From Thermoplasmatota archaeon (GTDB lineage Archaea > Thermoplasmatota > E2 > JACPAO01 > JAHFTW01): DNA of 64,000 bases. Location: contig JBFIHX010000005.1 in assembly GCA_041601615.1 (NCBI GenBank), positions 40,774-104,773 of the forward strand. Reading direction: 5' to 3'. A program made the position numbers and the translations under genes. Positions 1 to 64,000 of the stretch are shown here, piece after piece. The notes under the pieces were generated by a model. The model was given only the letters and a program-made list of their open reading frames with translations. It was not told where the DNA came from and made no database searches. The number at the start of each line of letters is the position of its first letter. The stretch's first letter is position 1.

Positions 1-654
1 GAGGACGAGCTGGTGGGCTTGCTCGAAAAACTGGACCGCGACGCAGATGTCAATGGCATCCTCGTGCAGCTTCCCCTCCCTGCCGGCATCGACAAGGGCC
101 GCGTCCTTCGCAAAATCGTCCCCTACAAGGACGTGGATGCGTTCCATCCTGAAAACGTCGGACACGCGCTCATTGGCGACGAAACCCTCGCTCCCTGCAC
201 GCCGCAAGGCATCCTCCTCTTGCTCGACGAAGCGGGCATCGAGCTTTCCGGCGCCGAAGTCTGCATCGTTAACCACAGCAACATCGTCGGCAAACCACTT
301 GCGGCCATGTGCATCAACCGCGACGCTACCGTCACCGTCTGCCACTCCCACACACGCGACGTGCGCGCCCACACAAGCACCGCCGACGTAGTCGTCACCG
401 GCACCGGAGGCCACCGACGCCTCACCGCAGACGACATCAAACCCGGCGCCATTGTCGTGGACGTCAGCATGTGCCGCGACGAAGACGGCGGACTCCACGG
501 CGACCACACGCCGGACGTCTGGAACAAGGCCGCATGGGTCACACCCGTCCCGGGCGGCGTGGGCCCTATGACCATCGCGGTGCTGCTGCTCAACACCGTG
601 CGCAGCTTCAAGCGAAAAATGGGTGTGCTTGCCTCGCCGCCCGCCGCAACCTAG
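1..654 (+). CDS. folD: Bifunctional methylene-THF dehydrogenase/methenyl-THF cyclohydrolase FolD, 5'-truncated by window edge
   Basis: Frame 1 is open from nt 1 (EDELVGLLEKLDRDADVNGILVQLPLP...). FolD hallmarks include the NAD(P)-binding GxGxxVG-like segment and the C-terminal PVPGGVGPMT motif. Confidence 0.8.
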   Translation, partial: EDELVGLLEKLDRDADVNGILVQLPLPAGIDKGRVLRKIVPYKDVDAFHPENVGHALIGDETLAPCTPQGILLLLDEAGIELSGAEVCIVNHSNIVGKPLAAMCINRDATVTVCHSHTRDVRAHTSTADVVVTGTGGHRRLTADDIKPGAIVVDVSMCRDEDGGLHGDHTPDVWNKAAWVTPVPGGVGPMTIAVLLLNTVRSFKRKMGVLASPPAAT

Positions 655-680
655 CGCCGCACGGACAAAGGTTCAGGGGA

Positions 681-938
681 CTACGCCAAGAGCGAATCGA
701 GGCCGCCGGCCGCATCCAATGCGTGCAAGTCGTCGTTGCCGCCCACATGTGTGTCGCCCACAAAGATCTGCGGCACCGTCATCCGGCCGCCACTACGCGC
801 CACCATCTCATCGCGAGCACCATCGACCTCTTCGATGTTGATCTCCGTGACCGAAGCTCCCTTGCGGGCAAGCAATGACTTGGCGCGGACGCAATACGGA
901 CACCATGAGGTGGTGTACATAGTGACTTGATTCATCAC
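681..938 (-). CDS. Glutaredoxin (dithiol, CPYC type)
   Basis: 85 aa with WCPYC active site and GGxDD motif (TTSWCPYCVRAKSLL...VFVGDTHVGGNDDL). Confidence 0.7.
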   Translation of the reverse strand: MMNQVTMYTTSWCPYCVRAKSLLARKGASVTEINIEEVDGARDEMVARSGGRMTVPQIFVGDTHVGGNDDLHALDAAGGLDSLLA

Positions 939-1091
939 GTCCCTTCGAGTCGCCGACTGTCATAACCTTTGGCGAGCGAGCAGAAGCAAGCAGGAAGCAA
1001 GCAGACCGCTGCACCACTGCCACCCTGCCACACAAAAACGCTGCCGGCAGAAACCCTAAGAGCCCCCGCCAAAATCGTCGGCCCGAACACC

Positions 1092-1859
1092 ATGCAGAAG
1101 GTACTCCTCCTCGCCGCTGCGCTTCTTACCGTTGCGCTCGCCGGCTGCTCCGACGAATTGCCCACTGGCGAATTCAGCTACCAGGGCCACGCCATCGCCG
1201 TCGCAGGCACCGCAACCAACGCCTACACCGCTTTCAACAACCCCCTCAGCGCCGGCGGCCAGAGCACCGACTGCCAACAAGACATGCTCCCGGCCGGCGT
1301 GGGCGACGACCAAAAGTGCACCCAGCCCGAGACCACGATCCAAATCGTCCTCGCGCAACTGCCCGACCCCCAAGGTAAGAGCTTCAGCGCCTTCCTCGTC
1401 GACAGCACCGGCACCGAAGCCGACAAGTTGCTCGGCACCCTCGCCGCCGGCGCCGGCGGCTCCTACGGCCTCAACTTCACCGAAGCCATGGACTACTCCA
1501 CCGGCCACTCCCTCGACCGCATCGAAATCCGCCTCGACTCCGCCAACGCCGTCGTCGTTGGCTACGCCAGCTCCAACGAAGGCAGCCAAGACTTCATGGT
1601 CAACGAAGCCACCATCACCGGCATCGACTTCGACGCCACCTGGAAGGGCAAGGCTCTGACGCTCACCGTCAGCGGCCTCAACAGCACCTACTCCTACGAA
1701 GGCTGGCTCGTTTCCGAGGACGGCACCCACTCCGAGAACTTCCCCGTCTCCAATGGCGTAACGGAACACGACGCCGAAGCCAACATCAACACCTACAGCG
1801 CCTTCCACATCCATGTGGCCGGCACCAAGGTGAACGTTGGCGTGGCCACCATCAGCTAG
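1092..1859 (+). CDS. Secreted lipoprotein, hypothetical
   Basis: In-frame ATG at 1092 gives MQKVLLLAAALLTVALAGCS, a signal peptide plus lipobox Cys. The longer track ORF starting at 969 has no signal-like N-terminus. Confidence 0.5.
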   Translation: MQKVLLLAAALLTVALAGCSDELPTGEFSYQGHAIAVAGTATNAYTAFNNPLSAGGQSTDCQQDMLPAGVGDDQKCTQPETTIQIVLAQLPDPQGKSFSAFLVDSTGTEADKLLGTLAAGAGGSYGLNFTEAMDYSTGHSLDRIEIRLDSANAVVVGYASSNEGSQDFMVNEATITGIDFDATWKGKALTLTVSGLNSTYSYEGWLVSEDGTHSENFPVSNGVTEHDAEANINTYSAFHIHVAGTKVNVGVATIS

Positions 1860-1860
1860 G

Positions 1861-1985
1861 TCGCAATCGGACCCTTTTCCCTTCCCTTTCCTTTCCCTCC
1901 CGCCTTGGTTTAGGTTTCCATTTCCCCATTTCTCGTTCCCATTTTTGCTCCCTTTCGTCCTCCGCGTGGCCCCCTTGCACGCAAT
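1861..1985 (+). terminator. Polypyrimidine (C/T-rich) low-complexity tract downstream of a + strand gene; possible archaeal terminator or spacer
   Basis: ccttttcccttccctttcctttccctcccgcc...tttccccatttctcgttcccatttttgctccctttcgtcctcc. Similar tracts recur after other gene ends (11021-11065, 33901-33947, 50271-50382, and on the minus strand at 15741-15778). Confidence 0.25.
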
Positions 1986-2027
1986 CATGGCCAGCTCAAT
2001 TAGGGGGTCTTGGTCCAAGTGGGGGCA

Positions 2028-2975
2028 ATGTTAGAATCTCGAACCTCGGTCGATGGCCTCAAGTCCGGTGCTTTATCCTGCCATTTGGTGCCAATCTACG
2101 AGGCCTGGGGGCTGAGCTTTTCCTCATCCGAATCATTGCCCGGGATGCGGCTTGGCAAAGGCACGCCCGAGTTGACCATCCATGCCGGAGCAGTTCCCGC
2201 GTCCCTGGGCCCGGGAGCCACGGTGGGCCGCGACTTTGAAGCAACTTCCAGTGCCTACTTGTTTCGAATCCCCGAGGTGGCAGATTTTCTCGTCGAGAGA
2301 GACGCGGGAATCACCTACGCCCCTGCCCCCGGCGTCGAGGAAGGTGTCGTGGAACTGTTTCTGTTTGGCTCCGCCATGGGTGCCCTTCTACACTTGCGAG
2401 GCATTCTGCCCCTGCATGCAAGCGCCGTCGAAATCAACGGCAAAGCGGTCCTGTTTACTGGAGATTCAGGGGCCGGAAAATCGACCACGGCCTACGCCTT
2501 TGGCCTCGCAGGCTGCCCCATCCTCTCCGACGACGTGGCCGGCATCCACCTCATTGACGGCCACGCAACCGTCGTGCCCGGCTTAGAGCGCCTCAAACTC
2601 TGGAACCATGCCCTCTCGGGACTGGGCAAAGCCGAAGAGGCAAAGGAGCCCGTTCCGTCGGTTTTGGACAAATTCTTCGTCGGGCGGCCCCTGGGAGCCA
2701 GCGGTCCTGCCCCCGTAGATTGCATGTATGTCCTCCAAAGCCGGCCAGAACCGGGAATTCTCATCGAGGACCTGCAAGGCGCCGAGAAATTCATGGCCCT
2801 GCAACGCAATGTCTACCGGCCGGCATTCATGGATGCCATCGGCAGCCACGGAGCATCCTTTGGAGTTCTTGCAACGATGGCGCAAAACCATCCCATCAAG
2901 CGACTCTCCCGACCCGAAGACGGCTTCAGCATCGACGAGGTCGTGGCTGCCGTGCGCCAGGATCTTCGCGAGTAA
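2028..2975 (+). CDS. HPr-kinase-related serine kinase, of the type found in lasso-peptide clusters
   Basis: Resembles the HprK C-terminal kinase domain, with a P-loop GDSGAGKST. Encoded directly upstream of PqqD-like B1 and B2. Start uncertain: TTG at 2010, ATG at 2028 or ATG at 2145. Confidence 0.65.
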   Translation: MLESRTSVDGLKSGALSCHLVPIYEAWGLSFSSSESLPGMRLGKGTPELTIHAGAVPASLGPGATVGRDFEATSSAYLFRIPEVADFLVERDAGITYAPAPGVEEGVVELFLFGSAMGALLHLRGILPLHASAVEINGKAVLFTGDSGAGKSTTAYAFGLAGCPILSDDVAGIHLIDGHATVVPGLERLKLWNHALSGLGKAEEAKEPVPSVLDKFFVGRPLGASGPAPVDCMYVLQSRPEPGILIEDLQGAEKFMALQRNVYRPAFMDAIGSHGASFGVLATMAQNHPIKRLSRPEDGFSIDEVVAAVRQDLRE

Positions 2976-3081
2976 GGATGGCGCAAGGCGTGCGTGCTGA
3001 TTGTCTTGCTTGGCGCAACCGTTCCCCGCTCCCTGCGCAGGCGTTAAGCAAGGAAGCCCCACTGGGTGATTTGTGAGCATA

Positions 3082-3354
3082 ATGGCTGGCACTGCTCGTC
3101 GCGCCCCCGATGTGCTGTCTGCACCCGTCGGCGACGAAGTCATCTTGTTGCACAGCCCAACGGGCCAATACTTCTCGATGGATGAAATTGGTCGCGCAAT
3201 CTGGGACCGACTGGGGACGGAGCCATGCAATTTGGAGCAACTCTGCAAGGACCTGCAACGGGAATTTGACGTGGACGCGAAGACGTGCCGAAACGACGTG
3301 GAAGCGTTTCTAGAATCCCTGCACGCGGCCGATTTCATCGTGGTCGAGTCTTGA
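3082..3354 (+). CDS. PqqD-family RiPP recognition element (lasso B1)
   Basis: About 90 aa of PqqD-like sequence (DEVILLHSPTGQYFSMDEIGRAIWDRL...LEQLCKDLQREFDVD...VEAFLESLHAADFIV). Stop overlaps the next start (ATGA). Confidence 0.75.
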   Translation: MAGTARRAPDVLSAPVGDEVILLHSPTGQYFSMDEIGRAIWDRLGTEPCNLEQLCKDLQREFDVDAKTCRNDVEAFLESLHAADFIVVES

Positions 3355-3830
3355 TGGGGCCCTGGCGCCGGTACCGGCGGCTCTCCGTGGAGCGGAAGCG
3401 GCTACTGCGTCGAGCGCTCAGAGCCGTCTTGGTCGCATCGCTTCAAGTGCGCTTAGAGGGGTACCCAAAGTGCATGAGGCACCTAGGCACAGCGGGGCCT
3501 CCCACGGACCCATCCGGTCAAACCCATGCGCAGGCACACGAGGTTCGGTGGGCCGTGCGACGTGTTCGAGACGCTCTGCCTTGGACCGTGACTTGTCTGA
3601 TGGAAGCAATTGCCGCCCAGAATCTGCTTTCGGGTGTCGAATGCGTCACCATCGTGGGCGCCAAAAGGGGCTCAAAACTGGAGATCCATGCTTGGCTCAT
3701 ACAGGGAACGCTGCAAGTGACGGGTTGGCCCATTCAAGCTGAATTTGCGCCCATTGCTGCCTATCGATGGCAACGAGCTGGCGCCGCGACGGACGGCCCG
3801 AGCCGCCAAAACGGGGGCGTCAAGCAATGA
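3354..3830 (+). CDS. Lasso-peptide leader peptidase B2 (transglutaminase-like cysteine protease)
   Basis: 158 aa. Arg-rich N-terminus, conserved Cys (WTVTCLMEAIAAQNLL) and His in an HAW motif (LEIHAWLIQG), as in lasso B2 proteins. Coupled by ATGA overlaps to B1 upstream and GNAT downstream. Confidence 0.7.
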   Translation: MGPWRRYRRLSVERKRLLRRALRAVLVASLQVRLEGYPKCMRHLGTAGPPTDPSGQTHAQAHEVRWAVRRVRDALPWTVTCLMEAIAAQNLLSGVECVTIVGAKRGSKLEIHAWLIQGTLQVTGWPIQAEFAPIAAYRWQRAGAATDGPSRQNGGVKQ

Positions 3831-4474
3831 AATTCACCATTCGACCGGCCGTGGCCGAGGACATTCCCGACATCGCAGCCCTCTCTCGGGCAACGCTTCC
3901 GTACTTGTCGAGCAATCAGAAGGGGGTCGAATCCTCGGAAAGCGCCCACTGCCGCATCCTGAAAACCCCGGGAAGCATTGTCCTCGTCGCGGAAACGGAC
4001 GGGACCATCACGGGTTTCATGGCCGGCTATGGTTCACGCGCAAGCCAAGTTGCGGCCTATGGCGAGGCTCAACCGCCTCCGCTAAGCTTGCCTCCAGCGC
4101 TCTCGGCACGCCCCTTGGCCTTCGCAAAATACTGGAAACGGCGACTCCAGACGCGCTTGCGTCGGATTCGACATCGAACGTGCGCGCACATCTGCGAGGC
4201 GGCAGTAGATCCGTCGGTGCGCGGGGGCAGAACCAGCATCGCCCTTTTTCATGCTTGGAAGGATAAGGCCTGGCAACAAGGCAGTCGGGGCATTCATTGT
4301 CGCTGCATCGAAAGCAAGGCCCCGGGAGCCTTCCACATTTTGTTGCACCTCGGCTTTGTGGTGCAAGGCGTGCGCCATCTGGGCGACTCTGAGTTGACGA
4401 CGCTTACATTGCATCGTGATCCCAGAGCGAAATCCACTCCGCCAAGGCGAAAAGAAGGTGTGGGTAGAGAATAA
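3827..4474 (+). CDS. GNAT-family N-acetyltransferase
   Basis: MKFTIRPAVAEDIPDIAAL... with an acetyl-CoA-binding-like core. ATGA overlap with B2. Confidence 0.7.
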   Translation: MKFTIRPAVAEDIPDIAALSRATLPYLSSNQKGVESSESAHCRILKTPGSIVLVAETDGTITGFMAGYGSRASQVAAYGEAQPPPLSLPPALSARPLAFAKYWKRRLQTRLRRIRHRTCAHICEAAVDPSVRGGRTSIALFHAWKDKAWQQGSRGIHCRCIESKAPGAFHILLHLGFVVQGVRHLGDSELTTLTLHRDPRAKSTPPRRKEGVGRE

Positions 4475-4491
4475 AGTGCTTTAAGCACTTT
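4473..4491. terminator. Perfect 9-bp inverted repeat (aaagtgctt t aagcacttt) between convergent operons; bidirectional terminator-like hairpin
   Basis: Lies immediately after the GNAT stop (4472-4474) and about 65 nt downstream of the minus-strand precursor stop. Confidence 0.4.
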
Positions 4492-4555
4492 CAAGGAGTC
4501 TGAAACGTCACATTGTTGGTGGTTTCATGGTGGGTCTGAGACAATCCTCCACAAA

Positions 4556-4675
4556 TTAGGAGGGGGTGTACTTGTAGGTGCCTTCCACATCTGGGTCAGC
4601 GCCACCAAGCGGCGCAAGCTTACCCTCCATTCGAAGTTGCGGGGCTTTCCAGGGTCGGTTTTGGATTGGATCCAT
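4556..4675 (-). CDS. Candidate lasso-peptide precursor (A), 39 aa: MDPIQNRPWKAPQLRMEGKLAPLGGADPDVEGTYKYTPS
   Basis: Small ORF, too short for the >=60-aa track, sitting 25 nt downstream of the cyclase stop on the same strand. Predicted core GGADPDVEGTYKYTPS has Gly1 and Glu8 (or Gly1/Glu7 if the core starts at the second Gly), bulky Y/K/Y plug candidates and a C-terminal Ser. An alternative start at the internal Met would give 24 aa. Confidence 0.55.
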   Translation of the reverse strand: MDPIQNRPWKAPQLRMEGKLAPLGGADPDVEGTYKYTPS

Positions 4676-4696
4676 ACTATGGCTAATATGGATGCT

Positions 4697-4702
4697 CTTT
4701 TA
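4697..4702 (-). promoter_or_regulatory. TATA-like box (TAAAAG on minus strand) about 25 nt upstream of the precursor ATG; possible leaderless precursor transcript
   Basis: Minus strand reads c-taaaag-agcatccatattagccatagt-ATG. The box overlaps the cyclase stop codon. Confidence 0.25.
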
Positions 4703-6586
4703 GCTGTTGTTTTCGCCGCGAGGGGTATCGCGGTCCAGCCAATCCAGCATGCGAGCAACCCGCGTGAGGTTCAACAAACTGCCCGCAACCCTAGGACCGT
4801 TGCCTTCTGGGATGCTGCCATCTTCGTTCCATTGCTCCCGGATCGACTGCCATGCCTGCACCAACGCGTCCACATCCACATAACTCCCCACTAGGCCATG
4901 GCGCGGCAGCTCGTCAACGATGGATTGAATTCTTGCAATCGCCTGCAGAAAATAGCCAGCCACCCAAGGGTTGGGCATTTGTTTGTCCGTGCGCCATTGA
5001 ATGGACTCCGGCAAAATGTCCTGCATAGCCGTTCGAAAAAGACCCCTCCCAATGCCCCGGATCAACTGGTATTCCAAGGGCACCGCAAGTGCAAATTCGA
5101 CCAGCCGTCGATCCATCATCGGATACCGAAACTCCACGCCATGGTACGCTGCCGAACCAGAATCCGTAACCGCTCGCGCGCCGCAATGACCATCGTCAAG
5201 CTGTTTTCGCCGCAAGTCCCCCCCAGCACTTTTTCCATACACCCGAGGGGCGGCATCTACGCGAGAACGAGCCCGGAACTCCTTGTCCACGAGCGCCTGA
5301 ATCGAAGGCCAGCCATCAGGAATGATCTCGGCACGAGGCCTCGCGGCACGAACAATACGCACCAGGGTCCGCCACAAGGGAACGCCGGTGGCAAGAGACC
5401 GTTGTCGGGCAAACCGGACGACTCGAATCCATCGACCCTTGCGCACCCATGAATGAACCAAGCCGCGTGCATGGGATGATGCAAATTCATCGCCCCCGTA
5501 TCCCGACAGCAGCACCGTACAGCCATCCTGTGCCGCCAATTTTGCCGGTCCCTCTGCCATGAATCCTATTTCCTGCTCCGCTGCCAGCGGGGATCTGCCA
5601 TGGTCCTCAAAAATCATACTTGCGGGCGACGAAACGGGAGAAAACTGGATGTTGCCCGCCTTGACCACGGTCTCCATGTGCCGGCGCTCGTCGACCCCAT
5701 TGGGATCGTGGTCATCTGGCAGCACCAACCCATAGGCCCGCAGCGGATTATCCGCCTCCCGTTCGCGAGCCGCAAGTAAGGCGATGGCGCTCGAATCGAT
5801 GCCGCCGCTCAATTGCGTCGCAACACCTGGACCGGATCGGCACAACACCGCCTCGACCATCAGTTCCCGAAGCCTCGCTTCGCACGCGGACCTGGTTCGA
5901 TAGGCGCTTGCCGCCTTAGGATTGGGTCGCCAATACGTCCGTGGCTCTTCCCCGCCGCCTGGGCCGATTTCTACGTCCTGCGCCTGCCGCAATGCCTGTA
6001 CGCCGTCAAGGGGGTGAATGTCGACGAAGGAGCCTTCCGTGCGCAATCGACTCGCCATCCAAGCCTCCGAAATGCGTTTTGGCACTCCTTCCAGAAAGCA
6101 AAACGCATTCATTTCGGTCGCAGCCATCACGCCCCCGGGTACCAGGGCAAAATAGACGGGCCGCACCCCGATGGCGTCCCGCGCCATCCACAGCACTTTG
6201 CGCGTGGAATCCCACAGGGCAATGGCAAACTCTCCGATGAGGCGCTTTGCAGCGTCTCGGCCCCATCGCTGGTAGGCGTGTAGCACCAATTCGTGGTCGT
6301 TTGGTTGCTCTTGCAGGCCTAGTTGCGCCGCCACTTCGCTGCGGTTGTCGATCCGGATGTCTCCGGTCACCGACAACGGGCCAAGGGATGCAATCTGCGG
6401 CTTCCTCATGCCGTATGGAGGCACCGTGGCATGGAACCCCAGAAACACGCCCGCATGGTTTGTACTCGTGGACCAAGGTCGCCCGCCGGCATGGTGCGCC
6501 ATGGACTGGAACGCCGGGACTGGATCAATCTCTGTGGATGACGGCACCCAGGCCAGAAACGAACTCATGCCAACGCGATGTCCCAA
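4700..6586 (-). CDS. Asparagine-synthetase-like lasso cyclase (C); forms the isopeptide macrolactam
   Basis: AsnB-like domain with PP-loop SGGIDSS and a conserved C-terminal synthetase region. Sits between the ABC exporter and the precursor. Confidence 0.8.
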   Translation of the reverse strand: MGHRVGMSSFLAWVPSSTEIDPVPAFQSMAHHAGGRPWSTSTNHAGVFLGFHATVPPYGMRKPQIASLGPLSVTGDIRIDNRSEVAAQLGLQEQPNDHELVLHAYQRWGRDAAKRLIGEFAIALWDSTRKVLWMARDAIGVRPVYFALVPGGVMAATEMNAFCFLEGVPKRISEAWMASRLRTEGSFVDIHPLDGVQALRQAQDVEIGPGGGEEPRTYWRPNPKAASAYRTRSACEARLRELMVEAVLCRSGPGVATQLSGGIDSSAIALLAAREREADNPLRAYGLVLPDDHDPNGVDERRHMETVVKAGNIQFSPVSSPASMIFEDHGRSPLAAEQEIGFMAEGPAKLAAQDGCTVLLSGYGGDEFASSHARGLVHSWVRKGRWIRVVRFARQRSLATGVPLWRTLVRIVRAARPRAEIIPDGWPSIQALVDKEFRARSRVDAAPRVYGKSAGGDLRRKQLDDGHCGARAVTDSGSAAYHGVEFRYPMMDRRLVEFALAVPLEYQLIRGIGRGLFRTAMQDILPESIQWRTDKQMPNPWVAGYFLQAIARIQSIVDELPRHGLVGSYVDVDALVQAWQSIREQWNEDGSIPEGNGPRVAGSLLNLTRVARMLDWLDRDTPRGENNS

Positions 6587-6746
6587 TGCAGGCCCTTAAG
6601 CAAATCGATAGGCGGCGCATTGCAACTCAGCATGAGGACTGGGACCTTGCAAGGAAATTCAAGCAGGCCCGCACGCCCACACGCACCGCCCCGTACCTGC
6701 CCCAACGAACGCACAGTGGTTCTGCGTGCCCGCCAGAGCAAGCGCG

Positions 6747-8429
6747 CTACGCCTCGGAATTTGGTTCTGGGTCGTAGATTTGGCCATCGCGCAATGCAAC
6801 GACGCGATCCACGCTGCGAACCGTCGAATCCCGATGCGACACAACGACCACCGTCACGCCCGACAAGGAATGCAAAATCTCCTGGAACGCTTCCTCGCCC
6901 TCTTGATCCCAGTTGCTGGTCGGTTCATCCAACACGAGCAAGCGAGGCCGCCGCGCCAGCGCCATGGCCAATGCAATTCGTTGGGCCTGGCCACCGGAAA
7001 GTGCTTGGGCGTGCTGGCCCAACTCAGTGTCAAGGCCCTGGCGCGTCGCAAGAAAATCGCAGCCCGCTCGGTCCAGTGCCTCTTGAAAATCCTGGTCCGT
7101 TGCCTGCGGGGCCCCCCAGGCCATGTTGGTGCGCACGGTGCCGGCAAGAAACACCGGTTGCTGCGGCACGAGCGCAATAGACTGGCGCCACGCGGCACGG
7201 TCCGTCAAGGTGTGGCCATCGATCTCCACATGGCCCGCGTCGGGCTGCACTAGGCCCAGCAGCACCTCAATGAGCGTAGTTTTGCCCGCCCCATTTGGGC
7301 CCGTGATGGCGATTTTTTCACCCCGTTCAAGGACCAAATGGACGCCCTGCAAGGCCCGGACCTCGCCATAGTGCACATGGACATCTAGCAAGCGAATCTG
7401 TTGCTCGAACCGCGGTGCCTCCCCGTCGGCCACGACTTCGGCGGCATTCTTGGCCAGCATCCATGTGTCTTGCAAGCTGTGCCAAGCAGGAGTCACGGCG
7501 ATATGGGCCTGGTAATGCTGGTGGCTTTGCTTGATGCGCGGCAAAATGCGGGCAAACAAGTACAGCAACAACAGAAACGCACCCAATTCCATGGCAAACG
7601 GTACCAACGCTAGGTAGGTAGTCGTCGCCAGCGCAAGCACCGCAATCGTGTCAAAGAGAAACCTGGACGTGGAGCGAACGCGAATCGACTGGACCTGCGT
7701 CGTCAAAATCTGCGGGTCGTGACCAAACGGATGCGTCCCGTAAAACCGCGCTTGCCGGCTTCCCGCCAACCACTGCTCCGTCGCCTCATGCATCCCCACC
7801 ATTCGCTCGGCCATCTCAACACCAATGGCCGCCGAACGACGTGTCCACGGCCGCAAGACCCCAATGGCCAGCACGGCAATCGCAAGCACAATCGCAGTCA
7901 AAGCCGGCGCAACGCGGAACGCCAATGCAATTTGAGCCACCAAGACAACAAGCCCCGACGCCAACGTCAGCAGCAAAAACGTCGCGGCACCTGTGCGGTC
8001 CGCCTCCGTCGTCAAGGCATTCGTGATGGAGCCACGAGACAGCGCTTGCAACTGGCGCCACTCCATGCGGTCCAAATCGTTGCGAAGCTCAGCCCGGATT
8101 TGATCCACAAGATGATGTTGCAACGTCAACGCTACCCGAGCATGCACCCAAGCAAGGCCCGCCAGCGTCACTTGGAGAAACACAAACAGTCCCAGCGCCG
8201 CAAGCAAACCGGGCTTCAAGCCCACCCAATCCAACACCCGCACAAACGCGGCAGACACAGGGGCCAGTCCCGATCCCGTATCGATGCCGACGGTGCTGAG
8301 CAACGGAATGAGCGACAGAAGCGACGCGCCCTCCACCAAGCCCATGGCGACAAGCAACACGAAAGAAGCCAAGGTCCGTCCAGGAACGAGCCTCCACAAC
8401 TCGGCCAAAAGCGAGCGACGGTCCACCAC
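6747..8429 (-). CDS. ABC transporter, fused permease/ATPase (lasso D exporter, McjD-like)
   Basis: N-terminal 6-TM domain. Walker A GPNGAGKTT, signature LSGGQAQRIALAMAL, Walker B LLVLDEPTS. Confidence 0.8.
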   Translation of the reverse strand: MVDRRSLLAELWRLVPGRTLASFVLLVAMGLVEGASLLSLIPLLSTVGIDTGSGLAPVSAAFVRVLDWVGLKPGLLAALGLFVFLQVTLAGLAWVHARVALTLQHHLVDQIRAELRNDLDRMEWRQLQALSRGSITNALTTEADRTGAATFLLLTLASGLVVLVAQIALAFRVAPALTAIVLAIAVLAIGVLRPWTRRSAAIGVEMAERMVGMHEATEQWLAGSRQARFYGTHPFGHDPQILTTQVQSIRVRSTSRFLFDTIAVLALATTTYLALVPFAMELGAFLLLLYLFARILPRIKQSHQHYQAHIAVTPAWHSLQDTWMLAKNAAEVVADGEAPRFEQQIRLLDVHVHYGEVRALQGVHLVLERGEKIAITGPNGAGKTTLIEVLLGLVQPDAGHVEIDGHTLTDRAAWRQSIALVPQQPVFLAGTVRTNMAWGAPQATDQDFQEALDRAGCDFLATRQGLDTELGQHAQALSGGQAQRIALAMALARRPRLLVLDEPTSNWDQEGEEAFQEILHSLSGVTVVVVSHRDSTVRSVDRVVALRDGQIYDPEPNSEA

Positions 8430-8452
8430 GCGCTGGCACCGAGTCTCGTTGT

Positions 8453-9550
8453 TTAGTCCCTCGGACCCTGATTCCTGCCCGTCCGCATCAACTTGCGCAC
8501 AAGGCGCAGCACAGAGGAGCCATGCGCCGAGCTGCTGGAATCAGCAATGGCATCGTCCAAACTAGGCACCATGACTCGGTTCCACGCATACCGAAACTGC
8601 TTGCCCGGCCGAATCCAAGCCTGGTACGCAAAATCCGTGGTGTTGCGCCACGGAAACGCAGACTCTTCCAGCCAGCCCGCACGAATTCGACGAGCCCATC
8701 GCCGAACCGAACGGGAATCCGCACGCCAGGCCACCGGCGACGAGCCCGGCTCCAGCACCTCCAAACACGCGGCAGTCAACGCCAAAATACGACGCGGTAC
8801 CACCACGTGCTCCGCGTCCTCTGGCCACATCTTGGTCCATTGCAAAATGTCACTCAGCCACAATAGCCTACGAAACGCCGATCCAGCCCCATGCAACACG
8901 AGATGAGACAACGCCGCCGAGCCCTGGGCCACTTGAATCGAGTGCCCCAGCAACTGCACGGAGGCAGCCGAGGAGAACACATTCGGCTCCTCCAGCAAAA
9001 AATTCCTCGTAAACAGCGACCAATGAACCTCTACCAGCACCGGGCCCCGCCGGACCGCAAACGCATTCGATCCCAACCGAACCCGAGGATCATCCAACCG
9101 CAGATCATGCACGGCTTCGAACCCGCCCGCCGCGAGCGCCAAAATCGCCGCCTCCACTTGTTCCGGTCGCACAAGCACATCCACGTCATGGCATGCCCGC
9201 CGCGTCGGGTCCGCGTACAAGAGCTGCGACAGCGCCGGCCCTTTCACAAAGACATGTGGGACACCCTCCAACAACGCAGCGACCTGAGAAACCGCCGCCG
9301 CCATCGCCAACGCCGTGCGAGTCCCCTCCCAATCCACATGCGCATCCAACCGATGCTTGCCCAGCGTAGCCTCGGCGTCCCTCGCCTCCAACCACGCTCG
9401 ACAAACCTCAAGACCACCCACCACAACACGGGCACAACCCGAGACAGAAATGGCTTTGCGCACCCAGGAACACGAAGCAAAGCCGTCGTCGCAAGCGGCC
9501 GCCTCGTTGGCAAAACCCGCCACGAAGCTCGCCAAACCGTCCACAGCCAC
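8453..9550 (-). CDS. Nucleotidyltransferase-family protein of the kind co-occurring with kinase-type lasso clusters
   Basis: 365 aa; the region HDVDVLVRPEQVEAAILALAAGGFE... resembles the uncharacterised nucleotidyltransferase family seen next to HprK-like kinases in lasso clusters. Family assignment is from memory and not checked. Confidence 0.5.
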   Translation of the reverse strand: MAVDGLASFVAGFANEAAACDDGFASCSWVRKAISVSGCARVVVGGLEVCRAWLEARDAEATLGKHRLDAHVDWEGTRTALAMAAAVSQVAALLEGVPHVFVKGPALSQLLYADPTRRACHDVDVLVRPEQVEAAILALAAGGFEAVHDLRLDDPRVRLGSNAFAVRRGPVLVEVHWSLFTRNFLLEEPNVFSSAASVQLLGHSIQVAQGSAALSHLVLHGAGSAFRRLLWLSDILQWTKMWPEDAEHVVVPRRILALTAACLEVLEPGSSPVAWRADSRSVRRWARRIRAGWLEESAFPWRNTTDFAYQAWIRPGKQFRYAWNRVMVPSLDDAIADSSSSAHGSSVLRLVRKLMRTGRNQGPRD

Positions 9551-9802
9551 CCAGAGACATCAGGAACACGGGCCCAGCGGCATCATGGCAACCTCCTATG
9601 GGGGCAGAGGTGGGCCTGCGCTCGCCCCCCTCGACTCAGCTGTTTGGTGCCCCAACTCTCATATACGCGACCCTTGTCGCGCGGATTGCATCGTCCAGCC
9701 TAACAAGGCCCGGCTTCACAGCCGGCGGGGACCGGAACGCTTGGCGGCTGGCCCGGAACCCTGGGAAAGAAGCGAAACCCTACCTACACAGGAGAAACAT
9801 CC

Positions 9803-10231
9803 ATGGCAACGGGAATCAACGCCGCCAGGAAGCTGAAGAACGACCGGCAAAAGTTCCGCTGGTCGGACCGCTACTACAAGCGCCGCGAACTGCGCCTCAA
9901 GGAGAAAGCCGACCCGCTCGGTGGCATCCCTCAGGCCCGCGGCATCGTCGTCGAAAAGGTCGGCATCGAGGCCAAGCAGCCCAACTCTGCCATCCGCAAG
10001 TGCGTGAAGGTGCAGTTGATCCGCAATGGCCGCCAGATCACCGCATTCGCGGTCGGCGACGGCGCAATCAACTACATCGACGAACACGACGAAGTGCTCG
10101 TTGAGGGTATCGGCGGCCGCATGGGCCGTTCGTACGGTGACATTCCTGGTGTCCGCTACAAGGTCATCAAGGTCAACAACACCTCCCTCGACATGCTTGT
10201 CAAGGGCAAGATCGAAAAGCCGATGCGGTGA
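9803..10231 (+). CDS. rps12: 30S ribosomal protein S12 (uS12), archaeal type
   Basis: [22 protein letters not shown]...[27 protein letters not shown] is highly conserved archaeal uS12. Confidence 0.95.
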
Positions 10232-10890
10232 TCACGATGACTGACGAATCTATCATTCAGACGGAAGAACAGCTCGCGGAGGTCGCCGCAGAGGAGACCG
10301 CACCCGAGGAGCCCGTGGTCGTCCTGCCCGAGACCCCCCTCTTTGGTAAGTACGGCGCCGACGGCATCGAGATCCGCGACGTGGGCCTGGCCCGCTACAT
10401 TCGCCTCGAACTGGTCGGCTTGCCCCACAGCAGTGCTCGCCACGCCAACCGACGCTTTGCCAAGCAACGCGTCAACATTGTCGAACGCTTGATCAACAAC
10501 GTCATGCGCTCGGCTGCGTACAACGGCAAGAAGGGCAAGGCGTACAAGGTCGTCGAGGACGCTTTCGAGCGCATCGCCGAGAAGACCAAGGACAACCCGA
10601 TCCAGGCCCTAATCCGCGCTGTGGAGCACTCCGCTCCTCGCGAAGAGGTCACCCGCCTGCGCTACGGTGGCATCAACGTCCCCAAGGCCGTCGATGTTTC
10701 GCCCATGCGCCGTCTCGACATCGCTCTGCGCAACCTCGCAAAGGGTGGACTGGCTGGCTCCCACAAGAGCACCAAGCCCGCCGCCCACTGCCTCGCCGAT
10801 GAGATCATGAAGGCCGCCAAGGGCGACCCCGGATCCTTCTCGGTCGGTAAGAAGGACGAGCTTGAGCGCGTCGCCAAGTCTGCTCGCTAA
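10228..10890 (+). CDS. rps7: 30S ribosomal protein S7 (uS7)
   Basis: Conserved uS7 sequence (...[35 protein letters not shown]...). GTG at 10228 overlaps the S12 stop; the first ATG is at 10237. Confidence 0.95.
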
Positions 10891-10960
10891 GCTCGCAGCC
10901 TAGTCGACGCACTCAAGCATGGCGTCTTCGACGCCCGCCAGAGTCGGCACCGCCGACTCC

Positions 10961-10996
10961 GGCGAATTGGAACGCGTCGCCAAGTCTGCACGCTAG
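10961..10996 (+). repeat. Echo copy of the rps7 3' end (encodes [11 protein letters not shown]) about 70 nt downstream of the real stop
   Basis: Real end is ...gacgagcttgagcgcgtcgccaagtctgctcgctaa ([11 protein letters not shown]). Echo is ggcgaattggaacgcgtcgccaagtctgcacgctag. Most differences are synonymous. Confidence 0.6.
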
Positions 10997-11020
10997 AGCC
11001 TCGGCGTCTTCGAGAAAAAC

Positions 11021-11065
11021 ACCTTCACCCTCCTCTTCCAATCCTCTTTCCTTCGCTCCTATTTT
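11021..11065 (+). terminator. C/T-rich tract after the rps7 echo
   Basis: accttcaccctcctcttccaatcctctttccttcgctcctatttt. Confidence 0.2.
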
Positions 11066-11126
11066 GGGGTCGCTTGAAATGTGCGGCCCAATGTTCTTCG
11101 CCGTCGGCGCACGCCGGCAGGATGGG

Positions 11127-11540
11127 ATGAAGATGCACGAAACAACCACCGTGCGGTGGGTCCTCGTCGTGGACGATGATCCATTGCATCGGCTGCTGAT
11201 GAGAGACAGCGTAGAGCAAGCTGGGCCAACGAACACTTGGGTGCTGGAAGCGCCCGACGGAGCCACCGCTCAGTCGATTCTGGCAAAATTGCCTGCTCGC
11301 GCGGTGTTTCTCATGACGGACCGCAACATGCCGGGATCGATCCATGGAGACGCCCTTTTGGAAGGCCATCTTGCGCGCGGCGGAAGTGGAGTCTTGGTTA
11401 CTTCGGATGCACGATTCGTGGGGCATTCTCCTTACTGCATCCAGAAACCCGATCACATGACGGGCTGGGCCGAGCTTGGACGGCGAATCTTCACGGGTCC
11501 TCCGACCCATGCCTGGGCTCCATTGCTCATGTGTGGTTGA
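11127..11540 (+). CDS. Stand-alone response-regulator receiver (CheY-like REC) domain protein
   Basis: VLVVDDDPLHRLLMRDSVEQ...VFLMTDRNMPG... carries the REC acidic pocket and phospho-acceptor Asp context. Start ambiguous between 11064 and 11127. Confidence 0.5.
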   Translation: MKMHETTTVRWVLVVDDDPLHRLLMRDSVEQAGPTNTWVLEAPDGATAQSILAKLPARAVFLMTDRNMPGSIHGDALLEGHLARGGSGVLVTSDARFVGHSPYCIQKPDHMTGWAELGRRIFTGPPTHAWAPLLMCG

Positions 11541-11754
11541 TGAGGTGGGCTGGTGGCGCTGGTTGTTGCGGTCAGGGGTTTCCCGCGTCAAGGATGGGGG
11601 TGGAATGGGGCCTTGGGGCGCCGTGCTTCTTGTCCCGTGGCCCGGAGCGTCGAAGTCGCGGCTAAGTATCTCCGGATTAGATAGATCGGGATAGATAGAT
11701 AAGAACCACAGCCATCAGCCTAAAACGTACTGAACATTGTGGGACGCGATCGTC

Positions 11755-14700
11755 ATGCGAAAAATCATGGTCGTTTTCCTCGCTCTGCTGCTTCTGGCCA
11801 CTCCGTTGGCCGTTGCCCACAAATCCAACCACGAGATGCAGCACCAGGCGTGCGACGTGATGTGGATGACGCCCCATGGGCATGGCCCAGACGACGGCCA
11901 TCGACACGAACACGACCCGGACATAGCCGGCCCGGAGCACAAGGATCTGCACAACCACGACCCTTGCAACCAGAGCCGAATGACCTACCCGGACTACGAA
12001 AGTGTCGCGCCCATCACGGAAATAGATCCGCCGACCAAGGAGTTGGATCCGGAAGAAATCATCTGGAACGACAACGACGCGACCAACTCCGAGGTGTACA
12101 TCGGAGGCGAAGCGTACCAATTCCCCATCGCTCCCGGAACGTTCCAGGAGATCGATTCGCTGGTCATCAGCAGCAACGCTGACGCCGCTGCCCTCGCCGC
12201 CGCCGGAGTCATCAGTGGCACCGGCGACGAGGACGACCCTTACGTCATTCAGAACCTTATCGTGGGTCGTGCACTCATCATCAGTGACACGGACAAGTGT
12301 TTCGTGGTCAAGAACAACATTGTTGTTGATCGCGTGGTCGAAGCGCCCATCGTGCCGGACCCCGACGACCTCATTAATGTCACCAAGTTGATTCGTGAGC
12401 TCATCGAATTGATCGACGGGCTCCTGGCAGACATTGCCGAATACTTGGGCATCACGGAAGAACTGGAAGCGGCCCGCGCCCTCTGGGACGAGAACGCCAC
12501 AATCTGGGAAAACGAGAAGCTTGTGTGGGATGCCGAAGCGGCCGCCAAGCAAGCGCAATTGGCCAACATGAACGCCCGGTCTGCCTCCTACGACGCCCAA
12601 CTAGCGCAATGGCAACAGGATATCGCCAATTACGAGGGCAATTACCTCAATTCGATTGGCATCACTGAGCAACTCGCCTCCGACTTTGAATACTACATGG
12701 AGCAAATCCTCGGCTTCGACCCCACAACCGTGACGCAGCCGACCAAGTCGCACCAGCAATTCATCAACAACGGCCAAGTAGTCGACATAGGCGCGCTCCA
12801 GGACAGCTTCGAATCCTACCAGGACGATGCCAGCAAACTCATTGGCGCCGTCAGCGAGACCGGTCAGAATCCCTCTGAGACCAACTTTGACGTGCGCGAC
12901 ATGATCGACGAAAACCCGCCCGGTGCGACCCCGCCGGCCGGCTACTCCGGCTCCGACTGGAGCTCCGATTTGGCGCAATACGACGACTACCGTCAATGGA
13001 TCTTGGACGAAGTGACCAGCTACTGGGGCACCTTGAAGGCGGACGAGCCGGATTACGATGGTTTTGCCGCGTTCATGGAGGAGTACAATGGATTCCAGGA
13101 GGAGTACGCTGCCTTCATGGGAGAATACAACAGCTTCACGGCCAGCCACACGGCCTTCCAGAACGACTTCAATGCCTTCATGGACGACTACAGCAGTTTC
13201 CTCGCCTCGAACGCCGCATCCCTGGACGAATACAACGCCCTGATTGCCGACGCCGAGGCCGACATCGCGGACGCAGAAGCGCTCATCGACACCGTGCAAG
13301 GATTCGCCTGGAAACTGGGCGACCTCTTGTTCGAAACCATCGATCAAGTCCTAGAGCACCTCTTGACGCTCATCTTCGGCCTCATCGACCCACACGACCC
13401 GCACGAAGTGGCCAACAACAACGGCCAATTGGTGCTTGACTGGAACGGCCAGTGCCTGCACGTCTACAACAACGTGATCAACGACTTGCGCGTCAACCAG
13501 AACAACGATCGCACCGGCTTTGCCACCGGGGGCATCCTGGAGAACAATCGCATCTTTACGATTGGCCAGATCCGCCACTACGACGGCATCTTCCGCGACA
13601 ACGAAGTAGGCAACCGAGCCCACTTGTACAGTCTGATTGATCCGAACATCACCGCGCCGACAAACGACCAGTCGGTCAACAACGATGGCGCCAACCAAGG
13701 CTGGTACTTTGACAACGTCATCTACGGACAAGTGGACCTTGACTTCCACGGACACCACCACTCGGCGGGCTTCTTTGCCCCCGAGAGCCACTTCCATGGC
13801 TCGGTGTACCGTGAAGCCTACATGGTCAACACCGACGGTTCCTGCAAATTCACCCACGACGATCTGATGCCGATGCCCGGGCACCACCAGATGCACGAGA
13901 GCGACAACGACTTCGAGGTGCTGGGCGAAACCATCATTGATGGCCCGGACAACGAACCTTGCCTGCCGCATCATGACCACGGCAAGCGCTGGACATCCGT
14001 GTTTTTCAACGACAATGTGATCATTGATCCAAACGGGCTTGGTCTGCGTTTCGAAGACGAAAACCACCGCGCCGACGACGAGCAAGCGAACTCGGAGAAC
14101 ATGCGCGAGCTCAAGAAGCCGCACTTCCACCAGAAGTGGGTCCAAGTGGAAAACAACACGGTCGTGGGCAAAATCTTCATTGATGTTCTCAACGCCAAGG
14201 GCACGTTCCTGTGGAGCGACGACTGGAGCGAGGTGGAGAACACGGCCGGCATCGAACGCAGCATCGAGGCGTTGGATCACCCGGGTGCTCGCATCGCCTA
14301 CAGCCACCCGATGCGCAACGACGCCTGGCTGGATATCCAAAACAACACGGTGCTCCAGACGCAGAGTGTTGGTGTCTTGGTGTCGGATGCGGAGTTCATG
14401 ACGAAGCTTCAGTTGAACAACAACCGCGCTGTGGGCGCGCCGACCTCGATCTCGGGCTACAGCTTCGAAGCGCTGCGCGATTGGCTCTGGAATGCCCGGT
14501 ACGCTTCGGCCGCCTCGATTGCGGACGACGTGGACGACATGGGTTCCGGTGACCGCGGCGTGCAGAACTTTGTGCTCGTGCGCAATGCAATCGACAAATT
14601 CAACGTAGTCTTCTGTGGCAACACGCTGCACCGCTTGGACGGCAGTCTTGTGGCAACGGATCGGATCTACCAGGACGGTGCCAGCACCATCGATTACGAC

Positions 14701-14925
14701 TGTACCTCGGACAACGACGATGATGGTCTCAAGGCCAATGAATTGGGCACGGCTGCTTCGCCGCTCGTTGCTTGGGTGCCTGCGCCGGATCGGGCTCGGT
14801 TCACGGACGGGTTGCGCGAGTTGACGCACGACACGGACTCGTTCTACCTCCTGGAACTGGCGTTTGACATGGCCGACGCATTGCTGCCGGCGCACCCGGA
14901 AGACGCGCTCCCGGTGGAGACGTGA
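11755..14925 (+). CDS. Large, highly acidic secreted protein (about 1,056 aa), hypothetical
   Basis: Signal peptide MRKIMVVFLALLLLATPLAVA. Extremely Asp/Glu- and His-rich, with coiled-coil-like repeats (EYNGFQEEYAAFMGEYNSF...). No recognised catalytic motif. Confidence 0.6.
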   Translation: MRKIMVVFLALLLLATPLAVAHKSNHEMQHQACDVMWMTPHGHGPDDGHRHEHDPDIAGPEHKDLHNHDPCNQSRMTYPDYESVAPITEIDPPTKELDPEEIIWNDNDATNSEVYIGGEAYQFPIAPGTFQEIDSLVISSNADAAALAAAGVISGTGDEDDPYVIQNLIVGRALIISDTDKCFVVKNNIVVDRVVEAPIVPDPDDLINVTKLIRELIELIDGLLADIAEYLGITEELEAARALWDENATIWENEKLVWDAEAAAKQAQLANMNARSASYDAQLAQWQQDIANYEGNYLNSIGITEQLASDFEYYMEQILGFDPTTVTQPTKSHQQFINNGQVVDIGALQDSFESYQDDASKLIGAVSETGQNPSETNFDVRDMIDENPPGATPPAGYSGSDWSSDLAQYDDYRQWILDEVTSYWGTLKADEPDYDGFAAFMEEYNGFQEEYAAFMGEYNSFTASHTAFQNDFNAFMDDYSSFLASNAASLDEYNALIADAEADIADAEALIDTVQGFAWKLGDLLFETIDQVLEHLLTLIFGLIDPHDPHEVANNNGQLVLDWNGQCLHVYNNVINDLRVNQNNDRTGFATGGILENNRIFTIGQIRHYDGIFRDNEVGNRAHLYSLIDPNITAPTNDQSVNNDGANQGWYFDNVIYGQVDLDFHGHHHSAGFFAPESHFHGSVYREAYMVNTDGSCKFTHDDLMPMPGHHQMHESDNDFEVLGETIIDGPDNEPCLPHHDHGKRWTSVFFNDNVIIDPNGLGLRFEDENHRADDEQANSENMRELKKPHFHQKWVQVENNTVVGKIFIDVLNAKGTFLWSDDWSEVENTAGIERSIEALDHPGARIAYSHPMRNDAWLDIQNNTVLQTQSVGVLVSDAEFMTKLQLNNNRAVGAPTSISGYSFEALRDWLWNARYASAASIADDVDDMGSGDRGVQNFVLVRNAIDKFNVVFCGNTLHRLDGSLVATDRIYQDGASTIDYDCTSDNDDDGLKANELGTAASPLVAWVPAPDRARFTDGLRELTHDTDSFYLLELAFDMADALLPAHPEDALPVET

Positions 14926-15413
14926 GCGGTTCCGGTTCCTTGTCCTCCATTTTTCCCGTTCCGGGACTGCTTCTTGGCTTGGCGGCGGTGGCGTTGCTTG
15001 TGACGGCCTTGCCGGGCATTCCGGTCGTGGAGCCGGAGGAGGGCTTTGCTGTGTTTCACATGAACAGCGCTCTTGCGGAGGGCAATTCCAAGTTCCAGGA
15101 GATCTTTGTCGTGGACCGGGTGGCGCCGGATTTGGCGGCAAACATCGAGGGCGTGGAGATGTTTCTGGATGGCGAGCCGTTTGCCGTGCTGTGGGAGCCG
15201 GCGTCGGGGCCGTTGCAGCGCAATGCGACGTTTTCGTTTGTGATGGAGGCGTTTGACCAGCAGCAGGTGTTGACTGCGAAGTGGCAGGGCGAGGAAGTGA
15301 TGCGCTGTCAATTTGGAGGCGGTGCCGGTTTTGCGGGGCTGCATCCGGATGAGCTTCGCAGCATGGGTCAGGGGCACAAGATTCGTTGCCTGGATGGGGC
15401 CGCAGACGGCTGA
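14922..15413 (+). CDS. Small membrane-anchored protein, translationally coupled to the acidic protein (GTGA overlap)
   Basis: N-terminal TM segment (LLLGLAAVALLVTAL). GTG start overlaps the upstream TGA. Confidence 0.4.
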   Translation: MSGSGSLSSIFPVPGLLLGLAAVALLVTALPGIPVVEPEEGFAVFHMNSALAEGNSKFQEIFVVDRVAPDLAANIEGVEMFLDGEPFAVLWEPASGPLQRNATFSFVMEAFDQQQVLTAKWQGEEVMRCQFGGGAGFAGLHPDELRSMGQGHKIRCLDGAADG

Positions 15414-15740
15414 TTGGTCCGAGCGGGCCCGAAGGATGGGGTACGGTTGCTGTGTTCGCAGCGAGTGCCTTGCCGGCGGCCTCGTTTCAAACGAGGCGGG
15501 CTTGTTGCTTCGTGCTGGTGCGTTCGGCGGCGTCGCTTGCGGCGTGACCGTGGCTTGGGGTGGGGCAGGAGCGGATGGGGAATTGTTGCGGGGCTGCAAG
15601 GCGGTTGGGTGGGGGTTGCGCGGTTCTTCGTCGGAGCACGAAGGACGGGTCGCTCGCCGCAACGCTCGTTGCGTATCGTTCCCGAGGCCACCGCGGGTGG
15701 CCGCAAGGAGCACAGATGGGCTGGCAATTCAGTCCGGAAC

Positions 15741-15778
15741 ATGGGGTGAAGGAGAGGGGGAAGTGGAGAAGGATTCGG
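15741..15778 (-). terminator. Polypyrimidine tract on the minus strand (purine-rich on plus strand) just past the end of the giant-protein operon
   Basis: Plus strand ggggtgaaggagagggggaagtggagaaggattcggg, located after the stop of the 15786..16910 gene. Confidence 0.2.
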
Positions 15779-15785
15779 GCCTGGC

Positions 15786-16910
15786 TTAGATAAGCGCCAT
15801 TTGGTAGCCGTTGCCGGTTGCGGCTTGGTGTTCAAGGGTGTACAAGTGGTACATGTGGCCCTCGGCAACACCCATGTTGTTGACGTCGAACACGAAGATC
15901 AGGAACTCGATGCCGTTGTTGATCACGGCAAAGTTGGCGCTGCTTGGGACCGATGCTTCGAGCACTGCCCGCTTGGCGCACGCGGTCAAGTCGGTGTCGC
16001 AGCAGCGGTTTGGATCCAATTGGCAGGGCACATGCATGGCCCAGGCGAGCGGCAGGACGGGAGCGTAGAGCACTTCGACGTTGATGGTGTCTGTGCGGCT
16101 CTTGCCGGGCACGCATCCAAAGAATTCAGCATCGTATTCTAGGCACACTTGTGCGCTGGCAATGGATTGGACGTAGCCCGTGTCGGCGGCGGCTTGCACT
16201 TGGAATCCGTGTGCTTCGTGGACGAACTCCAGCATGAATTTGATGACGATGTTGCAGATTCCGGGTTGCCCTACGATGCCGAAGCCGATGCGGTCGTCAC
16301 GGAAATCCATGAGATTTCCGGCGGTTTCGTTGTCGTGGTTGCCGCCCTTGGTGTAGCGCTCTAGGGAGTTGAGCGCCAGTGTGGGTGCAAGCATGTCGTG
16401 GACTTGCCCATCGATGCAGTCTGCTTGTAGGGTGACAAATTCCATGCCGCGCGAGGTTTGTCGCGCGGTCCACTGGTTGGTGCCTGTGGGTTGGGGAGCC
16501 TCGCCTGCTTCTCGATCCAAACTTGGGAACCATCCGTCTCCAGGTTCGATCCAGAATGCGATGGGTTTGAACATATCCGCAGTAATGTGGACCGTGCCGT
16601 TGACAAAGCCTCGTTGTTTTTCTTGCAGTTGCGGCAGCAGGGCATCGGTGGGTGCGTGGGCGATGCCGCTGTCGCGAAGATCTTCGACATCCTGGGCCAT
16701 GGGGTCGTCGGGGGTTCCCATGGTCAGATCCTGACCTATGCGGCTGATGGTCCAATCGATGGTCGTTTGGGATGTCTCAAGCACGGAGCGTTCCAGTTTT
16801 TGTGTGCTGGATGGGTTCAGCTTGAGGGCCACGCCGGTTACGAGTGGGACCGCGAGTGTGGCCGCGACCAGGAGGGCGAGTGTCATCTTTTGTTTCTGAT
16901 TCATGTTCAT
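15786..16910 (-). CDS. Secreted protein (374 aa), hypothetical; coupled to the giant protein by an ATGA overlap
   Basis: Signal peptide MNMNQKQKMTLALLVAATLAVPLVTGVA. Its ATG overlaps the TGA of the 4,717-aa ORF (caATGAacATGA on the minus strand). Confidence 0.55.
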   Translation of the reverse strand: MNMNQKQKMTLALLVAATLAVPLVTGVALKLNPSSTQKLERSVLETSQTTIDWTISRIGQDLTMGTPDDPMAQDVEDLRDSGIAHAPTDALLPQLQEKQRGFVNGTVHITADMFKPIAFWIEPGDGWFPSLDREAGEAPQPTGTNQWTARQTSRGMEFVTLQADCIDGQVHDMLAPTLALNSLERYTKGGNHDNETAGNLMDFRDDRIGFGIVGQPGICNIVIKFMLEFVHEAHGFQVQAAADTGYVQSIASAQVCLEYDAEFFGCVPGKSRTDTINVEVLYAPVLPLAWAMHVPCQLDPNRCCDTDLTACAKRAVLEASVPSSANFAVINNGIEFLIFVFDVNNMGVAEGHMYHLYTLEHQAATGNGYQMALI

Positions 16911-19900
16911 TGCCTCTTGAAAGCGACCACGTCGTCGTACCATCCAACGCCGCGGCCGCTTCTGCCGGCGTCTGGACTTGGGAAAACATCTCCGACGCCT
17001 ATGCGCTTGTCGGAGCCGGTTGTGATGGAGCTGGTGAAGGTGGAGTTGGTGTCATCGTCCAAGGTGACGGCGACGGAAGTGGAGGTCACTTCGACGCGGA
17101 CGAAGTGCCATTCCTTCTCGTTCTTGAGGCAGACGCCGCCTTCGCTGATGCGGGTGTTGCCGTTGTAGAGGTGGACGCGCCAGTCGCCGGCGTCGCAGTC
17201 GATTTCTTGGGAGGGTCCAAGAGTGACGGCCCAGCGGGGTGCGTCGTCGCTCTTGAGCCCGGATAGGATGGCCTGATGTTCTGGTTTGTTCAGGCTGTCC
17301 CCGATAGCGAAGGCGGCCTCGACGGTGTATTTGGAGCCGAGTCCGGTGGTTGGGAAGGAGGCGTAGGTGCGGCCGCCGGGGGATGTGGCTCCGGTGACTT
17401 GCAGGTAGCCGTTGCCTAGGAATCCGGATCCAGCGTAGGTCTTGAGGCCGCTGCCGGTTTCGGACCAACCGAATGCGGTGAGGGGTTGCACGAAGGTGTG
17501 GTCGTGTCGGCTGGTGTCCATGTCGATGCGTAGGCGATCGATGTCGACGGTGTTGGCGCCGCCGCCCGCTTCCACGGTTGCTGCGGGGCCGTCGGCGTGG
17601 AGGGGCACCCAGACGGAGGAGAGTTGGTCTCGTTGGATGAGGGCGTGGCCGTGGCGGATGAAGATGTCAAAGCGGTGCCAGCGGCTGTCGACGGAGCTGA
17701 GGATGGTCCAGTTTCCGTTGCCTTCTTCCACTTCGAGGGTGCTGTAGCGGACGCGGGCGCGTACCATCATGTCTCCGTCGTCGTTGCGCACGGTGAAGAC
17801 GGGGTCTTCGATGGCTGGTTTGGCTTTGATGCGGAATGTCAGGTGCGAGGAGGACGGCAGATCTACGGGAGGGCTCTTGGCGGCGAGGGTGTGGCCGGAG
17901 TCTGGTTGGATGGAGAGGTAGGTGGGTCCTCCGGCGGTGCCGAGTGTGTTGGTGTCTTGGAGGGTTCCTTGACCGATGGGTTGCCAGCCGTCGCCGCCGA
18001 GGATGGGTTGGTCTTCCAGTAGGTTGCGCAGGTCCGAATCGAGGAGGCTCACTTTGGGTGCGGTCCACATGGCGGATGCTGATTGCACGCGTGTGGATTC
18101 CAGCCGGATGGGGCCGGAGAGCGGTAGGGAGCCGAGGTATGTTTCGTCCAGGAACGCTTCCATGCGTCCGTCGGCGGCTATGAGGTCGAAGCGGTACCAC
18201 TGGGATTTGAGGGTGATGTTGCCGATGGCGATGCTTTGGTTTCCTACGGTCAGCGTTAGGGTGTTGCTGGCGTAGCGGAGGTGGGCGATGTCTCCTTCGT
18301 CGCCTTCGAGGGCTAGGAATTCGGTGCTTCCGGGGTTGGTTCCGGGGTTGCTCCATTGGGTCACGGTCAGCAATGCGGAGTGCGCGGCGAGGGGTGTGTG
18401 TAGGGATCCGCCGTAGGTGTAGCCAAGTTTCTGGGATGTTCCGTCGGGTCCGTAGCCGTTGTAGTAGTTGTGGGCGTTGCCTTGGGGTTGCATTTGTGCA
18501 ACTTGGGGTTGGATGCCGTCTTTGGCGAAATGGAAGGAGTGGCGCCATGCTGTGCTGCGGCCGTTGTTGGCGGTCACGAGCAGGGTCACTTCCTCTTGTT
18601 GGTCTTCGTCAAGGTCAATGGTTGCTTCGTAGCGGTTGCTGCCGACGGAGGTGAAGCTGATGGGTCCGAGCCGGCTGGTGGCTTGGATGTCCATGGTGGC
18701 GTCCGGGTGGGGTGGGGTGATTTCGAGGGCGAGCGTGAACACGCCGGGGTCGGTTTCGCTGGACCAGATGGTGGTGCCGGGCGTTGAGACGGAGGCGACG
18801 TGGCCGCTTACGGGCAATCCGAGGTCGCCGGAGCCGAGGCGGGTGGTGCCGGCAAAGCTTGGACTCAGGAGTCCGATGCTCGGTAGTTCGGCGTTCACGA
18901 AGATTTCGAGGACTTGGCAGGTGCCGGGGTTGCCTGCTTGGTCGACGGGGCAGAGGGTGTAGGTTGCCAGTTCGTTCGTGGGGGGCGTTGTGTCTTCGTA
19001 GCGGCTGGCGTGGGTCCAGGTTTCGTTGCTGGTGCCGCTGGTGCTTGTGCGTTGCACGAGGATGTGGCTAGGGTTGCGCTCGGCGAGGGTGTAGTCGATG
19101 CCGACGGTGCCGGATTCGTAGTTGATGCTGTTTGCGTCGAGGAGGGGGGCGGTGCGGTCTCCTTCGACTTGGCCTAGGTATATTTCGAGTTCGTTGGCGG
19201 CGCCATCGAGGACGCGGACGTAGGCTTGGAGGGCTTGGTTTTCGAGTTCGGCGGGGATGTCGAGCAGCGTTCCGGGGCCGGCGGTGATGAGCGGTGTGCT
19301 GTTGGCGTCGGGTCGTAGTTCGATGGCGTTCCAGGTGATGCCGGTGTCGACGGCGCCTTGGTCGTCAAGGGCGGTCCAGGTTTGGTTGATGCCGGCGGCT
19401 CCGATGAGGGCGGGGAGGCTTGGTGGGTCCTGGATTGCGGGGGCCACGAGGTCGATGACGAAGGCGGAGGAATGGTTGGTCCAGGTGTGGCCGGCGCCGT
19501 CTTGGCCGTGCAGAACGAGTTGGACTTCTTGGCCGTGGAAGCGGGTGTACTTGGTGTCGTTTAGGTGGATGGTTTCGTGGATGGTCAGGGTTTGGTTGCC
19601 GGATTGGGTCTGGATGGGTTCTGTGTCGCTGCCGTCGGTGGTTTGTAGGAACAACTCGAAGGTGATGGCTTCGCAGCCGCCGCTGACGAGTTGGCCGGCG
19701 GCGATGATGGGGCGGTAGCCGATGGCTTCGCCCATGGCTTGGATGTTGTTTCCGACTTCGCGGAAGAAGCCGTCGAGGCCGGGGAGGGGGTTGCCGAGGG
19801 GGTGGCGGCGGTCTACGACGACGAGGGTGGCGCCGGAGAGGAGGATGTTGCGTTCTTCTTCGGGCATGTTTTGGAGTTGGACTTGGGTCCAGTGTTCGCC

Positions 19901-22900
19901 GTTTTGGACCATGTCGTAGCCGTCGACGAGGAGGAGGTAGATGTCTTCGCCCCATTGCCAGGGGTCGATGGTGGCGTTTTCGCTCCATTCGGGGGCGTAG
20001 TGGGGTTCGGTGGTGGAGTGGACGGGTTCGACGGCTAGATTGCTCAGGACGCGCAGCAGGCGTAAGTCGTCGAGGCCGCTGCCGGTGTCCCAGCCGCTGT
20101 AGGTGACGTTGATGGGGCCGGTTTGGGGGCCGCTGCAAATGGTGGTCTTGGGAATCAGTTCGTAGCCGGGAACGTCGAAGTCGGTTTGGACGGATCCGAG
20201 GTTGTAGGTGGTCTCGTGTGTGACGTTGTCGATGGCTTGGACGGACACGTTGACGGTGGCGCCGGATCGGGTCGTGGGCGGCATGAGGGGTTGGCCCGAT
20301 TCGGCTTGGGTCTGCCCGCCAAAGATTGGGTCGCCGTTGCTGGCGATGGCGTGGCTGGATGCGATGCCGCTGGCAGCTCGGCCGGGGCCGGGGATGGGGT
20401 CGATGGGGGTCCAGGCGAGCAGGAAGCCGTTGGGGCCGGTGTAGAGGGGCAGGGTGGGCAGTGGGTCGATGACGGGGGCGGTGTCGTCGGGGATGAACGG
20501 TCCGATGGTTTGCTCGGTGCTCCAGCCAGCGTGGTCCACGACGGTGCCGTTGAATGTGATGGGCATGCCTTCGTAGGTTGCAAGCTCCGCGTGGCTCAAG
20601 GTGAACGGTTCACCGGGGGGTGCTTGGGCGCCGAGGCCGGTATCGGAGAGGCTTCCGTTCCATGCGGTGGTGGTGCCGAGGGGGCTTGTTAGGTGGATGC
20701 TGCCAGATACGACGCCGTTGCAGTGCAGGAGGGCGGCGTCGGTGGCTTGCCATTGGGCTTGGAGTCCGTTGGTGGGGTCGAAGAATCCGGTCGTGGTGGG
20801 TTGCAGCCATTCTAGTTCGGGGGCGTCGGCGTCGATGCTGGCGCGGCCCCAGCTGTTGTTGGTGGTGGCGATGTTGCCGGCCGTGTCTGCTCCCCGGAGG
20901 GCGTAGAATACGTCTCGGCTGGCGCCGCTGGGGGTGTGGAATGCGGCGATGCGGGGGAAGTCGCCACTCCAGTCTACGATGGTGTTGTTTTGGGCGAGGC
21001 TCCAGATTCCTCCGAGGCCTTGTTCTCGTTCTCGCAGATTGAGGTAGTGGGGGCTTTGGTTGTCGCTCATGGCGTAGCCGAATTGGCCGTAGCCGCTGCG
21101 GTAGCAGACGCCTTGGGGTCCGAGGGTGGGGGAGAGTAGGGGCGGGTTGGGGTCGGGGTCGCCGAGGTTGACGGTTTTGGTTGCGGTGTTGTTGGCTTGG
21201 TCCCAGACTTGGATGTGGGCGGTGATGTTGCCCACGAGCGAGGGCAGGAGCGGCACTTTCACTTGCATGGCGTGGCTCCAGTCGTTGATGTTCTGGGTGT
21301 GGTTGGCTAGTTGGTTGTAGTTGCCTTCGTCGCTGATGTGGATTCGGAATTGGTCCACGAAGCAGGTTTCGGCGGGCTCTACGAGGTCGTACAGGAATGC
21401 GAGGTCCTTGTTGGGGAGCTGGCCGTTGGTGGGAAGGGGAATGTGGGTGTTGGGGTAGTTTTCCCAGAGGCCCACGCCGTAGTTGAAATTCGAGTTGACT
21501 CGGATTTGGGGGGCGTCGTTGTCGAAGTGAATCTTGTAGCTGGCTTGCCGCAGCGCTTCGAAATGGGTGGCGCCGAGACCCTGTAGGTAGGCGGGCGTGT
21601 ATTGCATGCCGTTGCCGGCGCGGTCTTGGGCGTCGACGACGAGGAACGTCTTGGCGATTTGATCTCGGGTCAGGGCGTCGAATTGGTGGCTTTCGAGGTT
21701 GAGTTCGTTGGCGGTGTGGTGGATGGTTGCGAGGACTTCCATGGTGCGGTTGAGGTGGACCATGATGAGCCGGGCTTGCTTGATGCCGCTGGGTTCGTAG
21801 GCACTGGCGGAGCCGCTGGGTTTCCAGTCTTTGGCGCCCCATTCGATGGGTTGGTTGTTGTTGGGTCCGAGGCAGAGGAAGTCGCCGGCGTGGATGTTGA
21901 GGGGTAGGGGGGCTTCTGTGTCTACGATGATGCGGCCGGTGGTGTTTTCGGTTTGGTGGCCGGCGCGGTCTTTGGCCCAGACGCGGAATTCGAGGTGGCG
22001 GCCGAGCACGCTTTGGACGACGGTGGAGTTGATGGTGCCGGTGAGTACGGTGGTCGCGGTGCCGATGGTGGGGCTTTGGTGGTCGAGGGGTCGCCAGATG
22101 CCGGCGCCACTGACGCGGTATTCGAGGGTTGCTTCTTCGATGCCGCAGTTGTGGGTGCGTTCGGCGTCGATGGGGCGGTCGTCGACCAGGAATTGCACTT
22201 GGAGGCTGCCGTCGGGGGCGAGGTCTTTGGTGCCGAGGTAGGATGGGGTGGTGCTGTTGGGGTCGGGTAGGAGCCCTTCGGTGCTGCCGAGGCCTAGGAG
22301 GCGGGGGCCGGAGGTGTCTACGACGACGTTTTGTATGCTGGCGATGGCGGCGTGTCCGGCGTGGTCGATGATGTGGCCTTGGATGGAGTAGGATTCGCCG
22401 TCCACGTAGGCTTCTGGGGGTAGGGTCCAGAGGTTTTGTTGGTCGTTGAAGGTGGGATTGAGCAGCGGGTAGGTTTGGTTGCTGATGGCGCCGGTTGCGA
22501 GGACTTGGAGTTCTGCGATTCCGCTGGCGCGGTACGCGGGGTCGGTGCCCCAGTTGCCGCGTGGGTCGTAGCTGCGGTAGTAGATGCCGGCGTCGGAGCC
22601 GGATAGGCAACCGGCGTTGAGTTCTAGGACGGGGCGGGTGCGGTCGACGAGGATGCGGCTGCCGGTCCAGGGGCCGGTGGTTCCGGTGGGGTCGACGGCG
22701 CGGCCTTGGATGTGGATGGTGACGCCTTCGGGTACGTCGGGGAGTTTGACGAGGCGTTCGCTGCTGAGTCCTTGGTTGTCTATTTGTCCGGTGCTTGTGC
22801 GGGTGGCAAATTCGTATCGTATGCCTGGTTCGAGGTCGGTGCCGAGGGCGATGAGGCTGGTGTTGCCGTGGACGGCGAGGGTACCGTCGGGTAGCAGTGT

Positions 22901-25900
22901 GTGGGGAAGGCCTGCGAGGTTTCCGGGGTGCAGGGTGGCTGCGCTGCGGTTTTGGGCGGTGACGAGGAGGTCATCCAAGGTATCGAAGGTGAGGTCGCGC
23001 ACGAGGTAGGCGTATTGGGTGACGAGGGGCCATTGGAGGGTGTTGTGGATGCTGGCGGCTTTGGTTTGCTCGGCGGGTGCCTCTTGCCAGCCGCTTCCGG
23101 TGTCAACGTGGGTGACGGTCCAGAGTACGCGGGACTCGGTGCCGGTGGTGAATTGGAAGTTGTGTGTGGCTTCGCCGTTGGGGTTTTGGACTTCCACGGT
23201 GGCGATGCGCCCGGGGGTGCCCAGGAGGCCGGTTCGGTCGGTGGTGTTGAGTGCTTGGAGGGCGGTGATGAGGGCGTCGAGGGTGGTGGCTTCGGGCAGG
23301 TCTACGCTGGTGTTGTAGAATGTGCCTTGGAGTCGCACTTGTTGCACGGTGGCGGCTGTGTGGATGTCGAGGCGCACATTGGCGTCGGCCGGGGCGGCGA
23401 GGTCTACGTCGCTGGCGGGGATCATGCCGTCGGCGGCGATGGTGGCGGCGAGTGCTGCGATGTCGGTGGGTTGCCAGGGGGTGCCGTTGTGGCTGAGCGC
23501 TTGGGTCTGGCCGCCGCTGGTTCCAGGAGCGGTGAGGGCGGCAAGGAGGGTGTTGTTGCCTTGGGTGGGGTTGGCGAAGGTGCCGGTGCGGATGGTGGTG
23601 GCGGCATTGATGGTGTTTTCTTGTACGCGGTCGCGGGCGGCGGCGGGGGTGGTGGGTGTGAAGGGGTTGGGGGTTTGGATGCGGTCTTCGACGGCTTCTA
23701 GGGCGATGCCGACGGCGGTGTCGGTGATGCGGTTGTTCCAGAGCAGCATGTCGGAGGCGCCGGAGAGGCCGGTGACGGAGAATCCGGATTGGCGTGCTTC
23801 GGTGACGGTGTTGTCGCGTACGAGGCCGTGGCTGTCGTGGAGGATGGCGGCGGAGCGCAGCATGCGGTCAAACAGGGTGTTGTGGATGCGTACGTCGCTG
23901 CCGGTGGCGAGGATGCCGAGGGTTTGGTCGGCAAAGGCGCAGTGGCGCACGCGCACGGTGGCGTGGGCGGCGAGGATGCCGAGGTGGCCGGGGCGTACGA
24001 TCCAGCAATCGGCCAGGTCGAGTGTGCCGCCGCGTACTTCGATGCCGGCGGCGAGGCCTTGGGCGCGCACGCCGGTGCCTTGCAGGGTGCCGGTGACGTG
24101 GACGGGGAAGCCGTTCAGGCCGGCTGCGGGGGCTAGTGTGGCGTTGATGAGGTGGAGGATTCCTTGGACTTGGAGGGTGCAGGTGCGTCCGCCGCAGTCG
24201 GAGGCAACGAAGTCTACACCGGTGAAGGTTCGTTCGTCGCCGGCGGGGATTACGAGGTCTTGGTCGAGGAGGATGGGGCCGGTGTGGAATTCGAGTTGGG
24301 TGAGCGTCAGGTCGGAGAGGAACGGCGCGGTGCTTAGGTCCCCTTGGTAGGCGGCGACGCGGATGGGGTCGCCGTTGCTGGTGACGGGGGTGGGCATGAT
24401 GCGGTGGATGTTCCAGGTGGCGTTGGCCCAGTCGTCGCCGACCAATTGGGTGGCGAGTTGGAACTGCGGCGCGAGGTGGGTCACGTCGAGGAATGCGAGT
24501 CGGGAGCCTTCGGAGTCGCCGGCAAATCCTGGTGCGGCGCGGGCGGCGAGGGGTTGCCAGGGTCCGGTGCCTTGTTGTGCCATGAATTGGGCGTGGGTGC
24601 CGGTGGGCAGGTCGTATTCGTGGGCGAGGACGAGGCCGGCTAGGGCTAGGTCTGCATCGATTTCGATGTGGGCGAGGGGCAGGATGGGCGAGGCGCCGAG
24701 GGGAGTTTCTTGGCTGCTGCTGTTGAGCGGGGTGATCTTGATGGCGGTCACGGGCACGGGGTTGAGGTCGGTGCGGGGGATGCTGTCGGCGGCGCCTGCG
24801 ATTTCTAGCAGGGTTTGTTCGATGAGGGGGCGCACGTCGAAGCCTTGGAGGCCGAGGCCGGGGGCGGCGGGGGTGATGCTGCGGCTGGCAAGGAATGGGG
24901 TGATGGGGGTGTTGGATCGGGGTGTGTCTGCGAGACGCATGGGGAGGGTTTCGCGCTCGGTGCGGGCGGGGACGGTTTGGCCGTATTCGTTGGTGCACCA
25001 GAGGCCGACGCGCGTCGGGGGCGTGGCGCCCGTGGCTCCGTTGCGGGTTTCGTTGTGGAGGGTGCCTGCGGGGCCGCCGTTCCAGGGGAGGGTGTGGCTG
25101 ATTTCGCGTTCGAGGTGGGGTGCCGTGTCGTGGTCCGTGGAGGGGTCGATCCAGCAGGTTTCGCCGTCGGCGGTGGTGGTTTTGGTGGTTTGGACGGTGC
25201 CGGTCTCGTCGCGCACGAGGTGGTCGGGGTTCCAGCGGCCGTAGATTTGGGAGGATGTGATGGCGGCGTCTTTGGCGCCGACGCTGCGGCCTTCGTGGCC
25301 CATGTGGCCAAGGGCGCTCAGATCACCCGCGTCGAAGCGGAAGGAGTCGGCTGCGGCGGCGGGGTGGGGCACTTTTTGGCCGGCGACGTTGGTCCAGTAG
25401 GGGTTTGCTTCGAGGTGGTCGCGGACGTTTTTGGCAAACAGGGCGACCACGTCGCGCAGGGCTTCCAGTAGCTCGGCATCGTCGGCGCCGCTCATCCATT
25501 GGGTGCGGTAGAATGCCTCGAATTCGCTGTGGGTGCCGGAGGAGCTGAACCAGGAGTCGGGGTCGTAGTCGACGGGCACGGTGGCGACGTGTTGGAGGCG
25601 GTCGTCGCGGGTGGTGAGGGTGTGGGTGGTGCCGTCGAGTTTGTAGGTCATGGGGGTGCCTTTGCCGAGGCCGAATACGGTCATGGCGAGGGCTTTGCCG
25701 TCGACGACGAGGGCGTGGGTGCCGGTTTCGTCTTGGTAGGTGGTGGCGTGGTTGGTGCCGGCGAGTGCGCTCCAGGCTTGTTCGATGGGGTGGTTGGTGT
25801 TGCAGGCGGCGCCGTTGACTGGTCGGCCTCCTTTGCAGGCGATCCAGTTGTCGAGGTCCACGGCGAAGGTGCCGGGGTGCCAGAGGGGGTGGACGGTGCG

Positions 25901-28900
25901 GCCCATGTCGTTCCAGAGTGCTTGGCGGGGGCCGTGGAAGTCCATGGTGGCTTCGAGTTGGTAGTGCCAGCCGTTGGTGTCGCCGCAGTTGGTTCCCGTG
26001 GGGAGGGGGTCTTGGAAGGCGCTGACGTTGTGGACGGTGGCGCCGCGTGCGGCGTAGTATGCTTCGATGGCGGCGATGCGTTGGCTTGCGGTGGTGGATG
26101 CGGTGAAGGTCTCCCAGGGCGCGGTTTGGCATCGGACGCCGTCGCGGGTCCATGTGACGTTGGTGCCGGTTTCGAGGGTGGTCCAGCCGCCGTTGTTGCT
26201 GCCCCAGAGCAGGTTGTCGTTGGCGGTGTCGGCGGTGCCGATTTCCTGGTCCCAGCGGTTGCTGCCGGTGGATGTCCAGGGGCAAGTGGTCATCCAGCGT
26301 GGCGTGGATTCGAGGTTCCAGGGCACTTGGCTGTCGCTGTGGCGTTCTTCGCAGGTGCGGTGGTGGGTGCCGAGCAGGAAACTGGTGTCCTGGTGCATGT
26401 CGGAGAGGTAGCTGCGGTCGACGCGGACGGTGGCGGGGGCAAACCATTCGAGGGCGTTTGCGTCCACGGCGGGGTTGGCTGCGACGGCGGTTGCGTAGTT
26501 GGTGGCGGTGGCAAACAGGGGTGTTGCAAGGTGTTTGGCCCAGTCGGCTTGCCAGCCGGATGCGGTGCCGTCGACGAAGCCGGTGTCGCGGGGGCGGATG
26601 ATGGTGCTACCAAGGTTGGGGTCGTAGGCTCCGCTGCCGTCTGCTTTGGAGGTCCAGCCGGTGCCTTCTTCGAGCACATCGAGGCAGCGGAGGGCGTTGC
26701 TGGGTAGGTCGCGGGCGCAGGCTTCGGAGGCAACGAGCATGGCGCCGTCGGCGCTGCGCACTTCGAGTCGTCCGGGGGCGGTGTCGAGGATTTTGTCGTC
26801 GTCCCAGACTTGGACGTTGGCTTCGAAGAATTCGGGTTGGATCCAGGCGTAGCCGGCGCTGGACATGGCGTCAACGTCGGGGGTTTGGGTTTCGGTGTCC
26901 CAGTAGGCGATGCCACGGGCGAAGCGGGCGCGGTCTACGTTGGGGTGGATGGGGGCAAGGTAGGCGTCGGCGGCTGCCCAGCGTTCGCCTGCAAGGTTGG
27001 CGTCGCTGGCGTCGACTCGGGGCAAGTCTTGGGAGTCGGCGAGAGGTTCGTGGACGAAGCTGTCGCGGTAGCCCCAGGCGTCCAGTGCGAGCGCGGGTCG
27101 GTCTAGTTGGGCATAGGCCAGTGGCAGCATTTGGTCTTCGGCGGCTTCGCGCACCAAATCAAGCGCGGAGGCTTGGCCTATGCTGCTGGAGCCGTCGAAT
27201 CGGATGTCGGAGAGTGCATCGATGGATGCTAGGTGGGCAAGCAAGGGGTCCAGGAAGCCGCTGCTGGTGAGGCCGAACGGGATGATGGTGTAGGTAATGA
27301 AGCCGTGGTCGCGGTCGTGGCTGCGTTGGCGTGATTGCATCAGGACGTGGCCGCTTCGAGACAAGGAGACGGTGTCGCCCAGTGCGGGGTCGGAGAGTCC
27401 GGGAATGGTGGTGCCGCTGGTGGCCACGGGTGTGCTGTTGCGGTCCTCGAACATTCGGTCGCTGACGTCGCGGGGCAGGTCGGTGGGTTTCTTTTCCAGG
27501 ATGTAGACGCCGTCGCCGTCGGAGGTGGGAACGATGATGCGGCATTCGGCTTCGGTGACTTCGATGCAGACCACGAGGATGGCGGCTTCTAGGTGGGCGT
27601 CGAATTCGTGGGTCATGACGGTTTCTTCGTTGGGTTGCGGGACGTTGAATGTGTACATCTTGCTGCATGCCGGGAGGGTCGGTTGCAGGCCCAGTACGGC
27701 GGCGTTGCTGGGTTCCATGCGCAGTACGAGTTGGTCGGGGATGCCGTCCGTGGTGCCGGCGGCGAGCAATGCGTCGATGTGTGCGGCGCTGTTGCCGCTG
27801 TAGAGCAGGTTGCGGACCGTGCTTGCGCTGGCGCCATGGCCGGCGCCCAAGTCGCAGGAGTCTGCTGCGGGGCCGGTGCGCATGGGCAGGGCGGTTTGTC
27901 CGGGTCGGGCAAACAGAGCGGTGGGGGGATCATTGCCGGTGCTGCCTTTGAGGGTGTCTTGGGCGGTTCCGAGTGCGAGGGGTAGGCGGTCGGGGGAGGC
28001 GGTTTGGAGGCCGCCGTCGAGGCCGGGGATGGGGGTGCCGTACAGGCCGTAGAGGGGGTTGGGTAGTTGGTGTAGGCTCGCGACGGTGGAGGGTGTGATG
28101 CTGGCTGGAATGGATGCGAAGTGGTCGCCTTCCATGTTGTCTAGGTAGCGCCAGTGCACGGCGGTGGCTAGGGGGTAGCTGCGTTCGATGCCGTAGTAGA
28201 CGAGTGGGTATGTGGGAAGCAATTCTGGGGTCTCGCTCGTGTCCTGGGATGGCAGTCGTGGATCTACGAGGGGTAGGGGGTAGGAGACCTCCGGTAGGCG
28301 CAGATTGTTGGGGTCGATCTGGAACATGGGCAACGGGATTTCCTGGTACTCGGAAGGGTCCACGTTGACGCCGGTGGTCAGCAATTCTTGCCAGTCCACG
28401 GATGGCGTTTCGATGGCGAGTTGCCACAGGTCGCCTCGGGGCGCTGTGAGTGCGATTGAGTCTGGGCGTTGCGGGTAGGCGCGTGGGCCCATGGTGTTTG
28501 TTGCGCCGCCGCTGACGCTTGCGTCCGGCGTCGATACATCCTTTGTTTTTTCCTCGAAGTAGGGACTGAAAAACGGCACGATGTCGTAGGAGAGCGGCAA
28601 AGAGGCGTGGAAGCGGGCGATGCCGGCGGCGTCCGTGTCGGCCCAGTGGGCGCAGACGTTGTGGTCGTTGATCTCCATCATGGTGCTGCGAACCTCGTGG
28701 AGGTCCTTCAGATTCAGAGGGGTTGCCAGGCATACGGCGGTGCCGGGTACTGGTGTGTCGGGGGCGACGAATCGGTGTACGTCTAGGGCGGTGCCGACGG
28801 AGATGCTGAGCGGTAGGCGCAGGCTCGCCGCGTTGGGCGTGGAGATGGTGATGTCGCCTGCGTACATTCCGGGCAGCAGCCAGGGGCTGGGCGGATTCGA

Positions 28901-31045
28901 CTCGCCAGTGGCTTGTCCGAGCGTGGCCGTGGGGTCGTCGGCGCCGGGCGCTACTTTTTGGGTGGGGACTGCTGCGAGCCCGAGGGTGACGATGGCGATG
29001 TCGTCGAGTTCGTTGCCGTTCGTGTCGCGGGCTTTCGTGACGTCGGTTTCTCGCACTTGGACACGGAAGTGGGGGCCCGTGTGGTCGTCGACGAGTTCCA
29101 GGGCTTGCCCTTGTTCGTGCATGAACAGGCGCCATTGTTGTTCGGTGTTCAGGCTCCATTGCTCGGGTTGGGCATTGAGAGCGGCGACTACTTGGGGTCG
29201 GCCGACCACGACGTATTGCAAGAAGCCGGTGGCTTCGCCGAGCCAGGCGTCGTATGGCGAGAACTGGATCTGATCGCCTCGGGAAAAGACGCTTGGAAGG
29301 GGAGCCGGCGCTAGGTCGTCGGAGTCTAGGTAGCCAACGCCGCGGGTCCAGGGAGCGCTCTCCATGGGTTCGGCTCGCAGCGCTAAGACACCCATCAATT
29401 CCTGGGCGTGCCAGGGGCGGGAGGCGGTGTGTACGGATTGGCGCAGGGTCGCAAACGCCTGGGCCACGCGCAGGGAGGCGCCCATGCTGTTGTCCATCAT
29501 CGTGGCGGAGCGGTCCATGGAGGGGGCGCCCGTGACGGAAATAGCGCCGGCGGCGTCGGTGTAGTCGCTGTCGAAGGGGGACGGGGAGGCCACGAAGTCG
29601 ATGCCGGTGCCGTGGATGGCGGCGCGGCGTGAGGGGCCCAGGCAGCTATCGATGTTGGTTCCGGCGCGGTCTCCTGCGGCCACAGTGACCACACCAGGAA
29701 TGTCGTTGATGCCCACCATGGTCATGAATTGGCCGGGGATGGTGGCGCATTCGTCGGCTGGGGCGATGAAAGCGACTCCGGCGTCTCCGAGGTTGCGCAC
29801 CGCCTTTTGCAGGTCTTCATCGAATGCGAGGTCGGCCAGATACGATTCGACTAGGGCTCGCAATCCAGGGGAAAGTGAGTCTTTCTTGGCCTTCAGAACA
29901 TCAGCAAGATCCTTTTCATTGGTGCCGCCGAATTGGAATCCGGTGCGCCAGACTTCCTCCAGAACACTAGTGACTCCGAGTTGCGCAAGTTCGTCTTGGT
30001 TCTGCCAGGTGTTGGAGCTACGCGGGTCGCCTCGGGCGTCCAGCATCGGGGTGTCGGCAAAATGGAACGCGGGTCGCAGACTGTTTTGGACATTGGCCGG
30101 CAGGTGGATGCTGCTGGGGAGTCCCCAGATTGCAACTTGGACGCCGTTTTGGAAGGCGCTTTTTGCGCTCAATTCGGCGTAGTCGAGGCCATTGCGGATG
30201 GCGTCCCGCTCCAGGGCTCCGGTTTGTTGGTCGATGGCGCCCACGAATAGGACTTGGAATCCGGCCTCGGAGAGGCTCTTGGCCAAGGCGTGTCCTACGA
30301 ATGTCAGCGGTTCGCCGAGGGCGGTTTTGTCGCCGCGGGATGCGAGGAACGTGCCGAATCCGCTCTTGTAATGGGGTAGGTAGGGAAGGGATTCTGGGTT
30401 GGCTAGCGTGATGCCGGCAAGGTCGTCTTCGTCCAGGAAATCACCGAACAACAGCACAATGGGTCGATCCTGCACGGCGCCGGCAAGGTGCTCTAGGGTG
30501 TCTACGGCTGCGTCGACGGGCGCGCCTTGATCCCGGGTCGAGGCGGTGGGGATCCATTCGAAACCAGTGGGGTTCCAGGTACGCTCATCCACTTCCTGTT
30601 GAACCTGCGCAAGCGAGGGAGCTTCGACCCACAGGGGGGTCATGGCGCGGTCCGAGGAGCCGTCGTTCCAATGCACTTCCAGAGCGAGGTAGTGAAGGCC
30701 CGGTGGCGTCGCGGTCCATGCAGCAACTTGCCCGCCGGGAATAGCTTCGCCGTCCACCGTCCAAGCCAGGGAACTGACGGAGTCGGCGGGGGATGGGTTG
30801 GCGCGAGCCGAAAAAACGGTCCCTTCTAGCCCCCAGCTTCGATCCACCGTAAATCGAGCCACATGCGGATCGCTTGCCACGTCTGACGCGGAAGGGGCCA
30901 GGTATGGAGCGTCGGCGCGGGATCCGGGCTCTGCCCCGGGCGCTTGCGCGATGGTCACCGTGGCGAACATGGGTAACACCATGGTCAAAACCAGCATGAT
31001 CGCAAGATTGGTTGCGGCACTCGTTCGGGGGGCGTTGTACTTCAT
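16907..31045 (-). CDS. Giant extracellular protein (about 4,712 aa) with a right-handed parallel beta-helix, many Ig/Big-like repeats and a C-terminal LamG/concanavalin-like region
   Basis: Uninterrupted 14.1-kb ORF. Signal peptide at ATG 31045 (MKYNAPRTSAATNLAIMLVLTMVLPMFATVTIAQA). Beta-helix repeats (...VRVRHCAFADQTLGILATGSDVRIHNTLFDRMLRSAAILHDSHGLVRDNTV...). No obvious C-terminal TM or PGF-CTERM anchor. Confidence 0.85.
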   Translation of the reverse strand: MKYNAPRTSAATNLAIMLVLTMVLPMFATVTIAQAPGAEPGSRADAPYLAPSASDVASDPHVARFTVDRSWGLEGTVFSARANPSPADSVSSLAWTVDGEAIPGGQVAAWTATPPGLHYLALEVHWNDGSSDRAMTPLWVEAPSLAQVQQEVDERTWNPTGFEWIPTASTRDQGAPVDAAVDTLEHLAGAVQDRPIVLLFGDFLDEDDLAGITLANPESLPYLPHYKSGFGTFLASRGDKTALGEPLTFVGHALAKSLSEAGFQVLFVGAIDQQTGALERDAIRNGLDYAELSAKSAFQNGVQVAIWGLPSSIHLPANVQNSLRPAFHFADTPMLDARGDPRSSNTWQNQDELAQLGVTSVLEEVWRTGFQFGGTNEKDLADVLKAKKDSLSPGLRALVESYLADLAFDEDLQKAVRNLGDAGVAFIAPADECATIPGQFMTMVGINDIPGVVTVAAGDRAGTNIDSCLGPSRRAAIHGTGIDFVASPSPFDSDYTDAAGAISVTGAPSMDRSATMMDNSMGASLRVAQAFATLRQSVHTASRPWHAQELMGVLALRAEPMESAPWTRGVGYLDSDDLAPAPLPSVFSRGDQIQFSPYDAWLGEATGFLQYVVVGRPQVVAALNAQPEQWSLNTEQQWRLFMHEQGQALELVDDHTGPHFRVQVRETDVTKARDTNGNELDDIAIVTLGLAAVPTQKVAPGADDPTATLGQATGESNPPSPWLLPGMYAGDITISTPNAASLRLPLSISVGTALDVHRFVAPDTPVPGTAVCLATPLNLKDLHEVRSTMMEINDHNVCAHWADTDAAGIARFHASLPLSYDIVPFFSPYFEEKTKDVSTPDASVSGGATNTMGPRAYPQRPDSIALTAPRGDLWQLAIETPSVDWQELLTTGVNVDPSEYQEIPLPMFQIDPNNLRLPEVSYPLPLVDPRLPSQDTSETPELLPTYPLVYYGIERSYPLATAVHWRYLDNMEGDHFASIPASITPSTVASLHQLPNPLYGLYGTPIPGLDGGLQTASPDRLPLALGTAQDTLKGSTGNDPPTALFARPGQTALPMRTGPAADSCDLGAGHGASASTVRNLLYSGNSAAHIDALLAAGTTDGIPDQLVLRMEPSNAAVLGLQPTLPACSKMYTFNVPQPNEETVMTHEFDAHLEAAILVVCIEVTEAECRIIVPTSDGDGVYILEKKPTDLPRDVSDRMFEDRNSTPVATSGTTIPGLSDPALGDTVSLSRSGHVLMQSRQRSHDRDHGFITYTIIPFGLTSSGFLDPLLAHLASIDALSDIRFDGSSSIGQASALDLVREAAEDQMLPLAYAQLDRPALALDAWGYRDSFVHEPLADSQDLPRVDASDANLAGERWAAADAYLAPIHPNVDRARFARGIAYWDTETQTPDVDAMSSAGYAWIQPEFFEANVQVWDDDKILDTAPGRLEVRSADGAMLVASEACARDLPSNALRCLDVLEEGTGWTSKADGSGAYDPNLGSTIIRPRDTGFVDGTASGWQADWAKHLATPLFATATNYATAVAANPAVDANALEWFAPATVRVDRSYLSDMHQDTSFLLGTHHRTCEERHSDSQVPWNLESTPRWMTTCPWTSTGSNRWDQEIGTADTANDNLLWGSNNGGWTTLETGTNVTWTRDGVRCQTAPWETFTASTTASQRIAAIEAYYAARGATVHNVSAFQDPLPTGTNCGDTNGWHYQLEATMDFHGPRQALWNDMGRTVHPLWHPGTFAVDLDNWIACKGGRPVNGAACNTNHPIEQAWSALAGTNHATTYQDETGTHALVVDGKALAMTVFGLGKGTPMTYKLDGTTHTLTTRDDRLQHVATVPVDYDPDSWFSSSGTHSEFEAFYRTQWMSGADDAELLEALRDVVALFAKNVRDHLEANPYWTNVAGQKVPHPAAAADSFRFDAGDLSALGHMGHEGRSVGAKDAAITSSQIYGRWNPDHLVRDETGTVQTTKTTTADGETCWIDPSTDHDTAPHLEREISHTLPWNGGPAGTLHNETRNGATGATPPTRVGLWCTNEYGQTVPARTERETLPMRLADTPRSNTPITPFLASRSITPAAPGLGLQGFDVRPLIEQTLLEIAGAADSIPRTDLNPVPVTAIKITPLNSSSQETPLGASPILPLAHIEIDADLALAGLVLAHEYDLPTGTHAQFMAQQGTGPWQPLAARAAPGFAGDSEGSRLAFLDVTHLAPQFQLATQLVGDDWANATWNIHRIMPTPVTSNGDPIRVAAYQGDLSTAPFLSDLTLTQLEFHTGPILLDQDLVIPAGDERTFTGVDFVASDCGGRTCTLQVQGILHLINATLAPAAGLNGFPVHVTGTLQGTGVRAQGLAAGIEVRGGTLDLADCWIVRPGHLGILAAHATVRVRHCAFADQTLGILATGSDVRIHNTLFDRMLRSAAILHDSHGLVRDNTVTEARQSGFSVTGLSGASDMLLWNNRITDTAVGIALEAVEDRIQTPNPFTPTTPAAARDRVQENTINAATTIRTGTFANPTQGNNTLLAALTAPGTSGGQTQALSHNGTPWQPTDIAALAATIAADGMIPASDVDLAAPADANVRLDIHTAATVQQVRLQGTFYNTSVDLPEATTLDALITALQALNTTDRTGLLGTPGRIATVEVQNPNGEATHNFQFTTGTESRVLWTVTHVDTGSGWQEAPAEQTKAASIHNTLQWPLVTQYAYLVRDLTFDTLDDLLVTAQNRSAATLHPGNLAGLPHTLLPDGTLAVHGNTSLIALGTDLEPGIRYEFATRTSTGQIDNQGLSSERLVKLPDVPEGVTIHIQGRAVDPTGTTGPWTGSRILVDRTRPVLELNAGCLSGSDAGIYYRSYDPRGNWGTDPAYRASGIAELQVLATGAISNQTYPLLNPTFNDQQNLWTLPPEAYVDGESYSIQGHIIDHAGHAAIASIQNVVVDTSGPRLLGLGSTEGLLPDPNSTTPSYLGTKDLAPDGSLQVQFLVDDRPIDAERTHNCGIEEATLEYRVSGAGIWRPLDHQSPTIGTATTVLTGTINSTVVQSVLGRHLEFRVWAKDRAGHQTENTTGRIIVDTEAPLPLNIHAGDFLCLGPNNNQPIEWGAKDWKPSGSASAYEPSGIKQARLIMVHLNRTMEVLATIHHTANELNLESHQFDALTRDQIAKTFLVVDAQDRAGNGMQYTPAYLQGLGATHFEALRQASYKIHFDNDAPQIRVNSNFNYGVGLWENYPNTHIPLPTNGQLPNKDLAFLYDLVEPAETCFVDQFRIHISDEGNYNQLANHTQNINDWSHAMQVKVPLLPSLVGNITAHIQVWDQANNTATKTVNLGDPDPNPPLLSPTLGPQGVCYRSGYGQFGYAMSDNQSPHYLNLREREQGLGGIWSLAQNNTIVDWSGDFPRIAAFHTPSGASRDVFYALRGADTAGNIATTNNSWGRASIDADAPELEWLQPTTTGFFDPTNGLQAQWQATDAALLHCNGVVSGSIHLTSPLGTTTAWNGSLSDTGLGAQAPPGEPFTLSHAELATYEGMPITFNGTVVDHAGWSTEQTIGPFIPDDTAPVIDPLPTLPLYTGPNGFLLAWTPIDPIPGPGRAASGIASSHAIASNGDPIFGGQTQAESGQPLMPPTTRSGATVNVSVQAIDNVTHETTYNLGSVQTDFDVPGYELIPKTTICSGPQTGPINVTYSGWDTGSGLDDLRLLRVLSNLAVEPVHSTTEPHYAPEWSENATIDPWQWGEDIYLLLVDGYDMVQNGEHWTQVQLQNMPEEERNILLSGATLVVVDRRHPLGNPLPGLDGFFREVGNNIQAMGEAIGYRPIIAAGQLVSGGCEAITFELFLQTTDGSDTEPIQTQSGNQTLTIHETIHLNDTKYTRFHGQEVQLVLHGQDGAGHTWTNHSSAFVIDLVAPAIQDPPSLPALIGAAGINQTWTALDDQGAVDTGITWNAIELRPDANSTPLITAGPGTLLDIPAELENQALQAYVRVLDGAANELEIYLGQVEGDRTAPLLDANSINYESGTVGIDYTLAERNPSHILVQRTSTSGTSNETWTHASRYEDTTPPTNELATYTLCPVDQAGNPGTCQVLEIFVNAELPSIGLLSPSFAGTTRLGSGDLGLPVSGHVASVSTPGTTIWSSETDPGVFTLALEITPPHPDATMDIQATSRLGPISFTSVGSNRYEATIDLDEDQQEEVTLLVTANNGRSTAWRHSFHFAKDGIQPQVAQMQPQGNAHNYYNGYGPDGTSQKLGYTYGGSLHTPLAAHSALLTVTQWSNPGTNPGSTEFLALEGDEGDIAHLRYASNTLTLTVGNQSIAIGNITLKSQWYRFDLIAADGRMEAFLDETYLGSLPLSGPIRLESTRVQSASAMWTAPKVSLLDSDLRNLLEDQPILGGDGWQPIGQGTLQDTNTLGTAGGPTYLSIQPDSGHTLAAKSPPVDLPSSSHLTFRIKAKPAIEDPVFTVRNDDGDMMVRARVRYSTLEVEEGNGNWTILSSVDSRWHRFDIFIRHGHALIQRDQLSSVWVPLHADGPAATVEAGGGANTVDIDRLRIDMDTSRHDHTFVQPLTAFGWSETGSGLKTYAGSGFLGNGYLQVTGATSPGGRTYASFPTTGLGSKYTVEAAFAIGDSLNKPEHQAILSGLKSDDAPRWAVTLGPSQEIDCDAGDWRVHLYNGNTRISEGGVCLKNEKEWHFVRVEVTSTSVAVTLDDDTNSTFTSSITTGSDKRIGVGDVFPSPDAGRSGRGVGWYDDVVAFKRQ

Positions 31046-31140
31046 GGGGACACCGGCCAAGAAACGCCCACCGGGGGCCCGACGCCGCGCATGCGCGATG
31101 GTCGAGACCAGAAGGCTACCGCAACATCCGGGGATGCTAC

Positions 31141-31190
31141 TTATCCCTTCGTTAGATAATTAGGGAACAGGTCATAAAGTTTATCAAAAA
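31141..31190. promoter_or_regulatory. AT-rich patch in the 490-bp intergenic region between the giant-protein gene and fusA; candidate TATA/BRE promoter region
   Basis: ttagataattagggaacaggtcataaagtttatcaaaaacc stands out against the GC-rich background. Confidence 0.2.
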
Positions 31191-31553
31191 CCGGCCGAGA
31201 ACACTGGAAACAAGTTGGTGAAATCGGGTACATCGCAATGGAACCTCGATCTAATTCATGCAGCCCACAAACAACCAATGTTCTACCCCAAGCGCCCCCA
31301 CGGGGCCAGTTTCCTCCAAGAAAACGCCCTCGCCGACTCCATCGTGCGGAAGGCCGCTCGCCCCGCAATTCCGCCACGCGCAACATGGGCCGGCCCGAGA
31401 GCAAAACCGGCCAAAATTGGACGCGATTGGCTCATTTTGGGTATGCGGCCGTACCCATACCCTTTTGCCCCTCTTCGACTCCGCGAACCAAGACCGAGCC
31501 CGGGCCAGGCCCCTCCTGGCACCGTGCCGTAATCGACTCTCGTAGGTGACCCG

Positions 31554-33755
31554 ATGGGACGCAAGGAAGACAACATCAAGAAGGCCACCGAGATCATGCA
31601 CAATCTCGACGGCATCCGCAACATCGCCATCGCGGCGCACATCGACCACGGCAAGACGACGTTCTCCGACAACCTGCTGGCTGGCGCCGGCATGATGTCG
31701 GCGGACCTTGCTGGTGAACAGCGAGCCCTCGACTTCGACGAAGAAGAGCAAGCCCGCGGCATCACCATCAACTCCGCGTCCGCCTCGATGGTGCACACCT
31801 ACGAAGGCAATGACTACCTCATCAACCTCATCGACACCCCCGGTCACGTTGACTTTGGTGGCGACGTAACCCGCGCCATGCGCGCCGTCGACGGCTGCAT
31901 CATCCTGGTGTGCGCCGTGGAAGGCCCCATGCCGCAAACCGAGACCGTGGTGCGCCAGGCCCTTCGTGAGAAGGTCCAGCCGACCCTCTTCATCAACAAG
32001 GTTGACCGCCTCATCAACGAGCTGAAGGTCACGCCTGCCCAGATGCAAGAGCGCTTCGTCAAGCACATCAACAAAGTCAACCAGCTCATCAACGCCAACC
32101 TCCCGAAGGAATTCAAGGGCAAGTGGGGCGTTCGCATCGAGGACGGCACCGTCATGTTCGGCAGTGCCTACCACAACTGGGGCATGTCCGTTCCCTACAT
32201 GCAAAAGCACAAGATCGGCTTCGCCCGCATCTTCGAACTTTGCCACGCCAACGACGAGAAGCAACTCGCCAAGGAATGCCCCATCGCCGATGTTGTACTG
32301 GACACCGTGGTTCGCTCCCTGCCGAGCCCCAAGGTCGCCCAAGAATACCGCATCCGCCACATCTGGCACGGCGACCAAGACAGCACCGCAGGCATCGACA
32401 TGCGCGAAGCCAAGAGCAAGGGTGTCACGACCTTCATGGTCACCAAGATCATGATGGACCCCCACGCTGGTGAAATCGCCGTCGGCCGCCTCTTCTCCGG
32501 CGCCCTGACCCGCGGAGACGAACTGTTCATCGCCGGTACCAAGACCAAGAACCGCGTCCAGCAAGTCGGCATGATGATCGGCGCCGACCGTGTGGCCGTC
32601 GACAAGATCACCGCCGGCAACATCGCCGCCGTCACCGGCCTGCGCGATGCCATGGCCGGTATGACCCTCACCAGCGACACCGAGATGGAGCCCTTCGAGC
32701 GCATCATCCACGTCAGTGACCCCGTCGTCACCGTCGCTGTGGAAGCCAAGAACATGCGCGACTTGCCCAAGCTCGTCGACACCCTGCGCAGTGTAGCCAA
32801 GGGTGATCCCAGCCTGGTCCTTTCGATCAACCAGGAAACTGGCGAGAACCTGATGAGTGGCATGGGTGAACTCCACTTGGAAATCATTCAGCACCGCATC
32901 GAGCGCGACTACAAACTGGAGATCATCTGCTCCACGCCCATCGTCGTGTACCGAGAGAGTGTCTCCGCTACCAGCCCATACCCCTTCGAAGGCAAGTCCC
33001 CCAACCGCCACAACCGGTTCTACATCACCGCCGAACCCCTAGACGAGGCGATTGTCAAGGGCCTGCACGACAACACCATCCCGAGCGAAGCCAAGAAGCA
33101 CGCCAAGGAAATCGAGTCGATCATGTACAACGAGTACGGCTGGGAGAAGGACATGGCCAAGAAGGTCAAGGCCATCGACGGCACCTGCATGCTCGTGGAC
33201 GCCACCAAGGGTATCCAGTACCTGCACGAGACCTTCGAACTGATCACGGAAGGCTGGAAGGAAGTCATCAAGGCCGGCCCCCGCGCCGGCGAACCGGTCC
33301 AAGGCGTCCTGTTCAAGCTGACCGACGCCAAGCTCCACGAGGACGCTGTCCACCGCGGCCCCGCGCAAGTGATTCCCGCCGTGCGCAACGCCACCTACGG
33401 CGCCATGACCACGGCCAAGTCCATCCTGATCGAACCCATGCAGAAGGCGGTCGTCACGACCCCCGACGACGTCATGGGCAACGCCACGCGCGAGTTCCAG
33501 AGCCGCCGCGGCCTCATCCAGGACATGCAACAGGAGGGTGATTCCACCACCATCACGGCCAAGACCCCGGTCGCCGAGATGTTCGGATTCGCCGGCGCCA
33601 TCCGCTCCGCAACGGGCGGCCGCGCCATCTGGTCCACGGAAAACCTAGGCTTCGAAGTGCTCGACATGGCCCTTCAGGACAAGGTCACGCGCCAAATCCG
33701 CGAACGCAAGGGCCTCAAGCCCGACCCGTACCCGCCTGAGTATTACGCTGAGTGA
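31554..33755 (+). CDS. fusA: Elongation factor 2 (aEF-2)
   Basis: GTP-binding motifs AHIDHGKTT, DTPGHVDF, NKVD. Full-length 733 aa archaeal EF-2. Confidence 0.95.
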   Translation: MGRKEDNIKKATEIMHNLDGIRNIAIAAHIDHGKTTFSDNLLAGAGMMSADLAGEQRALDFDEEEQARGITINSASASMVHTYEGNDYLINLIDTPGHVDFGGDVTRAMRAVDGCIILVCAVEGPMPQTETVVRQALREKVQPTLFINKVDRLINELKVTPAQMQERFVKHINKVNQLINANLPKEFKGKWGVRIEDGTVMFGSAYHNWGMSVPYMQKHKIGFARIFELCHANDEKQLAKECPIADVVLDTVVRSLPSPKVAQEYRIRHIWHGDQDSTAGIDMREAKSKGVTTFMVTKIMMDPHAGEIAVGRLFSGALTRGDELFIAGTKTKNRVQQVGMMIGADRVAVDKITAGNIAAVTGLRDAMAGMTLTSDTEMEPFERIIHVSDPVVTVAVEAKNMRDLPKLVDTLRSVAKGDPSLVLSINQETGENLMSGMGELHLEIIQHRIERDYKLEIICSTPIVVYRESVSATSPYPFEGKSPNRHNRFYITAEPLDEAIVKGLHDNTIPSEAKKHAKEIESIMYNEYGWEKDMAKKVKAIDGTCMLVDATKGIQYLHETFELITEGWKEVIKAGPRAGEPVQGVLFKLTDAKLHEDAVHRGPAQVIPAVRNATYGAMTTAKSILIEPMQKAVVTTPDDVMGNATREFQSRRGLIQDMQQEGDSTTITAKTPVAEMFGFAGAIRSATGGRAIWSTENLGFEVLDMALQDKVTRQIRERKGLKPDPYPPEYYAE

Positions 33756-33786
33756 GGGCGCAGCCCGAACGGGTGTAATACTCAGG
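33735..33786 (+). terminator. 12-bp stem hairpin formed by the fusA 3' end (cctgagtattac) and a downstream complement (gtaatactcagg)
   Basis: Arms at 33735-33746 and 33775-33786 are exactly complementary, with the loop containing the stop codon. Confidence 0.35.
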
Positions 33787-33829
33787 AGCGAGGCCCTCGG
33801 GCCGAGCGTCGCTGCGGCCCACTTGTGGG

Positions 33830-33859
33830 CCGTATGCGCCTGAGTATTACGCTGGGTAG
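33830..33859 (+). repeat. Echo copy of the fusA 3' end (encodes PYAPEYYAG*), about 75 nt after the true stop
   Basis: Real end ccgtacccgcctgagtattacgctgagtga versus echo ccgtatgcgcctgagtattacgctgggtag. The echo could also pair with the 33775-33786 arm. Confidence 0.55.
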
Positions 33860-33900
33860 GCGAATTCGCGGCCCTGGGCGGCGGAATTGGACCGCCTCGA

Positions 33901-33947
33901 CCCACCCTTTTTCCTCCCTCTCCTCCCCCGCTCCTTCCCCCTTCGTT
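33901..33947 (+). terminator. C/T-rich tract between the fusA echo and aIF2-alpha
   Basis: cccaccctttttcctccctctcctcccccgctccttcccccttcgtt. Confidence 0.2.
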
Positions 33948-33974
33948 TATGACCAACCTGTCACTCGCCGAATC

Positions 33975-34775
33975 GTGGCGAAGCTGACAGAATTCCCGGA
34001 AGAGGGCGAACTGGTCGTCGGGACCGTGACGAAGGTCCAGAACTTCGGGGCGTTCATTGCACTGGAAGAATACCCGGGCAAGGAAGGCTTCGTTCACATT
34101 CGCGAAGTCGCCAGCGGCTGGGTCAAGCGCATCCGTGACTTCGTTCGCGAGCAGCAGCGCGTGGTCTGCAAGGTCCACGGCGTCAACTCCAAGAAAGGCC
34201 ACGTCGACCTTTCCCTGAAGTCCGTCAACGACCACCAGCGCCGCGAAACCATCCAGCGCTGGAAGAACGAACAGAAGGCAGACAAATTGCTCGAGATGTT
34301 CGCCGAGCGCATCGGCAAACCCGTCGAAGAAATCAGCGACCTCGTCGCCCGCCCCCTCCTCGACGTCTGGGAAAACCTGTACGATGCCTTCACCGAGGCC
34401 GCCGAATACGGCCACCAAGTGTTCATCGATGAGAAAATCGAAGCCGACTGGTCCGAGGAATTCGTCGCATTTGCCGCCGAAAACATCCAGGCCCAATTCG
34501 TCGAAGTACACGGCTTCGTGGACGTCCACAGCACCGCCCCCGACGGCGTCAAGGCCGTTCAAAAGGCGCTCACCGACGCGGAGAAATCCGAATTCGACGA
34601 CGTCATCATCAAAGTCACCTACAAGGGCGCTCCCCTGTACCGCATCGACGTACAGGCTCCCGACTTCAAAATCGGAGAAGAGCAACTCAAGAAGGCAGCC
34701 GACCGCGCGATTGCCATCATGACGAAGGCAGGCGGCACCGGCAGCTACCGCCGGGAACTCGAGGAGGACAAGTAG
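33975..34775 (+). CDS. eif2a: Translation initiation factor 2 alpha subunit (aIF2-alpha)
   Basis: S1 domain (EEGELVVGTVTKVQNFGAFIALEEYPGKEGFVHIREVASGW) plus a helical domain. Start unresolved: the frame is open back to an ATG at 33825, but its first 50 codons look non-coding. GTG at 33975 gives the canonical (M)AKLTEFPEEGE N-terminus. Confidence 0.85.
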   Translation: MAKLTEFPEEGELVVGTVTKVQNFGAFIALEEYPGKEGFVHIREVASGWVKRIRDFVREQQRVVCKVHGVNSKKGHVDLSLKSVNDHQRRETIQRWKNEQKADKLLEMFAERIGKPVEEISDLVARPLLDVWENLYDAFTEAAEYGHQVFIDEKIEADWSEEFVAFAAENIQAQFVEVHGFVDVHSTAPDGVKAVQKALTDAEKSEFDDVIIKVTYKGAPLYRIDVQAPDFKIGEEQLKKAADRAIAIMTKAGGTGSYRRELEEDK

Positions 34776-34954
34776 TGGCGCATGTCCTCCTGAAGCGCTG
34801 CTCTTCGTGCCGAGACTACACGCTCCAGGAAACCTGCCCCCACTGTGGCGCCCGCGCCGACCCCAACCGGCCCGCCAAGTTCAGCCCCGAAGACCACCAC
34901 GGTGCGTACCGTCGCAAGCTGAAGATCCTCACGCGCGACGAAAACAAGGACTAG
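34775..34954 (+). CDS. nop10: H/ACA snoRNP protein Nop10
   Basis: 59 aa zinc-ribbon protein (CSSC...CPHCG) at the conserved position after aIF2-alpha. GTG start overlaps the aIF2-alpha TAG. Confidence 0.7.
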   Translation: MAHVLLKRCSSCRDYTLQETCPHCGARADPNRPAKFSPEDHHGAYRRKLKILTRDENKD

Positions 34955-34962
34955 GGGTGACC

Positions 34963-35715
34963 ATGAGCGACTTGATGCGGTTCCGGGAACACAAGGCGCC
35001 CACGGTCAAGAACCCGGTCTTCGTCGAAGGCCTCCCGGGTGTCGGCAACGTCGGAAAACTCGCCGCCCAACACCTCGTGGACGCCCTCGGCGCCACCCTC
35101 TGGTTCGACATCTTCAGCCACGACTTCCCACCCCAGGTCACCATCGAACCCAATGGCACCGTCCGCTTGGTACGCAACCAAGTCTGGGTCGCCCCCAGCA
35201 AAAAAGGCGACCTCGTTCTCCTGACCGGCGACTACCAGCCGCTGAGCAGCGCCGGACAATTCGCCCTCGTCGAAGGCGTACTGGACCTCATCGAGCCACT
35301 TGGCTGCAAGAGCATGTACACCCTCGGCGGCTTCGGCCTCGGCACCTCCATTGACGACCCCGGCGTCCTAGGTGCTGCCACGGACGAAGCCATGGTCGAT
35401 GAACTCACCAGCCACGGCGTCACCTTCCAAGACGACGAACCCACCGGCGGCATCATCGGCGCCAGCGGCCTATTTCTAGGCCTCGGCATGGAACGCGGCA
35501 TGCGAGGCGCCTGCCTCATGGGCGAAACCAGCGGCTACATGGTCGACCCCGCCGCCGCCCGCGCCGTGCTGCGCGTGCTCGGAAAGATCCTGGGCCGGGA
35601 AATTGATATGACCGACCTTGAAGAAAAGGCGTCCGAAATTGACCGGATTACGCAGCAGTTGCACGACGCAGAGGTCGCGGCGAGAGAGCCGGGCGATTTG
35701 CATTATATTGGGTAG
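34963..35715 (+). CDS. PAC2-family proteasome assembly chaperone
   Basis: MSDLMRFREHKAPTVKNPVFVEGLPGVGNVGKLAAQHLVD... matches the archaeal PAC2/PbaA family and the conserved aIF2a-nop10-PAC2 synteny. Confidence 0.7.
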   Translation: MSDLMRFREHKAPTVKNPVFVEGLPGVGNVGKLAAQHLVDALGATLWFDIFSHDFPPQVTIEPNGTVRLVRNQVWVAPSKKGDLVLLTGDYQPLSSAGQFALVEGVLDLIEPLGCKSMYTLGGFGLGTSIDDPGVLGAATDEAMVDELTSHGVTFQDDEPTGGIIGASGLFLGLGMERGMRGACLMGETSGYMVDPAAARAVLRVLGKILGREIDMTDLEEKASEIDRITQQLHDAEVAAREPGDLHYIG

Positions 35716-35851
35716 GTGGATTGGCTTTGCCGGGGGTGTTGGGGTTGGGTGGGATAATAACTTGTTAGTCCGCCCGTAGGATTTCTTCGGCAGCGAATGG
35801 TGTGGCTGCAAACTCCCGCTGCATGCAGATCCCAGAAAATGGCCAGCAAAA

Positions 35852-36415
35852 GTGAAAACCTCCAGGGCCAATACAAACCTTGAGTGCAACGGAATGGACG
35901 CCATCTTACAAGCGATTGACGAAGCCCTGGCATCAAAAAATTGGCATGCCGCGCTCTTCATGTCCCTTTCCGCCCCAGATGTTTGCGCTTCGCTATGCTC
36001 CGAAACCGGCAAGAGCAACCGAACCATGTATGCCGACTGGTTCAACGAATACGTCGGCAAACGCTACAAGAGGCAGGCTTCGGCGTTTATGGAAGAACAC
36101 ACGTTTCTCTCTGGCAACGACTGCTACGCGCTTCGGTGTACTGCATTGCATCGAGGGGACGTAGATATCAGCGATGAACGCTGTCGTGAAGCGCTTGACT
36201 CGTTCCACTTCACAACGACTGGATCGCACTGCAACCAAGTCGAGGGGGTACTCCAACTCGATGTTCGGACGTTTTGCCAGGACATTTGTGCAGGCGTCCG
36301 CGAATGGGAGTCGCGATGGATTTGCAACGATTCCCAGCATGAGTCGAAGAAGGCGCAGCTGCTTACGATCCACACTGGACCCAGCACCGTCGGCGGAATG
36401 GTGCGTTTTGGCTAG
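35852..36415 (+). CDS. Hypothetical Cys-rich protein in a lower-GC islet
   Basis: 187-aa ORF with no recognised motif. Local GC is visibly lower than its surroundings. Confidence 0.4.
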   Translation: MKTSRANTNLECNGMDAILQAIDEALASKNWHAALFMSLSAPDVCASLCSETGKSNRTMYADWFNEYVGKRYKRQASAFMEEHTFLSGNDCYALRCTALHRGDVDISDERCREALDSFHFTTTGSHCNQVEGVLQLDVRTFCQDICAGVREWESRWICNDSQHESKKAQLLTIHTGPSTVGGMVRFG

Positions 36416-36506
36416 CGGCCTAAGAGGTCACTCAACCCGACCTCTCCCTTCGATCGTGGCGGCTTACCTCAACCGTTAGGCAGTGGTGGAGTTGCGCTCC
36501 CCGCCG

Positions 36507-36863
36507 TTACGAAATGTATGAAATTACGAGCTTGCGAGCCCGTTGTCGGATGTCTCGGTGCACCTTGCCTTGCTTCTTCGTAATCCAGTGGTGCTTCATG
36601 GTCACGACGGTTTCGGTGTCGATGTGCGACTTCTTCCTCATTGACCCTTGATCCCAATGCGTGGGCTTGACCTCGACGAATGCCGCACCCGTTCCGGACC
36701 CACTTGTCATGGCACAGCAAAGATACTGTTCACCGTGCCCCGGGTATGCGTCATTGCTCAAGATGAGCCACGGTCGTTGGCCGCCAGTCACGAGTTCAGG
36801 ATCGTCGTCATGGTACGCGTCAGGGCCCCAAACGACGTCCCCCACGGAATACGGCGCAGACAT
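36507..36863 (-). CDS. PemK/MazF-like toxin (type II TA)
   Basis: VGDVVWGPDA...GQRPWLILSND...CCAMTSGSG...SHIDTETVVTMK follows the MazF/PemK spacing pattern (GD[IV]W...RP.L[IV].S...TS......T[IV]). Confidence 0.5.
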   Translation of the reverse strand: MSAPYSVGDVVWGPDAYHDDDPELVTGGQRPWLILSNDAYPGHGEQYLCCAMTSGSGTGAAFVEVKPTHWDQGSMRKKSHIDTETVVTMKHHWITKKQGKVHRDIRQRARKLVISYIS

Positions 36864-37187
36864 CTAGAACCAATCGTCCGGGTTTTCAGGGCCAAGGCGC
36901 TTGTTTAGGTCCAGTGTCGTTGCATGAATCATGGCTAGTTTTGCACCTTCCAGCTCGGCAGGTTGGAACCAGTAGACCCCCTGCTTGTCCAAGAGCCCGC
37001 GTTGCAGCAGTCGGCGAAGAACCGCTCCGAGAGTGTGGATTTCAATTCCGAGTGCATCCGCGATTTCAACGGAGCGCCAAGCTTCACCGGGTGTTGCGCG
37101 AATGAAGCTCATCACGCGCGTGGGATTTGAGTCGCCTGTGTCGCTGGCACGAGCGCCTTTGAGGAGGGTTGCTACCGCCATGGACAT
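36864..37187 (-). CDS. Putative antitoxin / winged-helix DNA-binding protein upstream of the toxin
   Basis: 107 aa, wHTH-like (WRSVEIADALGIEIHTLGAVLRRLLQRGLLDKQGVYWF). Stop abuts the toxin start (36864/36863). Confidence 0.4.
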   Translation of the reverse strand: MSMAVATLLKGARASDTGDSNPTRVMSFIRATPGEAWRSVEIADALGIEIHTLGAVLRRLLQRGLLDKQGVYWFQPAELEGAKLAMIHATTLDLNKRLGPENPDDWF

Positions 37188-37204
37188 ACTGACTCATATG
37201 TTAG

Positions 37205-37450
37205 TCATCTAGGATAAGCCTGCCGCGGGGTGCGACGAAACTACCCCCATCCTACAAATCGCTCAAGCCGACCACACGCTGCGCATATGGCGGCCTTTCT
37301 CAGTACTTCGACGCCCTCGCCCTCGGCCGCAACAAGGCCGACGTGAGTCGCGACGTTTCTCTGCTGGAACGCCTCGGGCTCGTGAAGACCACTCGCCGCG
37401 GCAACCAAAAATCAATCCAAGCCGCCGTCCACGCCATCGAAATTGTCTGA
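37205..37450 (+). pseudogene. Start-less C-terminal fragment of an ArsR/wHTH-type regulator
   Basis: Open frame ...YFDALALGRNKADVSRDVSLLERLGLVKTTRRGNQKSIQAAVHAIEIV* has no ATG and is preceded by an in-frame TAG. Confidence 0.3.
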
Positions 37451-37496
37451 GCGTCATCCGACCATAACCCCTTCAACCCAGCCTGCCCTCGAACCA

Positions 37497-39149
37497 ATGA
37501 TGCCGGCCATGGAGCAGTTGCCCCGCCGCTCCCGTCTTGCGCGCTTCAATGAGATTGTCAACATTCTCGTCGAAAACGACTTCTGGGGCTTGCTCCAGTC
37601 GCTCTTGAAGGGCCAGGACACGGCTCGCCCCGGCGATGACCCGGCGCCTCGCAAGCTGCGCATCATCTTCGAGCGCCTGGGGCCGACCTTCGTCAAGCTC
37701 GGGCAGCTTCTGGCGACCCGGCCGGACCTGGTGCCACAGAGCTACGCGGAGGAATTCAAGCAACTGTACGACGGAACCAAACCGAGTCCGTTTGCCAAGA
37801 TCCGCGAAGTGGTTCGGGACGAACTGGGCAAGGATCTGGAACAAGTGTTTTCGAGCTTTGATCCGGAAGCCCTCGCCAGCGCCAGCGTCGGACAAGTCCA
37901 CAAGGCGGTGCTCCTGGACGGCACGCCCGTCGCGGTGAAAGTGCAGCACCCCGGCATCGAGACGAGGATGATTCTGGACTTCCAAATCCTGCGCGGCCTC
38001 GTGACCTTCATCGAGAAGACCTTTGCCGCCAGCCGCATTTGGCAACCGACGCAGCACCTTGAGGAGCTGCAACAGATGCTGGAGCGGGAGCTGGACTACC
38101 GCTACGAAATGAAGAACACGCTCCGCGTCGCACAGAATTTCGAAAATGACAACACCGTCCGCATCCCCCGCATGTTCCCGGACCACTCCTCCAAGCGCGT
38201 CTTGGTCATGGAGTTCATGGACGGCCACAAATTTGCCAACGTCGAAGACCTAGACGGCAACGGCATCGACCGCAAGGCCGTGGCCCGCGTCATCACGCAC
38301 GCCATGGCCAAGCAAATCTTCGTCCACCGCGTATTCCACGCCGACCCCAGCCCCGGCAACATGATGGTACTCGCCTCCAACCAAGTCGCATTCTTGGACT
38401 TCGGCGCCGTGGGCGTCGTCACGGAACGCCGCGCCAAGAACATCCTGCGGCTCATCACCGCCATCAGCAAAGGCGACACGGAAGCCAGCGGCGAGGCCGT
38501 CATCGACCTATGCGACCAGTACGGCGAGCACGATCCCAAACGGTTCCAAGTGGACACCGAGAAGCTTCTGGACTTCTTTGAGCGCGAAGAAGTAAGTGTG
38601 GCAGACCCCCGGCTCATGGAGATGATCATGGGCCTTGCCAAGAAGCACAAAATGCTCCTGCCGCCCGACTTCATGCTCATCACCCGGGCCTTGTTCCAAT
38701 TCGATGGCTTCTGCCGCGAACTCGACCCCGACTACGAACTCGTCACGGTCCTCGAACCACTCGTTGGCGAACTCGTTTGGAAGAACCTCACAAGTGCGCG
38801 CAAACAAAAAGAAATCATGGAGGAGACCATCGGGGAGCTCCTGAAATTTGGGCGCCAACTGCCCCACACCCTCAACCAACTCGTGCGCCGCATCGATCGC
38901 AACGAAATACGCACAACCATCGACGTGGCAGGCCTCGAAGGCATCAAACAAAGCCAGGGTCGCTCCGCGCTCAAAATGAGCTTCACCATCGTCGTCGCCG
39001 CGCTCATCATTGGCCTCGGCATCGTCTACACCGGCCCCGACCCCGACAGCCGCGTGCTGCAATTCTTGTTCGGCGCCAGTGGCATCGTCGTCCTATGGGC
39101 CTTCGTGCTCCTCATGTGGTCCGAGATGATGAAAGGCAACCGAGAATAG
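37497..39149 (+). CDS. UbiB/ABC1-family atypical protein kinase
   Basis: RLGPTFVKLGQLLATRPDLVP...ASVGQVHKAVLLDGTPVAVKVQHPGIE, with a C-terminal TM helix. TTG at 37443 and ATG at 37497 are both in frame. Confidence 0.75.
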   Translation: MMPAMEQLPRRSRLARFNEIVNILVENDFWGLLQSLLKGQDTARPGDDPAPRKLRIIFERLGPTFVKLGQLLATRPDLVPQSYAEEFKQLYDGTKPSPFAKIREVVRDELGKDLEQVFSSFDPEALASASVGQVHKAVLLDGTPVAVKVQHPGIETRMILDFQILRGLVTFIEKTFAASRIWQPTQHLEELQQMLERELDYRYEMKNTLRVAQNFENDNTVRIPRMFPDHSSKRVLVMEFMDGHKFANVEDLDGNGIDRKAVARVITHAMAKQIFVHRVFHADPSPGNMMVLASNQVAFLDFGAVGVVTERRAKNILRLITAISKGDTEASGEAVIDLCDQYGEHDPKRFQVDTEKLLDFFEREEVSVADPRLMEMIMGLAKKHKMLLPPDFMLITRALFQFDGFCRELDPDYELVTVLEPLVGELVWKNLTSARKQKEIMEETIGELLKFGRQLPHTLNQLVRRIDRNEIRTTIDVAGLEGIKQSQGRSALKMSFTIVVAALIIGLGIVYTGPDPDSRVLQFLFGASGIVVLWAFVLLMWSEMMKGNRE

Positions 39150-39210
39150 GTCACAGCGTCAGCAAAACCAGAAGGGACCTTTTTTCTTCTCGTGCAATGA
39201 ATCCTAGGGC

Positions 39211-39726
39211 ATGAGCAAGACCCTCCCAATCCTCGTCTTCGTGGCCGCCATCCTCGCCGCAATGACCGCGATCGTCGTCTCCGGCACCATCATCGCCATC
39301 GTTCCCCTCGTCGGCATCGCCGCAGCCGTCTTTCTGCTCATGCTGCGCCACCGCGCCGGATACGTCGCTGGCGGCCTCCTGCTCATTGCCTGCCTCGTCG
39401 CGCTCTCCATGAGCATCGGGGACGTCAATTTCAAAGGCAACGGCGCCGACACCGACGTAGAAACCGGACAAGCCATGGCCATCGCCGCCTCCGTGTTTGC
39501 CAGTACCGCCCTCATGGGCATCGCCTGGACCCGCCTCGAACCCGTCTGGATGCCCTACATCTGGCTCGTCGTCAACCTCGTAGCCCTCGGCCTCACATTT
39601 GGCCTCGGCGGCGACTACGGCAACCCCGTCGACGGCGGCAACTACGCCACCGCCTTCTTCGTCGTCCTCGCAGCCGTCCCCGGCTTGATCATCGCCATCC
39701 GAGGCGAACCGGACCTCAGTGCCTAA
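39211..39726 (+). CDS. Polytopic small membrane protein, hypothetical
   Basis: 171 aa with four or five hydrophobic helices. Confidence 0.45.
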   Translation: MSKTLPILVFVAAILAAMTAIVVSGTIIAIVPLVGIAAAVFLLMLRHRAGYVAGGLLLIACLVALSMSIGDVNFKGNGADTDVETGQAMAIAASVFASTALMGIAWTRLEPVWMPYIWLVVNLVALGLTFGLGGDYGNPVDGGNYATAFFVVLAAVPGLIIAIRGEPDLSA

Positions 39727-39801
39727 CCACGCATTCCGCCCCCGCAAGACAGCCCGCATCTGGGAAAACACGGAACTAGGCAAAGCCGCCCTTCCACGCA
39801 C

Positions 39802-40305
39802 ATGCATCGAAAACGTGTCCTCGGCATCAGCATCGCTGCGGCCGTCGCGGTTGCTGCAGGAGTCGCTTTTTTTGCCGTGCCCTTGTTTCTGCCCGAAAAA
39901 ACCACACAACTGGACCAAGGCTTGCCACCGGGCATGACCTACGGGGCAGCCACGGAGCATGCACGAGGCGGAACCCTGCGCGGCGAGGACGGCCACCGAG
40001 CAAGCGGGACGGTTCAACTCTTGGATGTGGATGGCGCCTGGTACCTACGCTTCGAAGACCTCGACATGACCGCCGGGCCCGACATCTACCTCTACCTCAT
40101 CGAATCCGAAGGCAGCAGCCGCAACGAAATCGAGGCCGGCGTCCGCGTTCCCGTCGTCACCGAAGAAGACCGCAGCGCCCGCATCAACGAACGCGGCACC
40201 TTCAACGTCCAACTCCCCGACGACGTAGACCCGCAACAATACAACGGCATCAGTGTCTGGTGCGACCGCTTCGGCGTCCCCTTTGCCACCGCGCCTCTTG
40301 CCTAA
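39802..40305 (+). CDS. DM13-domain protein (membrane-anchored)
   Basis: N-terminal TM, then GTVQLLDVDGAWYLRFEDLDMTAGPDIYLYL...GISVWCDRFGVPFATAPL, typical of the DM13 domain. Confidence 0.55.
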   Translation: MHRKRVLGISIAAAVAVAAGVAFFAVPLFLPEKTTQLDQGLPPGMTYGAATEHARGGTLRGEDGHRASGTVQLLDVDGAWYLRFEDLDMTAGPDIYLYLIESEGSSRNEIEAGVRVPVVTEEDRSARINERGTFNVQLPDDVDPQQYNGISVWCDRFGVPFATAPLA

Positions 40306-40361
40306 CCCCCTCCGTCTCCGGCCCCCGCGCCCTTTTCAAGCCCGCCCCAGTCGCGCCCGTG

Positions 40362-41711
40362 ATGACGCTGCGAACGCTCGGCTGCGGAGAAGTCCAACCC
40401 GCGCACTACGGCACCGAACAGACCTTCGCTGGCTGGGTCCACACCCTACGCGCCAAGGGCAACATCGCCTTTTTGGAACTGCGCGACCAAACCGGCACCG
40501 TCCAGTTCGTGCTCCTGAAGAAAATGCTCGCCGAGAGCGCCCCCGGCCTCTTTGAAACCCTCACCGACGCCAGCGCCGAGAGTGCCGTGAGCATTACCGG
40601 CCTCGTCAAAGAATCAGACAAAGCCAAAGCCGGCTTCGAAGTTCTGCCCACCGCCGGCACCGTCCTCAACAAAGCCCAGACCCCGCTTCCCATGGCACTT
40701 TGGGACGAAGAAATCCACACCGGCCTCGACACCCGCCTCGACAACCGGTTCCTGGACCTGCGCGGCCCCCGCAGCGCCGCCATCTTCCGCATCCGCAGCG
40801 AAGTGCTGCGCGCCGGCCGTGAATACTTCCAGAGTCAAGGCTTCACCGAGATCACCACCAGCAACATCATCGCCGCAAGCAGCGAAGGCGGCACGGACAC
40901 CTACAAAGTGGACTGGTTTGGCAAGGAATGCTTCCTTTCGCAGTCGCCGCAACTCTACAAGCAAATGATGATGGCCAGCGGCCTCGACCGCGTCTACGAG
41001 ATCGCCCGCTACTTCCGCGCTGAAAAGCACAACACCGTGCGCCACCTCAACGAAAGCACCGCCTTCGACCTGGAACTCGCCTGGATTGAGTCGGAAGAAG
41101 ACGTGATGAAGATCATCGAAGGCCTCCTGCACCACATCTGGAAGGCCGTCGTCGAAAACTGCCCCCAGCACCTTGAAGCCCTCGGCGCCGATGTCCCCGT
41201 TCCCGCCCTGCCCTTCATGCGCGTCGCCTACGAAGACGCCCTCGCCATCATCAACGTCCGCGCCGGCGACCGCCTCCACGCGCCGCTTGCATTCGGCGAC
41301 GACATCGGCACCGAAGCCGAAAAAATCCTCGGCGAAGCGATGCGCGAAGACGGCCACGACTTCTACTTCATCACCAAGTGGCCCCTTGCCCCCAAACCGT
41401 TCTACGTCATGCCCGAGGACGGCACCCAAAACAGCCGACTCTCGCGCAGCTTCGACCTGGACTACCGAGGCGTGGAGCTCATCAGCGGCGCTCAACGCAT
41501 CCACGACCCCGAGTTGTTGGAACAAGGGATTGTGCGCTGGGGCCTGGATCCCAAAGACTTCGGGGATTACCTGGAGTCGTTCAAGTACGGCATGCCGCCG
41601 CACGGTGGATGTGGGATCGGCATCGAGCGGATTCTGATGCAGATGCTGGGCCTCAGCAACATACGCGAAGCCATTCTCTTCCCCCGCGACTTAGACCGCG
41701 TGACGCCGTAG
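40362..41711 (+). CDS. aspS: Aspartyl-tRNA synthetase, archaeal type
   Basis: N-terminal anticodon-binding OB fold and class II motifs (FRAEKHNT..., GGCGIGIERILM). Confidence 0.9.
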   Translation: MTLRTLGCGEVQPAHYGTEQTFAGWVHTLRAKGNIAFLELRDQTGTVQFVLLKKMLAESAPGLFETLTDASAESAVSITGLVKESDKAKAGFEVLPTAGTVLNKAQTPLPMALWDEEIHTGLDTRLDNRFLDLRGPRSAAIFRIRSEVLRAGREYFQSQGFTEITTSNIIAASSEGGTDTYKVDWFGKECFLSQSPQLYKQMMMASGLDRVYEIARYFRAEKHNTVRHLNESTAFDLELAWIESEEDVMKIIEGLLHHIWKAVVENCPQHLEALGADVPVPALPFMRVAYEDALAIINVRAGDRLHAPLAFGDDIGTEAEKILGEAMREDGHDFYFITKWPLAPKPFYVMPEDGTQNSRLSRSFDLDYRGVELISGAQRIHDPELLEQGIVRWGLDPKDFGDYLESFKYGMPPHGGCGIGIERILMQMLGLSNIREAILFPRDLDRVTP

Positions 41712-41794
41712 GCGTTGCGCGGTTTGCGGGGAAGGAAGGCTGAGCGGTTGCTGAGGGCCGGGAGCGAGTCGGCGGCGAAGCCGACGGCTGGCGA

Positions 41795-41860
41795 CTCGGG
41801 TTGCCGAATATACGCGAGGCGATCCTGTTTCCGAGGGATTTGGATCGGGTTACGCCGTAG
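41795..41860 (+). repeat. Echo copy of the last 22 codons of aspS (encodes LGLPNIREAILFPRDLDRVTP*), diverged almost only at synonymous third positions
   Basis: Real end is ctgggcctcagcaacatacgcgaagccattctcttcccccgcgacttagaccgcgtgacgccgtag (41646-41711). Echo is ctcgggttgccgaatatacgcgaggcgatcctgtttccgagggatttggatcgggttacgccgtag. 17 of 22 codons differ, with a single amino-acid change (S to P). Confidence 0.6.
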
Positions 41861-42016
41861 GGTACGAGGTTTCACTTCCGCCAGCGAGGTCGGGTGGGCG
41901 TGGAAGGGTTACCTGTTCAGAGTTTCTAATCTGGATGCCGAATCTTAATCAGATTCGCCCTGCGATTGCTGCATGACCTTGCCCTTGAACCAGGTCCCGA
42001 ACTGCTCGGTTCGTCG

Positions 42017-42508
42017 TTACCTAGGCATAATTGCATCGAGGGCATCGCAGAGCCGTTTCCGGTCTGCGTGCGCTTCGCCTCCAAGCTCAGTGCCCTTGAG
42101 CGTGTTTTCTCGTGCCTTTTTTAGAGTACCATCTCGCAGATTGTTGACGGCCTTCTCGAAAGCCTTCGTGTCAATGGTTTCTGCCTGAAGGTTCCCCTGA
42201 GCGTTGCGCAGCCGAGAATAAGCTGTCTCAATGAGGCTCATGTCCTGGTAAAATTCATTATTTTCATGATATCCACGTAGTGACAGGAAATGGGTAACTT
42301 CAACGGCTGCAGTCCTTGCATCCGCAATGATGTCGCGAAGTCGCTGTTTTTGGGTCCGCCGACCTTCTAAATGGAAAGTGAGCCAGCCACCACCCAAGGC
42401 CAGGAAGGCACCTAAGACAACATTAAATGGTTGAGAAGTAAGAAGTTCCCCAAGATTCACACCACTCCCATCATTTATAGATATATAGAATACTGCATCG
42501 CCCTTCAA
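42017..42508 (-). CDS. Hypothetical protein in a lower-GC patch
   Basis: 163-aa ORF with an internal hydrophobic segment. The AT-rich stretch 42200-42500 contrasts with its flanks. Confidence 0.4.
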   Translation of the reverse strand: MKGDAVFYISINDGSGVNLGELLTSQPFNVVLGAFLALGGGWLTFHLEGRRTQKQRLRDIIADARTAAVEVTHFLSLRGYHENNEFYQDMSLIETAYSRLRNAQGNLQAETIDTKAFEKAVNNLRDGTLKKARENTLKGTELGGEAHADRKRLCDALDAIMPR

Positions 42509-43719
42509 TCAGAAGCCCTTAATTCCTGCTGCCCCGCGCTCAACTGATAGATGCTCCCCCCATGCCCCACCACATACAACCGCCCCTCCCCATCCACCCC
42601 AAAACTCGAAATCCTCGCCTCCACCCGCCCAATGACCCGCGTTTCCCCGCTCAAACGGTCATGACTCCAAATGGTCCCTGAACAGTAGTCGCCAAACACG
42701 TACGTCCCTCGCAAAACACCCGCATCGGTATGATTCCAGACGTGTCCGCCGGTCACGGAGCAGTGCCCGCCGTCGTGGTCGTACTCTGCGACCGGGGGAA
42801 CGTGTCCGGGGGCGTCGCCGTCGCGGTATTTTTGGCTGCCCTCGTAGGTGACCCAGCCGAAGTTGAAGCCGCTGGCGCCGGGGGGTGCGTAGTCGATCTC
42901 TTCGGCGTGGTCCTGGCCTACATCTCCAATCCAGAGGCCGCCGTCGGCGTCGAAGCTGAAGCGCCAGGGGTTGCGCAGGCCGTAGTGCAGTATCCGGGGG
43001 TCTCCACCGCCGTTGAGGAATGGATTGCCGGGAGCACCCGTGGCGGGGCCGGTGCCGGATACGTCGAGCCGCAGGATGCTTCCAAGGATGGTGTGGGTGT
43101 CCTGGCCGTTGCCATGGGGGTCGGCTGCGAGGCCGCCGTCGCCGAGGCCGAGGTAGAGGAAGTCGTCGGGGCCAAACAGCACCGCGCCGCCGTTGTGGTT
43201 CGGGTAGGGTTGGTTCTGGGTGAGGAGGATTTCTTCGCGGCTTGGGTCCGGGAGGCCGTTGGTGCCGGGGGCCATCCGACTGAGCACGGTATCGCCGTCT
43301 AGGGCCGAGTAGTGAACGTATGCGGTGCCGTCGTCTGCCACCGCGAGTCCCAGGAGTCCGCGCTCGCCGCCTCCTCGCACGCGGTCGGTGATGTCGAGCC
43401 AGATCGTCCGCTCGTCGCCGCTATCGAGTCGCCAAACCTTGCCGGCTTGTTCGACCACGAGGAGGCTGCCGTTGTGGTGCGTCACAAGCGTCGGGCTCGA
43501 AAATCCCTCGGCGACGGGCACAAGTTCCAGGGTGACGTTCTCGGCGGCGGCGTAGGCGGGCACGTCGTCTCGGAACCAGCCGGTAAACAGGGTCGCGTAG
43601 ACCGCAAACAGCACCAGAACCAGCACTGCAGACCCTCCCGCAAGGTACCACTGCCAGCGCTTCACGAGGCAGGATCGGGCGCGGCGACTTGATGGTTGGC
43701 CTGACGGACGCGCAACCAA
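42505..43719 (-). CDS. PQQ-dependent (soluble-quinoprotein-type) sugar/sorbosone dehydrogenase, membrane-anchored
   Basis: Beta-propeller SGDH-family motifs (HNGGAVLFGPDDFLYLGLGDGG...GLRNPWRFSFD...WIGDVGQDHAEEID). N-terminal TM anchor. Confidence 0.65.
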   Translation of the reverse strand: MVARPSGQPSSRRARSCLVKRWQWYLAGGSAVLVLVLFAVYATLFTGWFRDDVPAYAAAENVTLELVPVAEGFSSPTLVTHHNGSLLVVEQAGKVWRLDSGDERTIWLDITDRVRGGGERGLLGLAVADDGTAYVHYSALDGDTVLSRMAPGTNGLPDPSREEILLTQNQPYPNHNGGAVLFGPDDFLYLGLGDGGLAADPHGNGQDTHTILGSILRLDVSGTGPATGAPGNPFLNGGGDPRILHYGLRNPWRFSFDADGGLWIGDVGQDHAEEIDYAPPGASGFNFGWVTYEGSQKYRDGDAPGHVPPVAEYDHDGGHCSVTGGHVWNHTDAGVLRGTYVFGDYCSGTIWSHDRLSGETRVIGRVEARISSFGVDGEGRLYVVGHGGSIYQLSAGQQELRASD

Positions 43720-46130
43720 CGCAGGAGGCCTGGCACCACGAGCCAGGTGGCGGCGAAGATTGCGGTGACGGCGAGGGCGGCGCCAAGAAGCATCTGCCCG
43801 CCGCTTCGCACCCGCGTCATGCTGAAGACCAAGAACGCGCCCGCGTCGGTGAGCGCCGAAAACAGAACGGCTCGTCCGGTAATGCGCAACGTGCCGGCCC
43901 AGTCGCCGGTGTCGCGGTACTTGTAGACGAGGTATGCGGCGTAGTCGCTGCCGATGCTGGTGATGAACACGAGCGAAATGAGTTGGTAGACGCCGATGCT
44001 ACCGAGGGTCAGTTTCAGGAGGCCAAACCACCAGAGACTGGACAGAAGGACCGGCAAGGCGACTACGGCGGTGGCGCGCCAGTCGTTGGTGACGCCGAAA
44101 AACAGCACGAGCGTCGAAATCAGGCTCACCACATAGAGCACCGTGAGGCTCTGTTGGGATTCGGCCATGAAGTCCCGTGCCAGGAGCTTGTAGCTGTAGA
44201 CGCGCACGTCCAGATCTTCCGGCGGGCTGGCGGCGACCACGGCTGCTTGGTATGCGGCGCGGGCTTGGTCCGTGGCTTCAACGCCTTCGCCTTCCGGAAG
44301 CGGCAGCATGTAGAGCGCACCGACGCTGTGGTCGCGTGACAGGAGCGCCGTGGTGATTTCTCGGTACGGTTTTTCCGCCTCCAACGCCGCAACGCCCTCC
44401 TCGGCGGACTCTGGTTCCGGCAGTTGGGTCGGGTCCGTGGGCAGGACGGGCAGCAGGACGCCGCCGCCGGGGAGCGCTCGTTGCTGGCGGTGGCCCTCGA
44501 CGATGGCGGGCAGATTGAACGACTCATTGGCACCCTGCAAAAAGCCACGCGCCGTGACTTCGGCCAAGAATCGCTCCTGGAACGCGAAGCTCTCGTTGCT
44601 AACGACTTGGCCCTGCATCAACAAAAACCACGAGTCTTCCGTGTCGAAGGCGGCCTCGAATTCCCGCTGCGCCGCAATCAGCGCGTCGTCCTTGGGGAGG
44701 CTTCCCGACAACAGATCCACTTCGTAGTCCATGGTTGCAAACGCCACGAGCCCTCCGCCCGACAGCAGAAGCGCCACCGCCGCCACAAGCAGCGGGTTCT
44801 TGCGGGCGGCCCGGCCGGATGCCAGAAACACGCCGGAGCCGAGCGTGGGTGCGGGCCGGTGTTTCTCGCGGTCGCCGCCGCGCGCGAAGGCTGCCAAAAA
44901 CGCCGGTAGGTAGGTGAGGCTAAGCACCGCGATGAGGGCGATGCTGCTTGCGGCAAGTACACCCATTTGGCGAAGGTATGGGCTGCGGCTGGTGCCCAGC
45001 GTCAGGAGGCCGATACAGGTGGTTAACGTCACGAGCACGATGGGAACCCCGAGTGCCTTGCCCAGGTGCCGGCCCAAGCCCCGCCCGAACCCTCGCCGGT
45101 CCGCCCGCGCCTCCGCTAGGACATGGATGCTGTAGTCGATGCCGTTGCCCATGACGAGCGGGAGCACCGCGAAGTTCAGGACGTTGAAGGGAATGCCAAG
45201 CCAGCCAAGTGTTCCCATCGTAAAGATGAGGCCGACGCCGAGGGAGGTGAACCCACCGAGCACTGCGGCGGGGCGCCCGGCGGAGACGAGAAACAGCACG
45301 AAGACGAGGCCGACGCCGAGGGCACCGAGGACGGCCATGTCGCGGTACATGATGCCATTGACGTGGTTGGACACGGACGCAACCCCCACAGCTTCTGTGT
45401 GTTCCGGCGACAGTGCCGAAAATCGCTCCGTCCGGTATGCGTCCTGGATGGCGTCGGCGATGCGGCCGCCGACGGCGGTGGCTTCGAGTGTAAACGGCGG
45501 CGACTCGAACTGGAACCCGAGGTAGCCCGTGCGCAGGTCCGGCGTCAGCACATACTGAAACAACTCGGGCTGGGTGTCCCTGGCTGCCTTGATCGCGATG
45601 CGCAGTTCGTCGTCGGATTCCGGAAGCCGCGCCTCTTGTGGGTCCTCGCCGAGTCCTCGTTCGATTTCGTACTGGGCCAACTGCACGAACCGCACCGGTC
45701 CCACGACGCTCGAAAGCTCCGGAATCGCGGCGGCAACGAAATCCACGAGCGCTTCCTGGTCCCGCAGCGCGCCCACGGACAGCAATCCGTCCGGGTCCGA
45801 GCCCGCATACCCAAGGAGCGTGCGTTCAAAATTGACGAGCCCGTCCAATTCCTCAACGCCCGTCAAGAATGCCGCCGCGTCGGGTGCCGCCGGGTCCACC
45901 CACTCCGTCATGCGGTTGTGCACTTGCAGCCGGAACACGCCCGGCACCATCACGACCACCAACAGGAGGGTGACAATCAAAACGGCCCGGCGGTGCTGCA
46001 CGCTCCAATGCACCGCGTGCTCCACGGCGCCCTCAAACGCGCGCGCCAGGCGAGGCTGGGCCACGGGTGCGGGGTGGCCGCTGCGCGTTTCAGGGTTGGG
46101 GTGGGGGGCTAGTCCTCTTCCGCAACCCAC
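43662..46130 (-). CDS. MMPL/RND-superfamily exporter
   Basis: 822 aa with two 6-TM bundles, each preceded by a large extracytoplasmic domain. Confidence 0.7.
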   Translation of the reverse strand: MGCGRGLAPHPNPETRSGHPAPVAQPRLARAFEGAVEHAVHWSVQHRRAVLIVTLLLVVVMVPGVFRLQVHNRMTEWVDPAAPDAAAFLTGVEELDGLVNFERTLLGYAGSDPDGLLSVGALRDQEALVDFVAAAIPELSSVVGPVRFVQLAQYEIERGLGEDPQEARLPESDDELRIAIKAARDTQPELFQYVLTPDLRTGYLGFQFESPPFTLEATAVGGRIADAIQDAYRTERFSALSPEHTEAVGVASVSNHVNGIMYRDMAVLGALGVGLVFVLFLVSAGRPAAVLGGFTSLGVGLIFTMGTLGWLGIPFNVLNFAVLPLVMGNGIDYSIHVLAEARADRRGFGRGLGRHLGKALGVPIVLVTLTTCIGLLTLGTSRSPYLRQMGVLAASSIALIAVLSLTYLPAFLAAFARGGDREKHRPAPTLGSGVFLASGRAARKNPLLVAAVALLLSGGGLVAFATMDYEVDLLSGSLPKDDALIAAQREFEAAFDTEDSWFLLMQGQVVSNESFAFQERFLAEVTARGFLQGANESFNLPAIVEGHRQQRALPGGGVLLPVLPTDPTQLPEPESAEEGVAALEAEKPYREITTALLSRDHSVGALYMLPLPEGEGVEATDQARAAYQAAVVAASPPEDLDVRVYSYKLLARDFMAESQQSLTVLYVVSLISTLVLFFGVTNDWRATAVVALPVLLSSLWWFGLLKLTLGSIGVYQLISLVFITSIGSDYAAYLVYKYRDTGDWAGTLRITGRAVLFSALTDAGAFLVFSMTRVRSGGQMLLGAALAVTAIFAATWLVVPGLLRWLRVRQANHQVAAPDPAS

Positions 46131-46318
46131 TTCGCCGCAAGCCTTGGCGCCATCGCAACCAGCACAACCCCGGCGACACCCACAGGAAACAACCCGAGGG
46201 CGTGGAGTAAATGCTCGTCGAGGTCCAGCGCGAACGCTAGGGAGATGGTCAAGGAGGGGAAGGCCACGAAGCTGCCTACGACGCGCAGGAGGTTCGTGAC
46301 ATTTTGTCGCTCGCTCAT
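46109..46318 (-). CDS. Small membrane protein downstream of coxIII (possible oxidase small subunit)
   Basis: 69 aa with two hydrophobic helices, in tandem with the cox genes. Confidence 0.3.
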   Translation of the reverse strand: MSERQNVTNLLRVVGSFVAFPSLTISLAFALDLDEHLLHALGLFPVGVAGVVLVAMAPRLAAKWVAEED

Positions 46319-46328
46319 GTGGATGCGC

Positions 46329-47120
46329 CTAGTGGAGTACGTAGGCCGGAATCAGGTACAGGACACTGAACACAACGACCCAAACCAGGTCCACGAAGTG
46401 CCAGTACATGGCGGCGGTTTCGGGGCCGGCGTGGCGGTGTTCGTCGTACTGGCCCTTGAGGCTGCGAATCCAGACCACGATGAGGTACACGAGGCCACCG
46501 AATACGTGCAGACCGTGGGTGCCGGTGAGCATGTAGAAGGTGGTCATGAATTGGCTGCTGCCAAGGACGTGCCCTTCGCTGATGAGGGTCATGTATTCGC
46601 TGACTTGTCCCGCCAGGAACACGGCACCGAGCAGAACGGTGATGCCCCACCAGGTGTTGAAGCCCTTCTTGTTGCCCATTTTCAGGTGCTTCTCGGCTTG
46701 GTGGATGGTGTAGCTGCTGCTGAACAAGACCAGCGTGAAGAAGGCCACCGTGGGGATGGGGAAGTGCACTTCGGCGTCGGGCCAGTGGCTGGCGAGGCGC
46801 TGGAAGGTGAAGTACGTCGAGAACAGGGCGCCGAAGATGAACACTTCACTGCTGATGAACAGGAGGGTTCCTGCGCGGGCCATGCCGGGGCCGGTGCCCG
46901 TGTTGGTCTTCCACCAGATGTAGTCTTGGCGCCACCAGCCGAGCAGCACGACGACGAGCGCGATGGCGCCGAGGGCGAAGACGACGGGGCCCATGAACAG
47001 GCCGATGGCGACGGCGCTGATGGCGAGGGCGAGCCAGAATGGCCAGACGCTGCCGTGGGGCAGGTGGGGTTCGGGGTGTGCGCCGCTGGCGCCGTGTGCG
47101 TGGGCGTCTTTGGAGCTCAT
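46329..47120 (-). CDS. coxC: Cytochrome c oxidase subunit III
   Basis: 263 aa from MSSKDAHAHG... with conserved CoxIII helices (...FMTTFYMLTGTHGLHVFGGL...). The N-terminal extension in the track ORF is out of context. Confidence 0.8.
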   Translation of the reverse strand: MSSKDAHAHGASGAHPEPHLPHGSVWPFWLALAISAVAIGLFMGPVVFALGAIALVVVLLGWWRQDYIWWKTNTGTGPGMARAGTLLFISSEVFIFGALFSTYFTFQRLASHWPDAEVHFPIPTVAFFTLVLFSSSYTIHQAEKHLKMGNKKGFNTWWGITVLLGAVFLAGQVSEYMTLISEGHVLGSSQFMTTFYMLTGTHGLHVFGGLVYLIVVWIRSLKGQYDEHRHAGPETAAMYWHFVDLVWVVVFSVLYLIPAYVLH

Positions 47121-48751
47121 TGGAGGGCCTCCTTTTCGGCGCGGTATTGATCCGCCAGCGGGGTTGGTTCGGTGTCGACGATGAGGCCTTCGCCGAGCAC
47201 GACGCGGCCCTCTTCCCAGAGTTGCCATTCGATGGTGCGAGCACCACCCCATGGGTCGCTGTAGACGCGCTTGTTGCTGTAGTGGCTGACGGCCACGTTG
47301 AGCATGAAGACGGCGACGGCGACGGCGATCATGAAGGCGCCAACGGTGCTGATTTGGTTGAGGAGTGTGAACTCTTCGGGGTAGTCGTAGACGCGCCGGG
47401 CCATGCCGCGCAGGCCCATGAGGAACTGCGGGAAGAACGTCAAGTTGAACCCGACGAACATGAGCCAGAACTGCGTGTCTGCGAGCTTTTCGTTGTACAT
47501 GCGGCGTCCGAAGATGAACGGATACCAGTAGAAGAAGGCTGCAAAGATGCCGAACACAGCGCCGCCGACCATGGTGTAGTGGAAGTGGGCGACGACGAAG
47601 TAGGAGTCGTGCAGGGCGTAGTCGACGGGGATGCTGCCGAGCATGACGCCGGTGATGCCGCCGATGACGAAGAGCCAGATGAAGCCGAGTGCGTGCTTCA
47701 TGGGTGCGTCGAAGTGGATCTTGCCGCCCCACATGGTTGCGAGCCAGTTGAACACCTTGATGCCGGTGGGGACACCGACGAGCATGGTGTTGAACATGAA
47801 CACGGCGCGGATGCGGGGGTCGATGCCGGTGGTGAACATGTGGTGGGCCCAGACTAGGAAGCCGACGATGGCGATGCCGAGCAAGGCGTAGGCCATGGAT
47901 TTGTATCCGAAGACGGTGCGGCGGCTGAATTTGGGAATGACCTCACTCAGGATGCCCATCACGGGCAGCACGAGGACGTACACTTCGGGGTGTCCAAAGA
48001 ACCAGAACAAGTGCTGGTACAGGATGGGGTCGCCGGCGGGGCCGGTGAAGAAGCTGGTGCCGAAGTTGCGGTCGAACAGCAGCATTAGGAAGGCAACGGT
48101 GACGACGGGCAGGCTGAACACCAGAAGGATGGATGTGGCCAATTGACTCCAGCAAAACAGGGGCATGTTGTGCAGGTGGACGCCGGGGCCGCGCATCTTG
48201 AAGATCGTGACGAGGAAGTTGATGCTGCCGAGGGTGGAGGCGAGACCGAGCAGGATGAGCGCGGTGATCCACATGTCGAGGCCGACGTTGTCGATGGTCG
48301 TCGAGAGTGGCGCGTAGCCGACCCAGGTGACGTTGACGGCCGTGACGCCCTTGAGGAGCATCGGCAGCCACAACAGGAGACCGGCGGGGGGGATGAGCCA
48401 GAACGACAAGGCGTTGACTCGGGGGAATGCCATGTCTTTGGCTTTGATCATGACGGGCACGAAGTAGTTACCAAAGCCAGCGAGGGCGGGCATGATCCAA
48501 AGGAACACCATGGTGGTGCCGTGCAGCGAGAAGAACTCGTTGAAGGCGGCGCCGTCCACAATGGTGGCTCCGGGCAGGAACAGTTCCATCCGGATTACGA
48601 GGGCGCTGATGCCGCCGAGGATGAAGAACAGGAAGCCGGCCCAGAGGTACATCAGGCCGATTTCTTTGTGGTCCGTGGTCGTCAACCAGCGTCGCAGGCC
48701 GGTCGGTTTCCCGTGGCCTTCTTTCATGACGAACTCTGCGGCGGCAGTCAT
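47117..48751 (-). CDS. coxA: Cytochrome c oxidase subunit I (heme-copper oxidase catalytic subunit)
   Basis: 12+ TM helices with conserved His ligands (...WAHHMFTTG..., ...HFHYTMVGG...). Its stop overlaps the coxIII start (ATGA). Confidence 0.9.
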   Translation of the reverse strand: MTAAAEFVMKEGHGKPTGLRRWLTTTDHKEIGLMYLWAGFLFFILGGISALVIRMELFLPGATIVDGAAFNEFFSLHGTTMVFLWIMPALAGFGNYFVPVMIKAKDMAFPRVNALSFWLIPPAGLLLWLPMLLKGVTAVNVTWVGYAPLSTTIDNVGLDMWITALILLGLASTLGSINFLVTIFKMRGPGVHLHNMPLFCWSQLATSILLVFSLPVVTVAFLMLLFDRNFGTSFFTGPAGDPILYQHLFWFFGHPEVYVLVLPVMGILSEVIPKFSRRTVFGYKSMAYALLGIAIVGFLVWAHHMFTTGIDPRIRAVFMFNTMLVGVPTGIKVFNWLATMWGGKIHFDAPMKHALGFIWLFVIGGITGVMLGSIPVDYALHDSYFVVAHFHYTMVGGAVFGIFAAFFYWYPFIFGRRMYNEKLADTQFWLMFVGFNLTFFPQFLMGLRGMARRVYDYPEEFTLLNQISTVGAFMIAVAVAVFMLNVAVSHYSNKRVYSDPWGGARTIEWQLWEEGRVVLGEGLIVDTEPTPLADQYRAEKEALQ

Positions 48752-48868
48752 GCTTGGTCGCGGCCGACGGGGGGGTCCTTTATGATGGTGACGGGAGCAC
48801 CCGGGGGCGGGGTTAGCTCGGGCCGCGGAGTTGTTCTTTTGTAGGGCCCCCTCCTCGCGCGCACCCAC

Positions 48869-50227
48869 ATGAGGAAGGCGACCGTCGGTTCCGTGCTCTT
48901 GGCGTTCCTGGCTCTTGCTGGCAACGCGGCCGCTCGTGGTGGCATGCCGGAACCCCAGACTGGGCGAGGCAAGATCATCGAGAGCATCTACTTCGATATC
49001 TATGTGGCCGGCATGATCACCTTCCTGGTGGTCATGGCGCTTCTTCTGTGGGCGATCATTCGCTACCGCGCCAGCAGTGGTGTGGGCCGCGCGACCTTTG
49101 AAAAAGAGCGCGAGAACCTCAAGATGGAGATGACTTGGATTGTCATTCCCCTCGGCGTTGTCCTTTGGGTCGGCGCCATCTCGTACGGTGGTCTCGTCAC
49201 CCTAGACGAAGGCACGGCGCCCGAGGATGTGTTCGTGGAGATCGGCATCGAGGGCAGCCAGTGGAACTGGGAAGCGCTCTACCCGGGTGGCGTCAGTGTC
49301 TTCTCGGATCCGGCGCCGGGAACGGGAGAGGTCGCAGACGACAAGGTGTTCGTGCTTCCTGCCGGCGTGGAGGTCCTGTTCAATGTTACAGGCCTCGATG
49401 TGATTCACTCGTTTGCCATCCAGGAATTCGACGTGGAGACGGGCAAACTGGGTACGCAGATCGGCATGGTCGACGCAAACCCCAGTGGCCCGCACCAGTA
49501 CAACCTCATGGTCGTGAACTTCGAGGAAGGCGAGTACCGCGTCCAGTGCAAGGAAATGTGCTTGAACCCCGGCCACGGCTACATGCGCGCCCGCATCATC
49601 GCTGTCCCGGTGGCTGAGTACAACGACTGGCTTGCCGACAAGCAACTGGAAGTGGGTGCCGACATCATCGAGCGCCTTGACCTGGAAGTCGTCGGTGGCG
49701 CCATCGCCGGACCCGAGGATCTTACCATCGTCAACGGAGCACGCATCATTGCCAAGGTGCACAACGGCGGCACGGCTGCGGAAACGGTCCACGTCGGTTC
49801 GGTCAACGTTACCGTGGCGCCTGGTGCAACCGAACCGCTCGTGTACAACACCGACAAGGCCGGCGAGTACGCCTTCACGACCGCCTCCGGCGGCAATTTG
49901 GCGTTCACTGTGGTGGATGCGGTGGTCGTTGACGTGCAACTGGACGACTTTTCAATCATCCCGTCGGACTGGAAGCTCGAGGGCGGCAAGACCTACCTCG
50001 TGCGCGTGCAAAACATCGGCGCAGCGCCCCACAACCTGTTCGTTGGCAACTACGACGAGGCCGGATCTGGAAAGAACAACGTGGTCGAGTGGAACTCCCT
50101 AAACGTGGGCGCCGGAGAGACCACTTCGTTCGTCATCACTCCTGGCCGCGACATGTCCTTCGAGACATGGTGCAATGTCCCGGGTCACCGCGACCTTGGC
50201 ATGTTTGGCGTGCTGGCGGCAAGCTAG
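48869..50227 (+). CDS. coxB: Cytochrome c oxidase subunit II fused to a C-terminal type-1 copper (plastocyanin/halocyanin-like) domain
   Basis: CuA motif (VIHSFAI...QCKEMCLNPGHGYM), then about 200 extra residues ending in a type-1 copper pattern WCNVPGHRDLGM. Confidence 0.8.
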   Translation: MRKATVGSVLLAFLALAGNAAARGGMPEPQTGRGKIIESIYFDIYVAGMITFLVVMALLLWAIIRYRASSGVGRATFEKERENLKMEMTWIVIPLGVVLWVGAISYGGLVTLDEGTAPEDVFVEIGIEGSQWNWEALYPGGVSVFSDPAPGTGEVADDKVFVLPAGVEVLFNVTGLDVIHSFAIQEFDVETGKLGTQIGMVDANPSGPHQYNLMVVNFEEGEYRVQCKEMCLNPGHGYMRARIIAVPVAEYNDWLADKQLEVGADIIERLDLEVVGGAIAGPEDLTIVNGARIIAKVHNGGTAAETVHVGSVNVTVAPGATEPLVYNTDKAGEYAFTTASGGNLAFTVVDAVVVDVQLDDFSIIPSDWKLEGGKTYLVRVQNIGAAPHNLFVGNYDEAGSGKNNVVEWNSLNVGAGETTSFVITPGRDMSFETWCNVPGHRDLGMFGVLAAS

Positions 50228-50270
50228 GGGCACAATCCGCTCGGTGTGGCCCCCGCGCTCGCTTGCTTTG

Positions 50271-50382
50271 GCCCTCCAGCCCTCTCCCGCTTCCTCTCTC
50301 CATCTCCCTTTCGCCCGCTCCCGCCCCCTCCATCCATCTCCCTCCCTTTTGTCTCTGTGCTCCTGTCGCTCCGCGGTTTCGG
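50271..50382 (+). terminator. Long C/T-rich low-complexity tract after coxII
   Basis: gccctccagccctctcccgcttcctctctccatctccctttcgcccgctcccgccccctccatccatctccctcccttttgtctctgtgctcctgtcgctcc. Confidence 0.2.
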
Positions 50383-50605
50383 CCACTGGGTGCGAGACGC
50401 CCATGGTGCCGCGCCCGTTCTGTTGTGTGCCCATTTGGCAGCCGTTCCAACATCGACTTCAAGGGTCGGGCGCCGTTTTGGAGTGGGTAGAATTTGTCGG
50501 TTGGCCCGAACCTATAGCAAATGGAGCACATACGAAAGGTAAACCTACTGTTGTGCACCCTTGGTATCCACTTGGCTTATACAACCAAGGTCGATTGCAT
50601 AAGAT

Positions 50606-51151
50606 ATGGTGCCAGGGACTTTTGATGAACTGCAACCCCCGAGTCTGACCGGAAGCACGTATGTGCAGGCAAGGACTCGGAAACAGGTCCTACAGGCAGT
50701 TCACAGCAGGCCAGGAATCAACAAAACGGAGCTGATGAAGCGATCCGGGCTTTCCTGGGGAACGGTCGGACACCACCTTCGCATGCTAGAACGGGACGGC
50801 CTCATCAACCTGGTGCGCGTCGGGCGCACCCTCCACGCGGCTCCTGTTTCCTTCACTCGAGGCATCGCCCGCGCGCCGGTTCTCACCTGTCCCGATGCCC
50901 GCCGCATCCTCAGCATCCTCATTGCTGAGCCATTTGCCAGAGGGGCCACCGATCTTGGCCGTGTGCTCGGAATGACCCGCAAACAGGTGCGCCGCCACTT
51001 GTACGAACTCGTGGCGGAAGGACTGGCAGAGAACGACGGCGCATACCACCCGCGCTACCGCTCCACGCGCACCGGCATGGACGCGGCCAACCACCTCGCC
51101 GTCGTGGATTTTTCATTCCGGGACGCCGTATCAGAAGTGATGGCGGTCTAG
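50606..51151 (+). CDS. Winged-helix transcriptional regulator (two ArsR/MarR-like wHTH repeats)
   Basis: ...INKTELMKRSGLSWGTVGHHLRMLERDGLINLV..., followed by a second HTH (LGRVLGMTRKQVRRHLYELVAEGL). Confidence 0.55.
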   Translation: MVPGTFDELQPPSLTGSTYVQARTRKQVLQAVHSRPGINKTELMKRSGLSWGTVGHHLRMLERDGLINLVRVGRTLHAAPVSFTRGIARAPVLTCPDARRILSILIAEPFARGATDLGRVLGMTRKQVRRHLYELVAEGLAENDGAYHPRYRSTRTGMDAANHLAVVDFSFRDAVSEVMAV

Positions 51152-51161
51152 GCTGAATCAA

Positions 51162-51492
51162 AAAGGGTCAATCGTTCGGGCCGGGTCGCGCCTAGCCCGG
51201 ACGACCTGTGGCGTTAGAACCAGCTGCTTAGGTCTCGTTGGACTGCGATTTCCAGCGATTCAGAACGACCCCCAAAGGGGTCGATCGTTTGGGCCGGTTC
51301 GCGCCATGCGCGACCGACCTGTGGCGTTAGAACCAGCTGCTTAGGTCTCGTTGGACTGCGAGTTCCAGCGATTCAGAACGACCCCCAAAGGGGTCGATCG
51401 TTTGGGCCGGTTCGCGCTCTGCGCGACCGACCTGTGGCGTTAGAACCAGCTGCTTAGGTCTCGTTGGACTGCGAGTTCCAGCGAATCGAAGC
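51162..51492. repeat. Three tandem 113-bp units; the distal unit is the authentic polB 3' end (last 18 codons plus flank), so the polB 3' terminus is tandemly triplicated
   Basis: ttagaaccagctgcttaggtctcgttggactgcga(g/t)ttccagcga(a/t)t recurs at 51214, 51327 and 51440. Copies differ by a few SNPs, and each contains short GC-rich palindromes. Fills the whole regulator-polB intergenic space. Confidence 0.85.
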
Positions 51493-54406
51493 CAAAGGCT
51501 CCCTTCACGTAATTTTCAACCATTTCCTTGTACCATGCCCAGTCCACGGTGTGCTCCTGTTTGTGCTCGATGATGTAGTCCACGGGCCACATGTACTCAA
51601 TGGGCTTGATGCCGGACTTGCGGGGCTTCTTGATTTGAAGATTGTAGCCGCTCGTGGCAAGTTTTTGCTTGGTGTCCGTCTGTACTTTTGGATCGTGGTA
51701 CAGGGGCAGCGGGTCCTTGCAGATGACGAATTTGAATTTGCGGCCCTGTCGGATCGGCTCTCCCAGTAGGTGCTCGACGGCGATGGTGCGCACGGCGAAC
51801 GTGGAGAGGGTGCCGTCGGGGTTCGGCTTGTAGCTACGCACCGGTTGGACACTCTGGCGAAGCACCAGATCCTCCCATGGCGTCTCGTGGATGTGCACGC
51901 CGCTCATGACGTCCTTGGTGGCGCGCTTGATGGCGGTCTTCATGCGCTCGCGGGCGTCTTCTTCCTCGGTCCAACTGGACACTTCCAGGAGCGCCTTTTT
52001 CATGATGGGGTGCAGGAGTTTCTGGGCGAGCGGCGCCTTGTCGCTGCCCTTGAAGTTGTTGCCCTTGGTCTCCATCACCAACTCGTCGCCCTTGGTTTTG
52101 AACTTGAGGTAGTTCTTGTGGACGATGAACACCATAGCGTCGTACTGTTCCGCCTCCAACTCGAAGTCCTCGTAGTCGAGCTCCTTGCGCCAGCGTAGAT
52201 TCGCGGTCTCGACGGCCTTGAGCGCCTTATCTGGGAGTGTAATCCAGGAATCAGCGTCTGGTAGCTCGTCGGCGCCCACGGCGGCGGCCAAGTGCGGTAA
52301 ATTGCCGACGGATTTGCTGCATCCAAGGTAGATGCCATCCGTGTCGCCATACACCACTCGGATGCCTTCCTTCTCGAAGTCCTCGCGGGTCTCGTGCAGC
52401 ACTTTTTGGCCAATGGTGGTGATGTTGGCGCCGCCCCAGACGTTGAATTGACGGCACGAGACGTTGACTGCCACGAGAATGCCGTGGGTGCCAGCGTTGC
52501 GGGCGGCCTTGAGGCTCGCGTAGGTCATGTCGAGGATACGGATCTGGTCCTTGTCGGCGCCCGTGCGTTTGGCCTCGGCGCGGGCGTTCTTGACCTTCTG
52601 AATGGTGTCCAAAATCCCCGTCATGGCGGAGTTGACGAGGCCGTCTTCGGCGCGGTGCTTGACGCCGATCATCCAGCCACGGCCCCGCGTGAACGTCTCT
52701 GCGGGCAGGGGTCGGCGCACTTCGTAGCGACCCGATTCCGCAAAGCCAGGCTCCAAGTCCATGAGCCAAATCCAATCGTCCACTTTCTCGCCCTTGCGCG
52801 CCGGCTGCACGGTGTCGGCGGTGAGGTTCTGGGCCTTGAGGATCGTCGGATACATGGCGCCCACGTCTGCTTCGACGACGTGGAACCAGGGGACGAAGTG
52901 GCTCTGGAGGTCGCTGTCGGGCTTCAGCGTCAGGCCGCCGACGATGGCATAGCCGTGCGGGTTGTCCTTTCCGCCGTTGGAGCGGCTGATGACGCCCGGG
53001 TGCTCGACCCAGAACGGCATTTCGGGGCCCTGCTTGGCCACACGCAAGAACTCTTTCTCGGCAGCCTCGGGGCCTGCGGTGAGCACGGCCTGGGACACGT
53101 CTTCGCGGGTGGGAAAGTCGTCGTAGGGAATGGCGCGTTGGACGCTGCGAGCAATGCTCTGGGCGCGGCACGTGGCGGGCATGATGCGGCGCTGGCGGCG
53201 GGCACGCAGGAAGGCCATGTGGTCCCACATTTTCGTATTGCCACCGGTCAAGAGGCTGTCCAGGGGCATGTTGACGGTGAAGCCGAGCGGGAGCGCCTGG
53301 GTAAGGAGAATTTGCGTAATGCCGAGTTGCTCTTGCACGTCGTGCTTGTTGTACTGGAGTGTCTTGGCGTCGAGGCCCATGTTGGCGGCCTCCATGTAGA
53401 CGCGGCCCGGCACCTCGACGCCGAGCCAGGGAGCCAAGCCCTTGAGCGTGAAATCGTCATGGAAGAAGTAGAATTTGCGCGCCGCGTGGAATGTGTCCAG
53501 CGTCGTGGGGTGAAACACGCTGATGTCGCTGCTGCTTCCGAAGTGGAAGGAACGGTCTTTGCGGCTCCAGGTGTCCGTGAATTCGTTGAACCAGGACCGC
53601 ATGCCCTTGCTCAGGAACTCCTGCTTTTGGTCGCGGGCCAAGAACGACCCGATGCGGTTGCGGATTTGCAGGTTGTCGAAGCCCAGAACGTTGTGGCCCG
53701 CAATGATGTCGTGCGTCACCGATTTTTGGGTGAACTGCATCAAGTTGTCCAGTTCATCATCCTCGTTGTGCGCCACCAATTGGACGACTTCCTTGCCGAG
53801 GTAGTCTTGGTCCATGTCCGTGAGCCGGAAGTCGAATGCCTCCGTTTCCAAGTCCTTGCTTGCTTCGTACTTGACGTCGAAATCCGCGTACCCAATGACG
53901 TCGATGGGGATCTCCTTCTTGCCCGAGCCGTACTCCGTGGTCTCGATGTCGTACGTCAAAACGGAGAGCTGTGCCGGCTTGCCTTTCGTGTCCCAGAGCC
54001 ACCAGTCATGCTCGGCGCCAAGGTCTCCAAGGGCGCGCTCGATGTAGGGAATGTCGTGCTCGGCTGTGTAGAAGCCGTGGTCCCAGAACAAGCGGTCGGA
54101 CACTTCCGGCACCCAGTACGGCCGCTTGCAGGTGACGGGAATCACCTTGCGGCTGCGGTTGTGGTCCCAAAACGACTGGTATGAGAGCGGTTCGCCCACT
54201 TCCAAGACTTTCGACAGGTCCTCTGAGTTCGGGTCGCCGCCGCGAGCCTCATCCACTGCCGCAAGCAACCGAGTGCGAGCATCCGCGACCGATTCGTCGC
54301 CCCGGGGCCATGCCAGGAAGGCCGGCGCGTGCAGTCCCGCCAGGGGTTGCGGGTCCCGTCCCTGCCAAAACAGGTGGGTGTTGGAGGCGTTCAGCAGCGG
54401 CTGCAC
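51440..54406 (-). CDS. polB: DNA polymerase B (family B replicative polymerase, no intein)
   Basis: Exonuclease and polymerase motifs (...DVGAMYPTILK..., ...YGDTDGIYL...). 988 aa. GTG start at 54406. Confidence 0.9.
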   Translation of the reverse strand: MQPLLNASNTHLFWQGRDPQPLAGLHAPAFLAWPRGDESVADARTRLLAAVDEARGGDPNSEDLSKVLEVGEPLSYQSFWDHNRSRKVIPVTCKRPYWVPEVSDRLFWDHGFYTAEHDIPYIERALGDLGAEHDWWLWDTKGKPAQLSVLTYDIETTEYGSGKKEIPIDVIGYADFDVKYEASKDLETEAFDFRLTDMDQDYLGKEVVQLVAHNEDDELDNLMQFTQKSVTHDIIAGHNVLGFDNLQIRNRIGSFLARDQKQEFLSKGMRSWFNEFTDTWSRKDRSFHFGSSSDISVFHPTTLDTFHAARKFYFFHDDFTLKGLAPWLGVEVPGRVYMEAANMGLDAKTLQYNKHDVQEQLGITQILLTQALPLGFTVNMPLDSLLTGGNTKMWDHMAFLRARRQRRIMPATCRAQSIARSVQRAIPYDDFPTREDVSQAVLTAGPEAAEKEFLRVAKQGPEMPFWVEHPGVISRSNGGKDNPHGYAIVGGLTLKPDSDLQSHFVPWFHVVEADVGAMYPTILKAQNLTADTVQPARKGEKVDDWIWLMDLEPGFAESGRYEVRRPLPAETFTRGRGWMIGVKHRAEDGLVNSAMTGILDTIQKVKNARAEAKRTGADKDQIRILDMTYASLKAARNAGTHGILVAVNVSCRQFNVWGGANITTIGQKVLHETREDFEKEGIRVVYGDTDGIYLGCSKSVGNLPHLAAAVGADELPDADSWITLPDKALKAVETANLRWRKELDYEDFELEAEQYDAMVFIVHKNYLKFKTKGDELVMETKGNNFKGSDKAPLAQKLLHPIMKKALLEVSSWTEEEDARERMKTAIKRATKDVMSGVHIHETPWEDLVLRQSVQPVRSYKPNPDGTLSTFAVRTIAVEHLLGEPIRQGRKFKFVICKDPLPLYHDPKVQTDTKQKLATSGYNLQIKKPRKSGIKPIEYMWPVDYIIEHKQEHTVDWAWYKEMVENYVKGAFGFDSLELAVQRDLSSWF

Positions 54407-54460
54407 GGGTGCCGCAGTGGGGGGTCGGCCAAGAAGGTACGGGCCGGAGGGGCCAGGTGC

Positions 54461-55195
54461 TTACGGCGCCGGCGCCATGAGTCCGCCGCCCTCGTCGTCG
54501 TCATCTTCGCCAAAATCATCGTCTGGGTCTGGGTCTCCAAGTTCGCCTTGGGCATTGACAAACAAGCACGGGCCAAGGTCCTCTAGGTTCAACTCGTCGC
54601 CCAGCCGGCGGCCTGCCATGAGTTGGCAACGCGTAACACCCACAGGAGCGACGAAGTGGCCGCCATCGCGCAACTGCGACAACAGCATATGCGGAATCGT
54701 AGGAATCGCACAGGTGATGTAGATGGCATCGAACGGCGCCTCTGCCTCAATGCCCAGCGCTCCGTCACCTTGGATGACACGCACGTCGATGCCGGTTGAT
54801 TCAAGGTTGCGCGCCGCCCACTCGGCAAGCTCGGGCAAATATTCGATCGAAAACACCCGACCGGTTTCGCCAACGATTTGCTTGACCACGGCAGCGTGGT
54901 AGCCGACTCCGGTGCCGACCTCCAACACCTTCTGCCCTGTCTCCAACTGGAGTGCCGCAGTCATCATCGCCACCATGTGTGGCGCACTGATCGTCTGGCC
55001 AAAGCCCACAGGCAACGGCCGATCCTCGTATGCGTGCTCACGCAGTTCGGCGGGCAAGAACATGTGCCGGGGAACGGCCAGCATCGCTTCTTCCAGGCGC
55101 GGATCGGTCAGGTAGCCGTCCACCTCCAACCGCTGGAGCAAGGTTTCACGCTCCTCAAGTCGTTCGGCGGGCAGGGAGTCCTGCATAGGTACCAA
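54461..55195 (-). CDS. pcm: Protein-L-isoaspartate O-methyltransferase with an acidic C-terminal tail
   Basis: SAM-binding VLEVGTGVGYHAAV, PIMT family. C-terminal DPDPDDDFGEDDDDEGGG tail. Confidence 0.8.
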   Translation of the reverse strand: MVPMQDSLPAERLEERETLLQRLEVDGYLTDPRLEEAMLAVPRHMFLPAELREHAYEDRPLPVGFGQTISAPHMVAMMTAALQLETGQKVLEVGTGVGYHAAVVKQIVGETGRVFSIEYLPELAEWAARNLESTGIDVRVIQGDGALGIEAEAPFDAIYITCAIPTIPHMLLSQLRDGGHFVAPVGVTRCQLMAGRRLGDELNLEDLGPCLFVNAQGELGDPDPDDDFGEDDDDEGGGLMAPAP

Positions 55196-55268
55196 TGCGC
55201 ACCCGTTTGTTTTAGGGTGTTGGGGCCGGGCCGTCAGGGGCCTCGGTTTTGTCCCAATTTGCCAAGAT

Positions 55269-56486
55269 TCAGGCAGCGCGCAGGAGTTCCCGCACCTTCT
55301 CTTGCAGGACTCGGGTCGGCACGTCTGGCAACGACAGCAGTTGCGTCGTTCCGGCGTGGCCGCGACCGCTCATCTTGGAGTACAGGAACCCGGCGTCCTG
55401 GAGTTGCTTGAGGTACTTCCAGAACTGCGTGTGGGCACGGGGCTGCTCGCCGTGTTCCTCGCAGAGAATGTTGTATGCCTCCTCGACGCTACCGGTGGTG
55501 GCATAGGCGCCTTGGTCGCGTTCGAGTCGGTGCGCCAGCGCCATCAACACCAAGAGCGGATGCTTCTGGAGATTCTGGAGCTTGCTCGTGGTGACGACGC
55601 TGTAGGTGTATGCCTTGGCGGTACGCACATCGTCGGGCGTAACGCGGTCGCGCAGTTCATCGTCTGCGTTCTGCCCCGACTTGGACAGAAGCTCAATGGC
55701 AAGACGTGCGTCACCGGGGCCACTGCGGGCTTCGCCGGCCGCTTCTCCTGCGATGTCGGCAATCAGGCTGACGCAGTCCGGTTCCACGGAGCCGGGATGG
55801 AATGCTAGGTCCACGCGTTGCTGGATGATGGGCTCCATTTGGTCCTGGGTGTACGGCTGAACCTGGTAGGAATTGCTGCGCTTGAACGTGGAAAGTGCGG
55901 CTTCGTCCAAGAGTTCCAGGACGTTTTGCTGGCTTACCAGAATGAGGCTGATGCCGACCCAAGCTTGCCCGGTTTCGTCGTTGAACCGGGTCAAATCGTA
56001 CACGAGGTTGCTGCCGTCGGCGCGCAAGAGTGCGTCCACTTCGTCGAGGATGACGAGAAGGTGGCAGTCGCGGCGCTCCAAGTGGCGGCGCAAGTCGCGC
56101 ATCATCTCGCCGACGCTGAAGCCGCGCTCGGGGTAGTTTGGCTCGAAGTGGTTCAGGATGCCCAGCATGGCCAAGGACGCAGATTTGCGTCGGCGGCAAT
56201 TGACGTGGACCGATTCCATGCGCCGCCCTTTCTTGGCAAGCGCCCCTCCGAAGTCCTGGGCAAACCGCTTGGCCACCGCGGTCTTGCCGGTGCCCACGGG
56301 GCCCCAGACGAGCGCGTGCTCCCGCGTGCCTCCTTGCGTGAGGCCTCGGTAGGTGCGGGCAAGAAAGCGCATGGCGTCCTCGCGGTTGGGCAGTTCCTCG
56401 GGGACGTAGTCGAAATCGAGCTTGACGCGATCGCTGAAGACCGTGGGGCCGCCCAACTCCTCCTCGACGAGGCTCATCATTGGCAT
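55269..56486 (-). CDS. orc1: Orc1/Cdc6 replication initiator
   Basis: AAA+ Walker A (VWGPVGTGKTAVAK), Walker B (LVILDEVD) and a C-terminal winged helix. First ATG at 56486; GTG at 56504. Confidence 0.85.
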   Translation of the reverse strand: MPMMSLVEEELGGPTVFSDRVKLDFDYVPEELPNREDAMRFLARTYRGLTQGGTREHALVWGPVGTGKTAVAKRFAQDFGGALAKKGRRMESVHVNCRRRKSASLAMLGILNHFEPNYPERGFSVGEMMRDLRRHLERRDCHLLVILDEVDALLRADGSNLVYDLTRFNDETGQAWVGISLILVSQQNVLELLDEAALSTFKRSNSYQVQPYTQDQMEPIIQQRVDLAFHPGSVEPDCVSLIADIAGEAAGEARSGPGDARLAIELLSKSGQNADDELRDRVTPDDVRTAKAYTYSVVTTSKLQNLQKHPLLVLMALAHRLERDQGAYATTGSVEEAYNILCEEHGEQPRAHTQFWKYLKQLQDAGFLYSKMSGRGHAGTTQLLSLPDVPTRVLQEKVRELLRAA

Positions 56487-56585
56487 GGAGGCCGGCGGAG
56501 GCACTTGAGGTCATTCGTTCTGCTCCAGGGGTCAGCGAAAGCACTCGGGCCATGTCTCAAATGCCCGCGCCCCCTGCAAAGCCCA

Positions 56586-57728
56586 ATGCCGGGCCCCTCG
56601 ACCAAGGCCGTCCACGCGGGAGAACGACCCCACGAAAGCGGCTCGCTCAACACGCCCGTGGTCGCTTCCACCACGTTCCGATTTCCCGAGATGCCCGATG
56701 GCTCCCCGTCCCGGTACATCTACAGCCGCTACGACAACCCGACCGTGCAAGTGCTCGAAGACAAAGTCGCCGCGCTCGAAGGAGCCGAACCCGGCAGCAG
56801 TCTTGCATTCGCCTCCGGCCTCGGCGCCGAGCAAGCGATTTTCGGCGCGTTTCTGCACCCCGGCGACACCATCGTACACCAGCAAGGCATCTACGGCGGC
56901 ACCACCGCGCTTCTTGCCAACCAATTTGCAGCACGCGGCGTTCAGGTGCACGCAGCCGGCCGAGACGCGCCCGACGCACTGCCCGCCGGCACCCGGCTCG
57001 TGTGGATCGAATCCATCACGAATCCGCTCCTGCACAAGACCGACGTATCCGCCTGGGCCGCCCTCGCGCACAAACACGGCGCCCTCCTTTGCGTAGACGC
57101 CACCTTCGCGTCCCCGATCCTGCAACGGCCCCTGGAACTTGGCGCCGACATGGTACTGCACAGCGCCACCAAGTACCTCGGCGGCCACTCCGATGTCACC
57201 GCCGGCGTCATCACCCTGCGACCCGAACTGCGCGACGCCGTCTGGACCGCCCGCCGTGACCAAGGCGCCACCCTCGACCCCCACGCCGCCGACCGCGTCC
57301 TTCGAGGCATCAAAACCCTCGCCCTGCGCATGGAACGACACACCCGCAACGCTGCCCGCCTCGCCCAAGCCGCCCGGGCGGACGCCCCCGGCACCGTCCA
57401 CGCCGTGCACCACCCCGCGCCTTGTGGCATGCTCACCCTCGATTTGGGATCCCTTGAAGCGGCCCAAGCGTTCCGACGCGCCCTCCACGTCATTGTGCCC
57501 GCCGCAAGCCTCGGCGGCGTCGAGAGCCTCGTCAGCCTCCCCGTCGAAACCAGCCACGCCTACGCCAGCGCCGAAGCCCGCGCCGCCATGGGTGTGACCG
57601 ACGGCCTCGTGCGCATCAGCGTCGGCATCGAAGACCCCGAAGATCTCCTGGAAGACCTCGGGCGGGGCCTCACCGCAGCAGCCACCGCCACCCCCGACCC
57701 CGCCGCTCGACCCCAAACCGCCATCTGA
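56586..57728 (+). CDS. Cys/Met-metabolism PLP-dependent enzyme (cystathionine gamma-synthase/beta-lyase family)
   Basis: PLP-lysine context (LHSATKYLGGHSDVTAGV) and family-typical N-terminus (KAVHAGE...). The track ORF's N-terminal 256 aa are antisense to orc1 and are discarded. Confidence 0.8.
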   Translation: MPGPSTKAVHAGERPHESGSLNTPVVASTTFRFPEMPDGSPSRYIYSRYDNPTVQVLEDKVAALEGAEPGSSLAFASGLGAEQAIFGAFLHPGDTIVHQQGIYGGTTALLANQFAARGVQVHAAGRDAPDALPAGTRLVWIESITNPLLHKTDVSAWAALAHKHGALLCVDATFASPILQRPLELGADMVLHSATKYLGGHSDVTAGVITLRPELRDAVWTARRDQGATLDPHAADRVLRGIKTLALRMERHTRNAARLAQAARADAPGTVHAVHHPAPCGMLTLDLGSLEAAQAFRRALHVIVPAASLGGVESLVSLPVETSHAYASAEARAAMGVTDGLVRISVGIEDPEDLLEDLGRGLTAAATATPDPAARPQTAI

Positions 57729-57780
57729 CGCATCGGCCACCACCGAAGCAGCCAAGAGCCAACGCCACAACGGGGGCCCC

Positions 57781-58098
57781 ATGGTCCAAGCCGCATGGAT
57801 GAAACAGGCGCTGCTAGCGGTCGTCCCCGACGCCGACGTGCACCCCACGGACCTCACCGGAGGCGGCGACCACTGGCACGTCGTCCTCGTCGCCGCATCC
57901 TTCGAGGGCCAACGCAGCTTCCAGCGCCAAAAACCCATCCTGGCCGCCATGACGCCCTACTTCCAAACCGGCGCCGTCCATGCCCTCGACCTCAAATGCA
58001 TCACGCCCACGGAGCTGGCGGACAAATTTGAGGGAAAGCTGCCCATTCCGTTCGTGCCGCACCAACAAGGCGAAGGGATGCACCCGAACGACTGGTAA
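57781..58098 (+). CDS. BolA-family protein
   Basis: ...GGGDHWHVVLVAASFEGQRSFQRQKPILAAM...GAVHALDLKCITPTE fits the BolA fold signature. Confidence 0.6.
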   Translation: MVQAAWMKQALLAVVPDADVHPTDLTGGGDHWHVVLVAASFEGQRSFQRQKPILAAMTPYFQTGAVHALDLKCITPTELADKFEGKLPIPFVPHQQGEGMHPNDW

Positions 58099-58298
58099 CG
58101 CGCCGATTCCACTCGTTCGAGCCGACGGCTAGGTGCGCCGGAACCCGAACGCGGGGCATGGACCACGTCAACTTCGAAGAAATAGGCCTGTTTTGGAACA
58201 CGCTTTGGGCTGTGGGGCTGGCTCTGGTTGCACACCACGTTTTCGTGTGATATGTGCCGGGGCTGAGACTTATCGCGTATAAGTGCCGAGGTGTTGCA

Positions 58299-59375
58299 CT
58301 AATCAGCGAGGGCTTGCCGGAACACATCCTGCAAAAACCGCGTGCTGATGCGGTACTCGGCGCCTTTTTTGTCACCGCGTCGCTCCAAGAATCCGTCACT
58401 GGTCAGGGTCGCAAGCGCCTTGCTCATGCCGCTGCCGCTGTGGCCGCCGTCATTGGGAAAATCCCTGCGTGCAAACCAATCGCCGTCGCCACCGATGGCC
58501 CACAACGCCATGTTGCGCGCCGACTGGCTGTGCAGACCGTCTAGGTAGGGCTTGAGGTCGCCCAGATGGACCGCGTCCGTGTATGCCCGCTTCAGTTGCC
58601 GTGCGAAGTACCGGGTCCAGACGTGCCAGGTCCTGCCGTCATTCGTGCTGCGGATCGCGTCGTAATAACGCTCGCCGCTGCGAAAAAAGCGGGCGTCGAG
58701 CGGTACCAGGCCGATGTTCTGGAACCCCAGCCACTTCAGGACGTGCGCGTTCAGCAGACGCCCGATGCGCCCGTTGCCGTCGTGAAACGGATGGATGCCC
58801 TGAAACTCGGCAAAAAACATCGCCGCCACCGACACGGGCTCGCCCTTGTACTGATATGCTGCGAGCCACGCACACAGCGCGTCCAATTCCTGACGGGTGC
58901 GTTCCGGTGGAGTCGCCACGAAGGTCCATACACCCGGCATGGGCCCGACGCCGTTCTGGGCGACTTTGAGGCGGCCCGGGCCGAACTCGTCGTTCTGACC
59001 CGCGTAGATGCTCCCGTGCAGGGCACAGATCGAATCCGTCGTCAGGGGCGCAAGCTCACTGCGCTGGGTCTCGTGGATGTGCTGGTACTCACGGGCAAAC
59101 CGAAGGGTCTCCAGTTCTGACTGGGTCGTGGGGGTCGAGCCGTCGAAGATCTGCCTGGCCCTGCCAAAATCGATGAGCACGCCCTCCTGGCGCAAACTGC
59201 TGACCACATTGCGAAGACGCGCCATGGTGAGAACGGCCCGGTGCAGGTTCTGGCTCAATACGCCGTCGTCGAGCTTGCCATCCAGGCGCAGGCATTGCCG
59301 GCCTGGGCTGACCACCGCCACGTCTGAAGGAATGCGTGGGCGGAAGCCGTCGGAGGTGTCTGCCTTCACCTGCAC
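58299..59375 (-). CDS. Fic-family protein (AMPylator-like), with an N-terminal wHTH-like region
   Basis: Canonical Fic motif HPFHDGNGRIGR. Confidence 0.7.
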   Translation of the reverse strand: MQVKADTSDGFRPRIPSDVAVVSPGRQCLRLDGKLDDGVLSQNLHRAVLTMARLRNVVSSLRQEGVLIDFGRARQIFDGSTPTTQSELETLRFAREYQHIHETQRSELAPLTTDSICALHGSIYAGQNDEFGPGRLKVAQNGVGPMPGVWTFVATPPERTRQELDALCAWLAAYQYKGEPVSVAAMFFAEFQGIHPFHDGNGRIGRLLNAHVLKWLGFQNIGLVPLDARFFRSGERYYDAIRSTNDGRTWHVWTRYFARQLKRAYTDAVHLGDLKPYLDGLHSQSARNMALWAIGGDGDWFARRDFPNDGGHSGSGMSKALATLTSDGFLERRGDKKGAEYRISTRFLQDVFRQALAD

Positions 59376-59475
59376 GAAGATATGTATAAAATAAGCATAT
59401 CATAGCATTTGCGTATGGCCAGGCGCTTATGCTCCGGCGCAAACGCTCAAGTCCCGCCGCCCCGACTGACCCCTC

Positions 59476-59859
59476 ATGGACATCCCAATGGCCGGTGCTC
59501 CCGCCGCCGCCCCGACTGCCAACTTCGCCCTCACGCCCGAGCAAAAGCAGGAGTGGGACGACCTCATCGCCAGCAACGACCTCGTGTTGTTCATGAAGGG
59601 CACCCCGGACGCGCCCCAGTGTGGCTTCAGTGCCCGCGCCGCCGGCGTGCTGCAGCACCTGGAGCGCCCCTTTGCGCACGTGAACATGTTCGCGCAGCCG
59701 GACCCGCGACAAGCCATCCAAGCCATTGCCGAGTGGTCCCAATTCCCGACCCTTCCGCAGGTCTACGTCAAGGGTGAACTCATCGGCGGCAGCGACATTG
59801 CGTTGGAGATGTTGGAAAGCGGCGAACTGAGTGAGATGCTGGGCGAAGCCCAGGATTGA
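59476..59859 (+). CDS. Monothiol glutaredoxin (CGFS type, Grx4/GrxD-like)
   Basis: CGFS active site (GTPDAPQCGFSARAAGVL) and a conserved C-terminal helix. Confidence 0.8.
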   Translation: MDIPMAGAPAAAPTANFALTPEQKQEWDDLIASNDLVLFMKGTPDAPQCGFSARAAGVLQHLERPFAHVNMFAQPDPRQAIQAIAEWSQFPTLPQVYVKGELIGGSDIALEMLESGELSEMLGEAQD

Positions 59860-60044
59860 GCGAGGGAGCCGCTTTCTTTGCTGCTGTGCCGCCAGGTGCA
59901 GCACGCTGGAGAGTGGCGAACTGGAGGATGTGTTGGGCGAAGCCCAGGATTGAGCGAGGAAGCCGCTTTCTTTGCTGCTGTGCCGCCAGGTGCAGCACGC
60001 TGGAGAGTGGCGAGCTGGAGGATGTGCTGGGCGAAGCCAGCTAA
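59860..60044 (+). repeat. Two tandem copies of about 94 and 91 bp, each ending with an echo of the grx 3' end (LESGELEDVLGEAQD* and LESGELEDVLGEAS*)
   Basis: The gene end ...ttggaaagcggcgaactgagtgagatgctgggcgaagcccaggattga recurs as ...ctggagagtggcga(a/g)ctggaggatgtg(t/c)tgggcgaagcc(caggattga/agctaa) at the end of each unit. Confidence 0.8.
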
Positions 60045-60100
60045 ATCCGTCCCCCGCCCGCGCCCGCAGCGACCAAGTACCCTTGCCGCAAGTGGGCGCC

Positions 60101-61003
60101 ATGCGTGGGTGGTCCACTGTTTGCATTGTCACGTCTGCAGTCGTCTTGTTTGCCGGTTGCATCGGGGCCGGCGATGCAGGGCCGGACCTGCCGGAACTTA
60201 CTTGGGCTCCAACTTACACGGTCACGACGACGCCATTGGAGCCGTTCGAACTCCAAGGAACCAACGTCTTCGGCTACGACGCGACACGCCCCTCCAACCG
60301 GGCACTGTTCGTGCAAAACGAAGATGACATGGCTAGGCGAAACGTCCGCGTCGACGGCACTTGGTACACCACCGATGAAGGCAGAGGATGGACCCGCTAC
60401 GCAAACCAAGTGGATCTGGACGCAAGCTCCCGAGCCCACCGCATCCAAACCTGGGACCTGCGCGGACTCGTCGAGTCGGCAAGCACCGCCGAATGGACGG
60501 GCTACGAACTGCTCACCTCCACGCGCGTCACCGCCAACGGCCGCACCGAGACCGTCACGGTTCACGCAGCACTGGACGGCGGGCGCGTGGTGTCTGCCTC
60601 CATCGACAGCCCGTTTGACCCGGAATCCCCCTACACGGTCGTCGCCGGCGGCACCCTGCCATTCTCCATTCGAGCCCCCGCCACTGCAACCTTGACACGC
60701 TCCGAAGCCAACGATGGAGACGCAACAGCTCGCTCCCGCCACGCCCAAATCATCGGCTGGATCGACGATTACCGCACCCAAACTGGCGCCTTGCCGCGCT
60801 CCATCGACGCCCAAACGCTCGCCGTTCAGCGCCTAGGAGCCGCTTGGCCAACCAATCCGTTTAGTAATGAAGCGATGCGGGACGCCGATTCCAGCGGACA
60901 TTTCATTTGGAAATATTGTTCTGCTCAAAACGCATCATACAGGGGCCTGGGATGGGATAAAAGTCCCATTGGTGAAAGTTTTGGCACAGGTTGTTCAAAT
61001 TGA
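60101..61003 (+). CDS. Secreted lipoprotein, hypothetical
   Basis: MRGWSTVCIVTSAVVLFAGCIG has a signal peptide with a lipobox Cys. No recognised catalytic motif. Confidence 0.5.
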   Translation: MRGWSTVCIVTSAVVLFAGCIGAGDAGPDLPELTWAPTYTVTTTPLEPFELQGTNVFGYDATRPSNRALFVQNEDDMARRNVRVDGTWYTTDEGRGWTRYANQVDLDASSRAHRIQTWDLRGLVESASTAEWTGYELLTSTRVTANGRTETVTVHAALDGGRVVSASIDSPFDPESPYTVVAGGTLPFSIRAPATATLTRSEANDGDATARSRHAQIIGWIDDYRTQTGALPRSIDAQTLAVQRLGAAWPTNPFSNEAMRDADSSGHFIWKYCSAQNASYRGLGWDKSPIGESFGTGCSN

Positions 61004-61072
61004 GCACTTATCCCTAGTACGGGGACCAAAACCACGCAAACCACTAAGAACGAACTGTCGGGTCGTTGCCGC

Positions 61073-64000
61073 ATGGTGGTGGGTCAACAGACTCGCAATG
61101 TCAGCAAGCTAGCCGTTCTCGGCATAGCTCTCCTCTTCGCACTCCCAGGAGTACAGGCCGTCGTCCCAGACGTCCCCGACGTCCCCGACGTCCTGGATTT
61201 GCAAGCAGGTACTGCAGGAGCAACCGGGGCCACGAGCCCCACATTCGGAGTCGCAGGCACGCCCGCCTTCGACCGCTACGCAGTCCCCAGCAACGTTTGG
61301 AGCTGGGACAACAGCGCCGAACCCACAGTAGGCATCTACTGGGACGACAACGGCCCCGACCCGCTCTACTTCAAGACGCTCTTCGGCGTTGGAAAAGCCG
61401 AATGGGACGACACCGTCTCGCCCCCCACCGTCCAATGGGAAGACTGGAGTCGGTTCATCGAAACCGCCAGCGGTGTCTTTGCCGACCCCATCCTCCACAC
61501 CGACGAAGTCACCGGACGCACCTGGGCCGGCCACTTCCGCCTCCCAACCCCCTGCGCCGACATGGCCTTCCGCGACCACGACTCCAGCAACCTCGACACC
61601 GACCTCGCGGGCTGGACCACCATGCCCGCCGTGTGCCAAGTAAGCGCAGGTGACCACGAAACCGTCGGCAGCGGCGCCTGGAGCAAAGATATTGACGTCT
61701 CCGCCGTCGCCACCTACGGCCGCGCCGTCTACTACTGCGCCCAATACCCCATCGTCAACTCCTGCACCGTCAGCTACGACGGCGGCCTCACCTGGCCCCA
61801 AATCACTTCGCGCCAAGTGACCGACGAATTCCCACTCCTCGCCTGCGCCGGCATCCACGGACACGTGCGCGTCAGCGAAGACGGCTACGCCGCCATCCCC
61901 CACCGCCAATGTGGCAGCCAAGCCGGATTCGCACTCAGCAAAAACAACGGCCTCACCTGGGCACCCCGCGACGTGCCCGGCACTGGCGCCATCGGCCACT
62001 TCGACCCCAGCATCAGCTTCAGCCGCAACGCCGACGCAGACGGTGACTACTGGACCTACTTCGCCGTCGCCAACCCCGGCGCCGTGCTTGTCGCCGCCAG
62101 CGACGACTACGGGCTCACCTGGAAGAACGGCGGCAGCGCCATCGACGTAGGCGCCTTCTACACCGGCCCCAACGGCGAAAAAATCACCCGCACCGAGTGG
62201 GTCGACATCCAAGCCGGCGACCACGACCGCGCCGCCATCAGCTTCCTAGCAAGCACCGACACCGAAAGTGTCGCCCACAACGGCTGCGGCATCAACACGG
62301 CCCAGAACAACATCGTCTGGAACTACTACGCCGGCTTCACCTTCGACGGCGGCGCCACGTGGGAAGTCACCAAGGCCAGCAACGACATTGTCCAACTTGG
62401 CCCCATCTACGACGGCGGCTTCGGCACCGGCGACGACTCCTGCCGCAACCTCCTCGACTTCAACGACATGGACATCGACTCCATGGGCCGCATGCACATC
62501 GGCTACGCCGACGGATGCCGCGACCCTTGCACCACGCAGGGCCAGAGCCGCCAAGACGACGGCGTCGTCCTGCGCCAATCCACCGGCCGCGGCGTCTTTG
62601 CCGCCTACGACGACAACACCCCCGTCGACACCGACGGCGATGGTATCCCGGACACCCTCGACAACTGTCCCCTCGTCCACAACCCGGACCAAACGGACTC
62701 GGACGGCGACGGCCTCGGCGACGCCTGTGACACCAACGAACCCGACGCAGACGGCGACGGCATCCCTGACGCCATCGACAACTGTCCCAACACGCCCAAC
62801 GCCGGCCAGGAAGACCTGGACAACGATGGCATCGGCAACGTGTGCGACAGCGACCGCGACGGCGACAACTACGACAACGGCAGCGACGCCTTCCCCGACG
62901 ACCCCACGGAATGGGCCGACTCGGACGGCGACGGCGTCGGCGACAACAGCGACACCTGCCCCGGCCATGATGACAACATCGATCTCAACAACAACGGCAT
63001 CCCAGACGGCTGCGACAGCGGACCCGACGACCCCGACCCCGCAACGCCCAACATGCAAAGCGGTGTCCCCAGCGTCTTCCAACCCGCCGCTGAGACTTTC
63101 GAGTACAAGAAAATCAACGTTCCCGCCGACGCCACGACCCTCACGGTCAAAATGACCGGGCCCGCCTGTGAAGCGGACGGATTCCTCTGTCTCGACCAAG
63201 ACTACGACATGTATGTCCGCGCCAACAGCAAGCCGGACCTCACCACCTACGACTGCCGGCCCTACAGCACCAGCAACCGCGAAAGCTGCACGATGAGCGT
63301 CTCCGATGCCTGGGTCTACGTCGGCGTCTACGCCTTCCAAGGAAACGGACCAGTCTCGGTCACCGCCACCCACGACGGCACCGGCGGCCAACCTCCCAAC
63401 GACGGCAAAACCACCTACTACTTCGACCGCGGCGACGGCGAAACAAGCACCGTCGGCAACACCGAAGTCATCCTCAGCAGCACCACCCTGCCGCTGAAAC
63501 TCGACGAGCCCTCCTTCAGTGACCCCGCCGTCATGTACATGCCCTTCGTGGACGGAACCACGTCGCCCAACGGCTTCTACGACCCCGCCCACTGGACCAG
63601 CACCGACGACGTCAGCCACACAACGGCCAATGTCACCGTCAACTGGTGGATGACTGCCCCCGCAAGCGGCCCCGGCTTCTTCGAGGATTTCGACGTCACC
63701 CTGTACCGCAACGGCGAACAAATCGCCAAAGCCGCAGCCGTTCGGTTCGCTGCCCGCACCGCAGCCGTACCCGAAGAATTCAGCGTCACCCTCAACAACG
63801 TGGCCGGCGGCACCGGTGTACTCGGTGTCCAAATCGACCCGATCAACGGCGCCAACCAACAGGACTACTTCCTGCTCTTTGACAGCGTTGCCTACCCCAG
63901 CCACATCGTTGTGGACGAAGGCGCTCCCGCCAACGACACGGACGGCGACGGCATCCCCGACCACCTCGACAACTGTCCGTACACGCCCAACCCGGGCCAA
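61073..64000 (+). CDS. Secreted BNR/Asp-box (sialidase-like beta-propeller) protein with thrombospondin type-3 Ca-binding repeats; 3'-truncated by window edge
   Basis: Signal peptide, Asp-box repeats (SYDGGLTW, SKNNGLTW, SDDYGLTW, TFDGGATW), then tandem DxDxDGxxDxxDNCP TSP3 repeats. The ORF has no stop before nt 64000, which is why it is absent from the track. Confidence 0.65.
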   Translation, partial: MVVGQQTRNVSKLAVLGIALLFALPGVQAVVPDVPDVPDVLDLQAGTAGATGATSPTFGVAGTPAFDRYAVPSNVWSWDNSAEPTVGIYWDDNGPDPLYFKTLFGVGKAEWDDTVSPPTVQWEDWSRFIETASGVFADPILHTDEVTGRTWAGHFRLPTPCADMAFRDHDSSNLDTDLAGWTTMPAVCQVSAGDHETVGSGAWSKDIDVSAVATYGRAVYYCAQYPIVNSCTVSYDGGLTWPQITSRQVTDEFPLLACAGIHGHVRVSEDGYAAIPHRQCGSQAGFALSKNNGLTWAPRDVPGTGAIGHFDPSISFSRNADADGDYWTYFAVANPGAVLVAASDDYGLTWKNGGSAIDVGAFYTGPNGEKITRTEWVDIQAGDHDRAAISFLASTDTESVAHNGCGINTAQNNIVWNYYAGFTFDGGATWEVTKASNDIVQLGPIYDGGFGTGDDSCRNLLDFNDMDIDSMGRMHIGYADGCRDPCTTQGQSRQDDGVVLRQSTGRGVFAAYDDNTPVDTDGDGIPDTLDNCPLVHNPDQTDSDGDGLGDACDTNEPDADGDGIPDAIDNCPNTPNAGQEDLDNDGIGNVCDSDRDGDNYDNGSDAFPDDPTEWADSDGDGVGDNSDTCPGHDDNIDLNNNGIPDGCDSGPDDPDPATPNMQSGVPSVFQPAAETFEYKKINVPADATTLTVKMTGPACEADGFLCLDQDYDMYVRANSKPDLTTYDCRPYSTSNRESCTMSVSDAWVYVGVYAFQGNGPVSVTATHDGTGGQPPNDGKTTYYFDRGDGETSTVGNTEVILSSTTLPLKLDEPSFSDPAVMYMPFVDGTTSPNGFYDPAHWTSTDDVSHTTANVTVNWWMTAPASGPGFFEDFDVTLYRNGEQIAKAAAVRFAARTAAVPEEFSVTLNNVAGGTGVLGVQIDPINGANQQDYFLLFDSVAYPSHIVVDEGAPANDTDGDGIPDHLDNCPYTPNPGQ

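Follow-up and report, generated by a model that had tools for sequence, protein, structure and literature searches.

A 20.7-kb gene block between rps7 and fusA of a Thermoplasmatota archaeon is probably one version of a clade-wide hypervariable gap

The linkage of rps12, rps7 and fusA is among the most conserved in archaea, and one clade of Thermoplasmatota has dissolved it. In the 64,000-nt stretch of DNA analysed here (hereafter the window), the interval between the rps7 stop and the fusA start (positions 10891-31553; 20,663 nt, or ~20.7 kb) contains five genes. This block is probably the present genome's version of a gap that is hypervariable throughout a clade of high-GC Thermoplasmatota. 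The best fit would be a flexible island of the replacement type, coding for exposed proteins and turned over by recombination: ordinary in kind, unusual in place, and not a mobile-element insertion. The observations behind this reading are (i) the clade-wide occurrence of the gap, (ii) the turnover of its content, (iii) the conservation of the giant-partner gene module and its occurrence in other contexts, (iv) host-like codon usage, and (v) an absence of mobile-element hallmarks.

A preliminary description of this DNA had named the genes lying between rps7 and fusA, and all of them were found where it placed them. The features of the locus are as follows.

9803-10231, plus strand: rps12 (uS12; Pfam Ribosom_S12_S23, E 1.3e-44)
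10237-10890, plus strand: rps7 (uS7; Pfam Ribosomal_S7, E 8.8e-41)
10858-10920, plus strand: long imperfect hairpin that pairs the last 11 rps7 codons with their inverted copy (10888-10920) and has the stop codon in its loop
10964-10996, plus strand: echo of the rps7 3' end, encoding a ten-residue terminus and a stop in the +1 frame and followed by a CT-rich tract
11064 or 11091 to 11540, plus strand: putative orphan receiver-domain gene (Response_reg, sub-threshold)
11755 or 11737 to 14925, plus strand: gene for an acidic secreted protein of 1,056 or 1,062 aa, with an N-terminal hydrophobic segment
14922-15413, plus strand: 163-aa ORF with an N-terminal hydrophobic segment, overlapping the 1,056-aa gene by 4 nt
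15786 to 16910 or 16943, minus strand: gene for the 374- or 385-aa partner of the giant, with an N-terminal hydrophobic segment
16907 to 31045 or 31060, minus strand: gene for a secreted giant of 4,712 or 4,717 aa, with an N-terminal hydrophobic segment
31046-31451: divergent intergenic region unique to this genome, with AT-rich TATA-like stretches 5' of the giant gene
31554-33755, plus strand: fusA (aEF-2; six EF-G/EF-2 domains in Pfam)
33830-33859, plus strand: echo of the fusA 3' end (PYAPEYYAG-stop versus the real PYPPEYYAE-stop), preceded by an inverted copy

An alternative GTG start for rps7, at 10228, overlaps the rps12 stop. Non-coding DNA within the rps7-fusA interval totals ~1.3 kb, in four pieces, and a hydrophobic segment opens each of the four gap genes 3' of the receiver-like ORF. 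The 102 nt 5' of fusA are conserved with the closest relative, locus L001 (91% nucleotide identity over window positions 31452-31843), and probably carry fusA's own promoter. Exact-sequence look-ups of aEF-2, S7 and the paralogue P0110 returned no record, and other look-ups by exact sequence led back to this genome only.

To score linkage, fusA was called adjacent when it lay <200 nt from rps7, and only informative loci were counted. Adjacency was found at 115 of 117 outgroup loci and at 3 of 19 loci in the clade, the three being borderline members with 61% S7 identity. Nine clade loci show an rps7-fusA gap of 0.8-3.3 kb with both genes on the contig, and seven have no fusA inside 9-10 kb of rps7. 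With the present genome included, fusA of this clade lies 0.8 to 20.7 kb from rps7 or is unlinked. The split is ancestral for the whole clade and not peculiar to this genome. The preliminary description had read the interrupted str order as an insertion, and synteny with relatives divides that claim: the content of the gap differs per relative and is not ancestral, while the split itself is clade-wide and ancestral.

The closest available relative, L001, belongs to a different species (amino-acid identities: S7 96%, S12 100%, FolD 87%, product of ORF 969-1859 78%). Its rps7-fusA gap spans 2.6 kb and holds only the receiver gene and a gene for a 514-aa lipoprotein-like protein, which contains DUF4382 and has an N-terminus resembling a lipoprotein signal. 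By blastn, window positions 11214-31451 correspond to 2.2 kb in L001 (nucleotide breakpoints 11213 and 31452), and positions 1838-9658, upstream of rps12, to 164 nt. Both intergenic sites flanking rps12-rps7 therefore differ between the two genomes, which supports the preliminary description on this point, and the pair offers a clean comparison with base-level breakpoints and two independent gains. Synteny between the window and L001, at 87%, continues through the rps7 echo into the receiver gene. The body of the L001 rps7 resembles that of the window (85-97% for most segments of 60 nt, 82% for the final one), while its last 11 codons and 3' spacer are L084-like (80% versus 35%). L001 shows, then, recombination at the left flank of the gap, with a tract seen on the rps7 side alone.

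Gap content is different in each relative examined. All-against-all BLASTP of the gap proteins gave only small, lineage-restricted clusters, and just two kinds of window gap protein are common to relatives: the receiver, whose gene is the sole gap gene shared with L001 (53% aa identity) and L085 (51% over 61 aa), and one beta-helix protein, the 1,056-aa protein, which has a relative at 39% identity encoded downstream of rps7 in L022. Elsewhere, the gap contents include histidine kinases (L002, L003), a 340-400-aa secreted family (L005, L007, L010, L018), rpl37ae with housekeeping genes (L015, L020), and CarboxypepD_reg and PKD proteins. The 340-400-aa family was considered as possible kin of the 374-aa partner and proved unrelated. 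All four island proteins start with a hydrophobic segment, as do most of the proteins encoded in the gaps of relatives; the domains encountered among gap proteins are beta-helix, PKD, CarboxypepD_reg and DUF4382, and receiver and kinase genes also lie in gaps. Two useful close relatives, L084 and L085, were added by a JGI metagenome scan.

The receiver ORF scores 22.2 bits for Response_reg, below the Pfam cut-off of 30.2, and its alignment is limited to positions 1-62 of the 111-position profile; 35.1 bits were obtained for the homologue in L001. Several receiver residues are legible in the ORF, namely DDD, the D of LMTDRNMPG, the T of VTSD, and KP. The next gene encodes the 1,056-aa protein, which is acidic (D+E 17.1%, K+R 5.4%) and contains His-rich stretches. 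Its middle part is coiled-coil-like, and its C-terminal beta-helix domain, at residues ~545-900, carries invariant His motifs. As a query on its own this protein matched only itself; a two-sequence profile of the conserved half revealed that the C-terminal domain belongs to a family of >170 proteins of ~530 aa, without a Pfam domain. All organism-named members of the family are archaeal, mostly Thermoplasmatota, save one labelled 'bacterium', and the ~530-aa relatives are found in unrelated genomic contexts too. An AF2 model of the domain (75 sequences, pLDDT 77.5) is a right-handed beta-helix, for which Foldseek against the PDB gave no match with E < 0.09 and generic beta-helix enzymes only. 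Family searches with the 163-aa ORF were without match.

The giant gene and its partner are joined by a 4-nt overlap between the giant stop and the 374-aa start. An exhaustive HMMER search of 1.84 billion representative proteins recovered only 8 relatives of the giant, and those found are confined to Thermoplasmatota; a word-indexed search with the N-terminal 1,500 aa gave no match and missed the giant itself as well. Four of the relatives are full-length (3,956-5,837 aa); apart from parts of the C-terminal third, where collinearity fails, they align collinearly with 27-31% identity along most of the protein. Internal sequence repeats are absent from the giant. It contains a beta-helix segment at ~residues 2339-2483 and, at the C-terminus, a weak LamG-like Pfam match (20.5 bits, under the cut-off); AF2, given the C-terminal 330 aa as a single sequence, produced a model too poor for use (pLDDT 37), and so the LamG-like reading rests on the sub-threshold match. 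PDB sequence searches with the giant, 1,056-aa and 374-aa proteins returned nothing usable.

Elsewhere in the Thermoplasmatota, the giant keeps different company. The homologues P0126 and P0125 lie among arginase-family, hutI, HAL and urocanase genes, and P0123 lies beside DUF373 and MptE-like genes; none of these neighbouring genes is present in the window. P0126 occupies 291-306 kb of contig JAXDQS010000003.1, and the rps7-fusA pair of the same contig lies at 0.3-4.8 kb, its two genes separated by a single gene of 386 aa. The 374-aa partner resembles ORFs beside or close to giants in other genomes. In L166 this is the 390-aa ORF directly downstream (24% over 256 aa, E 2e-6). In L169 there are two, one of 660 aa lying two genes downstream and one of 389 aa ~3.6 kb upstream (E 0.002); the ORF that immediately follows the giant there, of 409 aa, has no detectable similarity to the partner. 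This homology is weak (22-34% identity) but is repeated across genomes, and giant and partner form a conserved two-gene module. That the module occupies other genome positions in relatives bears out the earlier characterization of the block as accessory-like. Since giant and partner adjoin hut genes in other Thermoplasmatota, they would have been either relocated to the present site or acquired from a related lineage.

Codon usage speaks against a foreign island, for which deviation from the ribosomal genes had been put forward as a check. The correlation of relative synonymous codon usage with core genes (RSCU r) is 0.92 for the giant gene, 0.905 for the 1,056-aa gene, and 0.88 for the 163-aa and 374-aa genes taken together; core genes themselves give 0.89-0.975. 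The giant and 1,056-aa genes are thus host-like. The receiver gene alone deviates (GC3 0.64, RSCU r 0.47), and L001 has the receiver.

The left side of the gap is marked by an unusual structure. Positions 10864-10889, at the 3' end of rps7, recur at 10970-10995 with 2 mismatches (0 matches in 100 shuffles), and both copies encode the terminus and stop listed above. This echo, reported in the preliminary description, is therefore real; its proposed role as the left island boundary is not upheld. The island-less L001 has an echo as well (27/27 against the real rps7 end of the window), and because L001 shares it, the echo is older than the island and not its edge. Similar echoes follow three other genes: fusA (25/30 match, offset 74 nt; absent in five relatives), a class II aaRS gene, and polB, where it takes the form of a tandem-repeat variant. 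The structure consists of (i) the gene's 3' end, (ii) an inverted copy, forming the stop-codon hairpin, (iii) a short hairpin spacer, and (iv) a second direct copy, which covers the last 9-18 codons and differs almost only at synonymous sites.

For rps7, the inverted match of the hairpin is 24/33. The MFE fold of 10852-11000 has an energy of -70.1 kcal/mol (z = -4.25), a stability that none of 200 shuffles reached, and the stop-codon hairpin stem is present in both the MFE and centroid structures. The same hairpin, with different sequence, is found in L001, L005, L008, L022 and L023, and hairpin and echo co-occur across relatives. RNAalifold on eight 3' regions recovers the stop-codon hairpin only, because the spacers do not align, and Rfam searches of the window and of the surroundings of the echo returned no family. 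Two candidate explanations of these elements were discarded: an attenuator-like switch (pairing of echo and inverted copy clearly beats shuffles only in L022, and by ~2 sd in L023) and a MITE family (the echo spacers have no further copies). A more tentative idea, which we hold to be doubtful, is that the echoes record an undescribed process in which a conserved gene takes over the 3' terminus and terminator hairpin of a diverged allele in place of its own, leaving the native terminus behind. The route for such a replacement may be a tiny non-autonomous cassette, or recombination anchored in the conserved genes. If true, the same recombination at conserved-gene ends would drive the turnover of both the surface-protein gap and the lasso-type cluster on the other side of rps12-rps7.

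That cluster was also confirmed, by domain matches, in the position given for it upstream of rps12. Its features are as follows.

1838-9658: segment without a counterpart in L001 (blastn breakpoints), carrying a lasso-peptide-type cluster
2028-2975, plus strand: HPr-kinase/ScmC-like gene
3082-3354, plus strand: PqqD/RRE gene (B1; PqqD)
within 3285-3830, plus strand: transglutaminase-like protease gene (B2; Transglut_core3)
3827-4474, plus strand: 215-aa ORF
4700-6586, minus strand: Asn-synthase-like cyclase gene (C; Asn_synthase and GATase_7)
6747-8429, minus strand: ABC exporter gene (D; ABC_tran and ABC_membrane)
8453-9550, minus strand: NTP_transf_5 gene

The cyclase, protease, RRE and ABC exporter by which a lasso system is recognized lie within this one cluster. 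In the clade, the region upstream of rps12 is usually different: 17 of the 25 loci examined have a homologue of ORF 969-1859 there, usually directly upstream and mostly preceded by folD and a glutaredoxin gene, and lasso-cluster genes were found upstream of rps12 at 0 of the 25. Codon usage in the cluster is deviant (RSCU r = 0.495; GC3 0.60-0.71 versus 0.74-0.86). It represents a second insertion, confined to this genome and foreign in its codon usage.

The history of the rps7-fusA gap may be pictured as follows. The rps12-rps7 pair would have become a free-standing two-gene unit ending in a structured 3' hairpin and CT-rich tract, and fusA seems to possess an upstream region of its own. The gap would then have been filled by different genes per lineage, mostly with signal- or lipoprotein-like N-termini or belonging to two-component signalling. 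In the present genome, an older orphan receiver would have been kept and two self-contained, host-adapted modules gained: (i) the acidic beta-helix protein of 1,056 aa, putatively translationally coupled to the membrane or secreted 163-aa ORF, and (ii) the secreted giant of 4,712 aa, putatively translationally coupled to its 374-aa partner. Transfer would have proceeded through recombination that used the highly conserved flanking genes as anchors. Gain here, rather than loss in L001, is the parsimonious choice over 16 loci and agrees with where 3-4 giant homologues lie. The products may act at the cell surface or in adhesion, as suggested by their N-terminal hydrophobic segments, the beta-helix segment, the weak LamG match, and analogy.

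Three other accounts of the block were weighed against this one. It is unlikely that the block already stood in the gap before the split from L001 and was deleted by relatives, with the hut-adjacent position of the giant being derived. The gap itself is indeed ancient in the clade, the giant and 1,056-aa genes are host-like in codons, and even the distant L022 has its 1,056-aa relative downstream of rps7; yet among the 16 clade loci with at least 0.8 kb of sequence beyond rps7 none has a giant or partner homologue, three independent giant homologues in a hut or DUF373/MptE neighbourhood suggest that the older location was there, and relatives of the 1,056-aa gene are, as noted, not tied to rps7. 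An origin of the block as an artefact of assembly or binning, with the island drawn from another organism or locus, is very improbable. The source is a metagenome-assembled genome, and Logan contigs of the same run break inside rps7 (~10755-10780). However, this independent Logan assembly (run SRR29257386) has the same genes on a contig of 20,859 nt, a length that would take it to the fusA start; the 14.2 kb read from it run from the rps7 3' end into the giant gene in the same gene order, making a chimera in the deposited assembly unlikely. In codon usage the island agrees with the core genes on either side of it, and the giant family is found only in Thermoplasmatota, both of which also count against an artefact.

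The remaining account is site-specific integration: one or more elements, such as tyrosine-recombinase elements, casposons or proviruses, would have arrived at the rps7 3' end, brought the surface genes and later lost their mobility genes, leaving the echo as an att remnant. It has precedents, in that archaeal elements enter 3'-distal gene parts and rebuild the frame, with ef-2 a recurrent casposon target in Thaumarchaeota (PMC6563490). It would also fit the length of the duplicated rps7 end (27-33 nt, typical of att sites), the receiver gene with deviant codon usage beside the echo, and the further echoes after fusA, the aaRS gene and polB. We nevertheless judge integration to be quite unlikely. 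The rps7 copies are only 106 nt apart and both lie to the left of the island, which is outside them; no third copy lies near fusA (the best match elsewhere in the window is 21/33), no att-type repeats surround the whole insert, and L001 has the echo without the island. Searches of the island ORFs against Pfam, NCBIfam and PHROG gave no integrase, recombinase, transposase, casposase (Cas1) or viral match, a scan of viral contigs gave no relatives of the island, and only the ~1.3 kb of non-coding DNA is left in which remnants could lie. A tRNA search of the window found none, and no terminal repeats link the module edges (11541-11760, 15400-15800 and 31040-31560). The search suggested for integrase remnants at the island edges thus found none, and tRNA, IS and flanking repeats were likewise not found. 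With the large genes host-like in addition, the proposal that the str region is a mobile-element integration hotspot is not supported, and we retain the reading of the block as a replacement-type island.

On this replacement reading, the clade has turned the rps7-fusA junction into a swap site for secreted proteins. The work also defines two uncharacterized protein families, the named sources of which are all archaeal MAGs: a rare one of giants, 4-6 thousand residues long and each accompanied, next door or close by, by a similar ORF of 374 to 660 aa, and a family of >170 His-rich beta-helix proteins. Ecologically, the products are candidate surface structures that would differ between co-occurring lineages, for instance in sand-grain attachment or virus evasion.

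Compared with the canonical str cluster, the locus keeps the order and orientation of rps12, rps7 and fusA, and rps12-rps7 are still coupled. Upstream of rps12, archaeal str clusters usually have nusA and rpo genes; in this clade, the homologue of ORF 969-1859 takes the position 5' of rps12 at the 17 of 25 loci given above.

Archaeal mobile elements have been described that insert into protein-coding genes at their 3'-distal parts (Krupovic et al. 2019, PMC6563490). The resemblance lies in a short duplicate of the 3' end downstream of a reconstituted frame, and in translation genes (ef-2) being recurrent targets. Unlike in those cases, the duplicates here are separated by only ~70-110 nt of hairpins with no element between them, they differ at synonymous sites, the island lies outside them, and there is no integrase or casposase.

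A further parallel is GI1 of Haloquadratum walsbyi, a cell-wall-associated island of 8.2 to 45.4 kb (Martin-Cuadrado et al. 2015, PMC4535781). Both are archaeal, strongly variable in size (0.8 to 20.7 kb here) and diversified by recombination. In both, secreted or surface proteins predominate, among them a very large one (halomucin-like in GI1). GI1 differs in having S-layer and glycosylation genes together with mobile-element and virus activity, whereas the present island has no glycosylation genes, recognizable S-layer protein or mobile-element traces; there is no detectable homology between GI1 proteins and those of the island.

The replacement flexible genomic islands of aquatic prokaryotes, which include giant-protein gene clusters (Lopez-Perez et al. 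2014, PMC4033161), offer the best comparison. That class is defined within one species (ANI >~96%), while the comparison here is between species and genera; no case of an identical island in divergent backgrounds was found here, and the flanks are translation genes of the normally uninterrupted archaeal str cluster. The likenesses are (i) a fixed site between conserved genes, seen at 9 clade loci, (ii) unrelated gene sets per lineage at that position, (iii) edges free of integrase or transposase hallmarks, and (iv) divergence that climbs towards the island edge, with a recombination junction in the flanking gene. The products here, too, may be exposed to the outside. The finding is an instance of a known phenomenon in an unusual location.

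The window is archaeal DNA of high GC (about 62%); its nearest public relatives are metagenome-assembled Thermoplasmatota, recovered from sand, soil and groundwater. A distance of 20,663 nt separates the stop codon of rps7 from the start of fusA. Five genes occupy the interval, leaving only about 1.3 kb of it non-coding. The interval and its flanking genes are arranged as follows:

9803–10231: rps12 (Pfam)
10228/10237–10890: rps7 (Pfam)
11091–11540: receiver-like ORF (22 bits, under the Pfam cut-off; the homologue in L001, the window's closest relative, scores 35 bits and passes)
11755–14925: gene for an acidic protein of 1,056 aa
14922–15413: ORF of 163 aa, overlapping the 1,056-aa gene by 4 nt
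15786–16910, other strand: ORF of 374 aa (the partner), its start overlapping the giant's stop by 4 nt
16907–31045, other strand: ORF of 4,712 aa (the giant)
31554–33755: fusA, encoding aEF-2 with all six domains (Pfam)

Four of the five encoded proteins (1,056, 163, 374 and 4,712 aa) carry a hydrophobic segment at the N-terminus. The same genes occur in the Logan assembly of run SRR29257386, on one contig of 20,859 nt whose first bases lie in the 3' end of rps7; as far as it was read (14.2 kb), this contig extends into the giant gene. The Pfam matches, the ORFs and the independent assembly therefore confirm the preliminary description's observation that secreted-protein genes split rps7 from fusA. 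As Logan contigs L081 and L083 of this run show, that assembly is broken within rps7, at about window position 10755–10780 and ~80 nt upstream of its repeated 3' end; this break may reflect co-occurring strain variants at the junction. A short GATAGATA-type repeat (ggattagatagatcgggatagatagataag) at 11680–11710, some 50 nt ahead of the 1,056-aa gene, could be a promoter or regulator site.

The rps7-to-fusA distance was measured in 160 genomic and metagenomic loci surrounding rps7 homologues. Among outgroup loci (S7 identity below 61%; Methanomicrobia and other Thermoplasmata), fusA lies less than 200 nt from rps7 in 115 of 117 informative cases. By contrast, within the high-GC Thermoplasmatota clade that includes the window, gaps of 0.8–3.3 kb are found in nine loci, seven loci have no fusA within 9–10 kb, and the genes are adjacent in only three, all borderline at 61% S7 identity. 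In two relatives (L015 and L020), rpl37ae, genes for PKD proteins and housekeeping genes come after rps7. The break in str-type linkage is thus ancestral for the clade; what is peculiar to the window is the size and content of its gap, not the split itself. Synteny hence argues against the split as an insertion specific to this genome, while the differing gap contents among relatives agree with the variable site of the original proposal.

Comparison with L001 makes the difference in content precise. The two genomes are close (identities: S12 100%, S7 96%, aEF-2 N-terminus 97%, FolD 87%, and 78% for ORF969, a conserved ORF at 969–1859 to which no function is assigned), and their nucleotide alignment covers three window segments (1–1837, 9659–11213 and 31452–31843), so that two segments are specific to the window relative to L001. 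The first, 1838–9658, corresponds to 164 nt in L001; the second, 11214–31451, corresponds to 2.2 kb, comprising the remainder of a receiver gene (53% identity) and the gene for a DUF4382 protein of 514 aa with an N-terminus resembling a lipoprotein signal. In other relatives the gap is filled by unrelated genes: histidine kinases (L002, L003), a CarboxypepD_reg lipoprotein-like protein (L021), or a secreted family of 340–400 aa (L005, L007, L010, L018). The window's gap shares with other loci only the receiver gene (L001, L085) and the 1,056-aa protein, which has a relative of 39% identity encoded downstream of rps7 in L022. Genes of two-component systems (receiver domains, histidine kinases) recur in relatives' gaps (L002 5673–7208, L003 6552–7370) and, at other places, no more than a few kb from giant homologues (L166 3452–5295, L170 5463–6020), the receivers near giants not being close homologues of the window's; this recurrence could be chance.

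The segment at 1838–9658, between ORF969 and rps12, is a lasso-peptide-type cluster, as the preliminary description had it: domain matches cover six gene types (PqqD RRE, transglutaminase-like protease, Asn-synthase-like cyclase, ABC exporter, HPr-kinase-like and NTP_transf_5). Other archaea usually carry nusA and rpo genes upstream of rps12. In 17 of 25 clade loci examined, an ORF969 homologue is found there, usually directly upstream, and these homologues are mostly preceded by folD and a glutaredoxin gene on the minus strand; none of the 25 has lasso-cluster genes at this place. Its codon usage is clearly foreign (RSCU r = 0.495, GC3 0.60–0.71), and the cluster is thus a separate, independent insertion, probably of horizontal origin. 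A different low-GC3 insertion of four ORFs, one with a beta/gamma-crystallin domain, occupies the same ORF969–rps12 position in L017 (6100–9540); three of its ORFs, on the minus strand, have GC3 of 0.69–0.76, against values near 0.95 for typical genes of that genome. Given these insertions and the turnover in the rps7-fusA gap, both flanks of rps12-rps7 are variable.

Within 10858–10996, the 3' end of rps7 is repeated downstream of the gene as a second copy, or echo. The echo is real; its proposed role as the island's left edge falls, because L001 has it too (27/27 against the window's real rps7 end) and synteny continues beyond it into the receiver gene. Among the relatives, an echo that encodes (E)RVAKSAR-stop is found 50–110 nt downstream of rps7: intact in L001, L008, L022 and L023, without its stop in L005, and degenerate in L002, L015, L017 and L025. 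Nearly all differences from the real end are synonymous, including TCN/AGC serine switches, and the reading frame relative to rps7 varies. The real end forms a long hairpin with an inverted copy directly past the stop codon, and hairpin strength tracks the echo, being strong with it and weak in loci that lack it. The body of rps7 in L001 is window-like (85–97% in most 60-nt windows, 82% in the last), but its last 11 codons and 3' spacer resemble the L084 locus (80%, versus 35% to the window; L001 5800–5905, L084 1391–1462, window 10858–10963). The last 11 codons plus spacer are the piece replaced between window and L001, which shows that recombination ended inside the rps7 3' end; the junction lies where the repeated segment begins.

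Among 28 coding sequences scanned, four are followed by echoes, in which the last 9–18 codons and the stop recur 75–200 nt downstream. Besides rps7, these are:

33726–33859: fusA echo region (25/30 match, with its own inverted copy)
41682–41860: echo region of a class II aaRS gene (at least 18 codons, only synonymous differences, including CGC to AGG)
51161–51484: polB repeat region (three tandem 113-nt units)

After fusA and the aaRS gene, as after rps7, an inverted copy immediately follows the real end and places the stop codon inside a long hairpin. Five relatives lack the fusA echo. The 3'-end echo, found here after four genes, is a general feature of this genome. A MITE family was rejected, as the echo spacers are unique sequences. 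Integration into the 3' ends of protein genes, ef-2 among them, with rebuilding of the frame is known for archaeal elements (PMC6563490), but nothing element-like lies between the echo copies here. Candidate mechanisms are (i) gene-end replacement by a diverged allele, (ii) tandem duplication followed by replacement, and (iii) scars of lost elements. A further tandem array lies at 59813–60038 (94 nt, 2.4 copies, 92% matches).

More than 170 proteins, about 530 aa long and with no Pfam domain, form the family to which the conserved half of the 1,056-aa protein belongs; named members are archaeal and mostly Thermoplasmatota (the sole exception is labelled only 'bacterium'). The defining domain (residues about 545–900; 13372–14469) contains invariant His-rich motifs (GQIRHYDG, HGHHHSxGF, KPHxH) and is modelled by AF2 as a right-handed beta-helix (75 sequences, pLDDT 77.5), for which no specific solved relative was found. 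In L022, a multicopper oxidase is encoded close to a family member, a hint of metal binding.

Among 1.84 billion representative proteins, only eight are related to the giant's N-terminal 1,200 residues. Four are full-length (3,956–5,837 aa), from archaeal MAGs; named relatives are Thermoplasmata/Thermoplasmatota except one labelled 'bacterium' and one Halobacteriales fragment. The full-length homologues are collinear with the window's giant for most of their length at 27–31% identity, except in parts of the C-terminal third. The protein has a beta-helix/NosD-like segment and a sub-threshold LamG-like match at the C-terminus; no internal repeats were found in it. One homologue, P0126, sits at 291–306 kb of a 666-kb contig; the rps7-fusA pair of this contig stands right at its beginning, split by a single gene of 386 aa. 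Histidine-utilisation genes surround P0126 and P0125; P0123 adjoins DUF373 and MptE-like genes, both types also near P0126. None of these usual neighbours occurs in the window. An ORF of 390–409 aa directly follows two giant homologues. The 390-aa ORF, and ORFs of 660 and 389 aa near a second homologue, show weak but significant similarity to the partner; the 409-aa ORF shows no detectable similarity. With partner-family ORFs recurring near giants, the pair looks like a conserved module at differing genomic places.

Codon usage in most of the interval is host-like, at odds with the deviation anticipated for an accessory stretch: correlation with window core genes (range 0.89–0.975) reaches 0.92 for the giant and 0.905 for the 1,056-aa gene, with the two small ORFs at 0.88, and only the receiver gene deviates within the island (0.47). 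Searches found no tRNA, Rfam family, viral relative, repeats linking module edges, or integrase, transposase or viral family match. On this evidence the surface-protein block is unlike a mobile element of recent integration and resembles native-style genes that were relocated or swapped between related lineages. The suggested integration hotspot is partly supported, as a site of gene turnover; mobile-element integration is not supported. Replacement-type flexible genomic islands keep a fixed position, code for exposed structures and have edges without integrases, and giant-protein clusters are explicitly among them (PMC4033161); an archaeal flexible island of 8–45 kb is known in Haloquadratum (PMC4535781). 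The block fits this class, whose definition is partly strain-level; the comparison here is between species. The island is thus best read as a flexible island of putatively exposed proteins: a known phenomenon in an unusual location.

Follow-up and report, generated by a model that had tools for sequence, protein, structure and literature searches.

What kind of gene keeps a reading frame open for 14.1 kb in an archaeon, and what might its product do? The window, i.e. the whole stretch of 64,000 nt analysed here, carries such a frame on its minus strand (Table 1). It is open over 4,717 codons from a TTG codon (16907..31060). The first ATG lies at 31045, with GGTG 7-10 nt upstream, and translation from there gives 4,712 aa with zero internal stops. 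The product is acidic, with a pI of 4.7. A preliminary description of this DNA had proposed a single 14.1-kb ORF coupled through ATGA to a second gene of 374 aa. Both points were confirmed on a public contig (Logan SRR29257386), where an independent automatic gene call reproduced the giant, the 374-aa ORF and the 4-nt overlap between them.

Table 1. Features of the giant gene and its surroundings, in positions of the window.
Feature	Positions	Strand	Basis or remark
Ribosomal protein S12	9704-10231		upstream of island
Ribosomal protein S7	10141-10890		upstream of island
Variable island	11214..31451		20.2 kb between S7 gene (ends 10890) and EF-2 gene (starts 31554)
1,056-aa secreted ORF	11755-14925	+	within island
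163-aa ORF	14922-15413	+	within island
374-aa partner ORF	15786..16910	minus	N-terminal hydrophobic segment; ATGA overlap with giant
Giant CDS	16907..31045	minus	4,712 aa + TGA; same product in Logan contig and NCBI
Three LamG/concanavalin-A-like domains, aa 4150-4712	16910..18598	minus	sub-threshold but consistent Pfam matches
Divergent bacterial-Ig-like modules, about 12-13, aa 2787-4149	18599..22687	minus	module profile
Conserved linker, aa ~2501-2786	22688..23545	minus	read by eye
Right-handed parallel beta-helix, aa ~2280-2500	23546..24208	minus	Pfam matches aa 2334-2478
Family-conserved region, aa ~701-2279	24209..28945	minus	invariant Cys pairs and Trp
Probable beta-sandwich, aa ~590-700	28946..29278	minus	AF2 strand pattern, low pLDDT
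Cryptic subtilisin-fold (clan SB) domain, aa ~190-560	29366..30478	minus	D202, S520 invariant; H252 shifted; E432 at oxyanion position
PKD-like Ig domain, aa ~60-145	30611..30868	minus	HMMER and Foldseek
Signal peptide or signal anchor, aa 1-35	30941..31045	minus	hydropathy and sequence
Archaeal EF-2	31554-33755	+	divergent neighbour of giant

The source is a metagenome assembly, and the long ORF might be an assembly artefact or a pseudogene instead of one functional gene. No supporting point for this reading was found, and we consider it hardly credible. The frame runs for 14.1 kb without a stop codon in DNA of 62% GC. The identical 4,712-aa ORF is present on the 20,859-bp Logan contig, which may derive from the same reads, and a 200-kb contig of an NCBI assembly also encodes the protein. 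Four independent giants from other samples align collinearly with it. A collapsed repeat, named in the preliminary description as the event that could split the gene, was checked by repeat content. In the 15.9-kb region, and thus within the gene, no direct repeat longer than 47 nt was present, the repeats detected were 63-86% identical, and tandem arrays were absent apart from two trivial tandem repeats of ~46 nt. BLAST detected no internal repeats in the protein. Collapsed-repeat misassembly is therefore unlikely, since DNA repeats are few and short and the protein has no repeat at the BLAST level; the idea was rejected on this repeat content and on the recovery of the identical ORF from the public contig. 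The giant ORF is a real protein gene.

Relatives were sought with an exhaustive HMMER search, in which aa 1-1200 were used as the query against 1.84 billion cluster representatives. The search returned the giant itself, four full-length giants, two fragments and two PKD-repeat proteins. The full-length relatives, P0002 (3,956 aa), P0003 (4,280 aa), P0004 (5,837 aa) and P0005 (4,958 aa), come from Thermoplasmata MAGs, and phmmer gave E values of 4e-141 to 2e-111 with 37-38% identity over aa ~40-890. In BLASTP comparisons and a full MAFFT alignment, the five giants align collinearly across aa ~50-3100, with 25-45% identity in windows of 100 residues. Beyond aa ~3100 the number of Ig-like modules varies among them, and the C-terminal ~560 aa are common to all except P0002. 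The whole family amounts to five 50%-identity clusters among the 1.84 billion representatives. Pattern scans of genome and metagenome contigs with the giant, which covered near-identical 8-mers only, gave no match. At NCBI, P0005 is labelled 'large repetitive protein [Thermoplasmata archaeon]' and a P0002-like protein 'hypothetical protein'. Homologs that are collinear at 25-45% identity and number only four indicate that the family is conserved yet very rare. Judged from these alignments, it is a real family under selection, and it is unannotated.

The surroundings of the gene identify the host. The nearest relatives of the neighbouring EF-2 among GTDB species representatives are from MAGs of uncultured Thermoplasmatota archaea, with 96-97% identity to JBFJXT and 83-91% to several sand and sediment MAGs, which bears out the archaeal origin proposed in the preliminary description. 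The window also encodes heme-copper oxidase subunit I, a family B DNA polymerase and PAC2. S12 and S7 lie on one side of the island and EF-2 on the other, so that the 20.2-kb stretch sits inside the S12-S7-EF-2 neighbourhood. Besides the giant and its 374-aa partner, it holds the 1,056-aa secreted ORF and the 163-aa ORF. In six related MAG contigs the spacing between the S7 and EF-2 homologs is just 1.4-3.3 kb. A positional ortholog of the giant beside EF-2 does not exist in relatives: neither the giant nor the 374-aa ORF has a homolog in any of 79 related EF-2 loci. Each of the six short gaps is occupied instead by an ORF of its own that carries a signal-like segment at its N-terminus; the one in the L069 gap is 511 aa long, hyper-acidic, Cys-rich and lipoprotein-like. 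These different secreted-type ORFs make the S7-EF-2 gap resemble an exchange slot, and it looks like a strain-variable site at which secreted-protein genes are swapped. Neither an integrase nor a tRNA was found, and no direct repeats flank the island; apart from a duplicated stretch of 33 nt from the S7 3' end, no repeat was seen there. The giants of three other lineages adjoin histidine-utilisation genes or the DUF373/MptE neighbours of such genes. Their neighbours include urocanase, histidine ammonia-lyase, imidazolonepropionase-like and arginase-fold genes. The copy in the window has therefore moved to another locus.

The N-terminus of the giant reads as MKYNAPR, a hydrophobic core of ~20 residues, AQA and then Pro, and the hydrophobic segment spans aa 8-36. 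Typical cleavable signals are carried by P0002, P0004 and P0005. In the giant itself the segment may instead be an uncleaved signal anchor, because the core is long and Pro occupies the +1 position. As in the preliminary description, which had combined a secretion signal with a missing C-terminal anchor, neither a C-terminal TM segment nor a PGF motif or lipobox was detected. The protein ends in ...GWYDDVVAFKRQ, with no hydrophobic segment after aa 1172 and without the PGF motif, TM helix and basic tail of archaeosortase (PGF-CTERM) substrates, and the GGxGxD motif of RTX/type I secretion is absent from the whole giant. Its 34 Cys residues are arranged in pairs, many of which are invariant. 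Behind the signal segment, the PKD-like domain matched PKD and Fn3 structures in Foldseek. It is also the only part (aa 74-150) to which the two PKD-repeat proteins of the whole-library HMMER search, both haloarchaeal, were aligned (E 1e-5 and 4e-4). The first AF2 model, of aa 41-1000 (pLDDT 40.5), gave small PKD/Fn3 matches only and was unusable beyond aa ~750.

A peptidase-like domain within the N-terminal part had been suggested earlier. The suggestion stands as to fold, and it failed at the level of sequence. By eye, the motif order in aa ~190-560 is subtilase-like. S8 gave no Pfam match to 520-aa pieces of the giant even at E<=10, the family profile of the region found nothing among PDB sequences with phmmer or hmmsearch, and no S53 match was obtained at the sequence level. 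hhalign against subtilisin BPN' gave a probability of 0.15% and E 0.38. An AlphaFold model of the domain was built from a six-sequence family alignment, at low confidence (pLDDT 51.9, pTM 0.58). With this model, 43 subtilases topped the Foldseek list, with E values down to 9e-5. The fold was thus resolved only by the structure-based search, and on the model we assign a subtilisin alpha/beta fold to the domain.

In the same low-confidence model the invariant D202 directly follows strand 1 and the invariant S520 starts a long helix; D32 and S221 of subtilisin occupy the corresponding places. The consensus His column, just before helix 250-260, has His in four of six family members. The giant has Phe249 there, with His252 one turn (3 residues) later, and P0002 has Arg. 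At the position equivalent to the oxyanion Asn155 the giant has E432, and the five giants have E, E, D, D and E. An acidic residue at this position is sedolisin-like (S53). An insertion of ~190 aa separates the His-helix from the oxyanion strand, and no I9-type propeptide was detected ahead of the domain. Protease activity is uncertain, because His is missing from the consensus position, Glu replaces the oxyanion Asn and the sequence-level S8 tests failed. The subtilase clan also contains pseudo-proteases, e.g. CspC and the self-inactivated PCSK9. The domain may serve in self-processing of the giant or act as a binding pseudo-protease. The segment that follows is probably a beta-sandwich, modelled at low confidence.

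About 1,550 aa (aa ~701-2279) had no match in Pfam, NCBIfam or PDB profiles, and profiles of aa 1001-1650 and aa 1651-2290 found nothing among PDB sequences. This region, one third of the giant, has no assignable fold in those searches. It is 20-47% identical per 100-residue window to the four homologs and contains many invariant Trp residues as well as the Cys pairs 772/798, 1064/1127, 1160/1168, 1443/1454, 1565/1588, 1737/1748 and 1964/2017. The next block was described earlier as a beta-helix, and two Pfam models bear this out over the same residues: Beta_helix (PF13229) scored 30.5 bits against a gathering cutoff of 25.9 and NosD (PF05048) 24.0 bits against 23.6. In conservation it ranks near the top of the family (32-48% identity), on a level with the 1101-1200 block. 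The searches assigned it to no glycoside hydrolase or lyase family. The conserved linker that follows probably ends in one further Ig-like module, as read by eye.

The preliminary description had spoken of dozens of Ig/Big modules. Repeated modules of Ig-like appearance are present, and their number is about 12-13, not dozens. They are 87-133 aa long and share a D-x-A-G-N motif, and V-D-x-x-A-P linkers delimit twelve of them. A profile built from twelve modules detected modules in all four homologs. Against the PDB it matched 2yn3 (E 4.7e-6), deposited as 'putative inner membrane protein', which we take to be the BIg50-52 fragment of the Salmonella giant adhesin SiiE. Pfam Big_13 (PF19077) scored 22.4 bits in the giant and 23.2 in P0005, both below the cutoff of 27. 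In this stretch, 28 N-x-S/T sequons were observed against 13.6 +/- 3.3 expected from composition (z 4.3), and sequon enrichment was also seen in P0003 and P0004.

The LamG-like C-terminus proposed earlier probably consists of three domains, on matches that are consistent though below threshold. In the giant itself the scores lie below cutoff (PF02210, 19.2-19.7 bits against 22.9; PF13385, 17.0 against 27.6). Across the family, Laminin_G_2 matched three of five C-termini and Laminin_G_3 two of five, at equivalent positions, with best E values of 3.6e-5 and 7.2e-7, respectively. When the C-terminus was used as a profile against the PDB, 10 of 11 matches were LamG or TSPN domains (neurexin, SHBG, thrombospondin, collagen IX), all weak at E 0.05-0.8.

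The giant ends in ...AGG CAA TGA and the partner starts at the ATG of cAATGA, with GAGG 3-4 nt upstream. The profile of the partner matched nothing in PDB or Pfam. That it might be a paralog of some part of the giants was rejected, as it has no relation to any part of them. Weak homologs were found near two relatives. One, of 390 aa, lies 11 nt after P0005 (24% identity, E 1e-6). At the P0004 locus, a 660-aa gene two genes downstream of the giant matches with its N-terminal part, and a 389-aa gene nearby matches as well. All three share PG(D/L)GWF, R-x-D-R-L and VLYAPV-PL-W with the partner. P0004 is followed directly by a gene for a free-standing LamG protein, paralogous to the C-terminus of the giant. 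No partner gene was found at the P0002 locus. P0002 thus does without the LamG tip as well as the partner, so that neither can be essential to the family. In the window, the partner would be co-translated with the giant and exported, and it may hold the giant at the membrane.

How does the giant compare with known systems? Like SiiE of Salmonella and the BapA/LapA class, it would be an extracellular protein of several thousand residues in which many divergent Ig-like modules in a row serve as extender and one end carries modules for ligand binding, and its module profile matches 2yn3 through a shared ...V-x-A-x-D-x-A-G-N...V-D motif. In contrast to those adhesins, its host is an archaeon without an outer membrane, it has an N-terminal signal instead of RTX GGxGxD repeats and a type I secretion signal, and over half of it is a non-repetitive conserved head that they lack. 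With the subtilases (MEROPS clan SB: S8 subtilisins/kexins and S53 sedolisins) its modelled domain would share the Asp after strand 1 and the Ser at the N-terminus of the long helix. It differs from them in having no detectable sequence similarity, in the ~190-aa insertion, in a His that is not conserved and an oxyanion Asn changed to Glu/Asp, and in its placement, behind a PKD domain within a protein of 4,712 aa and lacking a detected I9-type propeptide. It resembles the CASH/NosD beta-helix proteins in that both Pfam models exceed their gathering cutoffs, but the beta-helix is a small part of the giant and no specific lyase or hydrolase family can be assigned. Halomucin of Haloquadratum and the giant proteins of Omnitrophota (10.1101/2023.11.21.568195) are other giant surface proteins of archaea and prokaryotes, likened to the present one by description, not sequence. 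They too are very large, secreted, modular and poorly annotated, and a surface or adhesion role has been proposed for them. In contrast to these, the present family is confined to a few Thermoplasmata-type MAGs.

These features can be combined into a model of the protein. The giant would be an extracellular protein of ~500 kDa, exported through Sec, disulfide-bonded and probably N-glycosylated, and made by an aerobic Thermoplasmatota archaeon that is uncultured. We infer the extracellular location from the signal-like segment, the cleavable signals of the homologs, the paired Cys residues, the enriched sequons and the heme-copper oxidase subunit I of the host. A conserved head of ~2,500 aa would comprise the PKD-like and subtilisin-fold domains, the ~1,550-aa stretch of unknown domains and a beta-helix of the carbohydrate type, and is possibly catalytic. 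About 12 Ig-like modules, variable in number between family members, would form a stalk, and the three lectin-like LamG-type domains its tip. The modules are regarded as adhesin-type because of the SiiE-like Ig profile match, the varying module number, the LamG triple and the above-cutoff beta-helix. An adhesin role is plausible by analogy, and the reading we favour, at about even chances, is a glycosylated surface fibre or adhesin that attaches to polymers of glycan or protein, e.g. those of particles, biofilm matrix or other cells. The variable S7-EF-2 locus, with other signal-peptide ORFs in six relatives, and the partner gene would fit such a surface protein. For giant proteins of prokaryotes, adhesion to other cells is a role often put forward (10.1101/2023.11.21.568195). 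Against such a role count the absence of a recognised cell anchor (C-terminal TM, PGF-CTERM or lipobox), the low pLDDT of the models (40 and 52), the LamG and Big_13 scores below cutoff, and the one third of the protein without an assignable fold.

The subtilisin-fold domain and the beta-helix would suit an enzyme equally well. A secreted or tethered multi-domain depolymerase is the serious rival to adhesion, although we think it rather unlikely: an active non-canonical serine peptidase and/or a beta-helix polysaccharide lyase or hydrolase would use the Ig and LamG domains as substrate-binding accessories and feed peptide and amino-acid catabolism. The invariant Asp and Ser at canonical positions of the modelled subtilisin fold, with the consensus His in four of six members, are consistent with it, as are the CASH/NosD-type beta-helix and the histidine-utilisation or DUF373/MptE genes beside the giants of three other lineages. 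Sediment Thermoplasmatota are reported to catabolise proteins (PMC9123169), which also lends this rival some support. Against catalysis argue the Phe at the consensus His position of the giant (His 3 residues later) and the Arg of P0002, the Glu or Asp in place of the oxyanion Asn in five of five giants, the absence of an S8 or S53 match at the sequence level and of a detectable glycoside hydrolase or lyase family, and the 12-module Ig stalk, which a simple enzyme would not usually have. A structural cell-envelope protein, S-layer-like or S-layer-associated as the preliminary description had suggested, would be expected to be large, acidic (pI 4.7) and sequon-rich, as the giant and many archaeal envelope glycoproteins are. 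However, a core envelope protein should be conserved in its clade, and just 5 clusters were recovered for this family among 1.84 billion representatives; at this locus the gene is missing from close relatives, and none of the 79 EF-2 loci contains a homolog. No known S-layer domain was detected, nothing ties the giant to an S-layer, and this role is improbable. It is very improbable that the giant is a factor of contact-dependent antagonism or predation, through which neighbouring cells would receive a toxic or lytic activity. Its variable locus and its protease-like and beta-helix domains would fit such a factor, and for giant Omnitrophota proteins a part in attachment and in the degradation of cell walls has been suggested (10.1101/2023.11.21.568195). 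No toxin, immunity, Rhs/YD or secretion-system component was recognisable, and the C-terminus is LamG, not a toxin domain; the partner, with its N-terminal hydrophobic segment, is predicted to be exported, whereas an immunity protein would be cytoplasmic.

A bolder view of the head and of the locus is possible but doubtful. The ~2,500-aa head would be an undescribed family, its subtilisin-fold domain a new catalytic lineage of clan SB, its ~1,550 aa a set of novel disulfide-rich domains, and the S7-EF-2 gap a dedicated exchange slot for surface genes. On that view Asp and Ser were kept, the oxyanion residue is acidic as in sedolisins and the His is mobile, and catalysis might be, e.g., self-processing of the giant or substrate cleavage.

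The giant overturns nothing: modular surface proteins of giant size are already known as a class, and there is nothing unusual in the Ig, LamG, PKD and beta-helix parts. What is new here is the family itself, the cryptic clan-SB domain with its atypical residues, the ~1,550 aa of unassigned conserved sequence and the putative S7-EF-2 exchange slot. The protein is mostly invisible to standard annotation, since Pfam recognises ~3% of it and NCBI labels its relatives 'hypothetical' or 'large repetitive protein'. The subtilisin-like domain, with its unusual active-site make-up, is a testable lead, and the large conserved region is a candidate for new folds. The locus appears to be a hot spot in the otherwise conserved S12-S7-EF-2 neighbourhood, where related genomes would exchange secreted-protein genes. 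Uncultured sediment Thermoplasmatota are abundant, and little is known of their dealings with particles, polymers and neighbouring cells; one such archaeon, as predicted from its genome, invests 14 kb in a single exported protein.

In the window, the gap between the genes for ribosomal protein S7 and EF-2 measures 20.7 kb, as against 1.4–3.3 kb in six related contigs (L005, L006, L007, L011, L016 and L069). An ORF with an N-terminal signal-like segment is found in this gap in the window and in all six relatives, and it is a different one each time. The gap is possibly a hot spot where secreted-protein genes are exchanged. The last 33 nt at the 3′ end of the S7 gene (10857–10889) recur 106 nt downstream (10963–10995) with 85% identity, and this duplication may be a scar left by an old insertion at the 3′ end of S7. 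The features discussed here are listed in the table.

Coordinates of features in the window and of the locus of the homolog P0004 on its own contig
Feature	Location	Strand	Remark
HPr-kinase-like ORF	2004-2975	+	
Transglut_core3 protease-like ORF	3270-3830	+	
Asparagine-synthase-like ORF	4700-6595	-	
ABC exporter	6747-8540	-	
NTP_transf_5 ORF	8453-9559	-	
Gap flank, ribosomal S12-S7 side	9704-10890		
1,056-aa exported protein	11755-14925	+	second in island; signal peptide
163-aa ORF	14922-15413	+	3′ of 1,056-aa ORF, 4-nt overlap
Gap flank, EF-2	31554-33755		
Surface-type ORF, >998 aa	61004-64000	+	runs past window end
P0004 (5,837 aa) with the genes that follow it	L085 8001-28748		P0004 is the largest family member

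Besides the giant and its partner, the island in this gap carries two further ORFs, both of which were predicted as genes by gene calling on the Logan contig. The 1,056-aa protein has an acidic coiled-coil-like middle, His-rich stretches and ‘NN-x-V/I’ repeats, which in their sequence look like a beta-helix; it gave no Pfam match. In another large surface-type ORF, at the window end, thrombospondin type 3 repeats occur together with a PPC domain and with BNR/Asp-box motifs. On the S7 side of the island, the gene set at 2004–9559, made up of the first five ORFs of the table, looks like a candidate archaeal lasso-peptide cluster, and comparison of loci revealed that the close relative L069 is without the stretch 1837–9659.

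A word-indexed protein search with the giant returned no match, although the giant itself sits in the searched collection. Because the giant was not recovered from its own collection, word-indexed negatives for such sequences are not evidence of absence.

Residues 2501–4150 of the giant (window 18596–23545) contain 28 N-x-S/T sequons, twofold the 13.6 expected from composition (z 4.3), while residues 1–1500 are depleted of them (1 observed, 5.9 expected). The enrichment is also present in the full-length homologs P0003 and P0004 and is absent from a third, P0005.

In P0004, the Ig region is interrupted by an InhA-like MAM insertion. P0004 is followed on L085 by a free-standing LamG paralog of 409 aa, and a 660-aa protein encoded downstream consists of the partner domain fused to a MAM-like domain. 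Modules in this system seem to have been shuffled among the giant and the genes next to it.

Follow-up and report, generated by a model that had tools for sequence, protein, structure and literature searches.

Introduction

The aEF-2 gene (fusA) of a Thermoplasmatota archaeon was analysed here in a stretch of 64,000 nucleotides, the window, whose positions are used throughout. The last codons of this gene recur shortly downstream as a direct copy, or echo (A2), and an inverted copy (A′) lies between the live gene end (A1) and the echo. The question raised by this locus is whether such an A-A′-A arrangement is a device acting on the neighbouring aIF2alpha gene or the trace of an event that remodelled the gene end, both possibilities having been put forward in a first-pass annotation. 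Similar inserts behind the EF-2 and S7 genes of related uncultured archaea lead us to see in it a recurrent, mobile-like scar rather than a switch. The whole reading, namely a displaced-3′-end scar from a small cassette that would probably spread horizontally, is one that we consider about equally likely to be right or wrong, and its parts are graded separately below.

Organisation of the fusA 3′ end

In the ORF list, fusA occupies positions 31554–33755 of the plus strand (733 aa, stop TGA at 33753–55); its product has EF-2 homologues that are 57–100% identical and contains EF-G/EF-2 Pfam domains. A direct repeat with a period of 104 nt joins positions 33726–33753 (CCGTACCCGCCTGAGTATTACGCTGAGT) to positions 33830–33857 (CCGTATGCGCCTGAGTATTACGCTGGGT), with 25 matches out of 28, which bears out the annotated second 3′-end copy PYAPEYYAG* at 33830–33859. 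The first copy, A1 (33726–33755, plus strand), is the live gene end and translates as PYPPEYYAE followed by the TGA; the second, A2 (33830–33859, plus strand), translates as PYAPEYYAG followed by TAG (33857–59), is out of frame with fusA given the period of 104, and its frame contains no start codon. The antisense arm A′ (GTAATACTCAGG, 33775–33786) is complementary at 12 of 12 positions to A1 as well as to A2, so that the described pairing of the last fusA codons with a downstream arm stands as a perfect 12-mer. Allowing at most one mismatch, CCTGAGTATTAC has three matches in the 64 kb, all of them at the fusA 3′ end (0.04 expected), a count attained in 0 of 100 shuffles, and the inverted copy is significant both in the locus test (p = 0.003) and in the scan of gene ends (p = 0.000).

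Structure prediction over 33715–33900, a check that the first-pass annotation had itself proposed, yielded a fold with z = −3.8 against shuffles. With G-U pairs, the first helix, HP0 (33735–33786, plus strand), comprises 15 bp between 33735–49 and 33772–86, including the perfect 12-mer at 33775–86. Its apex of 22 nt holds the stop codon and a mini-hairpin, and it is the inverted copy of the last codons that places the stop codon at the apex of a long hairpin. The helix announced earlier therefore exists, but it is not solitary, since two more hairpins separate the antisense arm from the echo. HP1 (33788–33807, plus strand) is a small hairpin (core GGCC CUCG GGCC, 33792–33803) with a conserved linker, GAGCG; it represents the left half of a module common to several inserts, and its region is identical to that of lineage L002 at 22 of 24 positions. 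HP2 (33814–33833, plus strand), the right half of the module, is a near-perfect palindrome, GCGGCCCA-CTTG-TGGGCCGT, which adjoins or overlaps the start of the echo and whose alignment displays compensatory changes across lineages in 12 of 12 pairs. The model of this region, CM R1, matches the window at 33784–33838 with 45.6 bits.

An insertion that displaced the old gene end

The closest relative, L004 (96% at the amino-acid level), has the same fusA-aIF2alpha order and lacks exactly 104 nt relative to the window, while its native gene end and flank align to the window echo. The unit without counterpart consists of A1 plus 33756–33829, the placement of the indel inside the repeat being arbitrary, and the 75 nt upstream of it are identical in L004. 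A second, independent presence/absence pair is provided by L129 and L128, which differ by a 139-nt insert beginning directly 3′ of the invariant ..CGCAAGGGCCT block, with the insertion point directly after ..AAGGGCCT. In both pairs, the displaced 3′ end is kept downstream, contiguous with the native flank. At the level of sequence comparison, the A-A′-A layout is thus shown to be a 104-nt insertion in the fusA 3′ end, with the echo as the old end pushed downstream, an assignment of A2 that rests on the repeat, the L004 alignment and the codon comparison discussed below. This upholds the earlier alternative of a 3′-end echo scar. The coding sequence upstream of the replaced part would offer an anchor for such replacement: IRERKGLKPEPY hardly varies, nor do its codons, in contrast to the variable tail PYxxxYYAE.

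Recurrence in related archaea

Comparison of the region downstream of fusA among relatives, also suggested in the annotation, shows the nearest relative to be without the element and the same layout to be present in other lineages. It was found in 11 inserts, eight behind fusA (seven MAG lineages) and three behind rpS7, in the common order of new gene end with its stop, inverted copy, small hairpin, perfect palindrome and old end; the small HP1 hairpin is absent from L016, L001, L003 and L085. All ten folded inserts, from both genes, form HP0 with the stop codon at its apex, followed by the hairpins and then by the echo. Insert sizes are tightly clustered at about 55–140 nt, the direct repeats measure 18–45 nt (28 nt behind fusA in the window, 18–39 nt in its relatives), a single-stranded linker, GAGCGGAC, is conserved among inserts, and the module end ..T[T/A]GGGG lies flush against three different echoes. 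The cassettes are distributed patchily on the EF-2 tree; L003 has two echoes, and decay or interruption affects several copies (L001, L087, L092).

The inverted copy reaches p ≤ 0.033 in eight of the 11 echo-bearing fusA and rpS7 loci and p ≤ 0.003 in six, the weaker cases being L003 (p = 0.029) and L016 (p = 0.033), against p ≥ 0.049 in the loci without an echo. Among the 36 gene ends of the window that were scanned, inverted copy and echo occur together only at rpS7 and fusA. A core module of about 50 nt is common to the fusA lineages and to one rpS7 insert, that of L069, which compares with the L002 fusA module at z = 10 and about 36 of 44 aligned bases identical (hand count); this is the one cross-gene case of the same element at unrelated sites.

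The second cassette of the window lies behind rpS7 (10864–10996, plus strand; period 106) and comprises a live end at 10864–90 (ERVAKSAR*), an arm from about 10895 (inverted copy, p = 0.001), two hairpins and an echo at 10970–96. Its design is that of the fusA cassette and its sequence is unrelated to it. Two further sites are related but simpler, without an inverted arm: a 113-nt tandem array of 2.9 copies (51161–51484, minus strand), made of the last 45 nt and stop of a family-B DNA polymerase gene plus 3′ flank, and a 94-nt tandem array of 2.4 copies (59813–60046, plus strand) that straddles the stop of a glutaredoxin gene and whose most distal copy ends in ..GEAS*, against ..GEAQD* in the live gene. 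A single sequence family across the four echo sites of the window was rejected by comparison.

Searches beyond these sites were negative within their scope. A search with CM R1 yields a single match in the 64-kb window; outside the fusA and rpS7 sites, the roughly 220 kb of clade DNA searched contain no further one, this DNA being only a fraction of any genome and skewed to fusA and its neighbour genes. No spacer copies occur elsewhere in the window or in the examined loci, and in IMG/VR viral contigs the counts of module matches were close to the estimated chance level, with no model match. Rfam returned nothing at E ≤ 1 for the window region and only a sub-threshold chance match in five related loci, an ARAGORN scan for tRNA and tmRNA found nothing, and an exact-protein look-up of the window EF-2 and S7 returned no record. 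No recombinase, reverse transcriptase or Cas1 was detected nearby in a Pfam scan of ORFs that included the fusA neighbours, nor were casposon genes found near the polymerase gene.

All these sequences are MAG contigs, so that strain mixing or a mis-joined repeat during metagenome assembly might be suspected of producing the layout. We judge such an artefact extremely improbable: the 28-nt repeat is far below assembler k-mers and the 76-nt spacer is unique, contigs with this design were produced in different studies with different assemblers (k99, k141, SPAdes NODE), and complex fusA flanks are identical across independent assemblies (L088/89/90; L080/92/93).

Gene ends, echoes and the origin of the spacer

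Live ends and echoes, compared as 11 pairs, differ by 26 synonymous and 3 non-synonymous codons; the echoes are free of indels in ten of the 11 pairs and have retained a stop in ten. Against the expectation that the echo has been neutral since a local duplication, the 26:3 bias has P = 1.2e-9. In L129, L010 and L069, the new end differs from the echo by 4–6 synonymous codons and the nearest alleles look foreign; for the L129 echo the nearest alleles are native ends from the clade of L129 itself, and for the L129 new end they come from other lineages. Read by eye, A′ follows the A1 allele and does not match the echo in these same three lineages, and in L069 it pairs poorly with the echo allele (AGC versus TCT Ser codon). 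In the window cassette, A1 and A2 differ at three positions, two of them non-synonymous, and are each other's near-nearest alleles; so few differences, and an upstream stretch that L004 shares without change, leave room for a purely local duplication here. Translation of the echo, in frame or as a small ORF, was considered and discarded: no period is a multiple of 3 apart from that of L002, and a start codon is not consistently present.

Several sources were tried for the spacer. A tandem duplication of the native flank fits the array at the polymerase gene (81.6% over 49 nt) and is weakly supported for rpS7 (p = 0.006), but it was rejected for the fusA spacer, which has no similarity to the flank (p = 0.2). 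Derivation of the module from the reverse complement of the conserved IRERKGL codons is suggestive by eye and was likewise rejected, with p = 0.012 in L002 and 0.056–0.74 in the others. The helix geometry does not fit an archaeal bulge-helix-bulge intron, as judged by inspection only, and a recombination breakpoint sought in L001 by sliding identity was lost in too noisy a signal.

These comparisons bear directly on a purely local origin, in which a template switch during replication (fold-back) would have duplicated the gene end, one copy in inverted and one in direct orientation, leaving a neutral scar that is inherited vertically, lost by repeat deletion and never moved between genomes. Short-range template-switch (quasi-palindrome, fold-back) mutations are known to create hairpins (PMC8794818, PMC7954356), and they resemble the present case in the adjacent inverted copy, which is their signature, in the perfect palindromes and in apparent compensatory changes arising without selection (PMC8794818). 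The collinearity of the inverted copy in L001 and L003, over about 45 nt up to the palindrome centre, agrees with such an event, as do the near-nearest alleles of the window. What template switching leaves unexplained is a module common to genes and genomes, found also behind rpS7 in another genome, and echoes that are still coding-competent: for a neutral copy, neither the 26:3 bias nor the lack of indels is expected. Nor does a local origin sit well with a spacer that past A′ is unlike the native flank and, except in L002, not significantly like the reverse complement of the gene, or with an A′ that in three lineages tracks A1 rather than A2. On balance, we treat a purely local scar as a lesser possibility, one that deserves to be kept in mind.

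The downstream region and the proposed switch

Oligo-T is the termination signal of archaeal transcription. The native 3′ flank of fusA (33860–33912, plus strand), orthologous to that of L004, carries a hairpin and a T5 tract (33908–12), and we infer that the true transcription stop of fusA lies there. Further downstream, a block nearly identical in L004, with one difference (33946–33977, plus strand), contains a TATA-like TTTATGA (33946–52) and the GTG start (33975) of aIF2alpha, whose identity was confirmed by Pfam, and would constitute an independent, near-leaderless promoter of this gene. Both the T5 tract and the TATA-like motif, conserved in L004, separate the echo from the aIF2alpha start. 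A scan of the region for bacterial-type promoters and terminators gave no match and no hairpin-plus-U terminator.

The alternative pairing of A′ with the echo, proposed earlier, is physically possible: the minimum free energy is −96.8 kcal/mol with A1:A′ and −94.8 kcal/mol with A′:A2 enforced, and when A1 is blocked in folding, A′ pairs with A2. However, the T5 tract and the aIF2alpha start lie outside both helices, and neither conformer reaches a terminator or a start site. Moreover, aIF2alpha directly follows fusA only in the window and in L004, other carriers having different downstream genes. With aIF2alpha as a neighbour only in these two genomes, an oligo-T tract and a TATA-like motif in between, and the insert absent from L004, there is nothing for the competing helices to control. 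The terminator/antiterminator-like switch in front of aIF2alpha therefore finds no support: no terminator or start is occluded, and L004 keeps the fusA-aIF2alpha order without the element.

A broader functional reading would have the terminating ribosome melt A1:A′, so that A′ might pair with the echo and translation of EF-2 be linked to termination, to read-through or to the stability of the mRNA. Conformers at most 2 kcal/mol apart, the shift of A′ to A2 upon blocking A1, the stop-at-apex architecture of ten inserts and the conserved single-stranded linker are all compatible with it, and the likeness to attenuators is evident in two mutually exclusive helices with a common arm, the first overlapping translated codons. 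Unlike attenuators, the helices of the fusA insert include no terminator or ribosome-binding site, archaeal termination relying on oligo-T, and the insert is not conserved together with the gene supposedly regulated. Neither form occludes a terminator or start site and there is no effector; the nearest relative has the same gene order without the element, the downstream genes vary among carriers, A′ pairs poorly with the L069 echo, and copies are decayed or interrupted in L001, L087 and L092. An RNA device of this kind seems to us quite unlikely.

A proposed gene-end replacement cassette

The comparisons above show that the inserted cassette carries a separate copy of the final nine codons with a stop (A1), together with the inverted copy A′ and the conserved two-hairpin module, and that the old fusA end, its stop and the native 3′ flank were displaced downstream, where they survive as the echo A2. 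On our preferred reading, the entire cassette would lie within the fusA 3′ UTR, upstream of the oligo-T stop, leaving aIF2alpha outside its control. It would belong to a family of gene-end replacement cassettes of about 55–140 nt with rapid turnover in this Thermoplasmatota clade. At each gene, a fold-back (direct plus inverted) duplication around a small palindromic module was probably the starting point; the cassettes may have spread between lineages through recombination, with the conserved coding block directly before the variable tail as anchor, and may be lost again by deletion between the two short direct repeats.

Such a process would be C-terminal displacement in miniature. In the rhs, CDI and T6SS effector loci, orphaned 3′ ends are proposed to arise by homology-facilitated illegitimate recombination (PMC5361080, citing Jackson et al. 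2009). Both cases share a conserved 5′ anchor, an incoming variable 3′ end with flank and an old end kept downstream, and arrays can accumulate, as with the two echoes of L003. They differ in that the gene here is a housekeeping translation gene and not a toxin, with no cargo gene, in that only 6–13 codons are replaced by the same or nearly the same peptide, and in the insert of about 100 nt with a fixed hairpin design and an inverted copy of the coding end.

A bolder version of the cassette reading, which we advance only tentatively, would see here a new type of miniature mobile element, a gene-end cassette some 100 nt long that enters the last codons of conserved genes and brings a spare, hairpin-embedded copy of them with a stop. 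The displaced end would stay coding-competent because of frequent precise excision and reinsertion or, less likely, skipping at the RNA or ribosome level.

The footprint of a larger integrative element, casposon- or integrase-borne and targeting the aEF-2 3′ end, is an explanation that we find improbable; its repeats would be a target duplication or att sites and the 76 nt a remnant. Thaumarchaeal casposons do enter the 3′-distal part of aEF-2 and leave the gene unaltered (PMC4046053), and a family-1 casposase inserts DNA of between 7 nt and 4 kb, generating a duplication of 13 bp (PMC8464041). Casposons and other elements at aEF-2 and tRNA 3′ ends (PMC4046053, PMC8464041) share with the cassette the target end, the intact gene and the flanking direct repeats. 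The cassette, however, has no casposase, polymerase or convincing terminal inverted repeats and is too small to encode anything: the 76-nt insert is without an ORF and has only a weak internal inverted repeat of 9–10 nt (by eye), and among the ORFs scanned there is no Cas1, integrase or other casposon gene. Its repeats are also longer (18–45 nt, not 13–22), the same design is found at rpS7, the clustering of sizes at 55–139 nt is unexpected for random deletion remnants, casposons are not known for an inverted copy of their target, and IMG/VR gave no match.

REP/BIME sequences, Rickettsia palindromic elements and mycobacterial MIRU-VNTRs form dispersed families with many copies per genome. The cassette resembles them as a hairpin-rich 3′-end unit of about 50–150 nt, sometimes tandem, variable among strains and sometimes placed over stop codons. 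REP-like elements are not known to carry a copy of the last codons of the host gene, and here, by contrast, the unit is built around the host gene's own end and the module has one copy in 64 kb.

Significance

For annotation, the locus calls for caution, since echoes resemble gene fragments and the hairpins resemble regulatory RNA. If the cassettes move or are exchanged between lineages, uncultured archaea would have a route for editing the 3′ ends of even the most highly conserved translation genes (EF-2, S7) with function kept, and C-terminal displacement, described at toxin loci, would reach housekeeping genes too. In Thermoplasmatota MAGs, the cassettes would also be useful markers for tracing recombination and the history of strains. 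That the echoes are still coding-competent raises a concrete question, amenable to testing, of excision, conversion or recoding; were the mobile-element reading true, their 26:3 synonymous bias would be the selection signature of a reversible insertion.

Repetition around stop codons in the window

The window is archaeal DNA of high GC, whose EF-2 shares 83-96% identity with Thermoplasmatota MAG proteins from sand, sediment, and groundwater. The final 28 nt of the EF-2 gene, fusA (31554-33755, + strand), are repeated 104 nt downstream with 25/28 identity, and a 12-nt arm lying between both copies is a perfect complement of each, just as the first-pass annotation had described. This 12-mer is found three times in the 64 kb, always at the fusA end, against an expectation of 0.04. 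The stem proposed around the stop codon was likewise recovered by structure prediction, as a 15-bp helix carrying the TGA stop at its apex and followed by two more hairpins (z=-3.8 versus shuffled sequences). Here, the live gene end is named A1, the antisense arm A', and the downstream copy A2 or echo.

Searching the window for direct repeats at short range, of which chance predicts ~0-1, gave four that straddle a stop codon, at rpS7 (period 106), fusA (period 104), the family-B DNA polymerase gene (period 113, 2.9 copies), and the glutaredoxin gene (period 94, 2.4 copies), and no others besides protein-internal repeats, a region of which spans 62600-62940. The rpS7 cassette (10864-10996) has the same design as that of fusA: a new end (ERVAKSAR*), an antisense arm, two hairpins, and the echo. 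Out of 36 window gene ends, only these two combine inverted copy and echo. The other two arrays are devoid of the inverted arm and look like simple tandem duplications. In the polymerase array (51161-51484; gene 51440..54406, - strand), the unit consists of the last 45 nt of the gene and the stop plus 3' flank, and where the distal copy has a T5 tract, the internal copies carry a GACCCCTTTGGGGGTC hairpin instead. In the glutaredoxin array (59813-60046), whose 94-nt unit runs across the stop, the live C-terminus reads ..GEAQD* and the most distal copy, presumably the original end, ..GEAS*; the insertion therefore altered the final residues of the protein. Separately, the gene at 57781..58098 shows a borderline inverted end copy just past its stop (58096-58160, p=0.01) with a weak direct match (p=0.045); either a decayed cassette or chance similarity may account for this.

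Several further features lie around these genes. A 4717-aa ORF (16907-31060, - strand) sits between rpS12-rpS7 and fusA, which are neighbours in L128 (L numbers denote loci from related archaeal MAG contigs), so the str gene cluster is split in the window genome. An ORF with reduced third-position GC and no Pfam hit (35852-36415) adjoins a MazF/PemK toxin gene (region 35852-36863) and, farther along, there is a Fic/DOC gene (58299-59375); both regions may be accessory islands near genes that bear echoes. In the more distant relative L012, rpS12 is preceded by an intergenic, hairpin-containing tandem repeat of 165 nt (GGGACCCCGCCCGTTTCCGGGCGGG..; 1026-1260).

A common plan and a patchy distribution

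For each of the ten fusA and rpS7 inserts folded (10/10), structure prediction gave the same plan, which begins with the last 6-13 codons and the stop, continues with an imperfect inverted copy of these end codons that places the stop at or near the apex of a hairpin (HP0), then a small hairpin (HP1, not in L016, L001, L003, and L085) and a near-perfect palindrome whose loop is 4 nt long (HP2), and ends in several loci (L002, L129, L069, L010) with a short G-rich tail before the echo. The inverted copy is significant (p<=0.033) at 8/11 echo-bearing fusA/rpS7 loci, six of them at p<=0.003 and the weaker being L003 (0.029) and L016 (0.033), versus p>=0.049 at fusA loci without echo; inverted copy and echo are thus statistically linked.

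Echoes of their own fusA end are present in L001, L002, L003 (two), L010, L085, and L129, and decayed or partial ones in L087, L092/L080, and L088-90, with none in about a dozen lineages. Cassettes at rpS7 occur in L069 (from a MAG shared with L004) and L016, and are absent from L006, L007, L012, and L128. The trait is scattered patchily across the EF-2 tree. The EF-2 tails vary at three residues in PYxxxYYAE (PAS, PPE, DAS, DPS, TAE, TAA, PAE, and others). Tails other than PAS predominate among the echo-bearing lineages, a loose correlation given the exception of L129 (PAS plus echo).

The echo as the displaced gene end

Behind fusA, the insert is absent from L004, and similar inserts are present in other lineages. 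L004, the closest relative having this region (96% aa identity, with aIF2alpha and Nop10 downstream as well), aligns with the window base for base apart from a single clean 104-nt gap, and the window echo with its flank aligns to the sole L004 gene end, including the TAG stop and the flank. A second, independent pair agrees: L129 is longer than L128 by an insertion of 139 nt, which starts directly after the invariant ..CGCAAGGGCCT block, and the L129 echo aligns to the native end of L128. By these alignments, the echo is the shifted original gene end, and A1, A', and the hairpins are the newcomers, which upholds the echo-scar option of the first-pass annotation.

The echoes do not decay as junk DNA would. 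Over 11 pairs of gene end and echo, codon differences were 26 synonymous and 3 non-synonymous; the peptide is the same in 8/11, the stop is retained in 10/11, and only L001 has an indel in its echo. The antisense arms, by contrast, contain indels and mismatches. Ordinary translation of the echo seems unlikely, since all but one of the echoes are out of frame and a consistent start codon is lacking.

In L129, L010, and L069, new end and echo differ in 4-6 codons, all synonymous and including an AGC/TCT serine switch, and A' agrees by eye with the new end. For the L129 echo, the nearest alleles are native ends from its own clade; for the new end of L129, they are those of other lineages. We infer that the cassette (A1, A', and the module following A') often has a history apart from the resident end. 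It could be imported through recombination that uses the conserved IRERKGLKPEPY block as its anchor; alternatively, the echo could be refreshed repeatedly via excision, reinsertion, or conversion.

The main rival, which we consider unlikely, is a purely local fold-back duplication. Template switching (PMC8794818) accounts for the inverted arm and the palindromes, and the window's own cassette, with three A1/A2 differences of which two are non-synonymous, shows no separate-history signal, so that a local origin is possible there. However, neutral drift after local duplication predicts ~65% non-synonymous differences against the 3/29 observed (26:3, P=1.2e-9), and template switching leaves unexplained both these coding-competent echoes and the module shared between fusA lineages and the rpS7 insert of L069.

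Two sets of echoes stand apart. That of L001 (~4186-4225), whose stop is mutated to CAG, is interrupted by a perfect palindrome of 28 nt (GATTCCGGACCTGCAAGCAGGTCCGGAT), with the 6-nt direct repeat GACGCG on either side; a tiny palindromic element akin to the HP2 core seems to have inserted here separately (weak model match, E=0.12). In L088, L089, and L090, the first 70 nt past the fusA stop include two short, incomplete echoes (GGAGCCGTGTCCCGCG and GGAGTCGTATCCCGCG) of the gene-end part GGAGCCGTATCCC, each preceded by GT(C/G)TCACGC; these sequences agree fully across three independent assemblies.

The shared module

The ~50-nt module between A' and echo runs GGCC-N3-GGCC, GAGCGGAC, HP2, and T(T/A)GGGG, and is homologous across the fusA lineages and to the L069 insert at rpS7. 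The latter, from a close relative, is a different cassette at the same position as that of the window, and its module matches that of L002 at fusA (z=10; ~36/44 aligned bases identical by hand count); L002 in turn matches L010 (z=10.4) and the window (22/24 identical). Trained on eight copies, a covariance model recovered only those sites in 218 kb, and no match was found in IMG/VR viral contigs. Compensatory changes affect 12/12 HP2 pairs, although DNA-level copying can also produce perfect palindromes. The module boundary is flush with three different echoes, as expected of a defined element end. No derivation from the native flank was recognisable, nor, in most lineages, from the reverse complement of the gene (L002 reached p=0.012).

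A proposed regulatory role for the hairpins

The arrangement had also been proposed as a terminator/antiterminator-like switch for aIF2alpha. The alternative pairing is plausible in itself, the A1:A' and A':echo helices being almost equal in predicted energy, and a ribosome on A1 would move A' onto the echo. However, no terminator or start site was found inside either helix form, and L004 keeps the fusA-aIF2alpha pair without the insert, which leaves the switch unsupported. Two putative signals separate the echo from aIF2alpha: a terminator at the T5 tract of 33908-12 and a promoter at the TATA-like motif lying 23 nt upstream of the GTG start (33975), both within stretches well conserved versus L004. 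Only the window and L004 have aIF2alpha downstream of fusA, the L069 arm cannot pair well with its echo allele, and several cassette copies are decayed or interrupted. A putative role in 3'-UTR stability is possible.

Relation to known systems

The closest concept is the C-terminal displacement of rhs, CDI, and T6SS loci, which leaves orphaned 3' ends and for which homology-facilitated illegitimate recombination was proposed (PMC5361080). Unlike these, the gene-end cassettes are miniature, cargo-free, located in housekeeping genes, and of fixed hairpin design. The aEF-2 3' end is a known target of casposons (PMC4046053; PMC8464041), yet apart from the flanking repeat, which at 28 nt is longer than the 13-22 bp reported, the fusA insert has no casposon feature, and rpS7 is affected too. 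REP-, MITE-, and MIRU-like elements are alike in size and location, but have no built-in copy of the host gene end.

The best-supported reading, in which our confidence is evenly poised, is a small, recurrent, and probably horizontally spreading cassette that replaces gene ends. We found no earlier report of such a class, which affects essential genes and bears an unexplained selection-like signature.
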